From positions 1 to 41,480 of the forward strand of contig NJBH01000033.1 of the NCBI GenBank assembly GCA_005223125.1: a stretch of 41,480 bases of DNA. Reading direction: 5' to 3'. Shown here piece after piece: positions 1 to 41,480 of the stretch. A program made the translations under genes and the position numbers. Under the pieces are notes generated by a model that searched no databases, was not told where the DNA came from, and worked only from the letters and a program-made list of their open reading frames with translations. This DNA is from Promethearchaeota archaeon Loki_b32. Lineage in GTDB: Archaea > Asgardarchaeota > Lokiarchaeia > Sigyniarchaeales > SOKP01. Position 1 is the first letter of the stretch; every line of letters begins with the position of its first letter.

Positions 1-61
1 CACTATACACATCAAGTGGATCAGGTTCTTTATCCGGTGCTTTTCTTCCTGTACGCGGCAT
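1..61 (-). CDS. 5' end of an unidentified CDS running off the window (MPRTGRKAPDKEPDPLDVYS...)
   Basis: ATG at 61-59, open frame to the window edge, GC-richer than the AT-rich flank. Confidence 0.55.
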   Translation of the reverse strand, partial: MPRTGRKAPDKEPDPLDVYS

Positions 62-206
62 AATTATTTCATCTTATGATATTTTAAATTAAATTTAGAT
101 TAGGTTTTCAAATTACTATATTTTAATTATTGGTTTTACTATTATTTATTTTTATTAGTTTATTGATAAGAAAAAGTATTTTATTAGAGATTTTTTTTTT
201 AGAAAA

Positions 207-656
207 CTAAGATTTTAGAGTAGCCTGACAGAAAGGGCAAGTTGCATAATCTTCATCTAATTCTTCGCCACAATATTCACAAAAATTCTTACTTTTTTTG
301 CCTTCTTTTTTCTTTTTTCTTGGTTGAGGTTTGGTTTCGACAATTTCTTCTACTTCAGGTTCTTCTCTTAATCCTGCTTTATCAAGAACTTTTTCTTTAG
401 GAGTCATAAGTTCACGCTTTTTCTCTGGTTTTACAAATGGTGTCTTTGAATATTCTAATTTAGTGATACAATCGGGACAGTAAGTTTTTGGTCTATTAGA
501 TAAATAAATCAAATATGCAATCACTCCGAAACCTAATGTAACTCCGATTATAATTATCCAAATTATTTTTTGTGTTGTATCTAATGGTTTTCTACTTGCA
601 GTTTCAACCTCATGTTTACATATTTTACAATATGCATATCGGATTTTCTTTGACAT
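207..656 (-). CDS. LITAF-like Zn-knuckle/hydrophobic hairpin membrane protein with C-terminal zinc ribbon
   Basis: CKIC...hydrophobic segment...CPDC, charged linker, then CEYC-x10-CPFC; likely start is MSKK at 656. Confidence 0.7.
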   Translation of the reverse strand: MSKKIRYAYCKICKHEVETASRKPLDTTQKIIWIIIIGVTLGFGVIAYLIYLSNRPKTYCPDCITKLEYSKTPFVKPEKKRELMTPKEKVLDKAGLREEPEVEEIVETKPQPRKKKKEGKKSKNFCEYCGEELDEDYATCPFCQATLKS

Positions 657-810
657 AATATCACACATCAAATGTTTAACTTGTATTTCTATTATAAGAG
701 ATTATTTTAATTAAAAAACGTTTTTAATACCTAATAATCAAGTTCTTTTTATATAAATTTATATTTGTTTAAATGGTTTTGAAAACAAAATGTAAGTATA
801 TGAGTTAGGG

Positions 811-2124
811 ATGATAAAACAATCCTATTACATAGAGACGTATGGATGCACATCGAATAAAGCGGATTCCTATATAATTTCAAATGTCTTAAATAAATCA
901 GATTATACCCAAACCACATTAGAAAGTGCTGAATTTGTTATTATCAACACATGTGCCGTTAAAGAACAAACTGAAAATAAAATAAAAGCACGTTTAGAAC
1001 ATTTACATAAACAATTTCACAAAAATCCTAATAAACATATTATAATTGCCGGTTGCTTACTTTATATAGCCCCAAATTACATTGAAGTAGTTAAAAAAAT
1101 CATTCCGTCGTTTGCGGCTATAATTGATTTAAATAATATTATAGAGCTTCCTGAAATATTACAAGAGATTAAGAATGGAAAGAAAAACTTAATAACCAAA
1201 TCAGCTAGAGTAATTGATAAAGCTAGTTATAACATAGATCATTCTCCTGGAAAAGTAACTGGAATAATTCCGATTTCAGAAGGATGTTTAGGCTCTTGCA
1301 CCTATTGTTGCGTAAAAAATGCGAGAGGAAAGTTAAATTGCTATGATCCTACAAGTATTGTCGAAAATGTTAAGTATCAATTAGAGCAAGGAATAAAACA
1401 AATATATCTGACTTCGCAGGATTGTAGCATTTATCAATATAATGGAATAATACTAGCAGATTTAGTAAGTAAAATTGCTAATTTGAATTATAAATTCTTC
1501 TTAAGAATTGGAATGATAAATCCAAGTTTTTTAATTGATAATATTGAACAATTGATCAAAATTTTCAAACATCAGAAGGTTTACCAATTTTTACATATTC
1601 CAATTCAATCCGGAAGTAATGATGTCCTTAAAAGAATGCAAAGAAAATATTTAATCTCTGACATTATTGATAACATTGATTTTTTAAAGAAAGAATTTAA
1701 GAATCTAACTATATCTACTGATATAATATGTGGTTTTCCCGGCGAAACTGAATACGATTTCTTTAGAACTATAAATTTCACAAAATGGTTAAAACCTGAA
1801 ATTTTGAATATCTCAAAATTTACTGCTAGACCCGGAACTAAGGCAAAACAAATGGAACAATTACATAGCAAATTAATAAAAGAAAGATCTATTAGATTAT
1901 CCAGCGTTTTCCGAAATAGTTTAAGTGAAATAAATAAAAAGTGGAAAGGTTGGGAGGGAGAGGTTTTAGTTTTACATGAAGGTACAGAGCCAAATCAAGG
2001 TTTTGGCAGAAATTATGCTTATAAAAATATATTTATAGCTAATTACGATGGTGAATTCGGCAAATTTGTTAACATTAAAATAGATAAAGTTAAGGGGTTT
2101 AATTTGTTTGGGAAAATTATTTGA
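811..2124 (+). CDS. mtaB: tRNA t6A37 methylthiotransferase (archaeal/CDKAL1-type MtaB), radical SAM
   Basis: N-terminal ETYGC..N / INTCAV, CLGSCTYC rSAM motif, RIGMINP, TDIICGFPGET, C-terminal TRAM-like domain. Confidence 0.9.
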   Translation: MIKQSYYIETYGCTSNKADSYIISNVLNKSDYTQTTLESAEFVIINTCAVKEQTENKIKARLEHLHKQFHKNPNKHIIIAGCLLYIAPNYIEVVKKIIPSFAAIIDLNNIIELPEILQEIKNGKKNLITKSARVIDKASYNIDHSPGKVTGIIPISEGCLGSCTYCCVKNARGKLNCYDPTSIVENVKYQLEQGIKQIYLTSQDCSIYQYNGIILADLVSKIANLNYKFFLRIGMINPSFLIDNIEQLIKIFKHQKVYQFLHIPIQSGSNDVLKRMQRKYLISDIIDNIDFLKKEFKNLTISTDIICGFPGETEYDFFRTINFTKWLKPEILNISKFTARPGTKAKQMEQLHSKLIKERSIRLSSVFRNSLSEINKKWKGWEGEVLVLHEGTEPNQGFGRNYAYKNIFIANYDGEFGKFVNIKIDKVKGFNLFGKII

Positions 2125-2185
2125 TTAAGAAATATGCGATTAAAAATAAAAATAAAAAATTTTAAAAAAAAAAAATATTTTTCTT

Positions 2186-2383
2186 CTACATTTTGTTTCT
2201 ATCTATTAATAATTCTCCATTTGCACCTATATTTTCAGGATTATTTTCTCGGATAATTACTGAAATATGAGTGAAATCTTCAGGATATCCGTAAATTTCT
2301 TTAAATATATTTGTAAATTGTTTAACAAGTTTCCGTTTTGTTTCAATATCACGAGGAGGTCCTTCAATCATAATAATTGGCAT
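2186..2383 (-). CDS. 4-oxalocrotonate tautomerase family protein (DmpI-like)
   Basis: 65 aa, catalytic Pro1 (MPII), ETKRKLV, VIIRENNPENIGANG. Confidence 0.85.
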   Translation of the reverse strand: MPIIMIEGPPRDIETKRKLVKQFTNIFKEIYGYPEDFTHISVIIRENNPENIGANGELLIDRNKM

Positions 2384-2501
2384 TAACTCTCACTTCTTAA
2401 TTATTAATTTGATTTTATATATCAGAATAGATATTATGTTTAATTAGTTAAAAAAAAACTTATATATCAGTTTCATATGATGCTGTTTTTAAATTCTTTT
2501 T

Positions 2502-3401
2502 TCAGAGATTAAAAGCTTCTAATGCTTTTTTAGCTACAATATCTCCCCATTCTTGAACAAAATGTCCCGCTTCCTTAATTCTTAAAGGTTTTGGACATCC
2601 CTTAATATAAGTCCTTAAAATACGCATGACCGATGGTCCTAATACAGGATCTTGCATCCCAACTGCCATAAAAGTTTCACCGGACCAATCATTCTGAAAC
2701 CAGGCTCTAGCCCGTTGTGAAATCTTTGCTCCAGGGGCATCAGGATGATCAGGTACCATGTTTGGAAATCTTCGAACTCCTGCCTTGTATTTAATATCTG
2801 GAAAAGGAGCATTATAGGCTGTTTTCTCATCCTCTGTTAAATGAGGACATTGTCGTGCTAATAACCGTCCTGGTTCAATATCTGGATGACTATTATTCCA
2901 ATCGCGCCAAAATATGAATCCTTTTGAAAGTGGAACATCACCTACCCCTAACCAAGTATTCATTAATAAAAGTCTAGAAAATCTATTTGGCATATCCATA
3001 GGTAATGTAAGCCCAAGTAAACCTCCCCAATCTTGACAAACGAGTGTGATATTATTAAGATCAAGGCGTTTTATAAATTCTAATAGAGAATTTCGGTGAA
3101 AATCAAAGGTATATACTTGTTCTTCATTAGGTTTATCAGACTTGCCAAATCCAAAAAAATCTGGAGCAATTATATGATACCCGGCATTTAAAAAAATAGG
3201 AATCATTTTACGATACAAATAACTCCATGTAGGCTGTCCATGTAGACATAAAAATACTTCATTAGAATCTTTTGGTCCTTCATCAATGTAATGCATTCTT
3301 AAATTTTCATACCCATTAAGATCATCAATGTAATGAGGTTCATATGGAAAGTTAGGAAGTTTCTCAAATCTATCATCTGGAGTTCTTAAAAATTCTATAA
3401 T
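2502..3401 (-). CDS. Haloalkane dehalogenase (alpha/beta hydrolase); true start probably ATT 3401 or ATA 3398
   Basis: LHGQPTWSYLYR, QDWGG nucleophile, AGHFVQE; the conserved N-terminus EFLRTPDDRFEKLPNFPYEPHY lies upstream of the called ATG at 3296. Confidence 0.88.
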   Translation of the reverse strand: MIEFLRTPDDRFEKLPNFPYEPHYIDDLNGYENLRMHYIDEGPKDSNEVFLCLHGQPTWSYLYRKMIPIFLNAGYHIIAPDFFGFGKSDKPNEEQVYTFDFHRNSLLEFIKRLDLNNITLVCQDWGGLLGLTLPMDMPNRFSRLLLMNTWLGVGDVPLSKGFIFWRDWNNSHPDIEPGRLLARQCPHLTEDEKTAYNAPFPDIKYKAGVRRFPNMVPDHPDAPGAKISQRARAWFQNDWSGETFMAVGMQDPVLGPSVMRILRTYIKGCPKPLRIKEAGHFVQEWGDIVAKKALEAFNL

Positions 3402-3524
3402 AATTAATCACTATATATTATTATTTTAAAGATTCTTAAATTTGAAATAAGCTTGATAATTAAGTGATATAATCTCATATTAATTTTATTAAAAAGAAGA
3501 GAATAGACTATATAGGTAAATTTC

Positions 3525-4694
3525 ATGTCTGAAAAACTATATTGGAAAGACGCTTATGAAACTAAGTTTTCTGCAAAAGTAATCGCAATTAATGAAGAAG
3601 GGGTTGTGCTCGAAAAAACGTTATTTTATCCCGAAAGTGGAAACCAAGCGAGTGATCTAGGAAGTTTATCAATTAGAAATCTTAAATTTAAAGTTGATAA
3701 AGTATCTAAAGATGGAGAACATATTGTGCATCATATCTCTTCTGATTTTAAAGATAAAATTAATGTTGGAGATGAAGTTGATGGGGAAATTGATTGGGAA
3801 TATAGATATGGTATAATGAAAGCTCATACTTCTCAACACATTTTTTCAGCTGTGATTAAAAATAAGTTTGATATTGATACTGTTCGGGCAAATCTTAACT
3901 TTGAAGATGTATTTCTCCAAATGTCTCAAGAAATAGACTACAAACAATTGAATGAGATTTTAACTAAAGTTAATTCTATTTGTACTTCCCATAATCTAAC
4001 AGTGGACGCACGTGTAATACCAAATATAGAAGCTGAAAAAATAACTGAAAGGATAAGAAGTGCAATTCCAGATGAATCTAAAATAAGATTAATCGAAATA
4101 AAGGATTTAGATTTAGTGTGTTGTGGAGGAACTCATATTCAAAATACGATTGAAATTGGTAGGATATATACTTATGAATTTAAAAAAGGAACAGAGATTA
4201 GATATTTTGTAGGAAATAAAGCTTTACTGTTAGGTTCTAAAATTAATTTAGAATTAATTGCTCTAGCTAATGAATTAAATAATCCATTAGTGAAAACTCT
4301 CAATGTAATTAAAAAGCGTATGAAACTCTTTGAAACTCACCAAGAACAACAAAGAGATTTATCCATTATGTTCTTGGAAGCACTATCTAAATCACCCCTT
4401 AAAGAAATCAACGAAGTTTCACTATTTTACATCAATTTTAACGTTGATATAAAGATTTTAAACAAATCATTAGATAATTTTCCATCAAATTCACTTATTA
4501 TTGTAAAATTTGAAGACAACAAAATAAGAATACTCTCTCCAAATGAAATAATAGATTCGAATAAATTATTACAAGAACTTATCCAGAAATATGGTGGAAA
4601 AGGTGGAGGAAATCCTAAATCTTCTCAAGGTTTTTTAGAGAAAATGCCTGAAAAATTATTATCTGAGATAGAATTACTCCTTTCTAGAGATTGA
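3525..4694 (+). CDS. alaX: Alanyl-tRNA editing protein AlaX with C-terminal DHHA1 domain
   Basis: TLFYPESGNQ..D.G, HTSQH and CCGGTH Zn ligands, GGKGGG DHHA1 motif. Confidence 0.85.
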   Translation: MSEKLYWKDAYETKFSAKVIAINEEGVVLEKTLFYPESGNQASDLGSLSIRNLKFKVDKVSKDGEHIVHHISSDFKDKINVGDEVDGEIDWEYRYGIMKAHTSQHIFSAVIKNKFDIDTVRANLNFEDVFLQMSQEIDYKQLNEILTKVNSICTSHNLTVDARVIPNIEAEKITERIRSAIPDESKIRLIEIKDLDLVCCGGTHIQNTIEIGRIYTYEFKKGTEIRYFVGNKALLLGSKINLELIALANELNNPLVKTLNVIKKRMKLFETHQEQQRDLSIMFLEALSKSPLKEINEVSLFYINFNVDIKILNKSLDNFPSNSLIIVKFEDNKIRILSPNEIIDSNKLLQELIQKYGGKGGGNPKSSQGFLEKMPEKLLSEIELLLSRD

Positions 4695-4744
4695 AAAAGA
4701 ATTAAAATATAGGTATTAATAAAATTAGGAAGAATTATTAAAAA

Positions 4745-5629
4745 TTATTTAAAACCGTATTTTTCTAAAAACGCTGTTAATCGTGTACGATGGAATTTCA
4801 AGCCTAAATCATCAGGATTTTCACCAAAAGCAAGTGCTAATAATTCAGTGATGTATAATACAGGTATACCAAATGTATTATCTCCAATTTTTTCTGCTTT
4901 CTTCTGATTATTATCAAATTGCTGATAACATGCAGGACAATTAACAATAATTGCTTCAGCGCCAGCATTCATAGCACTAATTAATTTATTTGATAATATT
5001 TGCATTGCTGGCTCTTCTTCTGTATTTCCCGTTCCCGTACCACAACAAAGCACTTCTTCTTCATAATCGACTGGAATTGCTCCTGTTGCCGCGACGAGTT
5101 CTCTTAGTTTAACAGGATTCATAGGATCATCAGTTTGCAGTTTCTCTGAGGGTCTATTATAGTGGCATCCCGTATGGCAGGCAACTTTTAATCCACTCAA
5201 TTCTTTTGTTATATGCTCATTTATTTTATCAACATATTCATGTAAGACTTCTACAAAATGTTTCACATTGACAGTTCCTTTGAATTCCTTCCCAACTGTT
5301 TTTAGAATTTTATTAATTTTATCTTTTTCATGATCATCATGCTTTAATTCTTCATTAACAAGTTTTAATGTTTGAAAACACCCATTACATAAAGAAATAA
5401 TATTTTTTCCTTCAGCTTCAGCGATAGTAAGATTTCTTGCGCCCATTGCCATCCAGCTTAGATGGTCAACACTATTGAATCCAACTGGATCTGGACAGCA
5501 TGCAAATGCAGCATCAGAGGTTTTTATACCGAGTTTATCAAACACTTTTCTTGCTGAGGCTTCTATAAAAGGAATTCTGTTTCCGATAACACATCCTTGA
5601 AACATTTTATATTCTTCCGCTTTAGCCAT
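4745..5629 (-). CDS. hdrB: Heterodisulfide reductase subunit B (CCG domains), stand-alone
   Basis: FQGC, ACCPDP, LCNGC, HTGCH..RP, LCCG, NCPAC..QFD, IPVLYITELLALA. Confidence 0.9.
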   Translation of the reverse strand: MAKAEEYKMFQGCVIGNRIPFIEASARKVFDKLGIKTSDAAFACCPDPVGFNSVDHLSWMAMGARNLTIAEAEGKNIISLCNGCFQTLKLVNEELKHDDHEKDKINKILKTVGKEFKGTVNVKHFVEVLHEYVDKINEHITKELSGLKVACHTGCHYNRPSEKLQTDDPMNPVKLRELVAATGAIPVDYEEEVLCCGTGTGNTEEEPAMQILSNKLISAMNAGAEAIIVNCPACYQQFDNNQKKAEKIGDNTFGIPVLYITELLALAFGENPDDLGLKFHRTRLTAFLEKYGFK

Positions 5630-5803
5630 TATTAATTCCTCTTTCTATTTTCTTAAAATAGATGATATGTATTTTTATTTAATAATATTTAGATCTATTA
5701 AAATTACATTAAAAAATTTGTTAAACAAATCAAAAAGTACTGGATTATAATCAAGATAAAAAAAATAAATATAGAAAGTAAAAAGCTTATACTTTATTGT
5801 AAA

Positions 5804-6238
5804 TTAATCCTTTTTTAACTTCCTTCTAGCGATTATCGTGAGTATAATACCTACAAATCCATAACTGCCATGGGCAATTTGTGTAATAATCGCCTGCATA
5901 TCGGAATAAATTGACCCTTCGAAAATTCCTGTAATAAAGAATATTATTAAACCAATTAATCCCATGCCAGCACCGAGACCTATAATAAATTTCCCTAATC
6001 TGAAATGATCCATAGCAACAATTAAAGCTCCAACAATGACAGCTATTCCTCCGCTCATAGCGATGTATCCTAAGATTTGCACAGCTAGCGAGACAATTGC
6101 AGCTACATCCGGTCCAACATCTGCTGCGATTATCCCATAAAGAGTCTCAAAAAAAGTAATGCTCCCCACAGTAGAACTGATAATCATTAAAATTCCACCA
6201 ACTATACATGCTAAAATCCATATCCGCTTTTTTCCCAT
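5804..6238 (-). CDS. Hypothetical 4-TM membrane protein, paralog of 8322-8945
   Basis: Hydrophobic segments; shares GGILMIISST.GSI, GG.AVI.GAL and FR.GK with 8322-8945. Confidence 0.75.
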   Translation of the reverse strand: MGKKRIWILACIVGGILMIISSTVGSITFFETLYGIIAADVGPDVAAIVSLAVQILGYIAMSGGIAVIVGALIVAMDHFRLGKFIIGLGAGMGLIGLIIFFITGIFEGSIYSDMQAIITQIAHGSYGFVGIILTIIARRKLKKD

Positions 6239-6371
6239 CGTTTTTTACACTTCGAACATTCATTTTAAAATTAAGTATCTATGATTTATTTCAAGAATAT
6301 ATAAAACTTTTTTCAATAAATTAATAGGTTTATAGACTTATTTTGATCCAAACGAGTAGTAAATTAGATGA

Positions 6372-7193
6372 CTAAGTTATAATCCTCTGGGGGTGAGTAT
6401 AAATATTCATCCTCGCTCCGCGCGCAAATCCAATTAAAGTAATTCCATAGGCAAAGGCTAGTCGAATCCCAGATTCAATTGCTGCAGAAAAAGAAGCAAC
6501 AATGGGGATCCTTGCTCTTAATGCTTTTAAAACTGAATCACCTGTCAATCTACCTGTCGAAGTTAGAAACACATTATCAAAATTAAGTTCTTTCAATAAT
6601 ATTTCTCCAATAACTTTATCAATCGCGTTGTGTCTACCTATATCTTCTTTAACGCTTAATAATTTTCCGTTAATATCGAATATGGCGGCTCCATGGCAAC
6701 CGCCAGTCTCCCGATAAAGCGGAGTTTTGACTTGCATTTTTTTTATGGCAGATAATATCGTGCTCGCACTAATCTTTATATTATCCTTTGCTTTAATTGC
6801 ACTTCTTATATTAGCTTTATCAAGGCTTTCTTTAATTAAATTTCGCCATGGAGATGATATACCACATGTAGTATCAACTACACGACTCACGGGATTAATA
6901 TCAAGATTTTCAATTTCAAAATCAATCTCTTCTTTCAACTCAACAAGAATCGAATTTTCTAATTCATTTACTTTGATTTCTTTAATATCTTTTATTGAGT
7001 CAATTATACCTATTGAAAATAGAAATCCCGCTGCTAATTCTTTTAAATCTTTAGCGAGACAAATGATATTCACAATCTGCATAGAATTAACATACAAATC
7101 AATTGGCGTTTCATATAGAACTATATCATCGATCTCTTCTTTCCTATTTTTCTTTATTCTAAATATCTTTACTTTTCTTTTAATCAAGGTCAA
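6372..7193 (-). CDS. fdhD: Formate dehydrogenase accessory sulfurtransferase FdhD
   Basis: ELAAGFL, TTCG, TGGCHGAA, EDIGRHNAIDKVIG, STGR, LIGFARG. Confidence 0.93.
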   Translation of the reverse strand: MTLIKRKVKIFRIKKNRKEEIDDIVLYETPIDLYVNSMQIVNIICLAKDLKELAAGFLFSIGIIDSIKDIKEIKVNELENSILVELKEEIDFEIENLDINPVSRVVDTTCGISSPWRNLIKESLDKANIRSAIKAKDNIKISASTILSAIKKMQVKTPLYRETGGCHGAAIFDINGKLLSVKEDIGRHNAIDKVIGEILLKELNFDNVFLTSTGRLTGDSVLKALRARIPIVASFSAAIESGIRLAFAYGITLIGFARGARMNIYTHPQRIIT

Positions 7194-7299
7194 ACCGTTA
7201 AATAGAGAGATTTGAATTTTATTAGCTTGAATAGTATTTAATATTTTCTCTAAATATTAAAAAAAAAGATTATTAGATCTTCTTGGTTTAAAACAGAAT

Positions 7300-8238
7300 T
7301 CATATAATCTGATAAGTTTTTTGTGTGAAATTATCCCGTGTATAAAAGCCAAACTTTTTGTATAGTCCCAAAGCTTTTTCATTTTTGGTATCAACAGATA
7401 AATTAATTATTGTACACCCTTTCTTTCGAAGTGTTTCAATTCCAAATGCGAGCACGGCGCTCCCTATTTTATGATGTTGATAACTTGGAACAACACTTAA
7501 ATCTCCAATTAGACCAATACGATCTTGTTTCGGATTGAAATATGCATCACAAAACCCAACAATTTTATCTTTTTCATAAGCGATACAATAATCAACGATG
7601 TGATCTCTTTTTAATGCTTCTTGTATTTCTTGCCATTTCTTTTCCGTTATTGCTGCAAACTTAAATGATCCTTGAAAAGCCTCATTTAATACAGCAATAA
7701 AACTAGCATAATCATCTATCTCCTTTTGAGTCCGAATTTTAATACCCTCCGGAATACCAGGATTAGAAAATAAATCAAAATCATCCAAACGCATAGACCA
7801 GTTATAATTAACTGGTCTGAAGCCTAAATTCTCTAATTTCTTATCAAAAGGTGCCGATAATTCTCCGAATGTTTGAAATAAGAGTTCTGGAACATTTAGC
7901 TCCTTTCCAAGATTTAAAATAGCATCAATTAATTTTCCAGGGAGCTCTGATTTAATATATTCAGGTAATACACCATATATAACAAGCAAAGCATCTTTAT
8001 AGAGTGGAATATTGCCTACACCCACAAAAGCAATAATTTCACCTTGCTTATTTTCAAAAATCAAAAAGTCTCGTGAAAAGACAGTCTCTTTACCCAATAT
8101 TACATGAACAAACTCTTCAGTCAATTCAAATGTAGTTTCAGGATTTAAATATTTAGCCATTTGATTGTACAAATCTACAATTATAGAAAGTCCAATTGTG
8201 TCATCATATGGTTTAATCTTAAAGAAATTCGCTTCCAT
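7300..8238 (-). CDS. Tandem-domain GNAT acetyltransferase
   Basis: V.PSYQHHKIGSAVL motif A, N.KALGLYKKFGF. Confidence 0.85.
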   Translation of the reverse strand: MEANFFKIKPYDDTIGLSIIVDLYNQMAKYLNPETTFELTEEFVHVILGKETVFSRDFLIFENKQGEIIAFVGVGNIPLYKDALLVIYGVLPEYIKSELPGKLIDAILNLGKELNVPELLFQTFGELSAPFDKKLENLGFRPVNYNWSMRLDDFDLFSNPGIPEGIKIRTQKEIDDYASFIAVLNEAFQGSFKFAAITEKKWQEIQEALKRDHIVDYCIAYEKDKIVGFCDAYFNPKQDRIGLIGDLSVVPSYQHHKIGSAVLAFGIETLRKKGCTIINLSVDTKNEKALGLYKKFGFYTRDNFTQKTYQII

Positions 8239-8321
8239 AATTTATTAAAATTGTAATTAGATATTTAACAATAACGGTTAGTAAAAATTCTTACTCAATC
8301 TAAATTTTTAGGGGAAAAACT

Positions 8322-8945
8322 TTATTCTCTCTCAAAAGTCTTGCCACATTCACTACAGAACTCAGCATTAAATGGTAAAGATGCTTCACAGCTTGGACAA
8401 GAAATTTTTTGAAAAGGAATTGGTGTAGTAGAATCAGTTTCTTCCTTTTCTTCTGTAATTTCAGCTTCTTCTTGAATTTTTTCAGGTTTTTTAATAAAGT
8501 TTCTCCCAATAATCGCAACTGTAACTCCCCCAAATTGTAACCCCGTATTATATGTGAAAAACCCTTCCAGTTTATCTAAATAAAGTAGAATCTGAGGATC
8601 AGTAACAATATTTGTCATGTCAACAATTTGTGAAATTAGCCAAATGATTAATGCAAGTGTACCAAAAGTTAATCCAATCCCAACAAGCCACTTTCCAAAT
8701 CTAAATTGTTTTATTGCTATAAAAAGAGCTCCTATTATTACTGCAACTCCTCCTATATCAGCGATCCATCTCATTATAGTAATTAATATTTCTAAAATTG
8801 GTTTTGTCCATGCGAGGTTTGAAGGGATTTGAGTATTAATTAATCCATATAGAACTTCATAAATTCCAATACTTCCAATGGTGGAACTAATGATCATTAA
8901 AATTCCACCTATAATTAGAAGGATTATTCCTAATTTATTTGGCAT
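8322..8945 (-). CDS. 4-TM membrane protein with C-terminal zinc ribbon
   Basis: Hydrophobic helices, CPSC-x10-CSECG. Confidence 0.75.
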   Translation of the reverse strand: MPNKLGIILLIIGGILMIISSTIGSIGIYEVLYGLINTQIPSNLAWTKPILEILITIMRWIADIGGVAVIIGALFIAIKQFRFGKWLVGIGLTFGTLALIIWLISQIVDMTNIVTDPQILLYLDKLEGFFTYNTGLQFGGVTVAIIGRNFIKKPEKIQEEAEITEEKEETDSTTPIPFQKISCPSCEASLPFNAEFCSECGKTFERE

Positions 8946-8995
8946 ATTATTAACCTATTGAATTATTAATAAAAGATTTAGTAAATTTAGGAGAT

Positions 8996-9847
8996 TTATG
9001 CTGCAACAAATAATCTACCGTTGGAACTATTGGAAATTTCACCAGTTTTTTTATCAATTTTAGAATGATTCTTCTCAACTGAATGATCGCCACTATATTC
9101 AGTAAATTTTCCTTTGATAATATCACCGTTCATTAATTCGATTTCTTCTACTTCACCCAATTTCTTATATGAAGGAAGGATTCTCGCTACTTTACCTTTA
9201 ACAACAATGGTTCCACGTACTTGATCTGCTCCAATACACCTGTCACAGTCCCCTTCAACGATAATAGTACCTCCGTGACTGTGAATACCCAAGAAAGAAC
9301 CTGCTGCACCACAAATTAGCGTAGGAAATCGTTTTGCAGGTTTCGAACCATTGACCCATGTTAAGGCTTCATCACCTATCTTACCCTTCACTTTTATTAA
9401 ACCATTTTGCATTCCTTTCCAATTTCCTCTATAAGCAGCACCAACATAATGTCCTGCATCTCCAGTAATTTCTAATTCACCACCTTTTAACATAGCACCA
9501 GCCCAATCATCAGCACTTCCATTAACTAGTATTTTTCCTCCAGACATATTATTTCCTACGTGCATTCCTACATTGTCATTTATTATTATTTCTCCACCAC
9601 TCATTTTTTCTCCGATTCTTTTGACATTTGAAAGATTTCCATCGACTATAATTTTAATCTCATTTAATTCTCCTCCTTCACCAGTAACATCGAAAAAGTC
9701 TCCTATTGTTTTTTCTTCATTTCCATGATATACAGTTAATTTTTTTATATCTGCTGCTGATTTTCCTGCAAATGCATCTGGTGTTATAGTGTCAGCTTCT
9801 AACGGAAATTCATATTCTTTTTTTAATTTTAATTTGATTTCAGCCAT
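8996..9847 (-). CDS. fwdC: Formylmethanofuran dehydrogenase subunit C
   Basis: PLEAD.ITPD, GXGXG repeats (IG..MSGG, AYRG.WKGM); operon context. Confidence 0.92.
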   Translation of the reverse strand: MAEIKLKLKKEYEFPLEADTITPDAFAGKSAADIKKLTVYHGNEEKTIGDFFDVTGEGGELNEIKIIVDGNLSNVKRIGEKMSGGEIIINDNVGMHVGNNMSGGKILVNGSADDWAGAMLKGGELEITGDAGHYVGAAYRGNWKGMQNGLIKVKGKIGDEALTWVNGSKPAKRFPTLICGAAGSFLGIHSHGGTIIVEGDCDRCIGADQVRGTIVVKGKVARILPSYKKLGEVEEIELMNGDIIKGKFTEYSGDHSVEKNHSKIDKKTGEISNSSNGRLFVAA

Positions 9848-9851
9848 TTTT

Positions 9852-11180
9852 TTATTCTCCCTTTTTCTTTTTAACTGCTTCTATTAATTTTTCTAATATT
9901 TCTTTATCAGTTAGGCATTCACCTGGTGCCTCTTTCACTTTTCTTAATCGTAGAGGAACACTATCCATACGATAGGCAGTTCCCTCACACTCAATTCCTG
10001 CTATAGCAGGTGGTAAAATAATATCAGCGTTTACAGATGTAGGTGTATGATGAGGTTCAATGACTATTAAAGGATATTTGAACATATTTTTCACGGATGC
10101 TGCAGGAAAATTACTTGCAGGATCAGAAGCTACAATTAGAGATGCATCAATCTCATCTCTCATCAAAACATCAACAGAAGAGAATTCTCCTGGATTATAA
10201 CGAGGATATCCTCTTGAGAAATCTATAGAATAAGAATATCCTGTTTGCCATGAGAAAACTTGATTTGCCCCAGCAACATTATAATGGCCTCGCATAGGAG
10301 TTAATAAAAATTTAGTGTGATCATTCAATTCCCGTACGAGGCATATAGCAGCATCTATATTTCGATGGTGTGATAAAGTTTGTGTTAACCCCATACCGAA
10401 AAATATAACTCCAAAATTACAGGATTTCATAGTTTCTACTAGTTCTTTAACTTTTTCTATTGGAACACCCGAAATTTCGTCTGCATCTATTTCTACTCCT
10501 CTTAAGATTGCTCTGATGGCATTTATTAATTCATAATCTTCACTAGGATTTATTTGAACATGTATATCAGCAATTTGGGCTGTATGTGTGTTCCTAGGAT
10601 CAACAACCACTATAAACCGATCATTTCTACCATCTTTCCTAAAATATCCACGAATAAAATCACTATACCTAGAAAGATGTCTAGGATGAGCATGTACGGG
10701 ATTTGAACCCCAAAATATTATAAGATCTGCTCTATTTTTATATTCACCTAAAGTAGAAGTAGGAGCACCAACATCTTGAATAGCTAATAACGAGGGACCA
10801 TGACATACTGAAGCTGTATTATCTAATATACTTCCTAAAATTTCAGCTAATTCTACTCCTTTACCTTGAGCTTCACACTCAGTACTGGAAAATCCATAAA
10901 GTAGTGGTCTTTTAGCTTTTATCAAAATATTAGCTGCTTTATCAATTGCTTCATCCCAAGAGACTTCCTTAAATGACCCTTTTTCTTTTATGAGTGGTTT
11001 GTCATACCGATGGTCACTGGGATTTGAAGCAAAATACTTTTTGGTGCCTATTTGACAACCATTTCGTACTTCTATGACTTTTTCTTCTTTTATATCAATA
11101 TCCACTTCGAGATCATCACAAAGGGTTCCACAAAAAGGACAAATTACATCTGTTACTGTTCTAATTTTTTTAGCTACCAT
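9852..11180 (-). CDS. fwdB: Formylmethanofuran dehydrogenase subunit B (Cys form)
   Basis: CPFCGTLCDD, DNTASVCHGP, WGSNPVHAHPRH, PMRGHYNV, GTAYRMD. Confidence 0.95.
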   Translation of the reverse strand: MVAKKIRTVTDVICPFCGTLCDDLEVDIDIKEEKVIEVRNGCQIGTKKYFASNPSDHRYDKPLIKEKGSFKEVSWDEAIDKAANILIKAKRPLLYGFSSTECEAQGKGVELAEILGSILDNTASVCHGPSLLAIQDVGAPTSTLGEYKNRADLIIFWGSNPVHAHPRHLSRYSDFIRGYFRKDGRNDRFIVVVDPRNTHTAQIADIHVQINPSEDYELINAIRAILRGVEIDADEISGVPIEKVKELVETMKSCNFGVIFFGMGLTQTLSHHRNIDAAICLVRELNDHTKFLLTPMRGHYNVAGANQVFSWQTGYSYSIDFSRGYPRYNPGEFSSVDVLMRDEIDASLIVASDPASNFPAASVKNMFKYPLIVIEPHHTPTSVNADIILPPAIAGIECEGTAYRMDSVPLRLRKVKEAPGECLTDKEILEKLIEAVKKKKGE

Positions 11181-11182
11181 TT

Positions 11183-11578
11183 CTATGCCTCCTTTAATAA
11201 ACTAATTAAACCTACTGCATCTAAAACTTTACCACTTTGTATTACTTCTACACCAGCTTTCATTCCTTTATAAGTAGGCGTTCCACATGCTTGAGAATCA
11301 GGATTTACCACTTGGTTTGCCCAAGGCCCCATTGGTATAAATATTATACCTGGATGAGGTCCTTCTTCAGAAATTGTAGAATAAACAATAACTTCTCCAT
11401 GATCCGTGATTACTTTAACTGGCGTTCCAACAAGACAATCTAATTTTTTAAAATCCTCGCTATCAAATGCACAGATTCCTGCAGCTCTAACATTCTCTTT
11501 TGTGTTTTTACCACCTTCAAGTGCAACTCCTTGATTAATTGTACGACAAGTTATTAAAATTAAATTATTCAAACTCAT
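11183..11578 (-). CDS. fwdD: Formylmethanofuran dehydrogenase subunit D
   Basis: ITCRTINQG, FIPMGPWAN, GTPTYKG. Confidence 0.93.
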   Translation of the reverse strand: MSLNNLILITCRTINQGVALEGGKNTKENVRAAGICAFDSEDFKKLDCLVGTPVKVITDHGEVIVYSTISEEGPHPGIIFIPMGPWANQVVNPDSQACGTPTYKGMKAGVEVIQSGKVLDAVGLISLLKEA

Positions 11579-12300
11579 TCTTCTTTTTCCTCCTTTTCAC
11601 TCCACCTTAATGTTTTTAATCTCACCAAAAGAGGTTCCCAGAATAGCTCACTAAATTCTCCAGATGTTTTCACATCAGTTATTTTTAACTTTACAGCTCC
11701 TGTAGGACATCCATTATCACAAGAACCGCAAGAGATACATTTTTCAGGGTCTACAACGACATTTGGGACGGTTTCCCACCCTTTATCTGATTTTTCAGGA
11801 ACAGATATAGCTCCAGAAGGACACACTTCATAGCAGGTTTGACATCCACCAGGGCATTCTTCATCAACAATGCTAATTTCTCCATCAGTATATTGTTTAA
11901 CAACCCTTTCAATCCCATCATAGCTAGTAATTTTTTTTGCTTCAAATTCTAGCTTGGGTACAACATTTTCTTTTACTATCTGGATGTCAGCTAATTCAAT
12001 CACTTCACCATCTTTTTTTAAGGTTAAAGCACTAAAAGGACACATATACACACAAGTTCCGCAGAAGACACATGCTTCTGGGTCATATATTTCCGGTATA
12101 ATATCTTCTAGTTTAGGAAATCTACGTGAAGTTCCTACTGGACCACGAGAAATAGCATCCTTAGGACAGACTCTAGCACATGTTCCACAGCCTATACATT
12201 TAGTTTTATCCAGTATTAATTCTAAACTTTCAGTTAAGAACTGGACTTTTACATGTTCAATCTCTTTACTTATTGATCTTGATATTTTTGGAAATGAAAT
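11575..12300 (-). CDS. fwdF: FwdF-like polyferredoxin, 4 x [4Fe-4S], 241 aa; apparent ATT start
   Basis: The frame is open from ATT at 12300, preceded by an in-frame TAG and GAGGTG RBS; motifs CIGCGTC..VCP, CVFCGTC..MCP, CPGGCQTC..VCP, CISCGSC..GCP; the ORF track captures only the C-terminal 158 aa. Confidence 0.85.
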   Translation of the reverse strand: MSFPKISRSISKEIEHVKVQFLTESLELILDKTKCIGCGTCARVCPKDAISRGPVGTSRRFPKLEDIIPEIYDPEACVFCGTCVYMCPFSALTLKKDGEVIELADIQIVKENVVPKLEFEAKKITSYDGIERVVKQYTDGEISIVDEECPGGCQTCYEVCPSGAISVPEKSDKGWETVPNVVVDPEKCISCGSCDNGCPTGAVKLKITDVKTSGEFSELFWEPLLVRLKTLRWSEKEEKEE

Positions 12301-12313
12301 TTTCTACACCTCA

Positions 12314-12568
12314 TTAAGATTCTAATAATTCTAATTTAATAGCACTTACAGGGCAAAATTTAATACATACTCCACATCCGTCACAATTATGGGTTCGTCC
12401 CTCTGTAAATATATCATAAGCCATACCATTTTTTACTAAAATTACAGCATTCTCTTGTGTTAAATAACCCATCTCTTTTAATTGATTAAAATTTATAGGA
12501 CAAGAAGTTACACAGATATTACATCCTATACAAGTATTTTTATTTATTTTTAATCGATAAATCTGCAT
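12314..12568 (-). CDS. fwdG: FwdG-like 2x[4Fe-4S] ferredoxin
   Basis: 84 aa, CIGCNIC..SCP and CDGCGVC..FCP; first gene of the fwd operon. Confidence 0.8.
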   Translation of the reverse strand: MQIYRLKINKNTCIGCNICVTSCPINFNQLKEMGYLTQENAVILVKNGMAYDIFTEGRTHNCDGCGVCIKFCPVSAIKLELLES

Positions 12569-12926
12569 CTGATTCCCTCATTTTTAAATAGATTAGATAA
12601 AGATTTGTTACTTTAGCGTAAAATATTTGTAGATTTATAAGTGTTTAATAATATCGGTCAGTATTTTAAATTAATTAATTAACTTAGATTGTAGAAAGAA
12701 TTTTTTTATAAAAAATTTGCTTTATGAATTCTAAAGTTCCTATAATAAATAAGCATCTTTTAGATATCAATAAACTAATTTAAATTTCTAACATATGTGG
12801 TGTTTAAGAGGTATTTATTGAAATCTATGATAGAACTTATTTAATCCTTAAACTTATTAATCTTTATACGAATTTTATAATAAATAAGTTGTTAATTTAT
12901 TAATACTCCAATTTTCGTCAGAAAAC

Positions 12927-14069
12927 ATGCAATCTACCAAAAGTGAAGATTGTCTCATCTTTTATGCATTTTCGCCAGAAAATATTAAATTAAAGCAAGT
13001 CTATAATTCTCTTTCAGAATTTATAAAAAATAAACAGATTGCAGATCCTTCTGACAGATTCAACCTTATCGTATTTCAAGCAGATGGTCCAAATTATTTA
13101 GACCAATTCACATTTGACTCTGATTATATTTTAAAAACATTAAAAACTATGAGTAAAGATATCTCGAAAGCAAATATTGCTGGAGGGATATTTATTGCAA
13201 TTACTTTTATTATTGAAGTATACAAAAAAATTTCTGAAAAAATATTTCGGCTTTTAATCTTGGTTGATGATGGGGCTTATGAAATTCCTGATGCGTATCT
13301 TCCGCCTTTACAAGAATTGATTAAGGTTGTGAAGGATATGCCTTTTTTCATTGATACAGTGCTTATTGGATCTCCATACTCCGATCAAGCTCAGAAATTA
13401 CTAAAATTAACAAATCTATGTAATGGAGAATTATTCGGGATCAAAAACGTACGGGACTTAAATCCTATATTAACCTCGCTTTCAGAAAAGAAATATATTT
13501 CGGATCCCTCATTTATAAAGCATAGATTAAGGATGATTCTCCCTGATAACCAACCATTTTATATAAATTTAGCTGATACCCCAGAACCACTTATTGAGAC
13601 GACAACTTGTTCTATTTGCTTTCAAAAAGATAATCATGGTATAGTGAAATGTCCTTCATGTGATAATCCTGCACATGAGATATGTTGGGCTCAATGGGCA
13701 AAAACCTCTAATATTGGAATACCTCATGTATTCAGATGTCATAATTGTTTTAATATCTTAAAACTAGACAAACAATTTGTAAGTGACGTGCAGGCGGGTA
13801 AGATTCCTACCATAGCTGAAATGCAGAAAGTAGAAAAAAAGAATATTGTTGATTATTTACATGAGCTAGAAGATAAAATGAAACCCAAAATTGTTCAAGC
13901 TGATGATCCAATGGGTCTAGAAATAAAAGCTATGATGGAAACAAAAAATGGCGAACCTAAAAAAGAAAAAAAAAAGAGAAGAGTATCAGTGAAGATTTGT
14001 CCAAATTGTAGTAAGATTATGATGGGAGATAGGAAAAATTGTCCCTCTTGTGGGTATGTCTTATTTTAA
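12927..14069 (+). CDS. VWA-domain + RING/PHD-like C4HC3 finger + C-terminal zinc ribbon protein
   Basis: D(RF)NLIVF, LLILVDDG, TNLCNG VWA elements; CSIC-x10-CPSC-x4-H-x2-C-x3-W...CHNC; CPNC..CPSC. Confidence 0.75.
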   Translation: MQSTKSEDCLIFYAFSPENIKLKQVYNSLSEFIKNKQIADPSDRFNLIVFQADGPNYLDQFTFDSDYILKTLKTMSKDISKANIAGGIFIAITFIIEVYKKISEKIFRLLILVDDGAYEIPDAYLPPLQELIKVVKDMPFFIDTVLIGSPYSDQAQKLLKLTNLCNGELFGIKNVRDLNPILTSLSEKKYISDPSFIKHRLRMILPDNQPFYINLADTPEPLIETTTCSICFQKDNHGIVKCPSCDNPAHEICWAQWAKTSNIGIPHVFRCHNCFNILKLDKQFVSDVQAGKIPTIAEMQKVEKKNIVDYLHELEDKMKPKIVQADDPMGLEIKAMMETKNGEPKKEKKKRRVSVKICPNCSKIMMGDRKNCPSCGYVLF

Positions 14070-14249
14070 AAAGGAAATTAGAGAATTTCTAAAATGTTCT
14101 ATAAGTAGACCTTAAACCTTTATTAAGTAAACTTCTTCAAGATAAATATTGCTCAAATACAATAAATCATTGAAAAAGTTTTTAATGACAACTTGGATCA
14201 TTAATATTGATATAAAAGCCAACATAGTTTTGTAGGAATCCACTAAATA

Positions 14250-15374
14250 ATGCCAAATTTAAAATATCAATTATCTTATTTCATAAAACATAAATGCGCT
14301 GTATGGGAATTTACATTAAAATGTAATAGTAAATGTATCCATTGTGGATCATCAGCAGGTAAATCTCGCTTAGATGAACTCAATACTGAAGAAGCATTAA
14401 CATTAGTTAAAGGTTTACGTTCTTGCGGGTATGATGGGATTGCTCTAATGGGAGGCGAGCCCTTCTTAAGAGATGATTGGTATGATGTCGCACAGGAAAT
14501 CAAACAAAATAAAATGAAACTAACCATTGTCTCTAATGGGTTAGAAATTAAAAATCAAATTAGAAAATTAAAAGAATTGCAAATAGATTGTGTTTCTTTA
14601 AGTTTGGATGGTGGAATTCCTAAAACTCACGATTATATAAGGGGAATTAGAGGCGCATATGATAAGGTATTAGAATCTATAAAAATACTCCAAAAAGAAA
14701 ATATTCCTGTTAGTGTCATAACAACTGTAAATAAAATTAATTTTAAAGAATTAAATCTGATTCGGGATTTATTAATTAATAAAAAAATCGCTTGGCAAAT
14801 TCAAATAGCTTTACCAATTGGAAGATTTTCAAAAAATTTGGTGATTTCTAGAAAGCAATTTTATGGTGTCGCAATGTTTATAGCATTAAATCTAAAAAAA
14901 TATTCAGTGAGAGAATTACCATTAATAGGGGCTCATTGTTTTGGTTATTTTTCTATGATTTTACCTGAATTAGGATTAGATCCGTGGATTGGTTGTCAAG
15001 CAGGTAAATCTGTTTTGGGAATTCAAAGCAATGGAAATATAAAAGGGTGTTTAACTTTATCCGATGATTTTATTGAAGGAAACATTAGAACCACTAATAT
15101 TTCTGATATTATAAATTCCAGATTTGATTTAAAATATAATCAATACTTACATAAAAATAACTCACAAGATTACTGCTACAACTGTGAAATGTTCAAAAAG
15201 TGTAAAGGGGGGTGTTTAGGCACGAGGATGGCTTTAAATTCTTTTGATAAACCATATTGTTTAAAAGCAATTGAGAAAAATTTATTCAAAAATGAATCTC
15301 TACCATTCAGGTGGAAAATAGATTCTAAAATTTCAAAATATAAATATCTATATCAAAAAATTTTATTGAAATAA
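14250..15374 (+). CDS. Radical SAM/SPASM-domain protein
   Basis: VWEFTLKCNSKCIHC, GGEP, SLDG, SPASM CQAG...GC...CYNC.....CKGGC...C. Confidence 0.92.
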   Translation: MPNLKYQLSYFIKHKCAVWEFTLKCNSKCIHCGSSAGKSRLDELNTEEALTLVKGLRSCGYDGIALMGGEPFLRDDWYDVAQEIKQNKMKLTIVSNGLEIKNQIRKLKELQIDCVSLSLDGGIPKTHDYIRGIRGAYDKVLESIKILQKENIPVSVITTVNKINFKELNLIRDLLINKKIAWQIQIALPIGRFSKNLVISRKQFYGVAMFIALNLKKYSVRELPLIGAHCFGYFSMILPELGLDPWIGCQAGKSVLGIQSNGNIKGCLTLSDDFIEGNIRTTNISDIINSRFDLKYNQYLHKNNSQDYCYNCEMFKKCKGGCLGTRMALNSFDKPYCLKAIEKNLFKNESLPFRWKIDSKISKYKYLYQKILLK

Positions 15375-15403
15375 AATTAAAACTAAAAAATGGGTGGTTA
15401 AAT

Positions 15404-15664
15404 ATGGTTTTCAAAGATATTTTTCAACTTTATAATATTGGTAAAGAATTAGGATTATCTCGAAAAGAAATCAATAGCGTTCTGTTATTTAAAAATCGGT
15501 ATCCGTTAGTCATCGCTTTAATGTTGATTGTAATTCTCTCGGTTCTTGCAATTCTCTTTTGGAATGTAGCTTTAATTTTATATGCAAAATCAACTGAACC
15601 AGTCTATCCACGTGGGACTTTATATTCTAGTATTAGTTTAAAAGATTTTAGAGATAAAAAATGA
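15404..15664 (+). CDS. Small single-TM protein (86 aa), unknown function
   Basis: GGTGG RBS 6 nt before ATG; ATGA overlap with the next gene; one long hydrophobic segment. Confidence 0.75.
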   Translation: MVFKDIFQLYNIGKELGLSRKEINSVLLFKNRYPLVIALMLIVILSVLAILFWNVALILYAKSTEPVYPRGTLYSSISLKDFRDKK

Positions 15665-17010
15665 AATTGAATATTGGTTGCGGAAAAAATTTTGAACCGG
15701 ATTATTGTAATATAGATCTATATGAGGATCTAATAGCTGATAGAAAGATGTCTGCTTTAAATCTTGAATTTGAAGATTATTCTTGTCAAGAAATAAAAGC
15801 AATCCATTTAATCGAGCATTTAGGATTTTATCAATCAATTTATGCATTAAGTGAGTTTTTTAGAGTATTAGAACCAGAAGGTAAATTATTTTTAGAAACT
15901 CCTGATTTAGAAAAGGCTTTTCGTACCTATTTAAACTCAAATTATGAACAAAAAAAAGATATATTAAGTTGGATTTATGGGCTTCCTCATGAAGGCTTAG
16001 AACATAAATTTTGTTTTCCGACCCAATTGCTGCTTGAGATATTTGAAAAGATTGGATTTGAAAATGTAATTCAAACGAGTTTTTATAATAAAGAATCAAT
16101 CCCTACTATAAAATTCGTGTGTACTAAGCCAAAAATTGATGAGGATAGTGAAATTTTTCAAATCTTTTCATCTATTCGAGAAAAAATGTTACTAGAGAAT
16201 GTAGTTAATTTTAAAGATTTGTTTTTAACAAAAGAACAAGAAGATCTTCTAAACTTTTTATTAATCGAGACAATAAATTTTATAAAAAATGGTAGTAAAA
16301 GAATAAATTTTAAGATTATTAAAAAATCGTTGATAACTTCGCCTCAGATAGTTAAAATCTTCATAGATAGTATGAAAAATCTTAGAATATTTACCGATAA
16401 TGAAGGAACTCAAATTTTAGAAATGACAGAATTTCTTATTAGAATTAACTTTCATGAGATTTTACTGGATGCTTTAATGAAAGCTCCTTTAATTCCAGGA
16501 ACTCAGAAAATTATTTTTTCTTCGATTGAATCATTTGGTTTGGGTATGATTGATACACTATTTTCTTCTAAAGCTGAGAAAGATAAGATGATAAAAAAGA
16601 TAAAACAATTATCTCAAGATATTAAAAACCAGGAGCTTCATTTATTTTCTCCTAATATTATAAGAAGAAAATCTTTAGATATATTTTATCAGGGTATTAA
16701 AAGTTTTTATAAACAAGATTATGAAACTGCATTAAATAAATTTCTAACATCTATAAAATTGTACAGAGATAATTTTTTATATTATTGGAACTTAGCAAAG
16801 GTTTTGGTAAACTTAAATTTAAAACAAAAAGCAATTAGGTATTATAAAAGGACATTGAGACTATTGAATTTAACGAAACTTCCGAATAAATCCCAAATTA
16901 AAGAAGATGTTAAAGTAGAATTAAACTCAATAAAAAAACAAAGATTGAAATTACTGGAAATGGAACCAATATTATCACTTGATAAATATCAATCAAATAA
17001 ATTAACTTAA
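15661..17010 (+). CDS. Class I SAM-dependent methyltransferase domain + C-terminal TPR
   Basis: MKLNIGCG, HLIEH, RVLEPEGKL..ETPD; TPR-like YWNLAKVL...AIRYYKRTL. Confidence 0.82.
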   Translation: MKLNIGCGKNFEPDYCNIDLYEDLIADRKMSALNLEFEDYSCQEIKAIHLIEHLGFYQSIYALSEFFRVLEPEGKLFLETPDLEKAFRTYLNSNYEQKKDILSWIYGLPHEGLEHKFCFPTQLLLEIFEKIGFENVIQTSFYNKESIPTIKFVCTKPKIDEDSEIFQIFSSIREKMLLENVVNFKDLFLTKEQEDLLNFLLIETINFIKNGSKRINFKIIKKSLITSPQIVKIFIDSMKNLRIFTDNEGTQILEMTEFLIRINFHEILLDALMKAPLIPGTQKIIFSSIESFGLGMIDTLFSSKAEKDKMIKKIKQLSQDIKNQELHLFSPNIIRRKSLDIFYQGIKSFYKQDYETALNKFLTSIKLYRDNFLYYWNLAKVLVNLNLKQKAIRYYKRTLRLLNLTKLPNKSQIKEDVKVELNSIKKQRLKLLEMEPILSLDKYQSNKLT

Positions 17011-17022
17011 AAAAGTATTAAA

Positions 17023-18045
17023 ATGAAAAAACAACCAATTGAGAATTTAAGAAGTAAGGTAATTTTTGTTAGTTTAGCAATAATGTCTTCTTTTTTATTA
17101 ATAATTAATTTTATCCCAATATTCATAGTAAACGCTGGGATAACTACTGAATTTACAGGAGATTTAGACATAGACCGTGTAGCATATGTAAATCAAAGTA
17201 GTCCTGATATGCACTTTTTTGATCCTTTATGGGGAAACGCTGTAATTGGAAATTCTTGCGAGACGTTTGTCCATTTTAATCTTGAATTATTACCAAAGGA
17301 AACAGAAGAACTTTATTTTTTTTTGTGGTCGTTTAATTTTCGTGGTTATGAAGCTCCCGTAGAAGATATTGAAATAAATATCATATTAGTAGAGTCTAAT
17401 TGGTCTGACTCAGAGATAACTTGGAATAATAAACCTCAACACGAATTTATAATTGAAACTGTAAATGCTTCTGAAATTCTACAGAGCCCTTTTGTAGAGA
17501 GATATAACCTTAAAAGAGCTGTTGATTTAACAGAAATTTTCAAAGATAATCAACTGAATGAGCTCAGTCTTTGTATAAATATTACTGAAAATAATGCAGA
17601 ATTGAATGCAAGTGTCTATTTAGATGGAATCCAACTTATATGGAATTATGAGAAACTCATTATATCTTACACCACAATTATTTCTTCAGTTATAATCTTC
17701 TCTATGTTAATCGGAACAGTCTATTATATCAGAAAAGATATTCATTCTTGCCCAGAATGTACCACTAAAAGAAAACTTACTGAAAGAATTTGCTCATCCT
17801 GTGGGACAAGTATTAACAATGAAACTATAATTAAAAGTTCAGATTATCAATTAGTATTAATTCTATTATGGGTATTTGCATTTTTTGAGGTAATTTTTAT
17901 CCTTCTAACGGTGCTACCTGATTTTTACTTCCTCCTTAATCCTTTGATAATTTTTTTAGTCCTAATTCCTTGGGTGATTCTTTGTACCATCCAAATAATT
18001 AGAAAAATAAAGAAATATAGAGATTTAAGATTTTCTTTAGGATAA
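17023..18045 (+). CDS. Membrane protein with extracellular DNRLRE/CBM96-like domain and cytoplasmic zinc ribbon
   Basis: N-terminal TM/signal, WSDSEITWNNKP motif, TM, CPEC-x10-CSSC, two further TMs. Confidence 0.65.
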   Translation: MKKQPIENLRSKVIFVSLAIMSSFLLIINFIPIFIVNAGITTEFTGDLDIDRVAYVNQSSPDMHFFDPLWGNAVIGNSCETFVHFNLELLPKETEELYFFLWSFNFRGYEAPVEDIEINIILVESNWSDSEITWNNKPQHEFIIETVNASEILQSPFVERYNLKRAVDLTEIFKDNQLNELSLCINITENNAELNASVYLDGIQLIWNYEKLIISYTTIISSVIIFSMLIGTVYYIRKDIHSCPECTTKRKLTERICSSCGTSINNETIIKSSDYQLVLILLWVFAFFEVIFILLTVLPDFYFLLNPLIIFLVLIPWVILCTIQIIRKIKKYRDLRFSLG

Positions 18046-18047
18046 AT

Positions 18048-18581
18048 TTAAAATTTTAAAATTTTAGGCTCTTTCCATTCTTCTCTAAGAATATTGAAAA
18101 GTGAAAGATCTCTCCATTCTCCTCTCATAAATATTATTTTGCGTAATACCCCTTCTTTTTTAAATCCGGTTTTTTCAAGAACTCTCTGAGAAGCAATATT
18201 TCTAGTATCTGTTCTTGCTTGTATCCGTACAATATCTTTTGAGAGAAACAGGAAAACTACAAACAATTTGACCACTTCTGTACAATAACCTTTCTTACGT
18301 TCAGATGGGATTAAAGTGAAGCCAATTTCCAATAGGTTTGATCCTAATGATTTACCTATAGAGTAGGTAATATTTCCAATTTTAGTTCCATCTTTTTTCT
18401 CAATAAAAAAAGATGTAGATTCATCAGGTCTTTCATTGTAACCTTTTTCGAGATCATCTTTTGAATATTGTTCTAATGGATAATACTCATCACGAAAATA
18501 AGGGTTATTAATCTATTCATAGTAAAGGGGAATATCTTATTTTTCTGGACGTCGTAAATTAATATTAATTCCTTCAAGCAT
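18048..18581 (-). pseudogene. RimJ/RimL-family GNAT pseudogene with two in-frame stops
   Basis: ATG 18581: MLEGININLRRPEK*(TAA)DIPLYYE*(TAG)INNP... continuing in frame into EIGF...NIASQRVLEKTGFKKEG. Confidence 0.85.
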
Positions 18582-18798
18582 AATTTCTAAATCCTCGATA
18601 TTTAAAATTCTAAGTTTTTCTACATATTTATATACTAAGTAAAAATAAAAAATTGTTGTGAATATATTAAATACAATAACTAACTATATTTATATTACAT
18701 TATTTAAAAGCGAGTAATCTAAATTTTAATTGCTATAATTATCCTAAGTATTAATTTGATGTGAATTATAAAAGATGTTGATTAAGTAGGGAAATTGA

Positions 18799-19311
18799 AT
18801 GATAGAGGATTTTGATCGAGTCTCTTATATTTTTAGAGATTATTTATATAATTTTGTTAGATTATTGAAAGAAAATTATAAAGAGGATCTGCTTTCAGTT
18901 ATATTGTTTGGTTCTGTAGCGAGGGGAAAATGGAATAATGAATCTGATATTGACCTTTTTATAATATTTACCAATAAATCATCTATAAGAACCGCTATAA
19001 ATAATCGATTAACAAAAATCATATCAAATTACGAAAGAAAATCTAAATTAAAGAATTCTAAAGGGGATCGTATATTTTCTACTATACAGGACATATCATT
19101 GTTATTAAAAGATTTACATACATTTAGAACAATATTTTATGATATTGCGATGGATGGAATCATTTTATTTGATAGAAATCAAACTGGATTTCATTTTCTT
19201 AAAAAAATAAAAAAGAGAATTGAAGAAAAAGGACTTAAAAGGGTTTTTATAAAAGAAAATGATTATTATTGGGAAAGAAATGTTAAATTTGGAGAAATTA
19301 TTGAACTATGA
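18799..19311 (+). CDS. Minimal nucleotidyltransferase (MNT) antitoxin
   Basis: LFGSVARG...SDIDL. Confidence 0.9.
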   Translation: MIEDFDRVSYIFRDYLYNFVRLLKENYKEDLLSVILFGSVARGKWNNESDIDLFIIFTNKSSIRTAINNRLTKIISNYERKSKLKNSKGDRIFSTIQDISLLLKDLHTFRTIFYDIAMDGIILFDRNQTGFHFLKKIKKRIEEKGLKRVFIKENDYYWERNVKFGEIIEL

Positions 19312-19766
19312 ATAATTTCGATACTTCAAAAGGAGCAGTTGAAAGAGCTTTTCGCTGGTATCAAGGTGCTACACGAGCATATGAAGATGAAAGATGGGAT
19401 GATGTTATTTATTCCTTACAAATGTCAGTTGAGCAAGCCTTAAAAGCGATATTAATTCTTTTTGGGATTGAATATCCAAAAAAGCATGATATTTCCACTA
19501 TTTATGTCGATCTAAAGCAAAAACAAATTCCAGAATGGTTCAAAGAAGAAATTGATAATCAAGTAGACATGTTAAAGGATCTAATTAAATTAAGAGGTAA
19601 AGCTTCATATGGATATGTTGATGGATTAAAAAAAGACGATTTTAAAGATGAAGCATCAAATTTTAAAGATCCAGTTAAAGATGTAATTGAAGATTGTAAT
19701 AAACTGGTAATTGAATTTTCTAAAAAACAAATTCAGAAAAATGATGATAATGATTCTAATAAATGA
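19308..19766 (+). CDS. HEPN domain toxin
   Basis: Q..VEQALKAIL, PKKHDI, R...SYG; ATGA overlap with MNT. Confidence 0.88.
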   Translation: MNNFDTSKGAVERAFRWYQGATRAYEDERWDDVIYSLQMSVEQALKAILILFGIEYPKKHDISTIYVDLKQKQIPEWFKEEIDNQVDMLKDLIKLRGKASYGYVDGLKKDDFKDEASNFKDPVKDVIEDCNKLVIEFSKKQIQKNDDNDSNK

Positions 19767-19917
19767 ATTTTTAAAATTCTCAAATTCTCCTTAAACACCA
19801 TATAATTATTATAGATAAATTTTTGATAAGGCATATCTTTATTAATTCTTTAAAATCAATACATTATATCGATATTAAATGTCATTTTTCAATCAATTAC
19901 CTGAGTAGGATTCAATA

Positions 19918-21579
19918 ATGAATAATGATGTCTTTACTTTTCTCGTTGGTGGTAAAGCTGGAGAAGGTGTAAAAAAAGCAGGATCAGTAGCTTCACATAT
20001 TTTTTCAAGCATGGGTCGGCATGTATTTCAAATGGATGATTATATGAGCTTAATAAGGGGAGGTCATAACTTTTCAGTTATAAGTACAGCACATAGATGG
20101 ATTAGTAGTCATTACATGAAAGCAAACCTAGTAGTAAATTTTGACAAAAGAAGCTGTGAAACCCATGTAAATGATATTGCAGAAAATGGGATTATGATTT
20201 TTAATTCAGATGAACAAGAACTTGAGAATGGTATTGGAATTCCATTAACTTCAGAAGCAGAAAAATATCCTATGAAAAATTTAATGTTTGGAGTTGGCGC
20301 TGTAGCGATATTAGCTGCAACAATTGGCTTTGAAAAAGAAGAGATGAATCAAATTATTAAAGATGAGTATCCAAGAGGAATTGAAAATAATATTGAATTT
20401 GCTAGTACAATTTATGATATTGTATATCCTGATTGCGGAAATAAGTTTTTTTTAGAGAAAGGAGATAGGGAGAGACCTATAATTACGGGAAATGAAGCAA
20501 TTAGTCTAGGGGCAATAGCCGGGGGATTAGATGTGTATTATGGGTATCCTATGACTCCCGCATCAACAATCTTACACACACTCGCTCGTGAAGCTGAAAA
20601 TTTTGGCTTAGCTGTAGTTCATGCTGAAAGTGAAATAGCAGTCATTAATATGGCAATCGGCTCAGCTTTCACAGGAGCAAGAGCTATGGTTGGAACTAGT
20701 GGAGGTGGCTTTGCTCTTATGACCGAAGGTCTCTCTTTGGCAGGTATTACAGAAGCACCCGTATTGATAATATTATCTCAAAGACCAGGACCCGCGACAG
20801 GAGTTCCTACTTACACAGAACAAGCAGATTTAGCTTTTGCCCTATCCGCTGGTCATGGAGATTTCCTAAGAATAGTTGCTTCTCCAACAACAGTTAGAGA
20901 AGCTTATTATCTTACTGCTGAAATGTTAGATTTAGTATGGAAATTCCAAACACCAGGAATATTGCTAACTGAAAAACATCTTTCAGAGAGTAGTATGACA
21001 GTAGAAATTGATTTGGAAAAATCCAAATGGGCAGAGCCAAAAATGTATAAAGATGGTAATTATAAACGATATCAAGATAAAGATGACGGAATTTCTCCTA
21101 TGTTATTTCCACCATCAAAAAAGATAATAAAATGGAATAGTTATGAACATGATGAACTGGGTATTACAACGGAAGATGCTAAGAAAATATCCTTTATGCA
21201 TGATAAGAGAAATAAAAAGCTAGAAACACTTATAGATTATTTAAAGGAGCAACAAATTGTTAAAATAATTCGAGGAGAAAATAACTCTAATATTTTTACT
21301 TATGGGTCAACTTACATGAGTGTTTTAGAAGCTCTTCGATGTGGAAGTTTAAACCCTACTACTGTCGCGCCAATATATTTGAATCCTTTACCCATATGGG
21401 AATTAAAAGAGTTTAAAAATCAAGATAATATTGTTATTGAACAAAGTTCTACTGGACAATTTACAAAGCTGCTAAAAGAAAAAGCTGGATTAAACGTAAG
21501 AAATACTATTAAAAAATATGACGGACGTCCTTTTGATCCACTTGAATTATCAATGAAAATTAAGGAGGTGCTTGAATAA
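19918..21579 (+). CDS. korA: 2-oxoacid:ferredoxin oxidoreductase alpha subunit (gamma-alpha fusion)
   Basis: GGKAGEG, IRGGHN, YPMTPAS, TSGGGF.LM.E, QRPGPATG.PT. Confidence 0.93.
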   Translation: MNNDVFTFLVGGKAGEGVKKAGSVASHIFSSMGRHVFQMDDYMSLIRGGHNFSVISTAHRWISSHYMKANLVVNFDKRSCETHVNDIAENGIMIFNSDEQELENGIGIPLTSEAEKYPMKNLMFGVGAVAILAATIGFEKEEMNQIIKDEYPRGIENNIEFASTIYDIVYPDCGNKFFLEKGDRERPIITGNEAISLGAIAGGLDVYYGYPMTPASTILHTLAREAENFGLAVVHAESEIAVINMAIGSAFTGARAMVGTSGGGFALMTEGLSLAGITEAPVLIILSQRPGPATGVPTYTEQADLAFALSAGHGDFLRIVASPTTVREAYYLTAEMLDLVWKFQTPGILLTEKHLSESSMTVEIDLEKSKWAEPKMYKDGNYKRYQDKDDGISPMLFPPSKKIIKWNSYEHDELGITTEDAKKISFMHDKRNKKLETLIDYLKEQQIVKIIRGENNSNIFTYGSTYMSVLEALRCGSLNPTTVAPIYLNPLPIWELKEFKNQDNIVIEQSSTGQFTKLLKEKAGLNVRNTIKKYDGRPFDPLELSMKIKEVLE

Positions 21580-22420
21580 GATGGAGGATCTCAAAACTGG
21601 CGCTGAAATCACATGGTGTCCTGGATGCGGAAATTTTGGAATCTTCACAGCGATTCGAAATGCAATTCCAATATTAGAAGAAAAAGGAATTAAACGTGAA
21701 AATGTTGTTATAACAGCTGGAATAGGATGCCATGCAAAGATTTTTGATTATCTTAATTTAAGTGGGATTTATGGATTACATGGACGTAATTGTTCAAACT
21801 CAGAAGGTATCAAAATTGCGAATCCCGATTTAAAAGTAATTAACTTTTCTGGAGATGCTAATGGACTAGCTGAAGGATTAACACATACAATGTTCGCAGC
21901 AAAAAGGAATCAAGATATAACCTTTATTTTACATAACAATAGTGTGTATGCCCTTACAACGGGTCAATTTTCTCCATTAGCGGAAAAAGGTTGGAAAGGA
22001 CCCTCTACGCCCAGAGGAAGCTACGAAGAACCATTTAATCCAATGTCTTTAATGATTGAGGCTGGCGCTACTTTTGTTGCAAGAAGTTTTGCAGGAGATA
22101 TAAAGCATCTCACAGATATTATGGTACAAGGAGTTGAGCATGAAGGGTTCTCATTTATAGAGGTCTTACAACCTGCCGTTCCATACCATAAATGGGCTGA
22201 ATATAGAGAACGAGTTGAATATCTTGAAAAAGAACCAGAGACTTATTTTGAAGCCATTAAGGCTGCCAAAGAAAAACATAAGTTTACAATTGGAGTATTT
22301 TATAGAACTACAAGACCAGTTTATCATAAAGAGTTATATGATGATCATAATCCAGTTACTCAAAAAATATCAAGAGAAATAAGATTAGACAAAATCAGAA
22401 AGTTTCTCTCTGATAAATAA
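21572..22420 (+). CDS. korB: 2-oxoacid:ferredoxin oxidoreductase beta subunit
   Basis: TWCPGCGNF, GIGC, LHGR, GD..., NNSVYALTTGQ.SP TPP motif. Confidence 0.93.
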   Translation: MNKMEDLKTGAEITWCPGCGNFGIFTAIRNAIPILEEKGIKRENVVITAGIGCHAKIFDYLNLSGIYGLHGRNCSNSEGIKIANPDLKVINFSGDANGLAEGLTHTMFAAKRNQDITFILHNNSVYALTTGQFSPLAEKGWKGPSTPRGSYEEPFNPMSLMIEAGATFVARSFAGDIKHLTDIMVQGVEHEGFSFIEVLQPAVPYHKWAEYRERVEYLEKEPETYFEAIKAAKEKHKFTIGVFYRTTRPVYHKELYDDHNPVTQKISREIRLDKIRKFLSDK

Positions 22421-22510
22421 AATTTTGATATTTATTTTTTCTTGGGTTTAAAACTAATTGTTATTAAAGCAGTCAATATCTTTATTTATTCTTAAAATTC
22501 TATAATTTAT

Positions 22511-22561
22511 ATGGTCATTATCAGATTAGCAAAGATTGAAGATTGTATAAAGTGTGCTGAG
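22511..22561 (+). pseudogene. 5' stub of a probable GNAT gene (MVIIRLAKIEDCIKCAE)
   Basis: Typical GNAT N-terminus IRLAxxED, then runs into poly-A. Confidence 0.45.
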
Positions 22562-22668
22562 TTTAAAATTTTGGAACTAATAAAAAAAAAAAAAAGAAAT
22601 TTTTTACTTTCAATTTCTATTAATTTGAATCTTTTATTTTTTAGCTATTAATACACCGCTAATGTTAT

Positions 22669-23862
22669 TCATAGAACTGCGTCTAAAATGAAATCTATTA
22701 AGGTACCAGTATTATCATCATCAGCAGTAAAGACTACAACTATGTTGTCTTCTGGAATAACAATTATCCGTTGACCAGATAGACCACTGGCTGAATAATA
22801 ATTATCATAAGGCCACCATAAATATCCATATGACAACATACCCCAGGGATTTATTTGAACACTCGTCGAAATATCAATCCAATCCTCCGAAACAACTTGT
22901 CTCCCTCTCCACTTTCCTTCATTTAAACACATTAATCCAATGCGAGCCATCGCTTGATGTGTCATGAAAAGCCCGAAACCTCCATGATTTTTGATCGCTA
23001 AATCTCCTGATCCCCATGCTGAAGCTCCTTCCCACCAATCCCATTCATCATCTCGGATTTTAAGTGGTTTGAATAAGTTTTTCCGAGCAAATTCAGCCAT
23101 TGTCATTCCACTTTTATTTGCGATCATTACTGATAACATTTCTGCATTTCCACTTGTATATGTCCAAAAATCAACGGGAAAACTTGCTCCAGGTGTGTAA
23201 TCCATTGGTCTTGTAAGATAAGAATCGAGATTAAAATCAGTATAATACCAAGGCCACCAGTCGCCCAACTCATCCCATTGAATACCAGAGTTCTGTAAGA
23301 GCATATTTTCTACAGTTATATCTAATTTTCTTTCGTCACCATATGTATCAGAGTCCCACCTATCTGGGAAAACCTCGAAGAAGGTCGTATCTAAATCGAA
23401 AAGTCCATGTTCAATAGCTATTCCAGTAAGAAGAGATACGACGGATTTAGTAGCACTCCATAGACAATGCAAATTACCATTTCGAAGCTGTATAAAATCA
23501 TCGGCTTCAGGCCATACATAAATCTTTTCATCTATGCGTTCAGAGTCATCAAGATATTCTTCATTAACTATATATCCATTACGAATAATTAAGGCACTAT
23601 GAAGATCAATTTCGTTTGTTGAGATATACTCATACATTTCCTCAATCTTGCTTGAATCCATGCCTTGTGCTTCGGGAGTGCATTCCCTCCATTTATCCCA
23701 ATCAGGCCAATAATTAGACTTTTTGTATTTGTATGCAAGTACCTGAGGGGAAAAAAGACCAAGAAAGATGATGATAGTAAAAGATACTCCTATTATAGCT
23801 AATTTTGTATTACGTTTATTAATCATTTTCACCCTTTTTGTTTTAATTAAAGAATGCGACAA
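22669..23862 (-). CDS. Secreted serine hydrolase, beta-lactamase class C family
   Basis: Signal peptide, SATK (SxxK), YTS, YGYLWW, ASGLSGQ; likely start is MINKR behind GGGTGA. Confidence 0.88.
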   Translation of the reverse strand: MSHSLIKTKRVKMINKRNTKLAIIGVSFTIIIFLGLFSPQVLAYKYKKSNYWPDWDKWRECTPEAQGMDSSKIEEMYEYISTNEIDLHSALIIRNGYIVNEEYLDDSERIDEKIYVWPEADDFIQLRNGNLHCLWSATKSVVSLLTGIAIEHGLFDLDTTFFEVFPDRWDSDTYGDERKLDITVENMLLQNSGIQWDELGDWWPWYYTDFNLDSYLTRPMDYTPGASFPVDFWTYTSGNAEMLSVMIANKSGMTMAEFARKNLFKPLKIRDDEWDWWEGASAWGSGDLAIKNHGGFGLFMTHQAMARIGLMCLNEGKWRGRQVVSEDWIDISTSVQINPWGMLSYGYLWWPYDNYYSASGLSGQRIIVIPEDNIVVVFTADDDNTGTLIDFILDAVL

Positions 23863-24031
23863 AATGGTCGCAAATAATATATTTTTTTCATTATATTTAA
23901 AATTTTTTTTAAATCTTACATTTTTTTAGGATGGCTCTTTGGTGAAAGCCTGCAAACAGGGAACTTATATCATCTCTAAAAATTTAAAATTTTACCTTTT
24001 CCAATAATTAAGTTTAAATATATATAGTTTT

Positions 24032-24457
24032 TTATTTATTATTCAAGGGACCAGTACGTAATAAACTTAATACTTCTTTTTCGGTTTTGTTATCATAATC
24101 TTTTCCAGATGAGACATCCATACATCGCTCTTTATTATCTAATACATATTGAATAAATTGATCAACTCCATCCTCCTTTATACACCGAGCAAAGGCTTTG
24201 ATTTTTGGATCATAATCAGTACTATACATATCTCTATCACAAGGAAATTCTTGACATTCCCAACACCCATTTAAACCCTTTTTTAAGCAACAATTATGTT
24301 GGAAACAGCCTTCTTCACTTAAATATTTACCACAACTATTTGTTGTCGATTTACATCCACCACAAGTCTCAGATAAATGACAAAGTTTACATATCAAACC
24401 ACAATATGCAATACTTTCAATAATATCTTTTTTTATATGTTCTAGCTTTTCTGGCAT
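24032..24457 (-). CDS. DUF3795-like Cys-rich protein
   Basis: AYCGLIC..C, CGGC, CC..KGL.GCWEC.EFPC. Confidence 0.8.
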   Translation of the reverse strand: MPEKLEHIKKDIIESIAYCGLICKLCHLSETCGGCKSTTNSCGKYLSEEGCFQHNCCLKKGLNGCWECQEFPCDRDMYSTDYDPKIKAFARCIKEDGVDQFIQYVLDNKERCMDVSSGKDYDNKTEKEVLSLLRTGPLNNK

Positions 24458-24561
24458 TATTTCTTACCCTTTATGGATAGTTCTCTCAATTTATGAAAGT
24501 TGAGCATGATACAAATAAAGAGATAGTATTTAAAATTTTTTTTTTAATTTATTTTAAGAAA

Positions 24562-24690
24562 AACCTGCTGTTCCATACCATAAGTGGGAGGAATACTGAG
24601 AGCGAGTTGAATATCTTGAGAAGAGACCAGAAACGTATTTTGAAGCAATTAAGGCTTCTGTAGAAAAACATAAATTTACAATATTTTATA
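24562..24690 (+). repeat. Diverged fragment of korB 3' region (equivalent to ~22170-22305)
   Basis: Encodes PAVPYHKWEEY*ERVEYLEKRPETYFEAIKASVEKHKFTI versus PAVPYHKWAEYRERVEYLEKEPETYFEAIKAAKEKHKFTI in korB. Confidence 0.92.
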
Positions 24691-24757
24691 AAAATAATCC
24701 TTAAATATAAATGCGTTCAATAAAAAATCATTATATCATTATTATAAATTTTCTTGG

Positions 24758-25597
24758 ATGAGATTGATTAAAAAAAAGGTGAATGTATTGGAAGAAATTA
24801 GTAAAAAACATATAAACTCTAATGGAAGTATTGATAATTCAAACACCATTGAAGTGAAGGATTTAAAGAAACATTTTATAGGGAAAAAAAGTTTTAATGA
24901 CGTTAAGGCTGTTGATGGAATTTCTTTTCATGTGAAAAAAGGAGAGATTTTTGGACTTTTGGGACCTAATGGGGCTGGTAAGACAACTACAATAAATATG
25001 CTATGTGGTTTATTAAAACCTACGGAAGGGACTGCTATAGTTGGAAGTTATGATGTAAGGAAGAATCTTAATAAGGTTAAGGAATTAATTAGTGTATGCC
25101 CACAAGAAGCAGCAGTATTTCCATTTCTTACAGGTAGAGAGAATATTGAGTATTTCGGTAACATGCACCTGATGTCGAAAGAAAAAATAAAAGAGCGCGC
25201 AGAAAAACTATTAAAGTTATTAGGGTTACTTGAAGCCAGTAAGCGGAAAGCAAAACATTATAGTGGAGGAATGAAAAGACAATTAAATTTATTAGTTGCG
25301 TTAATAAACGAGCCCAAAATTCTCTTCTTAGATGAGCCGACAGTGGGAATGGACCCTCGGGTTCGACGAAAAACATGGGAGTTTATTAGTTCTATAAAAA
25401 AACAAAATAGAACCATCATCTTGACAACCCATTATATCGAAGAAGCAGAAGCCCTCTGCGATAGAGTGGCGATTATTGACTATGGGAAGTTAGTAGCACT
25501 GGGACCTCCTAAAGAATTAATGGCAGAACACAAAGCTAAAAATTTGGAAGAAGTTTTTTTAAAAATTACCGGCAGAAGAATTTTGGAGGGGATTTAA
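24758..25597 (+). CDS. ABC-2 type exporter ATP-binding protein
   Basis: GPNGAGKTT, YSGGM, LFLDEPT, TTHY; likely start is the TTG near 24788 after AGGTGA. Confidence 0.93.
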   Translation: MRLIKKKVNVLEEISKKHINSNGSIDNSNTIEVKDLKKHFIGKKSFNDVKAVDGISFHVKKGEIFGLLGPNGAGKTTTINMLCGLLKPTEGTAIVGSYDVRKNLNKVKELISVCPQEAAVFPFLTGRENIEYFGNMHLMSKEKIKERAEKLLKLLGLLEASKRKAKHYSGGMKRQLNLLVALINEPKILFLDEPTVGMDPRVRRKTWEFISSIKKQNRTIILTTHYIEEAEALCDRVAIIDYGKLVALGPPKELMAEHKAKNLEEVFLKITGRRILEGI

Positions 25598-25599
25598 TA

Positions 25600-26352
25600 A
25601 TGAAAAGACAAAGAATTCTAACTGTTTTTAGGACGGAAATGAAGAAACTGATAAGAACACCGATGTTTCTGTTTTTCTCGCTGTTTTTTGTCGCGATGCT
25701 TGTTATAATATTTGGACTTGTGCTTGGTAATAATTATGGATGGGGACCTGATTTAAGTGTTTTTGAACAAATGGTTCCGGGGATGTTTGCTTACTCAGGT
25801 ATTCTAACAATATTTACTGTCGCATCATCTGTTACTGGAGACCGCGATATTGGAGTGGAAAGAAGAATGAATACAACTCCAATTACCTCTGGAGAAGTAA
25901 TGATTGGTCAAATATTATCATATACAATTATACCAATCATCCAAACAGCTATAATGTTAATAACTGCGCTTCTCATAGGTTTTCGCCCAAATTTTTCTGT
26001 TGCTGGTGTATTATTGGTATTTGTTTTTATGATCTTTCTGTCTTTTTGCTCGGTCGGGCTTGGACTGATTACCGCTACTATTGCTAAAGATGCTAAAGCT
26101 GCAGGCGCTTTAGCTTTTATCTTTATCGTGCCACAACAGTTGTTTGGTTCATTCATATACATGGGTGAGGGAACAAAAGTAATTGGGTATTTTATGCCAA
26201 GTCAATATGTTACTGACGCTTTGTACCGAATTTCTTATGGAACCACTTTAACTGATGTGAATATTTGGATTGACCTTGTAGCAATTATAATTATAAGCTT
26301 TATAATATATGTTATCGGGTTAATATTATATGATAAGTATAAAAGCACCTAA
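25600..26352 (+). CDS. ABC-2 type exporter permease
   Basis: 6 TM segments, R..G..RR..TTP motif, adjacent to the ATPase. Confidence 0.9.
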   Translation: MKRQRILTVFRTEMKKLIRTPMFLFFSLFFVAMLVIIFGLVLGNNYGWGPDLSVFEQMVPGMFAYSGILTIFTVASSVTGDRDIGVERRMNTTPITSGEVMIGQILSYTIIPIIQTAIMLITALLIGFRPNFSVAGVLLVFVFMIFLSFCSVGLGLITATIAKDAKAAGALAFIFIVPQQLFGSFIYMGEGTKVIGYFMPSQYVTDALYRISYGTTLTDVNIWIDLVAIIIISFIIYVIGLILYDKYKST

Positions 26353-26480
26353 ATTATAATTATATGCTTAAATCTATTAATTTCTTATTTTTTTTTACCC
26401 TTTTCTTTAACTTTCTATATTCTTAAAAAACAACAATCAAATAATGTAAATTTAAAAGAGGGGATTTTATTTTTAATAAT

Positions 26481-26810
26481 ATGGATGAAAATATTGATGA
26501 TTATATAAAAAAACAGAAATCTCCTCAAAAAGAAATTTATCAAATTATAAGGAACATCATATTAAAAACCTATCCAGACATTAAAGAGGAGATGAAATAT
26601 GGAGTGCCATATTATGGGAATAAATATTATATTGTTGCATTAAAGACCCATGTTAATTTAGGTTTCTCAATCAAGGGTTTAACAACAGAAGAAATTGGCC
26701 TTTTCGAAGGTACAGGAAAAACAACAAGGCATATAAAAATTAAGTCTCAAGAAAATATTGATGAGGAAAAAATAAAAAAGCTATTAAAAATGGTAAAGAT
26801 AAAAGATTAA
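26481..26810 (+). CDS. DUF1801 (YdhG-like) protein
   Basis: IKEEMKYGVPYY, HVNLGF, EGTGKTTRHIK. Confidence 0.85.
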   Translation: MDENIDDYIKKQKSPQKEIYQIIRNIILKTYPDIKEEMKYGVPYYGNKYYIVALKTHVNLGFSIKGLTTEEIGLFEGTGKTTRHIKIKSQENIDEEKIKKLLKMVKIKD

Positions 26811-26834
26811 GGTAATTAAATTCTAATTAGAATT

Positions 26835-27730
26835 ATGGACGAAACTGACCTATTTATTGTTAGAAAACTATTAGAAAACTCTTAGAAAACTCTCGCTTAA
26901 CTTACAGAGAATTAGCCAATATGACCGATATGTCGGTCAGCGGCATACATAAACGTATAAGAAACCTTGAAGATGATGGGATTATTAATGCTTATATTGC
27001 ACGACCTAGTCTAATAGCATTAAAATATCTATGGGTTGCGATTTTTGGCACTTCTAATGCAAAATCAATGGATGCAGTTAGTAAAGAGCTTGGGCAACAT
27101 GAAAATATCAGCATGGTATGCATAACTGGAGGAAAATTTATCTATATCAAAGCTTATTTAAGAGACATATCAGAACTTCAAGAATATAGTAGTTATGTCT
27201 CAAAAGTGGCTCATATTAGTGAGCCAACTGTAGGAATTATCAATGTGCCTTACATGATAACCCCAGAACCACTTACAAGGATTGATTATAAAATATTAAA
27301 GACTCTTAACAGAGATGCTAGGAAGCCAATATCAGATATTGCAGATGATGTAGGGCTCTCAGCTAAAACTGTTAGAAAACGATTAAACCGATTGATTGAG
27401 AATAAATTAGTTACATTTACCATTCAATGGACGCCGGCATATGCAAATAGTTATTTTACAATTTTTTATCTATTTTTAAACAAAGGTACTAATCTAAATA
27501 CTACAGTTCAAAATCTCAACGAGAAATTTTCTCAGAATATTGCATATTGCTTAACTTTTAGTAATATTCCTCACTTAATTTTATTTTGTACTTTGACGAA
27601 AACTTCTAAAGACACCCAGAGAATTCAAGAAGAATTGCAGACAGAGGGATTCAAGGATATAATTCCACATATTTTCTTATCGATAATGTGGTATAACTGT
27701 TGGGTCGATCAATTACTTAGAACAAAATGA
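26835..27730 (+). pseudogene. Double-HTH Lrp/AsnC regulator frameshifted by an 11-bp tandem duplication
   Basis: ATG 26835 MDETDLFIVRKLLENS*; TTAGAAAACTA-TTAGAAAACTC-TTAGAAAACTC; removing one unit restores colinearity with 29378-30262. Confidence 0.88.
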
Positions 27731-28000
27731 AAAAATTTGATAAGATTACGTTCCCAAATCTCAACCAAATGGAAAAATTTTTGGAATTTTTTGTATCAAT
27801 TCCTTTCCATTTCAGTGTAAAGATGTGAATTTTATTGATATTATTGATTATTTTTTTATTCGAAAGTTTTATGATTTTAAGGATAAATATGCTTTCCTTC
27901 TATTTAGTGGTTATAAGCCCCCTTTGCTTTTTTTTTTCTGTATTAGTGAACATAATCTTATTAGGGCCCCAAACTATATCATAATTAACAGATTTAAAAA
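27731..28000 (+). promoter_or_regulatory. Conserved intergenic module downstream of the Lrp gene (copy 1)
   Basis: Aligns by eye to 30263-30520: TTCCCAAAT.TCAAC...TGGAAAA, TATAAGC, TTTTTTCTG, AGTGAACAT, TTATTAG.GCCCCAA, ATAATTAACA. Confidence 0.75.
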
Positions 28001-28076
28001 AAAATGAAAGGAAAAAGAAAAATGATCTATGACAAAAAAAATTTAAATCCATATCACTACGGAGGAGATTATAAAA

Positions 28077-28961
28077 ATGATGAATAAACAGACAATACTG
28101 ATTGCTGGAGCGACCGGAAACATTGGGGGAGGTGCTGCGGTCGCTTTAGCAAAACGTGGTGCTAGAGTTGTGTTACTCGGGCGTTATTCCGAAAAATTAA
28201 AAGCTAGGGCGAATCTTATCCGTAGTGCTTTATCTGAAGCACAGATCGATTATCAGGATACGGACATTGCCATGCTGGTGGTCGACTTCTCTGATATGGA
28301 GTCTGTGAATCACGCGGCAGCCGAGGCTATGAACCGATTCCCGATGATAAATGGTCTGATACTATCTGTTGGCGTTCTTATCCAAAAAGGTCCGAAACTC
28401 CTGGACAGCGGTCATGAGGTGATGTTTGCTACAAACGTGATGGGGCCGTTTTTGTTCACCCAGCTGTTGTTAAAGAGGATGCAGCAATCAGACGGATTGG
28501 TCCTTCATGTGATTAAAAAATCCTATAAAGAAATCGATTGGGATGATCTTGAAAGCATCAGAAAACACAAGACAGATACGGCATACAACAGGACCAAGAC
28601 ATGCAACCTGGTGATCGCTGCGGAGTTGGCTCGACGATATGCTGGAAAGATCTCCTCTGTAGCATTCAATCCTACGTTCATCATCGATAAATCAGACCCG
28701 GAGTTGGACAAAAGGTGGCCATCCGGATTCATGGGTTTCTTCTGGCGGCTATTGACAGTACTCCTTGCAAAGCCACCTGCGGTCGCGGGTGAGCCTATTG
28801 CGGATCTGATGCTTTCATATCGAGATCGTAGTGCAATCAATGGAGCCTTGTTCAAACTGGATAAACGCGTCAAAAAACCTTATAAGGCAATGAATGACGA
28901 GGTATTAGGAAAAAGGTTGTGGGATGAGTTGGTTCTACTAACAGGATTAAAAGCTGAATGA
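28077..28961 (+). CDS. SDR family oxidoreductase, GC-richer than host
   Basis: GATGNIGGG, MFATNVMG, YNRTK (YxxxK). Confidence 0.9.
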   Translation: MMNKQTILIAGATGNIGGGAAVALAKRGARVVLLGRYSEKLKARANLIRSALSEAQIDYQDTDIAMLVVDFSDMESVNHAAAEAMNRFPMINGLILSVGVLIQKGPKLLDSGHEVMFATNVMGPFLFTQLLLKRMQQSDGLVLHVIKKSYKEIDWDDLESIRKHKTDTAYNRTKTCNLVIAAELARRYAGKISSVAFNPTFIIDKSDPELDKRWPSGFMGFFWRLLTVLLAKPPAVAGEPIADLMLSYRDRSAINGALFKLDKRVKKPYKAMNDEVLGKRLWDELVLLTGLKAE

Positions 28962-29377
28962 ATCCTGAGCACTTATCTTCAGCCTCATATTTCGCTTTCA
29001 GCTGCCGTCTCAATCAACTTATTTTTTATTTCTTTTTTTTGTTATATTTTAAGAAAAAATTGCCATCTATTTAATTCTTTATATCAATTTGTCAAGTGTT
29101 TTATTTCTATATAGTTTTGGCTTTCTTTTCCTTAATTTCATTGTTTTTCTTAAAGATATATTAAAATTCAATCAGGCAATGAGATTTAAAGAAATTGATG
29201 TGAAAACCTACACAAATGACGTATAAGATAAATTTTTTAACTGAATCTCTTTTTTATTTTAAAAAAATCTCTAGCAAGAGAACAAGATTTAGAATTCTAA
29301 CTATTTCAAAATATAAATAATAATGACAATTAAATCATATGCCTTCTAAAAATATTATTTAATTTCTTGTTAGATTT

Positions 29378-30262
29378 ATGGATGAAATTGACTTATTCAT
29401 TATTAAAAAGCTGTTTGTAAACTCTCGCCTTACATACCGAGAATTAGCGGAATTGACCGATATGTCCGTGAGTGCTACTCATAAGCGTATTAATAAACTT
29501 GTAGATGATGGGATAATCTCTGCTTTTATTGCACGACCAAGTGTAATAGCATTAAAATTTCTATGGGTTGTGATTTTTGGCACTTCTAATGCAAAATCAA
29601 TGGATGCAGTTAGTAAAGAGATAGGGCAACATGAATGTGTTGAAAGTGTTGCAATCGGGGGCGGTAAATTTCTCATTATTGTTGGGTTTTTAAGAGATAT
29701 ATCAGAACTGCAAGATTATAGTGGTCATGTCTCAAAAACCGCTCAAATAAGTGAGCCAACTATAGGAATCATAAATGTTCCTTACATGATAACCCCAGAA
29801 CCACTTACAACTATTGATTACAAGATATTAAAAACTCTTAATAAAGATGCAAGAAAACCTATAACAGATATTGCTGATGATGTAGGGCTTTCAGCTAAAA
29901 CTATTAAAAGACGATTAGATCGAATGATTGAAAATCATTTAGTTACATTTTCCATTCAATGGAAACCATTATATGATGTCAGTTTCATAACAATTTTTAA
30001 TCTAATTTTAAATGAAGGAACTGATATATATTCTAAAATTCAATATATTAACCAGAAATACTCTAAGAATATTGTTATTTGCTTTAGCTATAGTAATATT
30101 CCTAACTTGATTACATTAGAAACATGGGCAAGAACTGCTCAAGAATCCCAAAGAATTCAGGAAGAATTGCAAACTGAAGGGTTCAAAGATGTAATCCCCC
30201 AAATTGCTTTATCAGGAGATTATTATGATTGTTGGGTAGATCAATTACTTAGAACTAAATGA
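29378..30262 (+). CDS. Double-HTH Lrp/AsnC family transcriptional regulator (intact)
   Basis: MDEID..I...L..NSR.TY.ELA and a second IDYKILKTL.KDARKP..DIA HTH. Confidence 0.9.
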   Translation: MDEIDLFIIKKLFVNSRLTYRELAELTDMSVSATHKRINKLVDDGIISAFIARPSVIALKFLWVVIFGTSNAKSMDAVSKEIGQHECVESVAIGGGKFLIIVGFLRDISELQDYSGHVSKTAQISEPTIGIINVPYMITPEPLTTIDYKILKTLNKDARKPITDIADDVGLSAKTIKRRLDRMIENHLVTFSIQWKPLYDVSFITIFNLILNEGTDIYSKIQYINQKYSKNIVICFSYSNIPNLITLETWARTAQESQRIQEELQTEGFKDVIPQIALSGDYYDCWVDQLLRTK

Positions 30263-30520
30263 GATATTTTTCTAAATTCCATTCCCAAATTTCAACTAGA
30301 TGGAAAATATTTTGGTAGTTTTAGTTCCAAAATATATTCATTTGAGAGGAAAAAAGCGGATTTTATCAATATTTTTCATTTTTAATTAATTAAATATTTC
30401 ATAATTTCACCCATAACTTTTTATTCCTTTTATTTAAGGACTATAAGCTCTCATTGCTAATTTTTTTCTGTCCAAGTGAACATGCTTTTATTAGAGCCCC
30501 AATCTGTATTATAATTAACA
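30263..30520 (+). promoter_or_regulatory. Conserved intergenic module downstream of the Lrp gene (copy 2)
   Basis: Homologous to 27731-28000 and, in its first ~85 bp, to 37405-37490. Confidence 0.75.
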
Positions 30521-30546
30521 AAAAAAAATAAAAAAGGTGGTAAAAA

Positions 30547-31941
30547 ATTACTCAACTACAAACAATTAAGTATGCGAAATATGAAAGAAAATTAAACTCC
30601 TTTGAAAGGAGATTTTTTAGGTCTCCTAATCAGACTATCTCTATAGTCGCTAGACTAAAAGGCAATATTTCGGAAGATGATTTAAAAGGTGCGTTATATA
30701 AAGTAAGACAGCAGCACCCGTTATTAGGAGTCCGAATTTACGTGGATGAAAACGGCGAACCCTGGTATACAAATGAAAAAGTTCCTGAAAATCCGTTAAA
30801 GGTAGTTCAACGAACATCAGATGGAGATTGGAATCGAGAACTCTTGAATGACTATAAAATACGTTTTAAATTATCAACAGGTCCATTAGCTCGCTTTATA
30901 TTATTGCAATCACCTGAGATTTCTGAAGTTCTCATCATTTGTCATCATGTAATATGTGATGGAACTTCTTTGGCTATATTAGCTCGTGATCTCCTTTTGC
31001 ATGTTGGTAATTCTGATCGAAAAGTACAAGAGATGGCAGAGCCCCCTTTAGCAACTCCAGATAATTTTCCAATAGATATAAAAATTGGAAAAGCCATAAG
31101 GTTCGCAATTAAAAAAATGAACGATTTATGGCAAAAGAAAAAATTAATCTTTGACGAAGAGGATGAAGATAACATCTTTAGAGCATTTTGGGACAACTAT
31201 AATTTTAAAATCATCTCAGTGGAATTAAGTGAAGAAGAAACATCAAATCTTGTTGAAAACTGTAGGCAACACGGAATAACTGTGAATTCAGCTCTTAATA
31301 CAGCTTTTCTAGGAGCACGTAATTCTATCCGAGGACCCTTTAAAGGAGGAAAACGAAATATTATGGTTCCTGTTAACACGCGAAACCACTATAAAAATCC
31401 TATAGGTGAACACGTTGGAGTTTATGTTTCAGGATTTGAGCTGAAATTCTCATATAATCCAAAAAAGGGTTTTTGGGAGAATGCTAAAATTTACAATGAT
31501 AAAGCAAAAGAAAATCTCTACATTAATAAAATATTTGAATTTGCTGCGATCACAGACCTCGTTGATCAATCTATGATAGATGCCCGTCAATTTACGTTTT
31601 TTGGTAATCTTGTTCCCTCAAACTTCAGTAGATATGAAAAAATTCATGCTTACTGTAATGATGAGAAGAATATAGCAAATAAGAGGGCAAAAAAGCAAAT
31701 TCCTAAATTACCTGTCATGGCTATTACCAATCTTGGTCTTTTGGATTATCCTTCAAAATATGGATCATTGGAGTTAGATCGTTTTATATTTGTGACTTCA
31801 GGCACTCCATATATCGAGCTTGTAATCCCTGTTGTCACGGTTGCTGGAAAACTAAGCTTTACAATTAATTACCTAGAAGAAATTACTGACACTGAAACAA
31901 TGGAAAAAATCAATATTGAAGTTTTAAAATATCTAAGCTGA
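30547..31941 (+). CDS. Condensation-domain/alcohol acetyltransferase-like acyltransferase; apparent ATT start
   Basis: HHVICDG motif; the conserved N-terminal RKLNSFERR...VARLKG...QHPLL lies upstream of the called GTG 30742; frame opens at ATT 30547 after AGGTGG. Confidence 0.82.
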   Translation: MTQLQTIKYAKYERKLNSFERRFFRSPNQTISIVARLKGNISEDDLKGALYKVRQQHPLLGVRIYVDENGEPWYTNEKVPENPLKVVQRTSDGDWNRELLNDYKIRFKLSTGPLARFILLQSPEISEVLIICHHVICDGTSLAILARDLLLHVGNSDRKVQEMAEPPLATPDNFPIDIKIGKAIRFAIKKMNDLWQKKKLIFDEEDEDNIFRAFWDNYNFKIISVELSEEETSNLVENCRQHGITVNSALNTAFLGARNSIRGPFKGGKRNIMVPVNTRNHYKNPIGEHVGVYVSGFELKFSYNPKKGFWENAKIYNDKAKENLYINKIFEFAAITDLVDQSMIDARQFTFFGNLVPSNFSRYEKIHAYCNDEKNIANKRAKKQIPKLPVMAITNLGLLDYPSKYGSLELDRFIFVTSGTPYIELVIPVVTVAGKLSFTINYLEEITDTETMEKINIEVLKYLS

Positions 31942-32053
31942 GGTGATTTTTCAAATGCTGCTAATTAAGACCTCAAAAATTAACTCCCTTAATTTTTTTT
32001 AAGACAAAATAACATTAAATGAATTTTTTAAAAATCAACGTGGAGATATGTGA

Positions 32054-32536
32054 ATGAAATTATGGATAATATATAAGAACGGAATTGGATTCTCAAAGAT
32101 TATTGCTGAGATGCTCCAGGATCGCTTGGAGGATTACATCGATGTATCTGTAGGAACTGCTAAAAAGATAGATCCAGCTTTATTAGTTGAAGAAAGGTTT
32201 GAGTTTTTGATGATTGGAGATACTATAATTAAGGAAATCCCTAGTTCGGAAATTCAAAATTGGTTGTTAAAGTATTGGGAAATTTCAAATGAGAGAAAGA
32301 ACACTCTTAAAGCTATATCAGGATTTTATATTGTACAAACCGATATATCAGTTGAACCCTTATGGGTTGAATTTTTTAACAGTAAAGTGAGAGCAGAACT
32401 AATTTTTCCATCAATACTGCGGTTAAGGCTAAATGTGGAAGAATTATCATTAGAAAATGGAACTCCTGAACTAATTAAAAAATATTCGAACGATTTTGTT
32501 GAATTTATTATCAATAATAAAAATTCTATTAATTAA
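32054..32536 (+). CDS. Degenerate flavodoxin-fold protein
   Basis: MKLWIIY..GIGFSKIIAE.L resembles a flavodoxin N-terminus without the S.TG.T loop. Confidence 0.6.
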   Translation: MKLWIIYKNGIGFSKIIAEMLQDRLEDYIDVSVGTAKKIDPALLVEERFEFLMIGDTIIKEIPSSEIQNWLLKYWEISNERKNTLKAISGFYIVQTDISVEPLWVEFFNSKVRAELIFPSILRLRLNVEELSLENGTPELIKKYSNDFVEFIINNKNSIN

Positions 32537-32559
32537 TATAAACTTGGAAAAGGTGGAGA

Positions 32560-32946
32560 ATAACCATAAATGTTTTTATTGTAGACGACGATATTTCAGT
32601 TTTAGAGTTATACAAAAAATTATGTGAAATATTGGGTTTAAACATTATTGATAAAGCAATGAATGGCGAAGAAGCTGTTAGTAAATTTCAGAATTTCATT
32701 ACCAAACCAGATTTAATTGTAATGGATTACCATATGCCATGAAAAAATGGTCTTGAAGCAACTCAAGCAATTTTGGAAATAGATAAAACAGCAAAAATTG
32801 TAATTGTAAGTGGAGATCCAACTATAAAACAAAAGGTATTAGCTTCAGGTGCAATTTGTTTTAAGGAAAAACCGTTTAATCTAACTCAATTATATCAACA
32901 AATAAATTTTTTTAAAGACCAAAAAAAAAAACGTGTCAAATGCTAA
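32560..32946 (+). pseudogene. CheY-like receiver protein with an in-frame TGA (32740-32742) and no ATG start
   Basis: ITINVFIVDDD...AMNGEEAV...PDLIVMDYHMP*KNGLEA...IVSGD...EKPF; missed by the ORF track. Confidence 0.85.
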
Positions 32947-33120
32947 ATAAAAAGATTGAATATATCAAGATTAACATCAAGAAATATCTTAAGAATAATG
33001 TATTAGGTTTAAATAGGAAAAGAACTAATTAAAATTAAAGGGACATAAATGTATCCTCTTTAAATAAAAAAAAAGGAAGAAAAGTTGTAGATTATGGACG
33101 AACAAAAGATAATTGAAACA
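32944..33120 (+). repeat. Copy of the upstream region and first 9 codons of the QueG-like gene (37497-37674)
   Basis: Near-identical CTAAATAAAAAGATT...GTTGTAGATTATGGA.GAACAAAAGATAATTGAAACA. Confidence 0.92.
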
Positions 33121-33350
33121 TTATCGTGCCACAACAGTTGTTTGGGTCATTCATATACATGGGTGAGGAAGTAAAAGTAATTGGGTATGCTATGCCAAGT
33201 CAATATGTTACTGACGCTTTGTACCGAATTTCTTATGGGCCCTCTTTAACTGATGTATATATTTGGATTGACCTTGTAGCAATTATAATTATAAGCTTTA
33301 TAATATATGTTATTGGATTAATCTTATACAATAAGTTTAAAAGTACCTAA
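33121..33350 (+). pseudogene. 3' stub of the ABC permease (copy of ~26123-26352)
   Basis: PQQLFGSFIYMGE..KVIGY.MPSQYVTDALYRISYG...KST* nearly identical to the permease C-terminus. Confidence 0.93.
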
Positions 33351-33432
33351 AGAATAATTAATTTTAGGAGGTTTATAAACTCATTAATGGGTTTTAAAAC
33401 CTTTACTTCATTTTTTCTTTTTATCAATAAAT

Positions 33433-34092
33433 TTGATGAGAAAAGAAAAAATATTTAAAAATATTCTCTTTATAGAAAGGAATATGGATGAAACTTTATT
33501 AGATAATTTATACAAAATAAAAAAAAAAGATCTTAAGACCGCAGTAAATGTACTCGATAATGCATTTTCTGAAGATTCAATGTGGAAAGAAGTATTTAAT
33601 GATGAAGATAAGAACCGTGTACTAACTGAAGTTATGGTTAGATTTTGTTTGAAATATGGTAATGTTTTCTCAACATCTGATAATTTAGAAGGAGTAATGG
33701 CAATTTCACCTCATGATAAAGATATGACAACATTGAGAGTTATTCGAAGTGGTGCTTTTTTTCTTTCTATGAAAATAGCAAGCGAATCAAAGATAATGAA
33801 AGTTCTCAGTAATGCAGTTGAAGAAGCGAAGAAAAGTCTTAATTTAGGCCCATATATACATCTACTAATAATGGGTGTTTCACAAGAATTTCAAGGAAAA
33901 GGTTTTGGAGGAAAATTATTAAGAGCAGTTATAGAAAAAGCTGAAATAGAAAGAAAAGCTATATATTTGGAGACTCAAAAAGAAGAGAATGTAAGTCTCT
34001 ATGAAAAGTATGGGTTTTCTGTTAAGAAAAAAATAATTCTTCCAGAACCATTGAATTTACCAATGTGGTTAATGGTTCGAGATGCGAAATAA
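33433..34092 (+). CDS. GNAT acetyltransferase
   Basis: MGVSQEFQGKGFGGKLL, YLET..EENVSLYEKYGF; probable start ATG 33484. Confidence 0.88.
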   Translation: MMRKEKIFKNILFIERNMDETLLDNLYKIKKKDLKTAVNVLDNAFSEDSMWKEVFNDEDKNRVLTEVMVRFCLKYGNVFSTSDNLEGVMAISPHDKDMTTLRVIRSGAFFLSMKIASESKIMKVLSNAVEEAKKSLNLGPYIHLLIMGVSQEFQGKGFGGKLLRAVIEKAEIERKAIYLETQKEENVSLYEKYGFSVKKKIILPEPLNLPMWLMVRDAK

Positions 34093-34234
34093 AATCAAAA
34101 AGAAAGTAAAACTGTGAATCTTTTATGCCCTTATTCTTTTTTTTTTTTTTTTCTGATGTTTGAAAATTTATAAATGGAGTAAAGATTAAGATTTTTTTTT
34201 GTTATATCTACTTATTTATTAGAAAAATCTTTTT

Positions 34235-34270
34235 AAACACCATCTGTATTAAATTTAATAATAGATGTTT
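34235..34270. promoter_or_regulatory. Inverted repeat (candidate operator) beside a TATA-like element
   Basis: AAACA(C)CATCT-G-TATTAAATTTAATA-AT-AGATGTTT; perfect 14-bp central palindrome. Confidence 0.45.
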
Positions 34271-34347
34271 TTAGACAAAGGTGAAAAAAAATTACACAAT
34301 ATAATAAAAAAAAAGAGGATTCTGCAGATTCGAGACATGAAAATTGT

Positions 34348-34398
34348 ATGAAAGCGATTGTATGCGCAAAATACGGTAGATTGGAGGATTCCCTTTGA
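34348..34398 (+). other. 16-codon mini-ORF MKAIVCAKYGRLEDSL* overlapping the DUF4386 start
   Basis: TGA overlaps TTG 34395; homologous copy at 35239-35289. Confidence 0.55.
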
Positions 34399-35096
34399 TT
34401 ATCCTAATAAAATTAGCAGGTTTTCTCTTTCTGTTTATTTTGGTTTTAAACCTTGTAATGGCGGCATTTGGTTATATAAACCCAGAACAGAAGATCAGCT
34501 CAGACGCTAAGATGCTGAACTCAGACGCTGAGCTGCAAAAGATTAACAAAAACGGGTCAAAAAAATTTAAAATAAGCATCGTGATAGCGCTTATAGAACA
34601 TACTTGCGTCATTGCACTTCCTATAATGTTGTTTATTGTTTTTAGTCAATATAACGCAATACTTGTTCTAATACTTGGAATTGTTTGGACCATCTTTCGA
34701 ATAGGAGAAGGCTTGATCCAAGTCTATAATGAAAAAAACTACTGGAGACTTCTCAATATAGCAAGACAATATTCAAGTACTAGTGGTGCTGAAAAAAAAT
34801 CGTTGAATGATTTAGGTAGTACAATTCTCAAAACACGAGACTCTAGATTCAAATTTGCAATGATCTTATGGTCCATTGGAACACTCGCATATTCAATCGT
34901 GTTAGTTACCTATGGAGTGTCCCCGATTATTGGATGGTTAGGAATTGTTGCCAGCATTTTAATTGGCTTCGGTAATGGGGTAAAATTTGTAAAACCTAGC
35001 TTTGAAGTATTGTCCACAATCGGAGGTCTATTGGCGATTGTATTTGAAATAATCATCGGAGGTTGGCTATTATTTTTTCCACTCATCATCCCATAG
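34395..35096 (+). CDS. DUF4386-like multi-TM membrane protein
   Basis: LAGFLFL, F..SI...LIE, RIGEG, P.IIGWLG, FEIIIGGWLL; GGAGG RBS. Confidence 0.75.
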   Translation: MIILIKLAGFLFLFILVLNLVMAAFGYINPEQKISSDAKMLNSDAELQKINKNGSKKFKISIVIALIEHTCVIALPIMLFIVFSQYNAILVLILGIVWTIFRIGEGLIQVYNEKNYWRLLNIARQYSSTSGAEKKSLNDLGSTILKTRDSRFKFAMILWSIGTLAYSIVLVTYGVSPIIGWLGIVASILIGFGNGVKFVKPSFEVLSTIGGLLAIVFEIIIGGWLLFFPLIIP

Positions 35097-35238
35097 CTGA
35101 ACTGGGAAATGTAATAATTAAAATGTTAACAAGTGAAAAGGAGTAGAAGAAAAAATTGGTGGTTTCCCTTTGAGTATCGAAATCATAAACATAATAACAA
35201 AACCTAATATGGTAAAAAAAATGGAAAATAAAAGTAAA

Positions 35239-35289
35239 ATGAAAGCGATTGTATACACCAAATACGGTAAATTGGAGAACTCCCTTTGA
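35239..35289 (+). other. Mini-ORF MKAIVYTKYGKLENSL* (in frame from ATG 35221) overlapping the next start
   Basis: Second copy of the 34348 mini-ORF. Confidence 0.55.
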
Positions 35290-35609
35290 TGGTTGAAATG
35301 ATCTTATCAGGTTTTCTCTTTCTGTTTATTATAATTACAAACGTTACAAGTGTGGAATTTAGTAATAAAATAATAAGTGATTTGAACTCAGACGCTAAGC
35401 TGCAAAAGATTAACGATAATTCTAATAAATTTAAAATAAGCATCGTGCTAGCGCTCATAGAGCATGTTAGCATAATTGCTATTAGTGTAATGTTGTTTAT
35501 TGCTTTTAGCCCATATAACATAACTCTTGAATTTATGGTAAAAGCTAATTTTAATTCAGAATATCTAAAAGACGGATTGATGAAAGATAGAGGTTTTTTA
35601 TCGGAGTAA
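35286..35609 (+). pseudogene. Truncated DUF4386 paralog (5' third only)
   Basis: Homology to 34395 ends at FSPYNI (~35525), followed by unrelated sequence. Confidence 0.8.
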
Positions 35610-35698
35610 AGCTGTAATTAGTATAACTCTGAAAAATATTATAGTTAACTTAGAAATTCAATATAAAGATTGAAAAAATAAGGAGTATTATCTATTTC

Positions 35699-36247
35699 AT
35701 GAAAATTCTAATCACATATTTTAGTCAGACGGGTAACACTGAAAAGATAGCAGAAGCAATTCACGAAATAACATCTAAGAATCATGAGTCCTACTTGAAA
35801 AGAATAAAAAAAGTTAAAATTAAAGATTTGGATGAATTTGATTTAGTTTTTATAGGTTCTGCTTGTCATGATTCTGATTTAGCTAAACCTACTTTACGAT
35901 TTCTTAAAAAGATTCCAGATTCTCCCAAATATGCGATTGCAGGTTTTTATACTCACTCAACTTATTTACCAGAAGGAGATGATAGGATTAAAAAGTTATC
36001 TGAGAAATGGTCAGGCAAATGCAATGCGACATTTGAAGAGTTAAAAAAAGAAAAGAATGCCAACTTTAAGGGTTATTTCAGATGCCAAGGAATACCATCA
36101 CTACCTATTGAAAAATTTATTCATAATACAATTATAAAAGATGATGAAGAATGGGCAGTTTTCATAGAAGAAGTAAAAAAACACCCAAATGAAAATGATA
36201 TAGAAAATGCAAAAAAATTTGCCCAAGATATTTTAAATGAATTCTAA
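35699..36247 (+). CDS. Flavodoxin family protein
   Basis: YFSQTGNTEKIAEAI, DLVFIGS, HP...D...AKKFA. Confidence 0.88.
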   Translation: MKILITYFSQTGNTEKIAEAIHEITSKNHESYLKRIKKVKIKDLDEFDLVFIGSACHDSDLAKPTLRFLKKIPDSPKYAIAGFYTHSTYLPEGDDRIKKLSEKWSGKCNATFEELKKEKNANFKGYFRCQGIPSLPIEKFIHNTIIKDDEEWAVFIEEVKKHPNENDIENAKKFAQDILNEF

Positions 36248-36320
36248 TTACTTTCACAACAGTAAGAATTGTGTAGTTTCCTTAGTCTATAATAACATGC
36301 GCATTACTTAAATGGTCTTG

Positions 36321-36428
36321 GTAGCAATTGTAATTATAAGCATTATAATATACATTATCGGGTTATTATTATACAATAAATCTAAGAGTACCTAAAGAAC
36401 AATTTATTTTAGGAGGTTGATAAACTCA
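36321..36428 (+). repeat. Third copy of the ABC permease 3' end plus the downstream flank of copy 2 (33276-33383)
   Basis: VAIVIISIIIYIIGLLLYNKSKST* followed by AGAA.AATT.ATTTTAGGAGGTT.ATAAACTCA. Confidence 0.88.
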
Positions 36429-36456
36429 CCGAGGAACAATATAATTACATCCACGG

Positions 36457-36798
36457 CTATGAAGAAGGAACAAAATCTATATTTATTTTATTATATTTTT
36501 TTAATATCTTTTCAATTTCAAATTCTGCTTCCGAAATTTTATATTTTAATGTGATATTTTTCTTTTTTAACTCATCCAACATTTCCCAGATAGAAATCCC
36601 CGCAATCTCGGCAGCTTTTCCTAGAGATATTTTGTCGTCAATATACTCTTTTAAAGCATAATCAAATTTTTCCTGAGCTACGCTTTTCCATAATAATTTT
36701 CTTATATATGCGGATTGTTCCTCTTTAAATAATTCTCTCAATTTATCAATTTCTTCTTTCAAATCATCTGGTAATATGATAGATATTTTATCTCCCAT
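36457..36798 (-). CDS. UPF0175 family antitoxin (RHH + HTH)
   Basis: ISLGKAAEIAGISIWEM; start MGDK at 36798 after AGGTGA. Confidence 0.87.
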   Translation of the reverse strand: MGDKISIILPDDLKEEIDKLRELFKEEQSAYIRKLLWKSVAQEKFDYALKEYIDDKISLGKAAEIAGISIWEMLDELKKKNITLKYKISEAEFEIEKILKKYNKINIDFVPSS

Positions 36799-37285
36799 AA
36801 TCCTCACCTTTCTCAATATATTCTTGGATAACATCTGCAGAAACCCAACTATTTTCTGCATAGTTTTTTAAGTTTGATTTATATTCAGAAAAATCAATAT
36901 TCTTTGAAATTAAAAACTCAAAAATAGTTGCTATAGTTGTTTGATGTTCAATCTGAAGGATTTGAGCTAAATTTCGAGCTTTTTTTTCATCAATTAATAA
37001 CAATTCATTTTTCTGTTTAGCTAATTCAAGTGCTTCTAGTTCCCCTCTACTTAGTGGAGGATAAAATGATTCATCAAATGAATTTAAATTAGTGACTACA
37101 ATTTTTTCTTCTTTAATAAAACTTTCAATAGTAAATGCTTCTGAATAATTCTTTAATTTTCCTTTTACAACGACCTCATCGTATACAGCTTTAGGGATGT
37201 TTATATGTTTCACCAATTTAAACAAATAGTTTATCTTTCCTAATCTGGTTAATTGAATTAATGGACTTGAATTAGATATTACCAT
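36788..37285 (-). CDS. DUF3368/PIN-like (VapC-related) toxin
   Basis: VISNSSPLI, P.AVYDE, GE.EAL.LA, LIDEKKAR. Confidence 0.88.
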   Translation of the reverse strand: MVISNSSPLIQLTRLGKINYLFKLVKHINIPKAVYDEVVVKGKLKNYSEAFTIESFIKEEKIVVTNLNSFDESFYPPLSRGELEALELAKQKNELLLIDEKKARNLAQILQIEHQTTIATIFEFLISKNIDFSEYKSNLKNYAENSWVSADVIQEYIEKGEDYGR

Positions 37286-37292
37286 ATGACAT

Positions 37293-37311
37293 TATATGAT
37301 TCTATCATATA
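37293..37311. promoter_or_regulatory. Perfect inverted repeat between TATA box and leaderless ATG of the TA operon
   Basis: TATATGAT-TCT-ATCATATA; TTTATATA on the minus strand ~25 nt upstream of ATG 37285. Confidence 0.55.
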
Positions 37312-37382
37312 TAAAGATGACTATCTCTGAGAAACTCATATATTTATTACTATATTCACTCTGGAAACTATTAAGAGTGTGA

Positions 37383-37490
37383 ATCAATTACTTAGAACTA
37401 AATGAGACTTTAATTTAAATTTCTTTCCCAAATTTCAACTATATGGAAATTATTTTGGTACTTTTGGTTCCAATATATATTCATTTGAGA
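37383..37490 (+). repeat. 3' stub of the Lrp gene (QLLRTK*) plus the first part of its downstream module
   Basis: ATCAATTACTTAGAACTAAATGAGA...TTCCCAAATTTCAACTA.ATGGAAA...ATATATTCATTTGAGA matches 30240-30347. Confidence 0.92.
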
Positions 37491-37647
37491 AATTTACTAA
37501 ATAAAAAGATTGGATATATCAAGATTAACACCAAGAAATATCTTAGGAATAATGTATTAGGTTTAAGTAGGAAAGGAACTAATTAAAATTAAAAGGAGAT
37601 AAATGTATCCTCTTTGAATAAAAAAAAAAGGAAAAAAGTTGTAGATT

Positions 37648-38301
37648 ATGGAAGAACAAAAGATAATTGAAACAGAAAATCTTAGAAAATATATTAAAAA
37701 GCTAGAAATTGATACTTATGGCGTTGCCGACATGCATTTATTAAAGGAAATGGAAACTGGACTTCCCACAGATTTGAAAAAATTCCTAAATATGTTTCCA
37801 TATGCCATAATATTAGGTGCTCAATATGGAAAGTTAGGGAAAAAAGCATCTGGAAACGACACCTCATTATTTTTAGAAGGCGCTGCCCTTTCTATAATGG
37901 ACTATTTAGAAAATAAGGGTTATAGGCAACTTATAATTCATACTGAAGATGAATTTGATCCTATTAATCGGTTAGGATTTATGTCTCTTAAAATCTTAGC
38001 AAAAACAGCTGGACTTGGTTGGCAAGGTAGGTCATTATTAATTATTTCTCCAGAATTTGGTCCTTTACATCGCTTAATTGCAATTTTAACAGACCTACCA
38101 CTTCATACTAATCAAGTAATTAAAAATGAATGTGGTAATTGCCGAAAATGTATAGAAGCATGTCCTCAGAACGCACTTACTTTTGTTGCCTTTAACGACC
38201 ATCCCACATGTCGGGAGGATGTTTTAGATATTAAGACCTGTTTAGGAGATAATGGTTGCCTGTTATATATTTTATCCTGTCCTTGGTTAAAAAAGTCTTA
38301 A
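37648..38301 (+). CDS. Epoxyqueuosine reductase/reductive dehalogenase-like Fe-S protein
   Basis: YGVAD, K..A..AGLGW.G...L.I.PEFG...RL..ILTD, CGNCRKC..ACP. Confidence 0.8.
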   Translation: MEEQKIIETENLRKYIKKLEIDTYGVADMHLLKEMETGLPTDLKKFLNMFPYAIILGAQYGKLGKKASGNDTSLFLEGAALSIMDYLENKGYRQLIIHTEDEFDPINRLGFMSLKILAKTAGLGWQGRSLLIISPEFGPLHRLIAILTDLPLHTNQVIKNECGNCRKCIEACPQNALTFVAFNDHPTCREDVLDIKTCLGDNGCLLYILSCPWLKKS

Positions 38302-38351
38302 TACTTCAAAGTAATATTATAAAATTGAATTTCAAAACATGATAATATGAT

Positions 38352-38451
38352 CTATCATAAAGAATTATATGGAGATCATAATCCAGTTACCAACAAACTA
38401 TCGAGAGATACACGATTAGATAAAATCCACAAAATTCTTGGATCTAAATAA
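38352..38451 (+). repeat. Diverged korB 3'-terminal 100 bp (equivalent to 22321-22420)
   Basis: YHKELYGDHNPVTNKLSRDTRLDKIHKILGSK*; 76/100 nt identical by hand count, ungapped. Confidence 0.93.
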
Positions 38452-38518
38452 TGAATAAGTTTTATTTTAATAATTTTATAATGTTTTAGGGATTTCTCAC
38501 AGTGAGTCTAAGAATATT

Positions 38519-38989
38519 TTACTCAGAGATTTTCCATAACTTTCCTATTTTATTAATGAGACCCCTTTTTCTATAAGAATTTATTTTATTTTTAATCTCT
38601 CTAAAATATTTCTCATTAAAAAGACAAATTCCCTCGGTAAATCCATCTAAAATCATAGGATTTCCTTGATCAATTAAAATGTGGATTTCTTGAGGTTGAT
38701 ATAAGAAAAAATCGATAGGTAAAAGTAGTATTTCCATTTTTTCTTTAACTTCATCAATTCTATCGAAAAGTTTATCATTAACCCACTTGCCAATTAATAT
38801 AAGATCTATATCGCTCCCAACATTGAAATCCAATCGGGATCTTGAGCCAATTAAAACTGCACATATCAATTTTCCTTCTAAAAGAGAGTGTGCTTCTGAA
38901 ATGAAAGAATTTAATTCTTTCAGCTCTCTTTTATGTTTTTCAAATAGTTCTCTGTTAAATTTAATATTTTTTTGCTCCACTTTAAACAA
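38519..38989 (-). CDS. MNT nucleotidyltransferase antitoxin (start uncertain)
   Basis: LIGSRSR.D...SDIDL. Confidence 0.85.
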   Translation of the reverse strand: MFKVEQKNIKFNRELFEKHKRELKELNSFISEAHSLLEGKLICAVLIGSRSRLDFNVGSDIDLILIGKWVNDKLFDRIDEVKEKMEILLLPIDFFLYQPQEIHILIDQGNPMILDGFTEGICLFNEKYFREIKNKINSYRKRGLINKIGKLWKISE

Positions 38990-39336
38990 TCTTTAGCATT
39001 TTTTTCTGTATAATAATCATGGGGAATACCTGATACAAAAGCATCTGGATATCTTGTAGGAATATAATGTTTGTCCAACTCAATTGCACATTCCATTGGA
39101 ATTTCTAATGTTAATTGTTTTTTATTCTTTATAACCTGATTTAACAAATCTCTTAATGAATGACCAAATGGCCTTAATCCAATACTATATAAAAGTGTTT
39201 TTAATGATTTCTCTGCTACTTGGTGAGATAAAAAACATACTAATTCATATGACTTAAATCCTAAATTATTTTCCGCGCTTTCTAAATCTATTCTTGCCTG
39301 TTTTAACCATCGTGCTGCTTCTTCTGAGTTTCCCAT
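38920..39336 (-). CDS. HEPN domain toxin
   Basis: W..QA..DL, HQVAEKSLK, GHSL..L, LDKHYIPTRYPD. Confidence 0.9.
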   Translation of the reverse strand: MGNSEEAARWLKQARIDLESAENNLGFKSYELVCFLSHQVAEKSLKTLLYSIGLRPFGHSLRDLLNQVIKNKKQLTLEIPMECAIELDKHYIPTRYPDAFVSGIPHDYYTEKNAKDCLKWSKKILNLTENYLKNIKES

Positions 39337-39460
39337 TGTAAATTTTAAAATCCTTAGATTAATAATCTTTTTTTATAAGTTAACCTCGTAGAAGAAAATT
39401 ATACTTAAATTTTTATGTTTTTTTTCAGAGTTAGAAAGTGTTAATCTTGGTTTTTAATCT

Positions 39461-39982
39461 TTATTTATTGTTGATTTTTTCAATTTCTTTAAGAATTTTT
39501 GAATATAAAGTGGAGGATATCCTAAATGGAGTATTTTCTATGAGAACATGAAGAAAATTTTTACATCTTTCTATGGTAATGAATTTTAATAGTAAAGATT
39601 TAATGAGGACACCAATAGTACCAGTAACTTTTAAATCTAGTGTTCTAGCAATCTCTCGTGCTGCAAAATCATCAACGATCATGATGATCTCATCAGATTC
39701 ATCCTGTAGTTCCTTTGCTAGGGCAATAACTGATGCTTCTCCGGAATGAATATGCAATTCCTTCAATCTATTAACAAGCTGTTGATTCGTTGGTTCTTTT
39801 AATGAAAGCCAGTTTGAAAAGCATTCTTTTAAAACAGAAAATTCGGGTGCATTATCATTACTTAATACCTCCTTTTTGACGATTAAAGTGGTGTAACATT
39901 CAGAAAAGAGTTTTAGAAGTAAGGATAGCGCGCCAATTTTGCCTAGATATATCAATGGTGAAGCGTTTATGATTCCGATCAT
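39461..39982 (-). CDS. DUF3368/PIN-like toxin
   Basis: INASPLIYL, GEASVIALA, VDD.AAR..A, VTGTIGVL. Confidence 0.88.
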   Translation of the reverse strand: MIGIINASPLIYLGKIGALSLLLKLFSECYTTLIVKKEVLSNDNAPEFSVLKECFSNWLSLKEPTNQQLVNRLKELHIHSGEASVIALAKELQDESDEIIMIVDDFAAREIARTLDLKVTGTIGVLIKSLLLKFITIERCKNFLHVLIENTPFRISSTLYSKILKEIEKINNK

Positions 39983-39994
39983 TATATTTGTTAT

Positions 39995-40294
39995 TCAATC
40001 TAAAGCATATTCAATATCTTCCTTCATAGCTTGTTCATCGTACCCTGATACATTCCGCTTTTTTAATTCCTCCATCATCCTCCTCAGCGAGATTCCAGCT
40101 ATCTCCGCAGCCTTCCAAGCACTTATATCTTTTTCCCCGACTTGTTTACAAAGAACTTCAAGCATTTCCTCAGTAAGAGTTTTCTCTAATAATTGACGGA
40201 TGTAGGATGATTTATCTTTTTTTTTTAATCTTGCCATTAAGAAGCTTAACTTTTCGTCAAGATCATCATCTATTCTTACTGATAGAATTTTCAT
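39995..40294 (-). CDS. UPF0175 family antitoxin
   Basis: LSVRID RHH, ISAWKAAEIAGISLR. Confidence 0.87.
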   Translation of the reverse strand: MKILSVRIDDDLDEKLSFLMARLKKKDKSSYIRQLLEKTLTEEMLEVLCKQVGEKDISAWKAAEIAGISLRRMMEELKKRNVSGYDEQAMKEDIEYALD

Positions 40295-40370
40295 AATTGT
40301 TCTAAGTATACTAGATCATTTCTTGTATATATAATTATTTTCTTAAAATTAATTCATTTTGGTATGAAAA

Positions 40371-40418
40371 CTGTCGGGGGATACCCGATTAGATAAAATC
40401 CGTAAAATTATTGGATGT
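40371..40418 (+). repeat. Third, shortest korB 3' stub
   Basis: LSGDTRLDKIRKIIG; GATAC.CGATTAGATAAAATCC shared with 38407-38428. Confidence 0.8.
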
Positions 40419-40553
40419 CAATTCTCTCCATAACAGAATAAAATTCCTTATCATCAATTTTTAATTTTTTAATTATAACTAAAAAGTTAATTTTTAGATA
40501 AAATATTTTAATTTCTGAAAAAACATAAATATTCTGAAAACGATATATATTTT

Positions 40554-40814
40554 ATGACTATTCAAGATAAGACTGTTGTTGGAAAAAAAGGAGAAATTTT
40601 GCCAAAAAAACCATTACGAGATGCGTCCGGCATTAGACCTGGGGATGAGGTATTAATTGAAGCCCATCCAGGTGAATTAATTATAAAGAAGATTTATTCT
40701 GTCGAAGAAGCATTATCTATGCCCATCATTGCTACAGGTACTCCTGAGAATATTGAAAGAGATATTGAAAAGGAGAGAAAGGTTCAGGAGAAATTAACTA
40801 ATGAAGAACATTAA
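40554..40814 (+). CDS. AbrB/MazE/SpoVT family antitoxin (VapB)
   Basis: VGKKGEILPKKPLR...GIRPGDEV; upstream direct repeat TTCTGAAAA x2 (40513, 40532). Confidence 0.87.
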   Translation: MTIQDKTVVGKKGEILPKKPLRDASGIRPGDEVLIEAHPGELIIKKIYSVEEALSMPIIATGTPENIERDIEKERKVQEKLTNEEH

Positions 40815-41301
40815 TTCAATAATTCTCGATACAACATATGTTTTACCTCTTTTTGGTATCAAAATAGAACTTTCTCTCAAATTTGAAGAACAAATAAAAA
40901 TATTATGGAAAAATGGTATAAATGAATATAAAGTATTTCTCCCTTCAGTTTGTCTAATAGAAACTGTTTTTAAGCTTCTTAATGAATATAGAAAGAAAAA
41001 TGAATTCAATATTTTAGATAGATATCAACTGATACTCCCAACTATTTTAAATTCACCTATCGACATGTTCAATCCCGAATTAAATCCAAAAGCTAGTTTA
41101 ATAGCTTCAATTATCAGACACTCAGGTCATATGGATTTTATGGATTGCTGGATCGCAGGAGCAGCAGTTGCTCTTGAAGGTATTCTTTTAACTGAGGATA
41201 AAGACCTAGAAAAAGTTCTTAGAACAATTCCAGAAACTAAAACAGTTACCATATGGTCATGGAATAAACTAATAACTGAGACAATGAAAAAGAAGAAATA
41301 A
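40801..41301 (+). CDS. PIN domain VapC toxin
   Basis: ILDTT, ..E, DFMDC.I...A, LLTED. Confidence 0.87.
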   Translation: MKNINSIILDTTYVLPLFGIKIELSLKFEEQIKILWKNGINEYKVFLPSVCLIETVFKLLNEYRKKNEFNILDRYQLILPTILNSPIDMFNPELNPKASLIASIIRHSGHMDFMDCWIAGAAVALEGILLTEDKDLEKVLRTIPETKTVTIWSWNKLITETMKKKK

Positions 41302-41322
41302 ATATAATATGTTAAAATTATG

Positions 41323-41480
41323 TTAGAGATTAATCCTACCTATTGCTCTAAATGGTAAAGCACCATTAAATTTATCATAATCATAAAGTCTTCTTCCATC
41401 TACTAAATTCGGTGTTTTCATCAATTGCCTAAAATCATCTGGGTTTAAGGTTTTAAACTCATCCCATTCTGTAATTAATA
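41323..41480 (-). CDS. C-terminus of UDP-glucose/GDP-mannose dehydrogenase family protein (partial)
   Basis: LITEWDEFKTL...MKTPNLVDGRRLYD...AIG. Confidence 0.85.
   Translation of the reverse strand, partial: LITEWDEFKTLNPDDFRQLMKTPNLVDGRRLYDYDKFNGALPFRAIGRINL

Follow-up and report, generated by a model that had tools for sequence, protein, structure and literature searches.

Near-cognate ATT, ATA and ATC codons as probable SD-guided translation starts in Lokiarchaeia

Candidate ATH-Started Genes in a Loki_b32 Contig

The window, i.e., the whole stretch of DNA analysed here, comprises 41,480 nt (NJBH01000033.1:1-41480) of Promethearchaeota archaeon Loki_b32 (GCA_005223125.1) and represents one contig of a metagenome-assembled draft genome of 4.13 Mb with 29.9% GC. 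Record titles of its close relatives read Promethearchaeota or Promethearchaeia, i.e., Lokiarchaeia. A sequence-only reading of the window had pointed to four genes, all lying within positions 2,502-32,946, that seemed to begin at ATT or ATA behind an SD-like motif, three of them without any other lesion. All four SD/start motifs were found where that reading had placed them (Table 1). Three genes, encoding a haloalkane dehalogenase, a FwdF-like polyferredoxin and a condensation-domain protein, proved to be solid cases: each carries ATT behind an SD with no ATG, GTG or TTG for 35-83 codons, and none shows another lesion or relaxed selection. The fourth, a response-regulator receiver gene, is weak.

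Table 1. Coordinates of the candidate genes and their SD motifs in the window.
Feature	Position	Strand	Details
Haloalkane dehalogenase gene	2502..3401	-	Proposed start ATT 3401; first ATG 35 codons downstream
SD-like AGTGAT of the dehalogenase gene	3407..3412	-	Leader AGTGA-TTAATT-ATT; contains an in-frame TGA (3410-3408), 2 codons upstream; -6.2 kcal/mol for the duplex formed with the anti-SD of this genome
fwdF-like polyferredoxin gene, fwd operon	11575..12300	-	Proposed start ATT 12300; first NTG is GTG 12051, in cluster motif 2
SD TGAGGTG of the fwdF-like gene, then in-frame TAG	12304..12313	-	Leader GAGGTG-TAG-AAA-ATT; duplex -9.5 kcal/mol
Condensation-domain (PF00668) protein gene	30547..31941	+	Proposed start ATT 30547; first NTG 65 codons downstream
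SD AGGTGG of the condensation protein gene, then in-frame TAA	30535..30543	+	Leader AGGTGG-TAA-AAA-ATT; duplex -9.3 kcal/mol
Response-regulator receiver gene, probable pseudogene	32566..32946	+	ATA 32566 aligned to the ortholog's ATG; in-frame TGA 32740-32742
SD AGGTGGAGA of the receiver gene	32551..32559	+	From motif location and duplex computation

The dehalogenase aligns with PDB 2xt0 from residue 1 of the latter (E 2e-122) and would lose 35 conserved residues if begun at its first ATG; no database record holds this truncated form as a called gene. Among same-genus orthologs the start column is occupied by NTG (ATG or TTG) in nine, by ATA in one, the closest relative, and by ATT in one, and the N-terminal extension has a dN/dS of 0.27. 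The FwdF-like protein matches PDB FwdF 7bkb from residue 3 (E 6e-42), and its first NTG comes after 83 codons, within the second of its four cluster motifs, so that a protein begun there would lack one motif entirely and a second in part. In 17 same-genus orthologs the start column holds ATG (13), TTG (1) or ATT (3), the three ATT starts implying a minimum of two changes along the tree, and the GAGG core of the SD is conserved in 16 of the 17; dN/dS of the extension is 0.05. For the condensation protein the Pfam match begins at residue 31, i.e., upstream of the first NTG, and the extension has a dN/dS of 0.18. Its start column carries ATT in the ortholog and mostly ATG, with one ATT, in a paralog clade, through which alone a canonical start in this column is known.

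An in-frame TGA interrupts the receiver gene where its relatives carry I, H, L or P, with PF00072 matches on both sides of this internal stop; the gene is therefore a probable pseudogene and gives weak evidence for ATH starts. Its better start candidate is also not the ATA at 32560 that had been proposed, as the ATG of the syntenic ortholog aligns with ATA 32566. The window also holds a broken Lrp gene and a broken GNAT gene, and given these other decayed genes some ATH cases may be lesions.

Genome-Wide Occurrence of SD-Led ATH Codons

The genome-wide test used no homology. It took ORFs that have a strong SD close to their 5′ end but lack NTG within the first 20 codons, and asked whether ATH occurs in frame at a distance of 9-14 nt from the SD core, a spacing calibrated on ATG genes. 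The predicted enrichment of ATH at the SD-defined position was borne out, with 41 of 61 such genes carrying it against an expectation of 19% (p 6e-16), which was taken from interior SD-like sites; out-of-frame positions gave 7%. A second species of the same genus (2.4 Mb) gave 30/36 against 20%, with out-of-frame positions at 7-10% over both species. The genome-wide tests are confined to these two species from a single genus, and related genomes are not independent samples. At the SD-defined position AAG, AGG, TTA and GTH showed no excess and CTG a weak enrichment; among the 61 genes ATT was commonest and ACG occurred in two. Adjacent ATH pairs leave the exact start codon ambiguous.

Mixed other archaea totalling 603 kb, a small control with mostly higher GC in which other Asgard classes are too thinly sampled, showed no ATH excess (2/33, against 123 genes with SD and NTG; Fisher p 1.4e-5), and the portion below 42% GC (182 kb) held 0/2 forced cases against 37 genes with SD and NTG. 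Owing to the abundance of ATH codons, a simple per-codon SD scan showed only about a 2-fold enrichment. A Fisher test of SD-dependence relied on a hand count and is partly circular and suggestive only. Conservation upstream of the first NTG was rejected as a sole criterion because it overcalls: its hits include many conserved leaders, cases of Sec read-through and lesions.

Forced SD-led ATH or CTG starts numbered 29 among 1233 testable pairs (24 in the other species), which, corrected for genes with an early NTG, amounts to 3.2% and 2.7% of genes in the two species. This value of about 3% is a floor because cases lacking an SD cannot be scored, and the same pattern detects an SD in only 19% of ATG genes. 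Genes with a strong SD number 200 for ATG, 77 for TTG and 20 for GTG, next to an ATH excess of 36 (roughly 60-65 corrected). From these sequence counts we estimate that ATH starts serve at least some 3% of all genes, and roughly one in six of those led by an SD. The sequence-only reading had suggested that SD-guided near-cognate initiation is routine across the lineage; the counts make ATH starts a frequent choice rather than a rule. The single-copy core gene for uL16, which has an ATC start and no NTG start, is one example. Most gene families near aIF1 retain ATG; automatic start-column detection there mistook internal Ile columns for starts in several of them, and aIF1 was the sole case counted as forced.

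Selection on the Extensions and Choice of Codon

Ortholog pairs were passed through a codon-model filter against antisense shadow ORFs. Across 32 pairs (1123 codons) the extensions gave a dN/dS of 0.104 (bootstrap 0.083-0.127), against 0.102 for the bodies of the same genes and 0.885 for in-frame leaders of ATG genes. Neutral evolution of the extensions, which would have spoken against the original proposal, is thus not seen in the pooled set, nor in the individual window genes (0.05-0.27); the extensions are under purifying selection. The ATH codon is likewise conserved between the species, both of which carry ATH at the aligned codon in 23/32 pairs; the remainder are mostly NTG.

At starts ATT and ATA stand at 26:12, against 3:20 for exchanges in internal Met columns (p 4e-5, the related sequences not being independent), where ATG occurs 973 times and ATA 20 times. 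ATT is thus preferred over ATA at starts, unlike in internal Met exchanges, a contrast that mutational decay would not be expected to produce.

aIF1 and the Initiation Machinery

The gene of aIF1 (PF01253) is single-copy, matches Methanocaldococcus jannaschii aIF1 4mo0 with E 5e-25, and has no NTG before the zinc knuckle. At 62 loci of its Lokiarchaeia family the start is ATT in 59 and ATC in three, never NTG; the other genera of this family mostly show ATT or ATC as well, and one has ATA with an upstream GTG. Outside Lokiarchaeia 49 of 51 distinct aIF1 sequences start at NTG, and ATA- or CTG-started aIF1 occurs in a few other Asgard families. The protein of this family and its sister family also differs from that of other archaea at four near-invariant positions (G11S, G47F, L62A and C68S in local numbering), and its loop 1 (RKWGR) is common to Asgard lineages with normal starts.

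Genes for aIF1A and for the alpha, beta and gamma subunits of aIF2 were located, all beginning at ATG. The initiator tRNA (contig C48:102824-102968), an intron-containing gene missed by Aragorn, has, with its two introns removed, a CAT anticodon, A1:U72 and three anticodon-stem G:C pairs, and its gene sequence shows no altered anticodon or identity elements. The 16S rRNA gene gave no Rfam match in the genome and its 3′ end alone was located, at the edge of contig C48; it reads GGATCACCTCCT, with the anti-SD intact. A variant code in which AUA encodes Met was rejected, as ATA mixes with ATT and ATC in Ile columns and is rare in internal Met columns.

Competing Explanations

In the affected genes no other start is possible, and we consider it very probable from the sequence data that they are translated from near-cognate AUU, AUA or AUC, occasionally CUG. 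SD match and spacing, the ATG column of relatives, the coding extensions and the frequency of about 3% in two species support such SD-guided starts. That the ATH codons are instead lost starts of genes that are dying or silent would suit the receiver gene with its nonsense codon and a window with broken Lrp and GNAT genes, and ATA is one transition away from ATG. However, ACG is also one transition from ATG and is rare, while ATT, which requires a transversion, is commonest; uL16 and aIF1 are core genes present in single copy, and ATH is largely common to both species. As the dN/dS of about 0.10 in extensions and bodies excludes start loss as a general explanation, we hold it to be very unlikely; it may hold for the receiver gene alone. 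Sequencing or assembly errors could be suspected in a metagenome-assembled draft, but the same ATT is seen in other species whose genomes were assembled independently, as well as in a genome made up of a single contig, and this conservation across species refutes them, leaving a practically negligible chance.

The N-terminal parts might otherwise be reached by stop read-through (Sec/Pyl), by frameshift from an upstream out-of-frame ATG, or by AUH-to-AUG editing of the mRNA. Some forced ORFs in the genome do resemble TGA/Sec read-through (HdrA- and MvhD-like), and an out-of-frame ATG overlaps the fwdF SD. Yet the blocking stop varies by gene and species (in fwdF TAG here and TAA in the G019 genome), there is no slippery heptamer, neither read-through nor frameshift predicts an in-frame ATH at a fixed SD distance or ATG there in relatives, and editing would require three different base changes. 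On those grounds both frameshift from the SD-overlapping ATG and TAG read-through were rejected for fwdF, and the whole set of mechanisms appears highly improbable. Less remote, and still unlikely, is that ATH starts amount to the usual low-level noise of prokaryotes, occurring in all AT-rich archaea and not special to this lineage. The ATT start of a Kariarchaeaceae tubulin (PMC13394414), the near-cognate codons at about 30% of putative alternative sites in Haloferax volcanii (PMC7261190) and the aIF1 genes starting at ATA or CTG in other lineages are in its favour, against which stand the lack of excess in the 603 kb of mixed archaea, including the 182 kb below 42% GC (a small control), and the NTG start of nearly all distinct aIF1 sequences outside Lokiarchaeia.

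A Proposed Fidelity Set-Point

If SD-guided near-cognate initiation is correct, the SD would fix an AUH codon in the P site and offset the third-position mismatch of its pairing with Met-tRNAi, and aIF1 proofreading would be loose enough to let AUH pass; most likely, the codons are read by normal Met-tRNAi. Whether start-codon proofreading is relaxed in the lineage we judge to be about evenly balanced, the argument in favour being that aIF1 is itself made from an AUU start, which would allow infC-like negative feedback, and carries lineage-specific substitutions. In E. coli an AUU-started IF3 does not make AUU starts common, and feedback alone would therefore not explain a frequency of 3%. We tentatively propose, as a conjecture somewhat short of even, that this family has a lowered fidelity set-point held by an infC-like loop through its AUU-started, substituted aIF1, making AUU/AUA a fourth routine start class at about the frequency of UUG among SD-led genes. 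The evidence for ATH starts themselves is genome-wide within a single genus and reaches one family by way of aIF1; it does not extend to all Asgard archaea.

Relation to Known Systems

One AUU start in E. coli is that of pcnB. Bacterial infC, encoding IF3, begins at AUU and is autoregulated in translation (PMC4705826, citing Butler 1987). The likeness lies in an SD-led AUU start at which the gene of the start-fidelity factor itself begins; the factor here is aIF1 with its SUI1 fold instead of IF3, ATH occurs in tens of ordinary genes where it alternates with ATG between species, and feedback is suggested here only by analogy. The eukaryotic homolog eIF1 also has a suboptimal start and autoregulates through poor start context (PMC4705826), which differs in that eIF1 combines a poor Kozak context with scanning, whereas Loki aIF1 would combine a non-AUG codon with an SD. 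Sulfolobus solfataricus aIF1 discriminates against AUU (PMC4705826).

Archaeal starts are reviewed as AUG, GUG and UUG (PMC7531240), and reviews call SD sites rare in Lokiarchaeia. Our literature search, of incomplete coverage, found no genome-wide report of ATH starts for Asgard archaea, only one ATT start called "rare", that of atubA in Kariarchaeaceae of the Heimdallarchaeia (PMC13394414). This Asgard gene likewise has ATT at RBS spacing and is truncated in GenBank, but it is a single Heimdallarchaeia gene reported without a genome-wide claim. As for other codes, mitochondria use AUA and AUU starts with AUA reassigned to Met; ATH codons serve as starts in both, but internal ATA still encodes Ile here and the code is thus unchanged. 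NCBI table 11 permits ATT, ATC, ATA and CTG as alternative initiators, as rare exceptions, and in the present genus they would account for about 3% or more of genes, with a strong-SD ATH count near that of TTG and above that of GTG.

A lineage with several percent AUH starts would offer a natural test of aIF1/eIF1 start stringency on the branch nearest eukaryotes, and an AUU-started aIF1 makes archaeal aIF1 autoregulation directly testable. If true, the set-point loop would be an archaeal counterpart of IF3/eIF1 autoregulation acting over dozens of genes.

Common gene finders shorten the products of genes that appear to begin at ATT, ATA or ATC, and many proteins of this lineage stand truncated in databases. 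First-NTG calling would strip 20-160 residues from about 45 proteins in the genome. The systematic mis-annotation suspected by the sequence-only reading holds in part: many database records call aIF1 at 62-84 of about 105 residues, while several NCBI records do begin it at ATT, as table 11 permits. Truncated calls affect Asgard gene inventories, structure predictions and expression constructs, and one tubulin has already been affected.

Start codons of aIF1 and other genes

In the draft genome holding the window (G000), no ATG, GTG or TTG lies ahead of the zinc knuckle of the aIF1 gene, and the start codon is ATT or ATC in all 62 family loci, an infC-like arrangement where the gene of a start-fidelity factor itself begins at AUU. 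In some other archaeal lineages, the apparent start codon of aIF1 is CTG or ATA, preceded by a strong AGGAGG or AGGTG site, and further receiver-domain genes of the genus appear to carry an ATA start after a Shine-Dalgarno site. Within the fwd operon, only the fwdF-like gene has a weak start, which could tune the subunit ratio. The introns of the initiator tRNA lie in the anticodon loop and the T loop, and this gene was detected by neither Aragorn nor Rfam.

Features discussed, on the window or on contigs (C) of G000; L, single compared loci
Feature	Position	Strand	Remark
aIF1 gene	C48:127289-127606	-	start ATT 127600; listed with L109
aIF1, other archaeal lineages	L435, L451, L402; L271, L274; L252, L257, L258, L260		apparent CTG or ATA start
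Receiver-domain gene	C45 31511	-	apparent ATA start
Receiver-domain genes	L083; L084		apparent ATA start
fwd operon	window 8996-12568	-	ferredoxin, fwdF-like, fwdD-, fwdB-, fwdC-like genes
Initiator tRNA	C48:102824-102968	+	two introns
HdrA-like frame	C36 near 16950	+	after in-frame TGA
MvhD-like frame	C50 near 19040	+	after in-frame TGA
EF-2-like GTPase gene, interrupted	C3 near 75833	+	TAA directly ahead of IDHGKT
Lrp/AsnC regulator gene, frameshifted	window about 26833-27730	+	11-nt tandem duplication
GNAT acetyltransferase gene	window 18048 to about 18600	-	in-frame stops in 5' part

Probable read-through and gene decay

Selenocysteine read-through is a confounder in start-codon surveys, and is probable for the HdrA-like and MvhD-like frames, where the TGA directly preceding each open frame occupies a Cys-like position. 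The TAA in the EF-2-like GTPase gene aligns with a His of a relative and reflects either a lesion or an assembly error. In the window, the duplication frameshifts the Lrp/AsnC gene close to its 5' end, and a paralog at 29378-30262 carries no lesion; decay is probably under way in the GNAT acetyltransferase gene. A membrane protein gene (window 34395-35096) also has a short partial copy at 35286-35609 (+).

Follow-up and report, generated by a model that had tools for sequence, protein, structure and literature searches.

The fwdF-like gene on the minus strand of a 41,480-nucleotide stretch of the Promethearchaeota archaeon Loki_b32 genome (hereafter the window) very probably starts at an ATT codon at position 12300. 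The stop-to-stop frame of the gene covers 11575-12303 (242 codons), and from the ATT, which lies two codons past an in-frame TAG, it extends for 241 codons (11575-12300). On the minus strand, the sequence reads GAGGTG (12312-12307), TAG (12306-12304, in frame), AAA, ATT (12300-12298), TCA TTT CCA. An earlier note on this DNA had read it in the same way and had regarded the TAG as a block to upstream extension. This description was borne out, and no ATG, GTG, or TTG is present in frame upstream of the conserved N-terminus. The features of this region are as follows.

8996-9847, minus strand: fwdC (TIGR03122, 251 bits)
9852-11180, minus strand: fwdB (TIGR03129, 617 bits)
11183-11578, minus strand: fwdD-like gene, the ATG of which overlaps the fwdF stop (ATGA)
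11575-12300, minus strand: fwdF-like polyferredoxin coding sequence read from the ATT, 241 aa with four [4Fe-4S] motifs (half-size FwdF)
11707-11739, minus strand: [4Fe-4S] motif 4 (C188-C198)
11821-11856, minus strand: [4Fe-4S] motif 3 (C149-C160)
12040-12072, minus strand: [4Fe-4S] motif 2 (C77-C87), within which the first canonical start falls
12049-12051, minus strand: GTG, first canonical start (codon 84), at which the public protein record of 158 aa begins
12166-12198, minus strand: [4Fe-4S] motif 1 (C35-C45), lost with a start at GTG 12051
12270-12314, minus strand: out-of-frame ATG overlapping the fwdG stop, with a 14-codon mini-ORF; not conserved and probably a by-product
12298-12300, minus strand: ATT, putative start codon in the ATG column of the orthologs
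12304-12306, minus strand: in-frame TAG, which ends any upstream extension of the frame and keeps the GTG within the Shine-Dalgarno (SD) motif from serving as a start
12307-12312, minus strand: SD motif GAGGTG, 6 nt before the ATT, pairing with the same-genus 16S 3′ end GAUCACCUCC
12314-12568, minus strand: 84-aa 2×[4Fe-4S] ferredoxin, fwdG-like by position, with its stop 13 nt before the ATT

The Cys residues of the 241-aa protein are arranged in four motifs (35/38/41/45, 77/80/83/87, 149/153/156/160, and 188/191/194/198). The first ATG, GTG, or TTG in the frame is GTG 12051, which is codon 84 from the ATT and, as the earlier note had pointed out, is located inside the second motif (between Cys77 and Cys87). 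A start at this position would drop motif 1 and three Cys residues of motif 2, so that the first dicluster domain would lose both of its clusters. The ATT is placed at a distance of d = 8 from the SD motif, which is the genome-wide modal distance of ATG genes (SD matches of at least 5 nt), and the ribosome-binding-site spacings previously listed for comparison genes at 15404, 36798, and 2383 are correct. Because the 16S rRNA gene is unassembled in the source genome, the anti-SD sequence was taken from a genome of the same genus (G023), and its 3′ end pairs with GAGGTG over six bases. An Rfam scan of the window gave no matches.

Residues 3-99 and 135-238 of the protein align to residues 5-100 and 267-373, respectively, of the solved FwdF 7bkb_K (E = 6e-42). 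Because the FPK motif near its N-terminus is aligned with the N-terminal end of 7bkb_K, the start is placed at the ATT. Homology to the solved protein at both ends, in the N- and C-terminal dicluster domains, and the location among fwdD, fwdB, and fwdC are features shared with FwdF/FmdF of methanogens (7bkb_K, 5t5i_F; NF042909). However, the methanogen proteins have 349-388 aa, whereas the present one has 241 aa and four motifs, which is well below the size of a full-size FwdF (about 350 aa), and reaches 111 bits in the NCBIfam FwdF model NF042909, for which the cut-off is 375. Full-size FwdF holds eight [4Fe-4S] clusters. Judged from the alignment, the protein corresponds to a methanogen FwdF in which the middle domains are missing and the first dicluster domain is followed directly by the last one. 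The earlier note described an intact gene in an intact operon. The frame is indeed intact, but FwdF is half-size and the operon, fwdG-F-D-B-C (8996-12568, minus strand), does not contain fwdA. A fwdA gene is present on another contig (C35:8330-10018, 777 bits), together with a weaker paralog elsewhere in the genome (C70:20207-21841, 312 bits).

The fwdF-like gene is present in 40 of the 54 genomes of the genus. Among the 39 same-genus orthologs with the start in view, the start column holds ATG in 27, TTG in one, and ATT in 11. Five further genomes, at 89-91% identity, also have ATT, which brings the total to 16. The earlier note had proposed tabulating this codon in relatives, on the premise that ATG in all close relatives would speak for an error or a private mutation. 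Instead, the ATT is shared and occupies the same column as ATG, and its presence in 16 independently assembled genomes argues against an assembly error. Orthologs at 64-74% identity are canonical in all 18 readable cases (17 ATG and one GTG), indicating that the ATT is derived. The dN/dS ratio over residues 2-83 is 0.044 in the ATT genomes (dS 1.3, near saturation) versus 0.056 in the ATG genomes, and the eight Cys residues within residues 2-90 are conserved in the ATT genomes. The gene is therefore not a pseudogene. All near-cognate copies have ATT as codon 1, whereas all 12 of the 12 all-Ile columns of the ATT genomes mix ATT, ATA, and ATC, and codon 1 is thus not an ordinary Ile codon. The start column, the selection on the N-terminal region, and the FwdF alignment together give strong comparative support to the claim that AUU initiation yields MSFPK...

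The history of the ATT within the genus appears to be complex. A single clean ATT clade was rejected (AU test, p = 5e-25; 4-5 changes on the tree), and the present distribution may go back to a single early gain followed by several reversions to ATG, to repeated gains, or to recombination. The tree of fwdG and fwdF conflicts with that of fwdD and fwdB for three genomes (G062, G034, and G076; loci L031, L003, and L033), which points to recombination inside the fwd operon between species. The trees were calculated without G069, in which the start lies past the contig end, without the fragments in G015 and G017, and without orthologs of less than 50% identity.

The SD motif differs between the two groups of orthologs. 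AGGTG is found six bases upstream of the start in all 11 ATT copies and in none of the 28 ATG/TTG copies, most of which have GAGGTA. The computed median energy of the SD duplex is about −9.5 kcal/mol in the ATT copies and −7.0 kcal/mol in the ATG/TTG copies. Since related genomes share labels, the test was based on independent pairs, of which there are only four; all four agree (p = 0.125), a number too small for significance. The co-variation is therefore suggestive of a stronger SD compensating for the weaker AUU codon. The additional G of the SD motif also creates an in-frame GTG, which may have been an intermediate step in the change from ATG to ATT. The gap between the fwdG stop and the fwdF start is 13 nt here and 10 nt in most orthologs, below the roughly 20 nt that we took as the limit for coupling. 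In Haloferax, a gap of 13-14 nt leaves 40-60% reinitiation (PMC10666635). Because the same gap occurs in the ATG copies, coupling leaves the ATT unexplained.

The ATT could be a deliberate device that lowers FwdF relative to the other subunits, as the earlier note suggested in terms of tuning subunit stoichiometry, or a gene-specific regulatory switch. Such a role would fit the retention of ATT across saturated silent-site divergence without any exchange for ATA or ATC, and the canonical starts of fwdG, fwdD, and fwdB wherever they are readable among the same-genus genomes. Nevertheless, we consider it unlikely, because 28 of the 39 congeners run an operon of the same gene order from ATG or TTG and because each ATT is accompanied by a stronger SD, which looks like compensation. 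Local RNA folding around the start does not differ between ATT and ATG copies (p = 0.18), and unrelated genes also use ATT (described below). FwdF of methanogens is present at a 1:1 ratio with the other Fwd subunits, which likewise counts against down-tuning.

Still less probable is a start at the ATG at 12314 followed by a −1 frameshift or slippage on the A-run, or a start at the GTG of the SD motif followed by read-through of the TAG. The ATGA/TAATG overlaps have a classic coupling geometry (PMC10666635), and the GTG is open in frame in three of the 11 ATT genomes. In two further ATT genomes (loci L131 and L134), an extra A in the spacer joins the ATG at the fwdG stop to the reading frame of fwdF, and MRCRKISFPK is the beginning of the public proteins. 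These genomes, with either an open GTG or an in-frame upstream ATG, may not need the ATT. As a general route, however, frameshifting was rejected: in G026 and G075, a stop ends the mini-ORF after 2-3 codons, the ATG itself is missing in G075 and G066, and there is no conserved slippery heptamer. Read-through was rejected as well, because three different stops (TAG, TAA, and TGA) at two positions block the GTG in eight of the 11 ATT genomes. Neither route would account for codon 1, since an internal Ile codon would not remain ATT in 16 of 16 genomes.

Initiation at near-cognate codons does not appear to be restricted to fwdF. We searched the source genome for ATT, ATA, and ATC codons at d = 7-9 from an SD motif, in long frames from which a canonical codon is absent over 15 codons or more; this limitation was applied because codons beside real ATG starts confounded a broader enrichment test. 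Such codons were in frame in 37 of 87 cases, compared with 13 of 174 off frame (p = 5e-11) and with 14 of 89 in frame at a control spacing of d = 13-15 (p = 1e-4). A near-cognate ATT, ATA, or ATC is the sole SD-led start in 72 of 3339 long frames, and ATG, TTG, or GTG is SD-led in 439. After correction for the chance rate given by the control, we estimate that some 40-50 genes, about 1-1.5%, have near-cognate starts. Two of the candidates are located in the window.

2502-3401, minus strand: alpha/beta hydrolase with a haloalkane-dehalogenase-like N-terminus, ATT at 3401; second ATT gene of the window
30547-31941, plus strand: condensation/AATase-domain protein, ATT at 30547 behind AGGTGG; third ATT gene of the window

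The start column of the hydrolase holds ATG in most orthologs and ATA in the closest one (G001). As judged by eye, GTGAT precedes the start in the ATT/ATA copies, and weaker motifs do so in most ATG copies. The ATT of the condensation-domain protein is common to an ortholog of 80% identity (G007). A further frame of the window (18048-18512, minus strand) is open for 60 codons before its first canonical start, with an ATT directly after the stop and no clear SD motif.

The source genome encodes both the initiator tRNA and the fidelity factor of initiation. The initiator tRNA gene (C48:102824) is standard, with A1, a GGG/CCC anticodon stem, and a CAU anticodon, and it is split by an intron; besides this intron in the anticodon loop, there is a second insertion near the T arm. 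ARAGORN detected no tRNA-Met in the source genome, and the initiator was located by a pattern search. The elongator tRNA-Met (C56:3912) and a tRNA-Ile (C61:82706) are apparently intron-split too, and tRNA genes for the anticodons GAT and TGC stand in tandem at C68:23145-23294 (minus strand), the GAT body of which is unlike the GAT tRNA on C61. The fidelity factor aIF1 (SUI1) is encoded at C48:127310-127600 (minus strand) and has both the zinc knuckle, which has been described for most archaeal aIF1 (PMC6237735), and the basic loop. We found aIF1 in 48 of the 54 genus genomes.

A variant of the code, in which a changed initiator tRNA or a lost fidelity factor would make AUH codons cognate starts, is therefore highly improbable. 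ATT, ATA, and ATC are all among the candidate starts, as such a variant would lead one to expect. However, the initiator has the standard CAU anticodon, aIF1 has been retained, and SD-led starts are still mostly ATG, TTG, or GTG (439 versus 72). A pattern search of the incomplete tRNA set found no GGG-stem tRNA with a GAU or AAU anticodon, or with CAU but without an intron. Start-codon selection thus does appear to be relaxed across the genome and the family, as the earlier note had considered for this lineage, but not because parts of the machinery were lost.

The aIF1 gene itself lacks a canonical start upstream of the zinc knuckle, and the codon at the start position is ATT in all 28 readable loci of the genus. 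Its SD spacing (d = 12) is longer than the modal value. Other genera of the same family have ATT or ATC in 18 of 21 loci, again with no canonical start before the zinc knuckle, and outside the family, aIF1 starts with ATG, TTG, or GTG in 13 of 18 readable loci. The closed genomes G050 and G055 have TTG and ATG, respectively. Sulfolobus aIF1 discriminates against AUU (PMC4705826), and the same paper, citing Butler 1987, mentions that bacterial infC (IF3) is autoregulated via its AUU start. Taken together, these two properties make negative feedback the simplest mechanism for a permissive stringency, in which AUU-initiated aIF1 would hold stringency at a permissive level. The canonical starts outside the family and the long SD spacing of aIF1 count against such feedback.

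From these comparisons, we infer initiation at AUU 12300, compensation of its rate by the SD, coupling to fwdG, and feedback through aIF1. The 30S subunit would be placed on the fwdF mRNA by the duplex between GAGGTG and the anti-SD, and ribosomes finishing fwdG 13 nt upstream possibly help to feed the start by reinitiation. The ordinary initiator Met-tRNA (CAU) would accept AUU despite the third-position mismatch, giving M-S-F-P-K... and an electron relay of 241 aa with four clusters that serves Fwd. An additional G-C pair between SD and anti-SD would make up for the weaker codon, so that ATT with GAGGTG and ATG with GAGGTA may be roughly equivalent solutions, swapped several times in the genus. 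The permissive set-point most plausibly results from aIF1 being AUU-initiated itself and keeping its own level low, in the manner of bacterial IF3. We consider this explanation as a whole, consisting of SD-positioned near-cognate AUU initiation, compensation by a stronger SD, and a permissive set-point of the lineage, to be probable. More tentatively, and with less than even confidence, we propose that one family of Promethearchaeia (Lokiarchaeia) has a homeostat of start-codon stringency, in which the invariant-AUU aIF1 sets its own level and thereby co-regulates SD-strengthened AUU, AUA, and AUC genes, including fwdF. If true, it would be an archaeal counterpart that connects the autoregulation of IF3 in bacteria (AUU) with that of eIF1 in eukaryotes (poor context).

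Several known systems resemble the present one in part. The likeness to E. coli infC lies in a near-cognate AUU behind an SD motif and in an AUU start of the fidelity factor's own gene, here that of aIF1. The pcnB gene of E. coli also starts with AUU. Unlike infC and pcnB, the present case involves archaeal aIF1/aIF2 in place of IF3 and a putative feedback, and the genes concerned are unrelated and number in the tens, not just a few. Eukaryotic eIF1, a homolog of aIF1, is autoregulated via a poor start context (Ivanov 2010, as cited in PMC6237735). The aIF1 of this lineage would be similar in that an inefficient start restricts its own production, but the eukaryotic start is an AUG in a bad context, whereas the aIF1 codon itself is AUU. 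Ribosome profiling of Haloferax volcanii assigned about 30% of putative alternative start sites to near-cognate codons (PMC7261190), indicating that archaeal ribosomes can stop at such codons. In contrast to those sites, which are alternative and were set aside as possible false positives, the near-cognate codons here are the only usable starts of conserved genes.

In reviews, the start codons given for archaea are limited to AUG, GUG, and UUG (PMC7531240). One ATT start, called "rare" in the Methods, was inferred for the Asgard gene atubA of Kariarchaeaceae (Heimdallarchaeia) (PMC13394414). Similar to fwdF, an ATT with a plausible ribosome-binding site restores a structurally needed N-terminus there, and the GenBank record is truncated; however, atubA is a single gene from another Asgard class, presented without a comparative series, SD co-variation, or a genome-wide pattern. 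The fwdF-like gene has the properties of an AUU-initiated gene in the start column of its orthologs, the constraint on the codon, and the canonical SD spacing. Neither AUU starts across a lineage nor aIF1 autoregulation in archaea came up in the literature searched, the coverage of which excluded most subscription papers. The natural pair of ATT with GAGGTG and ATG with GAGGTA, together with the AUU-initiated aIF1, would allow a direct test of start-codon stringency in the closest relatives of eukaryotes.

The NCBI record of the fwdF-like gene is the 158-aa form, which lacks half of the Fe-S clusters, and one ATT ortholog (MGB5910074.1) is annotated at full length (241 aa, MSFPK), indicating that pipelines treat ATT starts inconsistently. 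This record would fit the 158-aa protein from GTG 12051 as the true product, but this reading, like an assembly error, a private mutation, or a pseudogene, has been made barely credible by conservation of the ATT in 16 genomes and of the N-terminal Cys residues under strong purifying selection, and by the shift of the first canonical codon between codons 17 and 84 among the ATT genomes. For this single gene, the practical outcome is a corrected start. More generally, if core genes of Asgard archaea have a conserved AUU as their sole start, the annotation of such genomes must change. Gene finders cut near-cognate-start proteins short, which probably concerns tens of genes in each genome; missed AUU starts would also bias the claim that Lokiarchaea rarely have SD motifs. 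Within the window, the default calls of the hydrolase (2502-3401) and of the condensation-domain protein (GTG 30742) are 35 and 65 codons short, respectively. Other candidates from the scan of the source genome are an ATC start of a protein whose N-terminus resembles ribosomal protein uL16 (C36:106901-107533, minus strand), an ATT start of a rubredoxin/rubrerythrin-like protein (C44:112718-113248, plus strand), an ACG start (C47:7766-8323, minus strand), and a CTG start (C46:1163-2131, minus strand).

Follow-up and report, generated by a model that had tools for sequence, protein, structure and literature searches.

Gene-tail displacement probably built a korB-ugd genomic island in a Loki-type Asgard archaeon

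The 18.9-kb spacer that separates the convergent, tail-to-tail genes korB and ugd (UDP-sugar dehydrogenase gene) of Promethearchaeota archaeon Loki_b32, a Loki-type Asgard archaeon, carries accessory genes and is probably a flexible genomic island, grown and reshuffled by gene-tail (C-terminal) displacement. Incoming DNA from a related cell would carry the 3' part of an anchor gene together with different downstream genes, recombine homologously inside the anchor gene and be joined at its far end non-homologously, a few tens of bases off in the same gene. The anchor gene would remain intact with an imported tail, and its old tail would become a stub that is shifted outward with everything behind it. 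With two tail copies present, homologous recombination between them could loop cassettes out or take circular cassettes in, and no recombinase encoded by the island would be required.

We analysed contig NJBH01000033.1, positions 1-41,480 (the window), against 80 related Promethearchaeota loci with korAB (given as L numbers below); all genomes are short-read MAGs. The following features were found in the window:

19918-21579, plus strand: korA, fused gamma/alpha subunit of a 2-oxoacid:ferredoxin oxidoreductase (Pfam POR_N, POR); conserved left flank
21572-22420, plus strand: korB, intact beta subunit and left anchor (Pfam TPP_enzyme_C, PFO_beta_C)
22669-24457, minus strand: cargo 1, a beta-lactamase-fold gene (22669-23862) and a DUF3795 gene (24032-24457) (Pfam)
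24562-24696, plus strand: stub 1, korB nt 599-739 (22170-22310) (blastn E 5e-32, nhmmer E 1.6e-22)
24758-38301, plus strand: cargo 2, a mosaic of accessory genes (Pfam, GC profile)
33121-33383, plus strand: orphan ABC-2 permease tail and trailer, 92% identical to 26123-26385
35239-35519, plus strand: orphan DUF4386 head fragment, 74% identical to 34348-34655
36305-36428, plus strand: second orphan ABC-2 permease tail, 83-87% identical to the other copies
37383-37490, plus strand: orphan HTH-regulator tail, 89% identical to 30240-30347
38350-38486, plus strand: stub 2, korB nt 748-849 including the stop codon, with about 35 nt of native trailer; genus-type tail
38519-39336, minus strand: MNT/HEPN toxin-antitoxin-like pair (Pfam NTP_transf_2, HEPN)
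39461-40342, minus strand: DUF3368 (PIN-like)/UPF0175 pair with promoter region, a recurrent cassette (Pfam)
40368-40422, plus strand: stub 3, korB nt 793-847, stop codon gone; 84% identical to 38395-38449 (E 3e-9)
40554-41301, plus strand: MazE-like/PIN pair (Pfam); the same block occurs in L056, L058 and L032
41323-41480, minus strand: 3' end of ugd, conserved right flank, truncated by the contig end (tblastn with the L062 ugd product)

The korA-korB arrangement is collinear in 80 of 80 related loci, and the right island border is the stop codon of ugd. Matches by blastn and nhmmer bear out the three korB 3' fragments that the initial annotation had seen downstream of the intact gene, all in direct orientation (24562-24696, 38350-38451 and 40368-40422), each followed by different cargo: an ABC transporter, the MNT/HEPN and DUF3368/UPF0175 pairs, and MazE/PIN. 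Stub 1 is about 81-85% identical to resident korB and 86% to the best other allele; it is a pseudogene because of an in-frame TGA and a 6-nt deletion. As its final 110 nt are missing and it is equally near the resident and other alleles, its sequence suggests that it could be a self-duplication of resident korB. Stub 2 (22322-22420, korB nt 751-849, against 38353-38451; E 2.6e-16, nhmmer E 2.2e-17) is about 75-77% identical to the resident gene overall and 84% across the first 75 nt. Together with the adjacent MNT2 it forms a single block, 88.5% identical over 600 nt to L032, where the two are contiguous, as expected from the earlier proposal that old ends keep their old neighbours. Stub 3 matches the resident tail at only 60-69% identity and shares 87-89% with the allele of L085 and with a stub of L083. 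Each distal stub resembles the other more than it does the resident tail, as had been noted (peptides SRDTRLDKIHKILGSK and SGDTRLDKIRKIIGCQ; resident counterpart SREIRLDKIRKFLSDK). The argument that conserved peptides point to once-functional alleles lacks statistical power. Stubs 1 and 2 span complementary portions of korB and may derive from a single old tail into which 13.6 kb was inserted.

Resident korB is itself a mosaic. By an informative-site scan and alignment rows, it is of genus type (L032/L053-like) up to 22338 and of L039 type from 22344 to the stop codon. Sliding identity and the alignment put its final 78 nt at 97% identity to L039 (2 mismatches), and the adjacent beta-lactamase-fold gene is 90-96% identical to that of L039, compared with ~81% for the rest of korAB. 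This supports the proposed homologous crossover in korB and the joint travel of tail and cargo, both resident tail and adjacent gene being L039-like. Stub 2 starts 20 nt ahead of the ancestry switch. The initial annotation had read the stubs as foreign alleles; sequence comparison points mostly the other way, with the resident korB tail as the foreign allele and the stubs mostly as displaced native-type ends. Adjacency of korB to the beta-lactamase-fold gene is common to L039 and L045, and korB lies next to the DUF3795 gene, without the beta-lactamase-fold gene, in L033 and L098.

Scars of the same kind involve genes inside the island. Cargo 2 comprises an ABC ATPase with an ABC-2 permease, a DUF1801 gene and two HTH regulators around an SDR gene of 44% GC, followed by a condensation-domain gene, GNAT, DUF4386, flavodoxin, a UPF0175/PIN-like pair on the minus strand, and Fer4; its modules are found again, differently ordered, in L053, L074, L076, L038 and L098. 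The Fer4 promoter and first 9 codons are copied at 32943-33120 (93% identical to 37497-37674), and at junction 33120/33121 this copy is joined to the orphan ABC-2 permease tail. The DUF3368/UPF0175 block lies directly behind intact korB in L032, L036 and L056 and behind a stub in L058, with 83-85% identity and identical ends; in four genomes this cassette is followed by a stub, of 55 to 226 nt.

In related Promethearchaeota, the shortest korB-ugd spacer measures 85 nt and the longest at least 9.7 kb. Tail stubs of korB were found in 16 of 80 related loci, and every one of the approximately 23 stubs was downstream and direct, with none inverted or upstream. Their 5' ends extend from alignment column 219 to column 777, and several starts group at korB nt 722-760 with no single shared nucleotide. 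Tail stubs of ugd were found in three related loci (L064, L043 and L062). Anchoring on korB, as initially proposed, holds for the korB events but is not exclusive, as events also occurred on ugd and on genes inside the island.

Several relatives provide cleaner cases, including of the illegitimate second join, and ancestry breakpoints comparable to that of resident korB adjoin stubs in L037, L075 and L064. In L037, korB is L038-like to column 597 and L061-like from column 620, and the cargo is L061-like and terminates exactly at an L038-like stub; microhomology at this illegitimate junction is ≤4 nt. Similarly, the korB of L075 switches ancestry at columns 181/183, and column 219 is where its stub begins. 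For ugd, L064 corresponds to L065/L067 plus 1.79 kb and a 266-nt repeat; relative to sister-genome tails, its stub is 91-95% and its intact tail 79-80% identical, the stub being native-like and the intact tail foreign. In L047 and L062, the divergent copy is the stub, not the intact tail. Across five events, the ancestry crossover lies -130 to +60 nt from the stub boundary, a closeness that classical homology-facilitated illegitimate recombination (HFIR) does not predict and that may point to copying coupled to a break, or to a preferred site.

The loci L083 and L085 have flanks that are 95-96% identical and differ by a 4.6-kb indel. As far as column 813 the L085 tail matches the intact copy of L083, and from column 831 onward it matches the stub of L083, which is a reciprocal crossover inside the repeat. 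Such recombination between tail copies adds or removes cassettes, and cassette order differs between genomes, both contrary to the polar, chronological array that had been suggested. The earlier mechanism is largely supported and the earlier reading as a whole in part, with homologous crossover in korB retained and strict polarity abandoned. The history of the Loki_b32 array admits no unique reconstruction. Neither excised circles nor transfer events were seen, and we infer whether the DNA came in linear or circular, by which route it was transferred, which enzymes took part and in which order the events of the window took place.

The polarity of the scars extends across the Loki_b32 genome. 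Counting fragments outside large ORFs, 30 orphan tails lie downstream of their own gene versus 6 upstream, and 10 orphan heads lie upstream versus 3 downstream; no inverted orphan tails or heads were found among such fragments. Orphan tails are present at about 30 other genes.

A site-specific integrase acting at the korB 3' end could in principle produce a similar layout, if the stubs were attR-type remnants of integrative elements that carried a replacement tail and whose integrases have decayed or act in trans. This pattern is known from e14 or phage 21 at icd, from tRNA-targeting islands and from tycheposons. The order of intact gene, cargo and displaced 3' fragment is the classic one, the partial grouping of stub starts would fit, and the genome has three tyrosine-recombinase genes, all on other contigs; a recombinase encoded elsewhere in the genome may act in trans. 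However, we consider this explanation unlikely: stub 5' ends scatter across about 560 nt, one cassette is followed by stubs of differing length between genomes, and ugd, ABC-2 permease, HTH-regulator, DUF4386 and Fer4 genes have also left stubs. The three tyrosine recombinases, none of them nearby, contrast with the roughly 30 other genes with orphan tails. In agreement with the initial annotation, the contig contains no integrase or transposase (0 matches to PF00589, PF00239, PF07282, PF01609 and PF00665), nor any tRNA or Rfam RNA; no tyrosine recombinase was found in the islands of five relatives, and stub boundaries vary. No korB relative or korB tail was found on IMG/VR contigs.

The remaining alternatives concern where the two tail copies came from. 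Insertion at a staggered break with a true long target duplication, in which both copies derive from the recipient, has been described in Helicobacter and other bacteria for restriction-modification genes, which are selfish modules as toxin-antitoxin cassettes are. Repeats of 55-480 nt suit that class (PMC2853133), the stub that L032 has at position 11789 matches its own gene at 93% identity, stub 1 is about equally close to resident and other alleles, and stretches of 20-60 nt seem native in both copies (window, L037 and L062). In the window, L037, L075 and L064, however, the intact tail differs in ancestry from the rest of its gene while the stub is of native type, and the imported tail is accompanied by adjacent cargo, making this account improbable. 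Local tandem duplication of the region next to korB through unequal crossing-over, with differential deletion and divergence afterwards and no foreign DNA, is consistent with repeats that are all direct and local and with paralogous blocks in the island (26813-28009 versus 29356-30533, 76%). It is nevertheless very doubtful, as unrelated content lies between the same repeats (26123-33120 versus 33121-37674), cassettes reappear in other genomes in a different order, and the resident tail, like the beta-lactamase-fold gene, sides with alleles from elsewhere, sharing 97% identity with an allele of another genome and 75% with its own stub. A chimeric assembly, stringing alternative island alleles of co-occurring strains into one contig, might be suspected in a short-read MAG whose contig stops inside ugd, with the remaining ugd absent from the assembly, and whose repeats show the 76-93% identity to be expected of strain or species variants. 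Yet the junctions share no k-mer able to cause a false join, and independent MAGs from other studies have the same types of junction: Fer4-stub in L038, stub-MNT2 in L032, toxin-antitoxin cassette then stub in L032, L036 and L058, PIN-ugd in L056, and the Fer4 head joined to an ABC-2 fragment in L074. With stubs also in 16 other loci, a chimera is extremely improbable.

Gene-tail displacement is already known from bacterial toxin loci, and the kind of process is not new; in the literature searched, we found no description for archaea of such integrase-free DNA import through ordinary recombination. The nearest counterpart is the C-terminal displacement of Rhs and type VI secretion (T6SS) genes. 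In Rhs genes of Enterobacteriaceae (Jackson et al. 2009, PMC2935791), as here, the intact gene keeps a conserved 5' core, laterally acquired 3' ends replace the old end, displaced ends ('tips') accumulate downstream in direct orientation, and core and tip are phylogenetically decoupled. Jackson et al. proposed homologous recombination with circular intermediates, with which the reciprocal crossover in L083/L085 is consistent. Unlike Rhs, a polymorphic toxin whose new tail is a toxin domain, the anchor here is a metabolic housekeeping gene (korB, or ugd on the other side), its new tail is an ordinary allele, and the cargo (toxin-antitoxin pairs, transporters and regulators) is unrelated to it; the host is an Asgard archaeon with the same scars at about 30 other genes.

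Effector-immunity modules of the Vibrio cholerae T6SS are displaced sequentially by homology-facilitated illegitimate recombination (Kirchberger et al. 2017, PMC5361080), likewise with a single upstream homologous anchor and a single illegitimate join, the old 3' end and its neighbour being shifted backwards and successive events generating arrays. Those authors drew the integron analogy and reported no evidence of a role for an integrase. The Vibrio arrays are explained by selection for retained immunity genes, whereas no such link between anchor and cargo is evident here. In five events here, moreover, the crossover and the illegitimate join are no more than about 130 nt apart. Restriction-modification genes inserted with a long target duplication (Nobusato et al. 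2000, as cited in Furuta et al. 2010, PMC2853133) likewise form small selfish cassettes without mobility genes, lying between direct repeats that are long and variable and in many cases overlap a gene 3' end. In that class both repeat copies come from the target, whereas in the best-resolved events here the intact copy was imported. Additive flexible genomic islands and tycheposon arrays with repeated tRNA 3' ends, such as Ca. Methylopumilus fGI-2 (PMC10872708), also occupy a fixed hotspot beside a conserved gene, range from a few hundred bp to tens of kb and have spare gene-end copies separating cargo blocks. Those arrays have short repeats with a fixed length of about 20 nt, ascribed to site-specific elements, in contrast to the present repeats of 55-480 nt with variable boundaries, protein-coding anchors and signatures of homologous recombination. 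Finally, although it has no IntI, attI, attC or common promoter, mixes gene orientations and is not strictly polar, the korB island resembles integrons in stacking cassettes, mostly of one or two genes each, with newer units able to push older ones outward.

The korB anchor gene lies on contig C52, whose full 41,480 nt make up the window; it is 1 of 71 contigs of the Loki_b32 metagenome-assembled genome (MAG), a 4.13-Mb assembly with a GC content of about 29%. The closest korB loci in public genomes belong, without exception, to Promethearchaeota (Loki-type Asgard archaea). Because korB and ugd, the UDP-sugar dehydrogenase gene at the contig's end, are convergent conserved genes, the island described in the initial annotation is a tail-to-tail spacer of 18.9 kb (22421-41322). 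As cargo, the island carries small accessory genes, four toxin-antitoxin-like pairs among them. The list below gives its flanking genes and the detached gene ends strewn within it, three of which (the stubs) derive from korB.

19918-21579, korA, alpha/gamma subunit of 2-oxoacid:ferredoxin oxidoreductase
21572-22420, korB, beta subunit of the same enzyme
24562-24696, direct orientation, stub 1, equivalent to korB nt 599-739 (81% identity)
32943-33120, copy of the Fer4 promoter and first nine codons
33121-33383, orphan ABC-2 permease tail
35239-35519, orphan DUF4386 head
36305-36428, orphan ABC-2 permease tail
37383-37490, orphan HTH-regulator tail
38350-38451, direct orientation, stub 2, equivalent to korB nt 748-849 (77-84% identity), which keeps its stop codon and a trailer of about 35 nt
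40368-40422, direct orientation, stub 3, equivalent to korB nt 793-847 (84% identity to stub 2, 60-69% to the resident korB)
last 158 nt of the contig, minus strand, 3' end of ugd

Self-comparison of the window recovered all three direct copies of korB 3' sequence where the initial annotation had placed them. Stub 1 carries a 6-nt deletion and an in-frame TGA, and is about as similar to the resident korB (85%) as to the best other allele (86%). Stub 3 most closely matches a stub at the related korB locus L083 (89%), followed by the L085 allele (87%). Ratios of dN/dS for the stubs, calculated from too few sites to carry weight, resemble those between functional alleles of the weakly constrained korB tail.

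One indication of how these fragments arose came from the resident korB itself. In a scan of informative sites, the gene resembled the L032 and L053 alleles through alignment column 770 (window position 22338) and the L039 allele from column 776 (22344) through the stop codon. The last 78 nt differ from L039 by only 2 mismatches, and every other allele is at most 77% identical in this segment. The adjacent beta-lactamase-fold gene, located 3' of korB, is also shared with L039 at 90-96% identity, compared with about 81% for korAB. Stub 2 begins 20 nt ahead of the switch and has a tail of the usual genus type. Taken together, the L039-type end, the shared beta-lactamase-fold gene and the genus-type stub indicate that a tail plus its cargo was imported through a crossover in korB, and that a native-type tail, displaced, now lies downstream. 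The stubs had initially been taken for once-functional foreign alleles; stub 2 is instead the usual tail of the genus, and it is the resident end that is L039-like. A reciprocal (Campbell-type) pattern was looked for in stub 2 and not seen. The korB coordinates of stubs 1 and 2 (599-739 and 748-849) are complementary, and the two may be a single old tail that was cut apart by a 13.6-kb insertion.

Displacement through a crossover was also legible in relatives, and more cleanly than in the window. An intact gene with a core and tail of different ancestry, and with the tail linked to the adjacent cargo, was found in the window and at L037 and L075 for korB, and at L064 for ugd. The korB gene of L037 follows the L038 allele through column 597 and the L061 allele from column 620; the 1.15 kb of cargo behind it is L061-like and ends exactly at the start of an L038-like stub, to which it is joined at korB nt ~575 with no more than 4 nt shared. 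At L075, the parent switch falls at columns 181/183 and the stub starts at column 219. L064 matches L065/L067 apart from an additional 1.79 kb and a 266-nt repeat of ugd; identity to the sister tails is 91-95% for its stub but only 79-80% for its intact tail. The sharp switches in the window, L037 and L075 reveal a homologous crossover at one end, and L037, with a similar junction in L064, reveals at the other a non-homologous join that has little microhomology or none, two features of homology-facilitated illegitimate recombination (HFIR). HFIR would also call for the uptake of linear foreign DNA, by natural transformation or another route. In five events, the position of the crossover relative to the stub boundary ranges from 130 nt before it to about 60 nt after it, a closeness for which plain HFIR does not account.

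The core of the mechanism proposed in the initial annotation, namely a crossover in korB, an illegitimate join and outward displacement, is therefore supported by the switch in the window and by L037, L075 and L064. Its strict polarity and chronology need correction. Loci L083 and L085 have flanks that are 95-96% identical and differ in length by 4.6 kb, and the L085 tail is like the L083 intact copy through column 813 and like the L083 stub from column 831. This pattern is the signature of one reciprocal crossover within the repeat, by circle integration or loop-out, and lends indirect support to circular intermediates that carry a tail plus its cargo. At L047 and L062, the divergent copy is the stub, so the outcomes are not uniform. 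We also observed that an ORF in the inserted DNA of L064 (14158-14427, minus strand) continues through the displaced ugd tail, so that its last residues (RAIGRINLE) are those of the ugd C terminus; a neighbouring reading frame can thus take its end from a stub.

To place the window among its relatives, we compared 80 related korB loci, all from MAGs. Convergent korB and ugd neighbours were found in about 40 loci (those in which both genes were reached), with spacers ranging from 85 nt (L035) to at least 9.7 kb. Spacer modules recur among these loci in differing order, and the region is, in content and size, a flexible genomic island between conserved flanks. Fragments of the korB tail were present in 16 of the 80 loci, downstream and direct in every case; with the window included, about 23 stubs in 17 loci all lie downstream of korB in direct orientation. 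Fragments of the ugd tail were found on the ugd side of three loci (L043, L062 and L064). Many junction types of the window recur in independent MAGs, which argues against a chimeric assembly: Fer4-stub in L038, stub 2 followed by MNT2 in L032 (88.5% identity over 600 nt), a DUF3368/UPF0175 cassette with a stub after it in L032, L036 and L058, and PIN-ugd in L056. Exact-pattern scans of JGI metagenome contigs for strain variants gave no match. Fixed cassette ends were set aside for the DUF3368/UPF0175 block: the ends that its copies share fall where the coding sequence ends, and may only mark where conservation stops.

Site-specific systems were weighed against the same junctions. An integron fails its defining tests: there is no IntI-type tyrosine recombinase beside the array, and a repeat scan and self-BLAST yielded no attC-type imperfect inverted repeats, the repeats present being direct copies of gene fragments and AT-rich inverted pairs that are due to chance. 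An integrase-mediated island at a gene 3' end (as in e14/icd, tRNA islands or tycheposons) would leave a displaced 3' target fragment in direct orientation beyond the insert, and this is indeed present. This explanation fails on the recombinase and on a fixed att core. The contig has no match to tyrosine recombinases (PF00589), serine recombinases, TnpB, DDE_Tnp_1 or rve, and no recombinase gene lies within the island of the window, nor a tyrosine recombinase gene within those of five relatives. The 5' ends of stubs are spread over profile positions 219 to 777, with 3' ends mostly at the gene end, and even junctions clustered within korB nt 722-760 differ by up to about 40 nt. No motif was shared across stub junctions; the Fer4-head motif was rejected as a candidate, as it is present, besides its own two copies in the window, only in L053, L074 and L098. 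A tRNA or non-coding RNA anchor was dropped, as neither ARAGORN nor Rfam gave a match within the window. A mobile element carrying a korB tail was likewise rejected, as no viral contig in IMG/VR encodes a korB relative and the sole match was a chance one to a 56%-GC contig.

Several features of the island and its surroundings were observed in passing. The Fer4 head (promoter plus ATGGAAGAACAAAAGATAATTGAAAC) is joined to the ABC-2 permease, in the window (32943-33121) at aa 196 and in L074 (15068-15105) at aa 87; the Fer4 breakpoints agree within 1-2 nt, those in the permease do not, and both fusions are out of frame. Directly 5' of the Fer4-head copy is a decayed gene, a frameshifted response-regulator receiver domain (32632-32946). 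A short-chain dehydrogenase gene (28077-28961) has a GC content of 44%, versus 29% for the genome, is flanked by 1.2-kb direct repeats (26813-28009 and 29356-30533; HTH-regulator blocks, 76% identical) and looks like a recent foreign capture. On the other side of korAB, an MNT/HEPN pair that lies 5' of korA in the window (18799-19766) and in L032 sits 3' of korB in L062 (11630-12597) and L066 (3561), with 90-95% protein identity between the window and these two loci. The 45 nt after HEPN (19833-19877) resemble the 45 nt after the korB stop (22476-22520; 80%). Another truncated gene beside the operon, a 94-aa ORF (18048-18332, minus strand), covers no more than the C-terminal portion of a GNAT acetyltransferase (profile positions 81-138 of 138). 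Further upstream, a cluster that is conserved and syntenic in many relatives (12927-18045) encodes a RING-like protein, a radical SAM/SPASM enzyme, an 86-aa ORF, a methyltransferase-TPR protein and a CBM96-like protein, and may serve in peptide modification; at several loci, the korB-ugd spacer also contains paralogues of the RING-like gene. A korB match (E<=1e-30) was absent from 7 of 24 sampled genomes of the genus (G003, G006, G010, G013, G017, G020 and G023), including two single-contig genomes, and within the genus this korAB operon may itself belong to the accessory genes.

To assess orphan gene ends genome-wide, we searched each of 3,241 called ORFs against the genome and counted partial copies within 40 kb and outside large ORFs. 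Orphan tails were found downstream of their own gene in 30 cases and upstream in 6, and orphan heads downstream in 3 and upstream in 10; none of these copies was inverted. The 30 downstream tails have a median length of 131 nt, identity of 87% and distance of 2.1 kb, indicating that the process is not specific to korB. Orphan tails occur on many contigs (for example, C21:201102-201175, C47:16026-16255 and C49:113767-113905), and some are 96-99% identical to the intact gene, suggesting recent events. The genome encodes only three tyrosine recombinases (PF00589; on contigs C36, C3 and C21) and a handful of genes of transposase type, and it lacks serine recombinases.

Collectively, our results describe, concretely and at the level of sequence, how an uncultured Asgard archaeon with a genome almost devoid of integrases and transposases gains and shuffles accessory genes, including toxin-antitoxin pairs, transporters, regulators and a high-GC foreign dehydrogenase. 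We tentatively raise the possibility, which we think rather unlikely, that gene-end displacement serves Asgard archaea in general as a way to gain genes without an integrase, via break repair and end joining. In such a route, a break near a gene end would be repaired by copying from a diverged homologue, through a template switch or strand invasion; copying would continue into foreign cargo, end joining would then close near the break, and leftover spare tails would act as portable homology for later cassette exchange. Both the closeness of crossover and illegitimate join in the five events (-130 to +60 nt) and the roughly 30 orphan tails genome-wide would fit. These patterns could stem from a repair pathway that is dedicated to the process or typical of the lineage. 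The scars make single transfer events readable (donor type, crossover point and illegitimate join), and thus open recombination and end joining in the closest archaeal relatives of eukaryotes to study from metagenomes. They also carry a warning for annotation: a short ORF in an island of this kind may be the displaced tail of a gene, and a housekeeping gene next to a hotspot can be a mosaic.

Contrary to what the initial annotation had supposed, the pattern is not new in kind. The pattern and the steps inferred for it correspond to C-terminal displacement at Rhs loci, for which homologous recombination with circular intermediates has been proposed (PMC2935791), and the sequential displacement of T6SS effector-immunity modules by HFIR (PMC5361080). 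Common to both is an intact gene followed by direct orphan 3' ends, of which the window has three. The insertion of restriction-modification genes with long target duplication (PMC2853133) and additive islands with tRNA-end repeats (PMC10872708) also resemble it, with differences. Our literature search found no paper on such displacement in Asgard archaea, with full reading limited to the Heimdallarchaeum paper, in which elements are linked to integrase and tRNA. At Rhs and T6SS loci, the variable tail is a toxin domain with its cognate immunity gene, whereas the korB tail is an ordinary enzyme C terminus (PFO_beta_C) and its cargo is unrelated to korB. The observation is confirmed, and we regard it as a known type of process in a new setting, that of an Asgard archaeon and a protein-coding housekeeping anchor.
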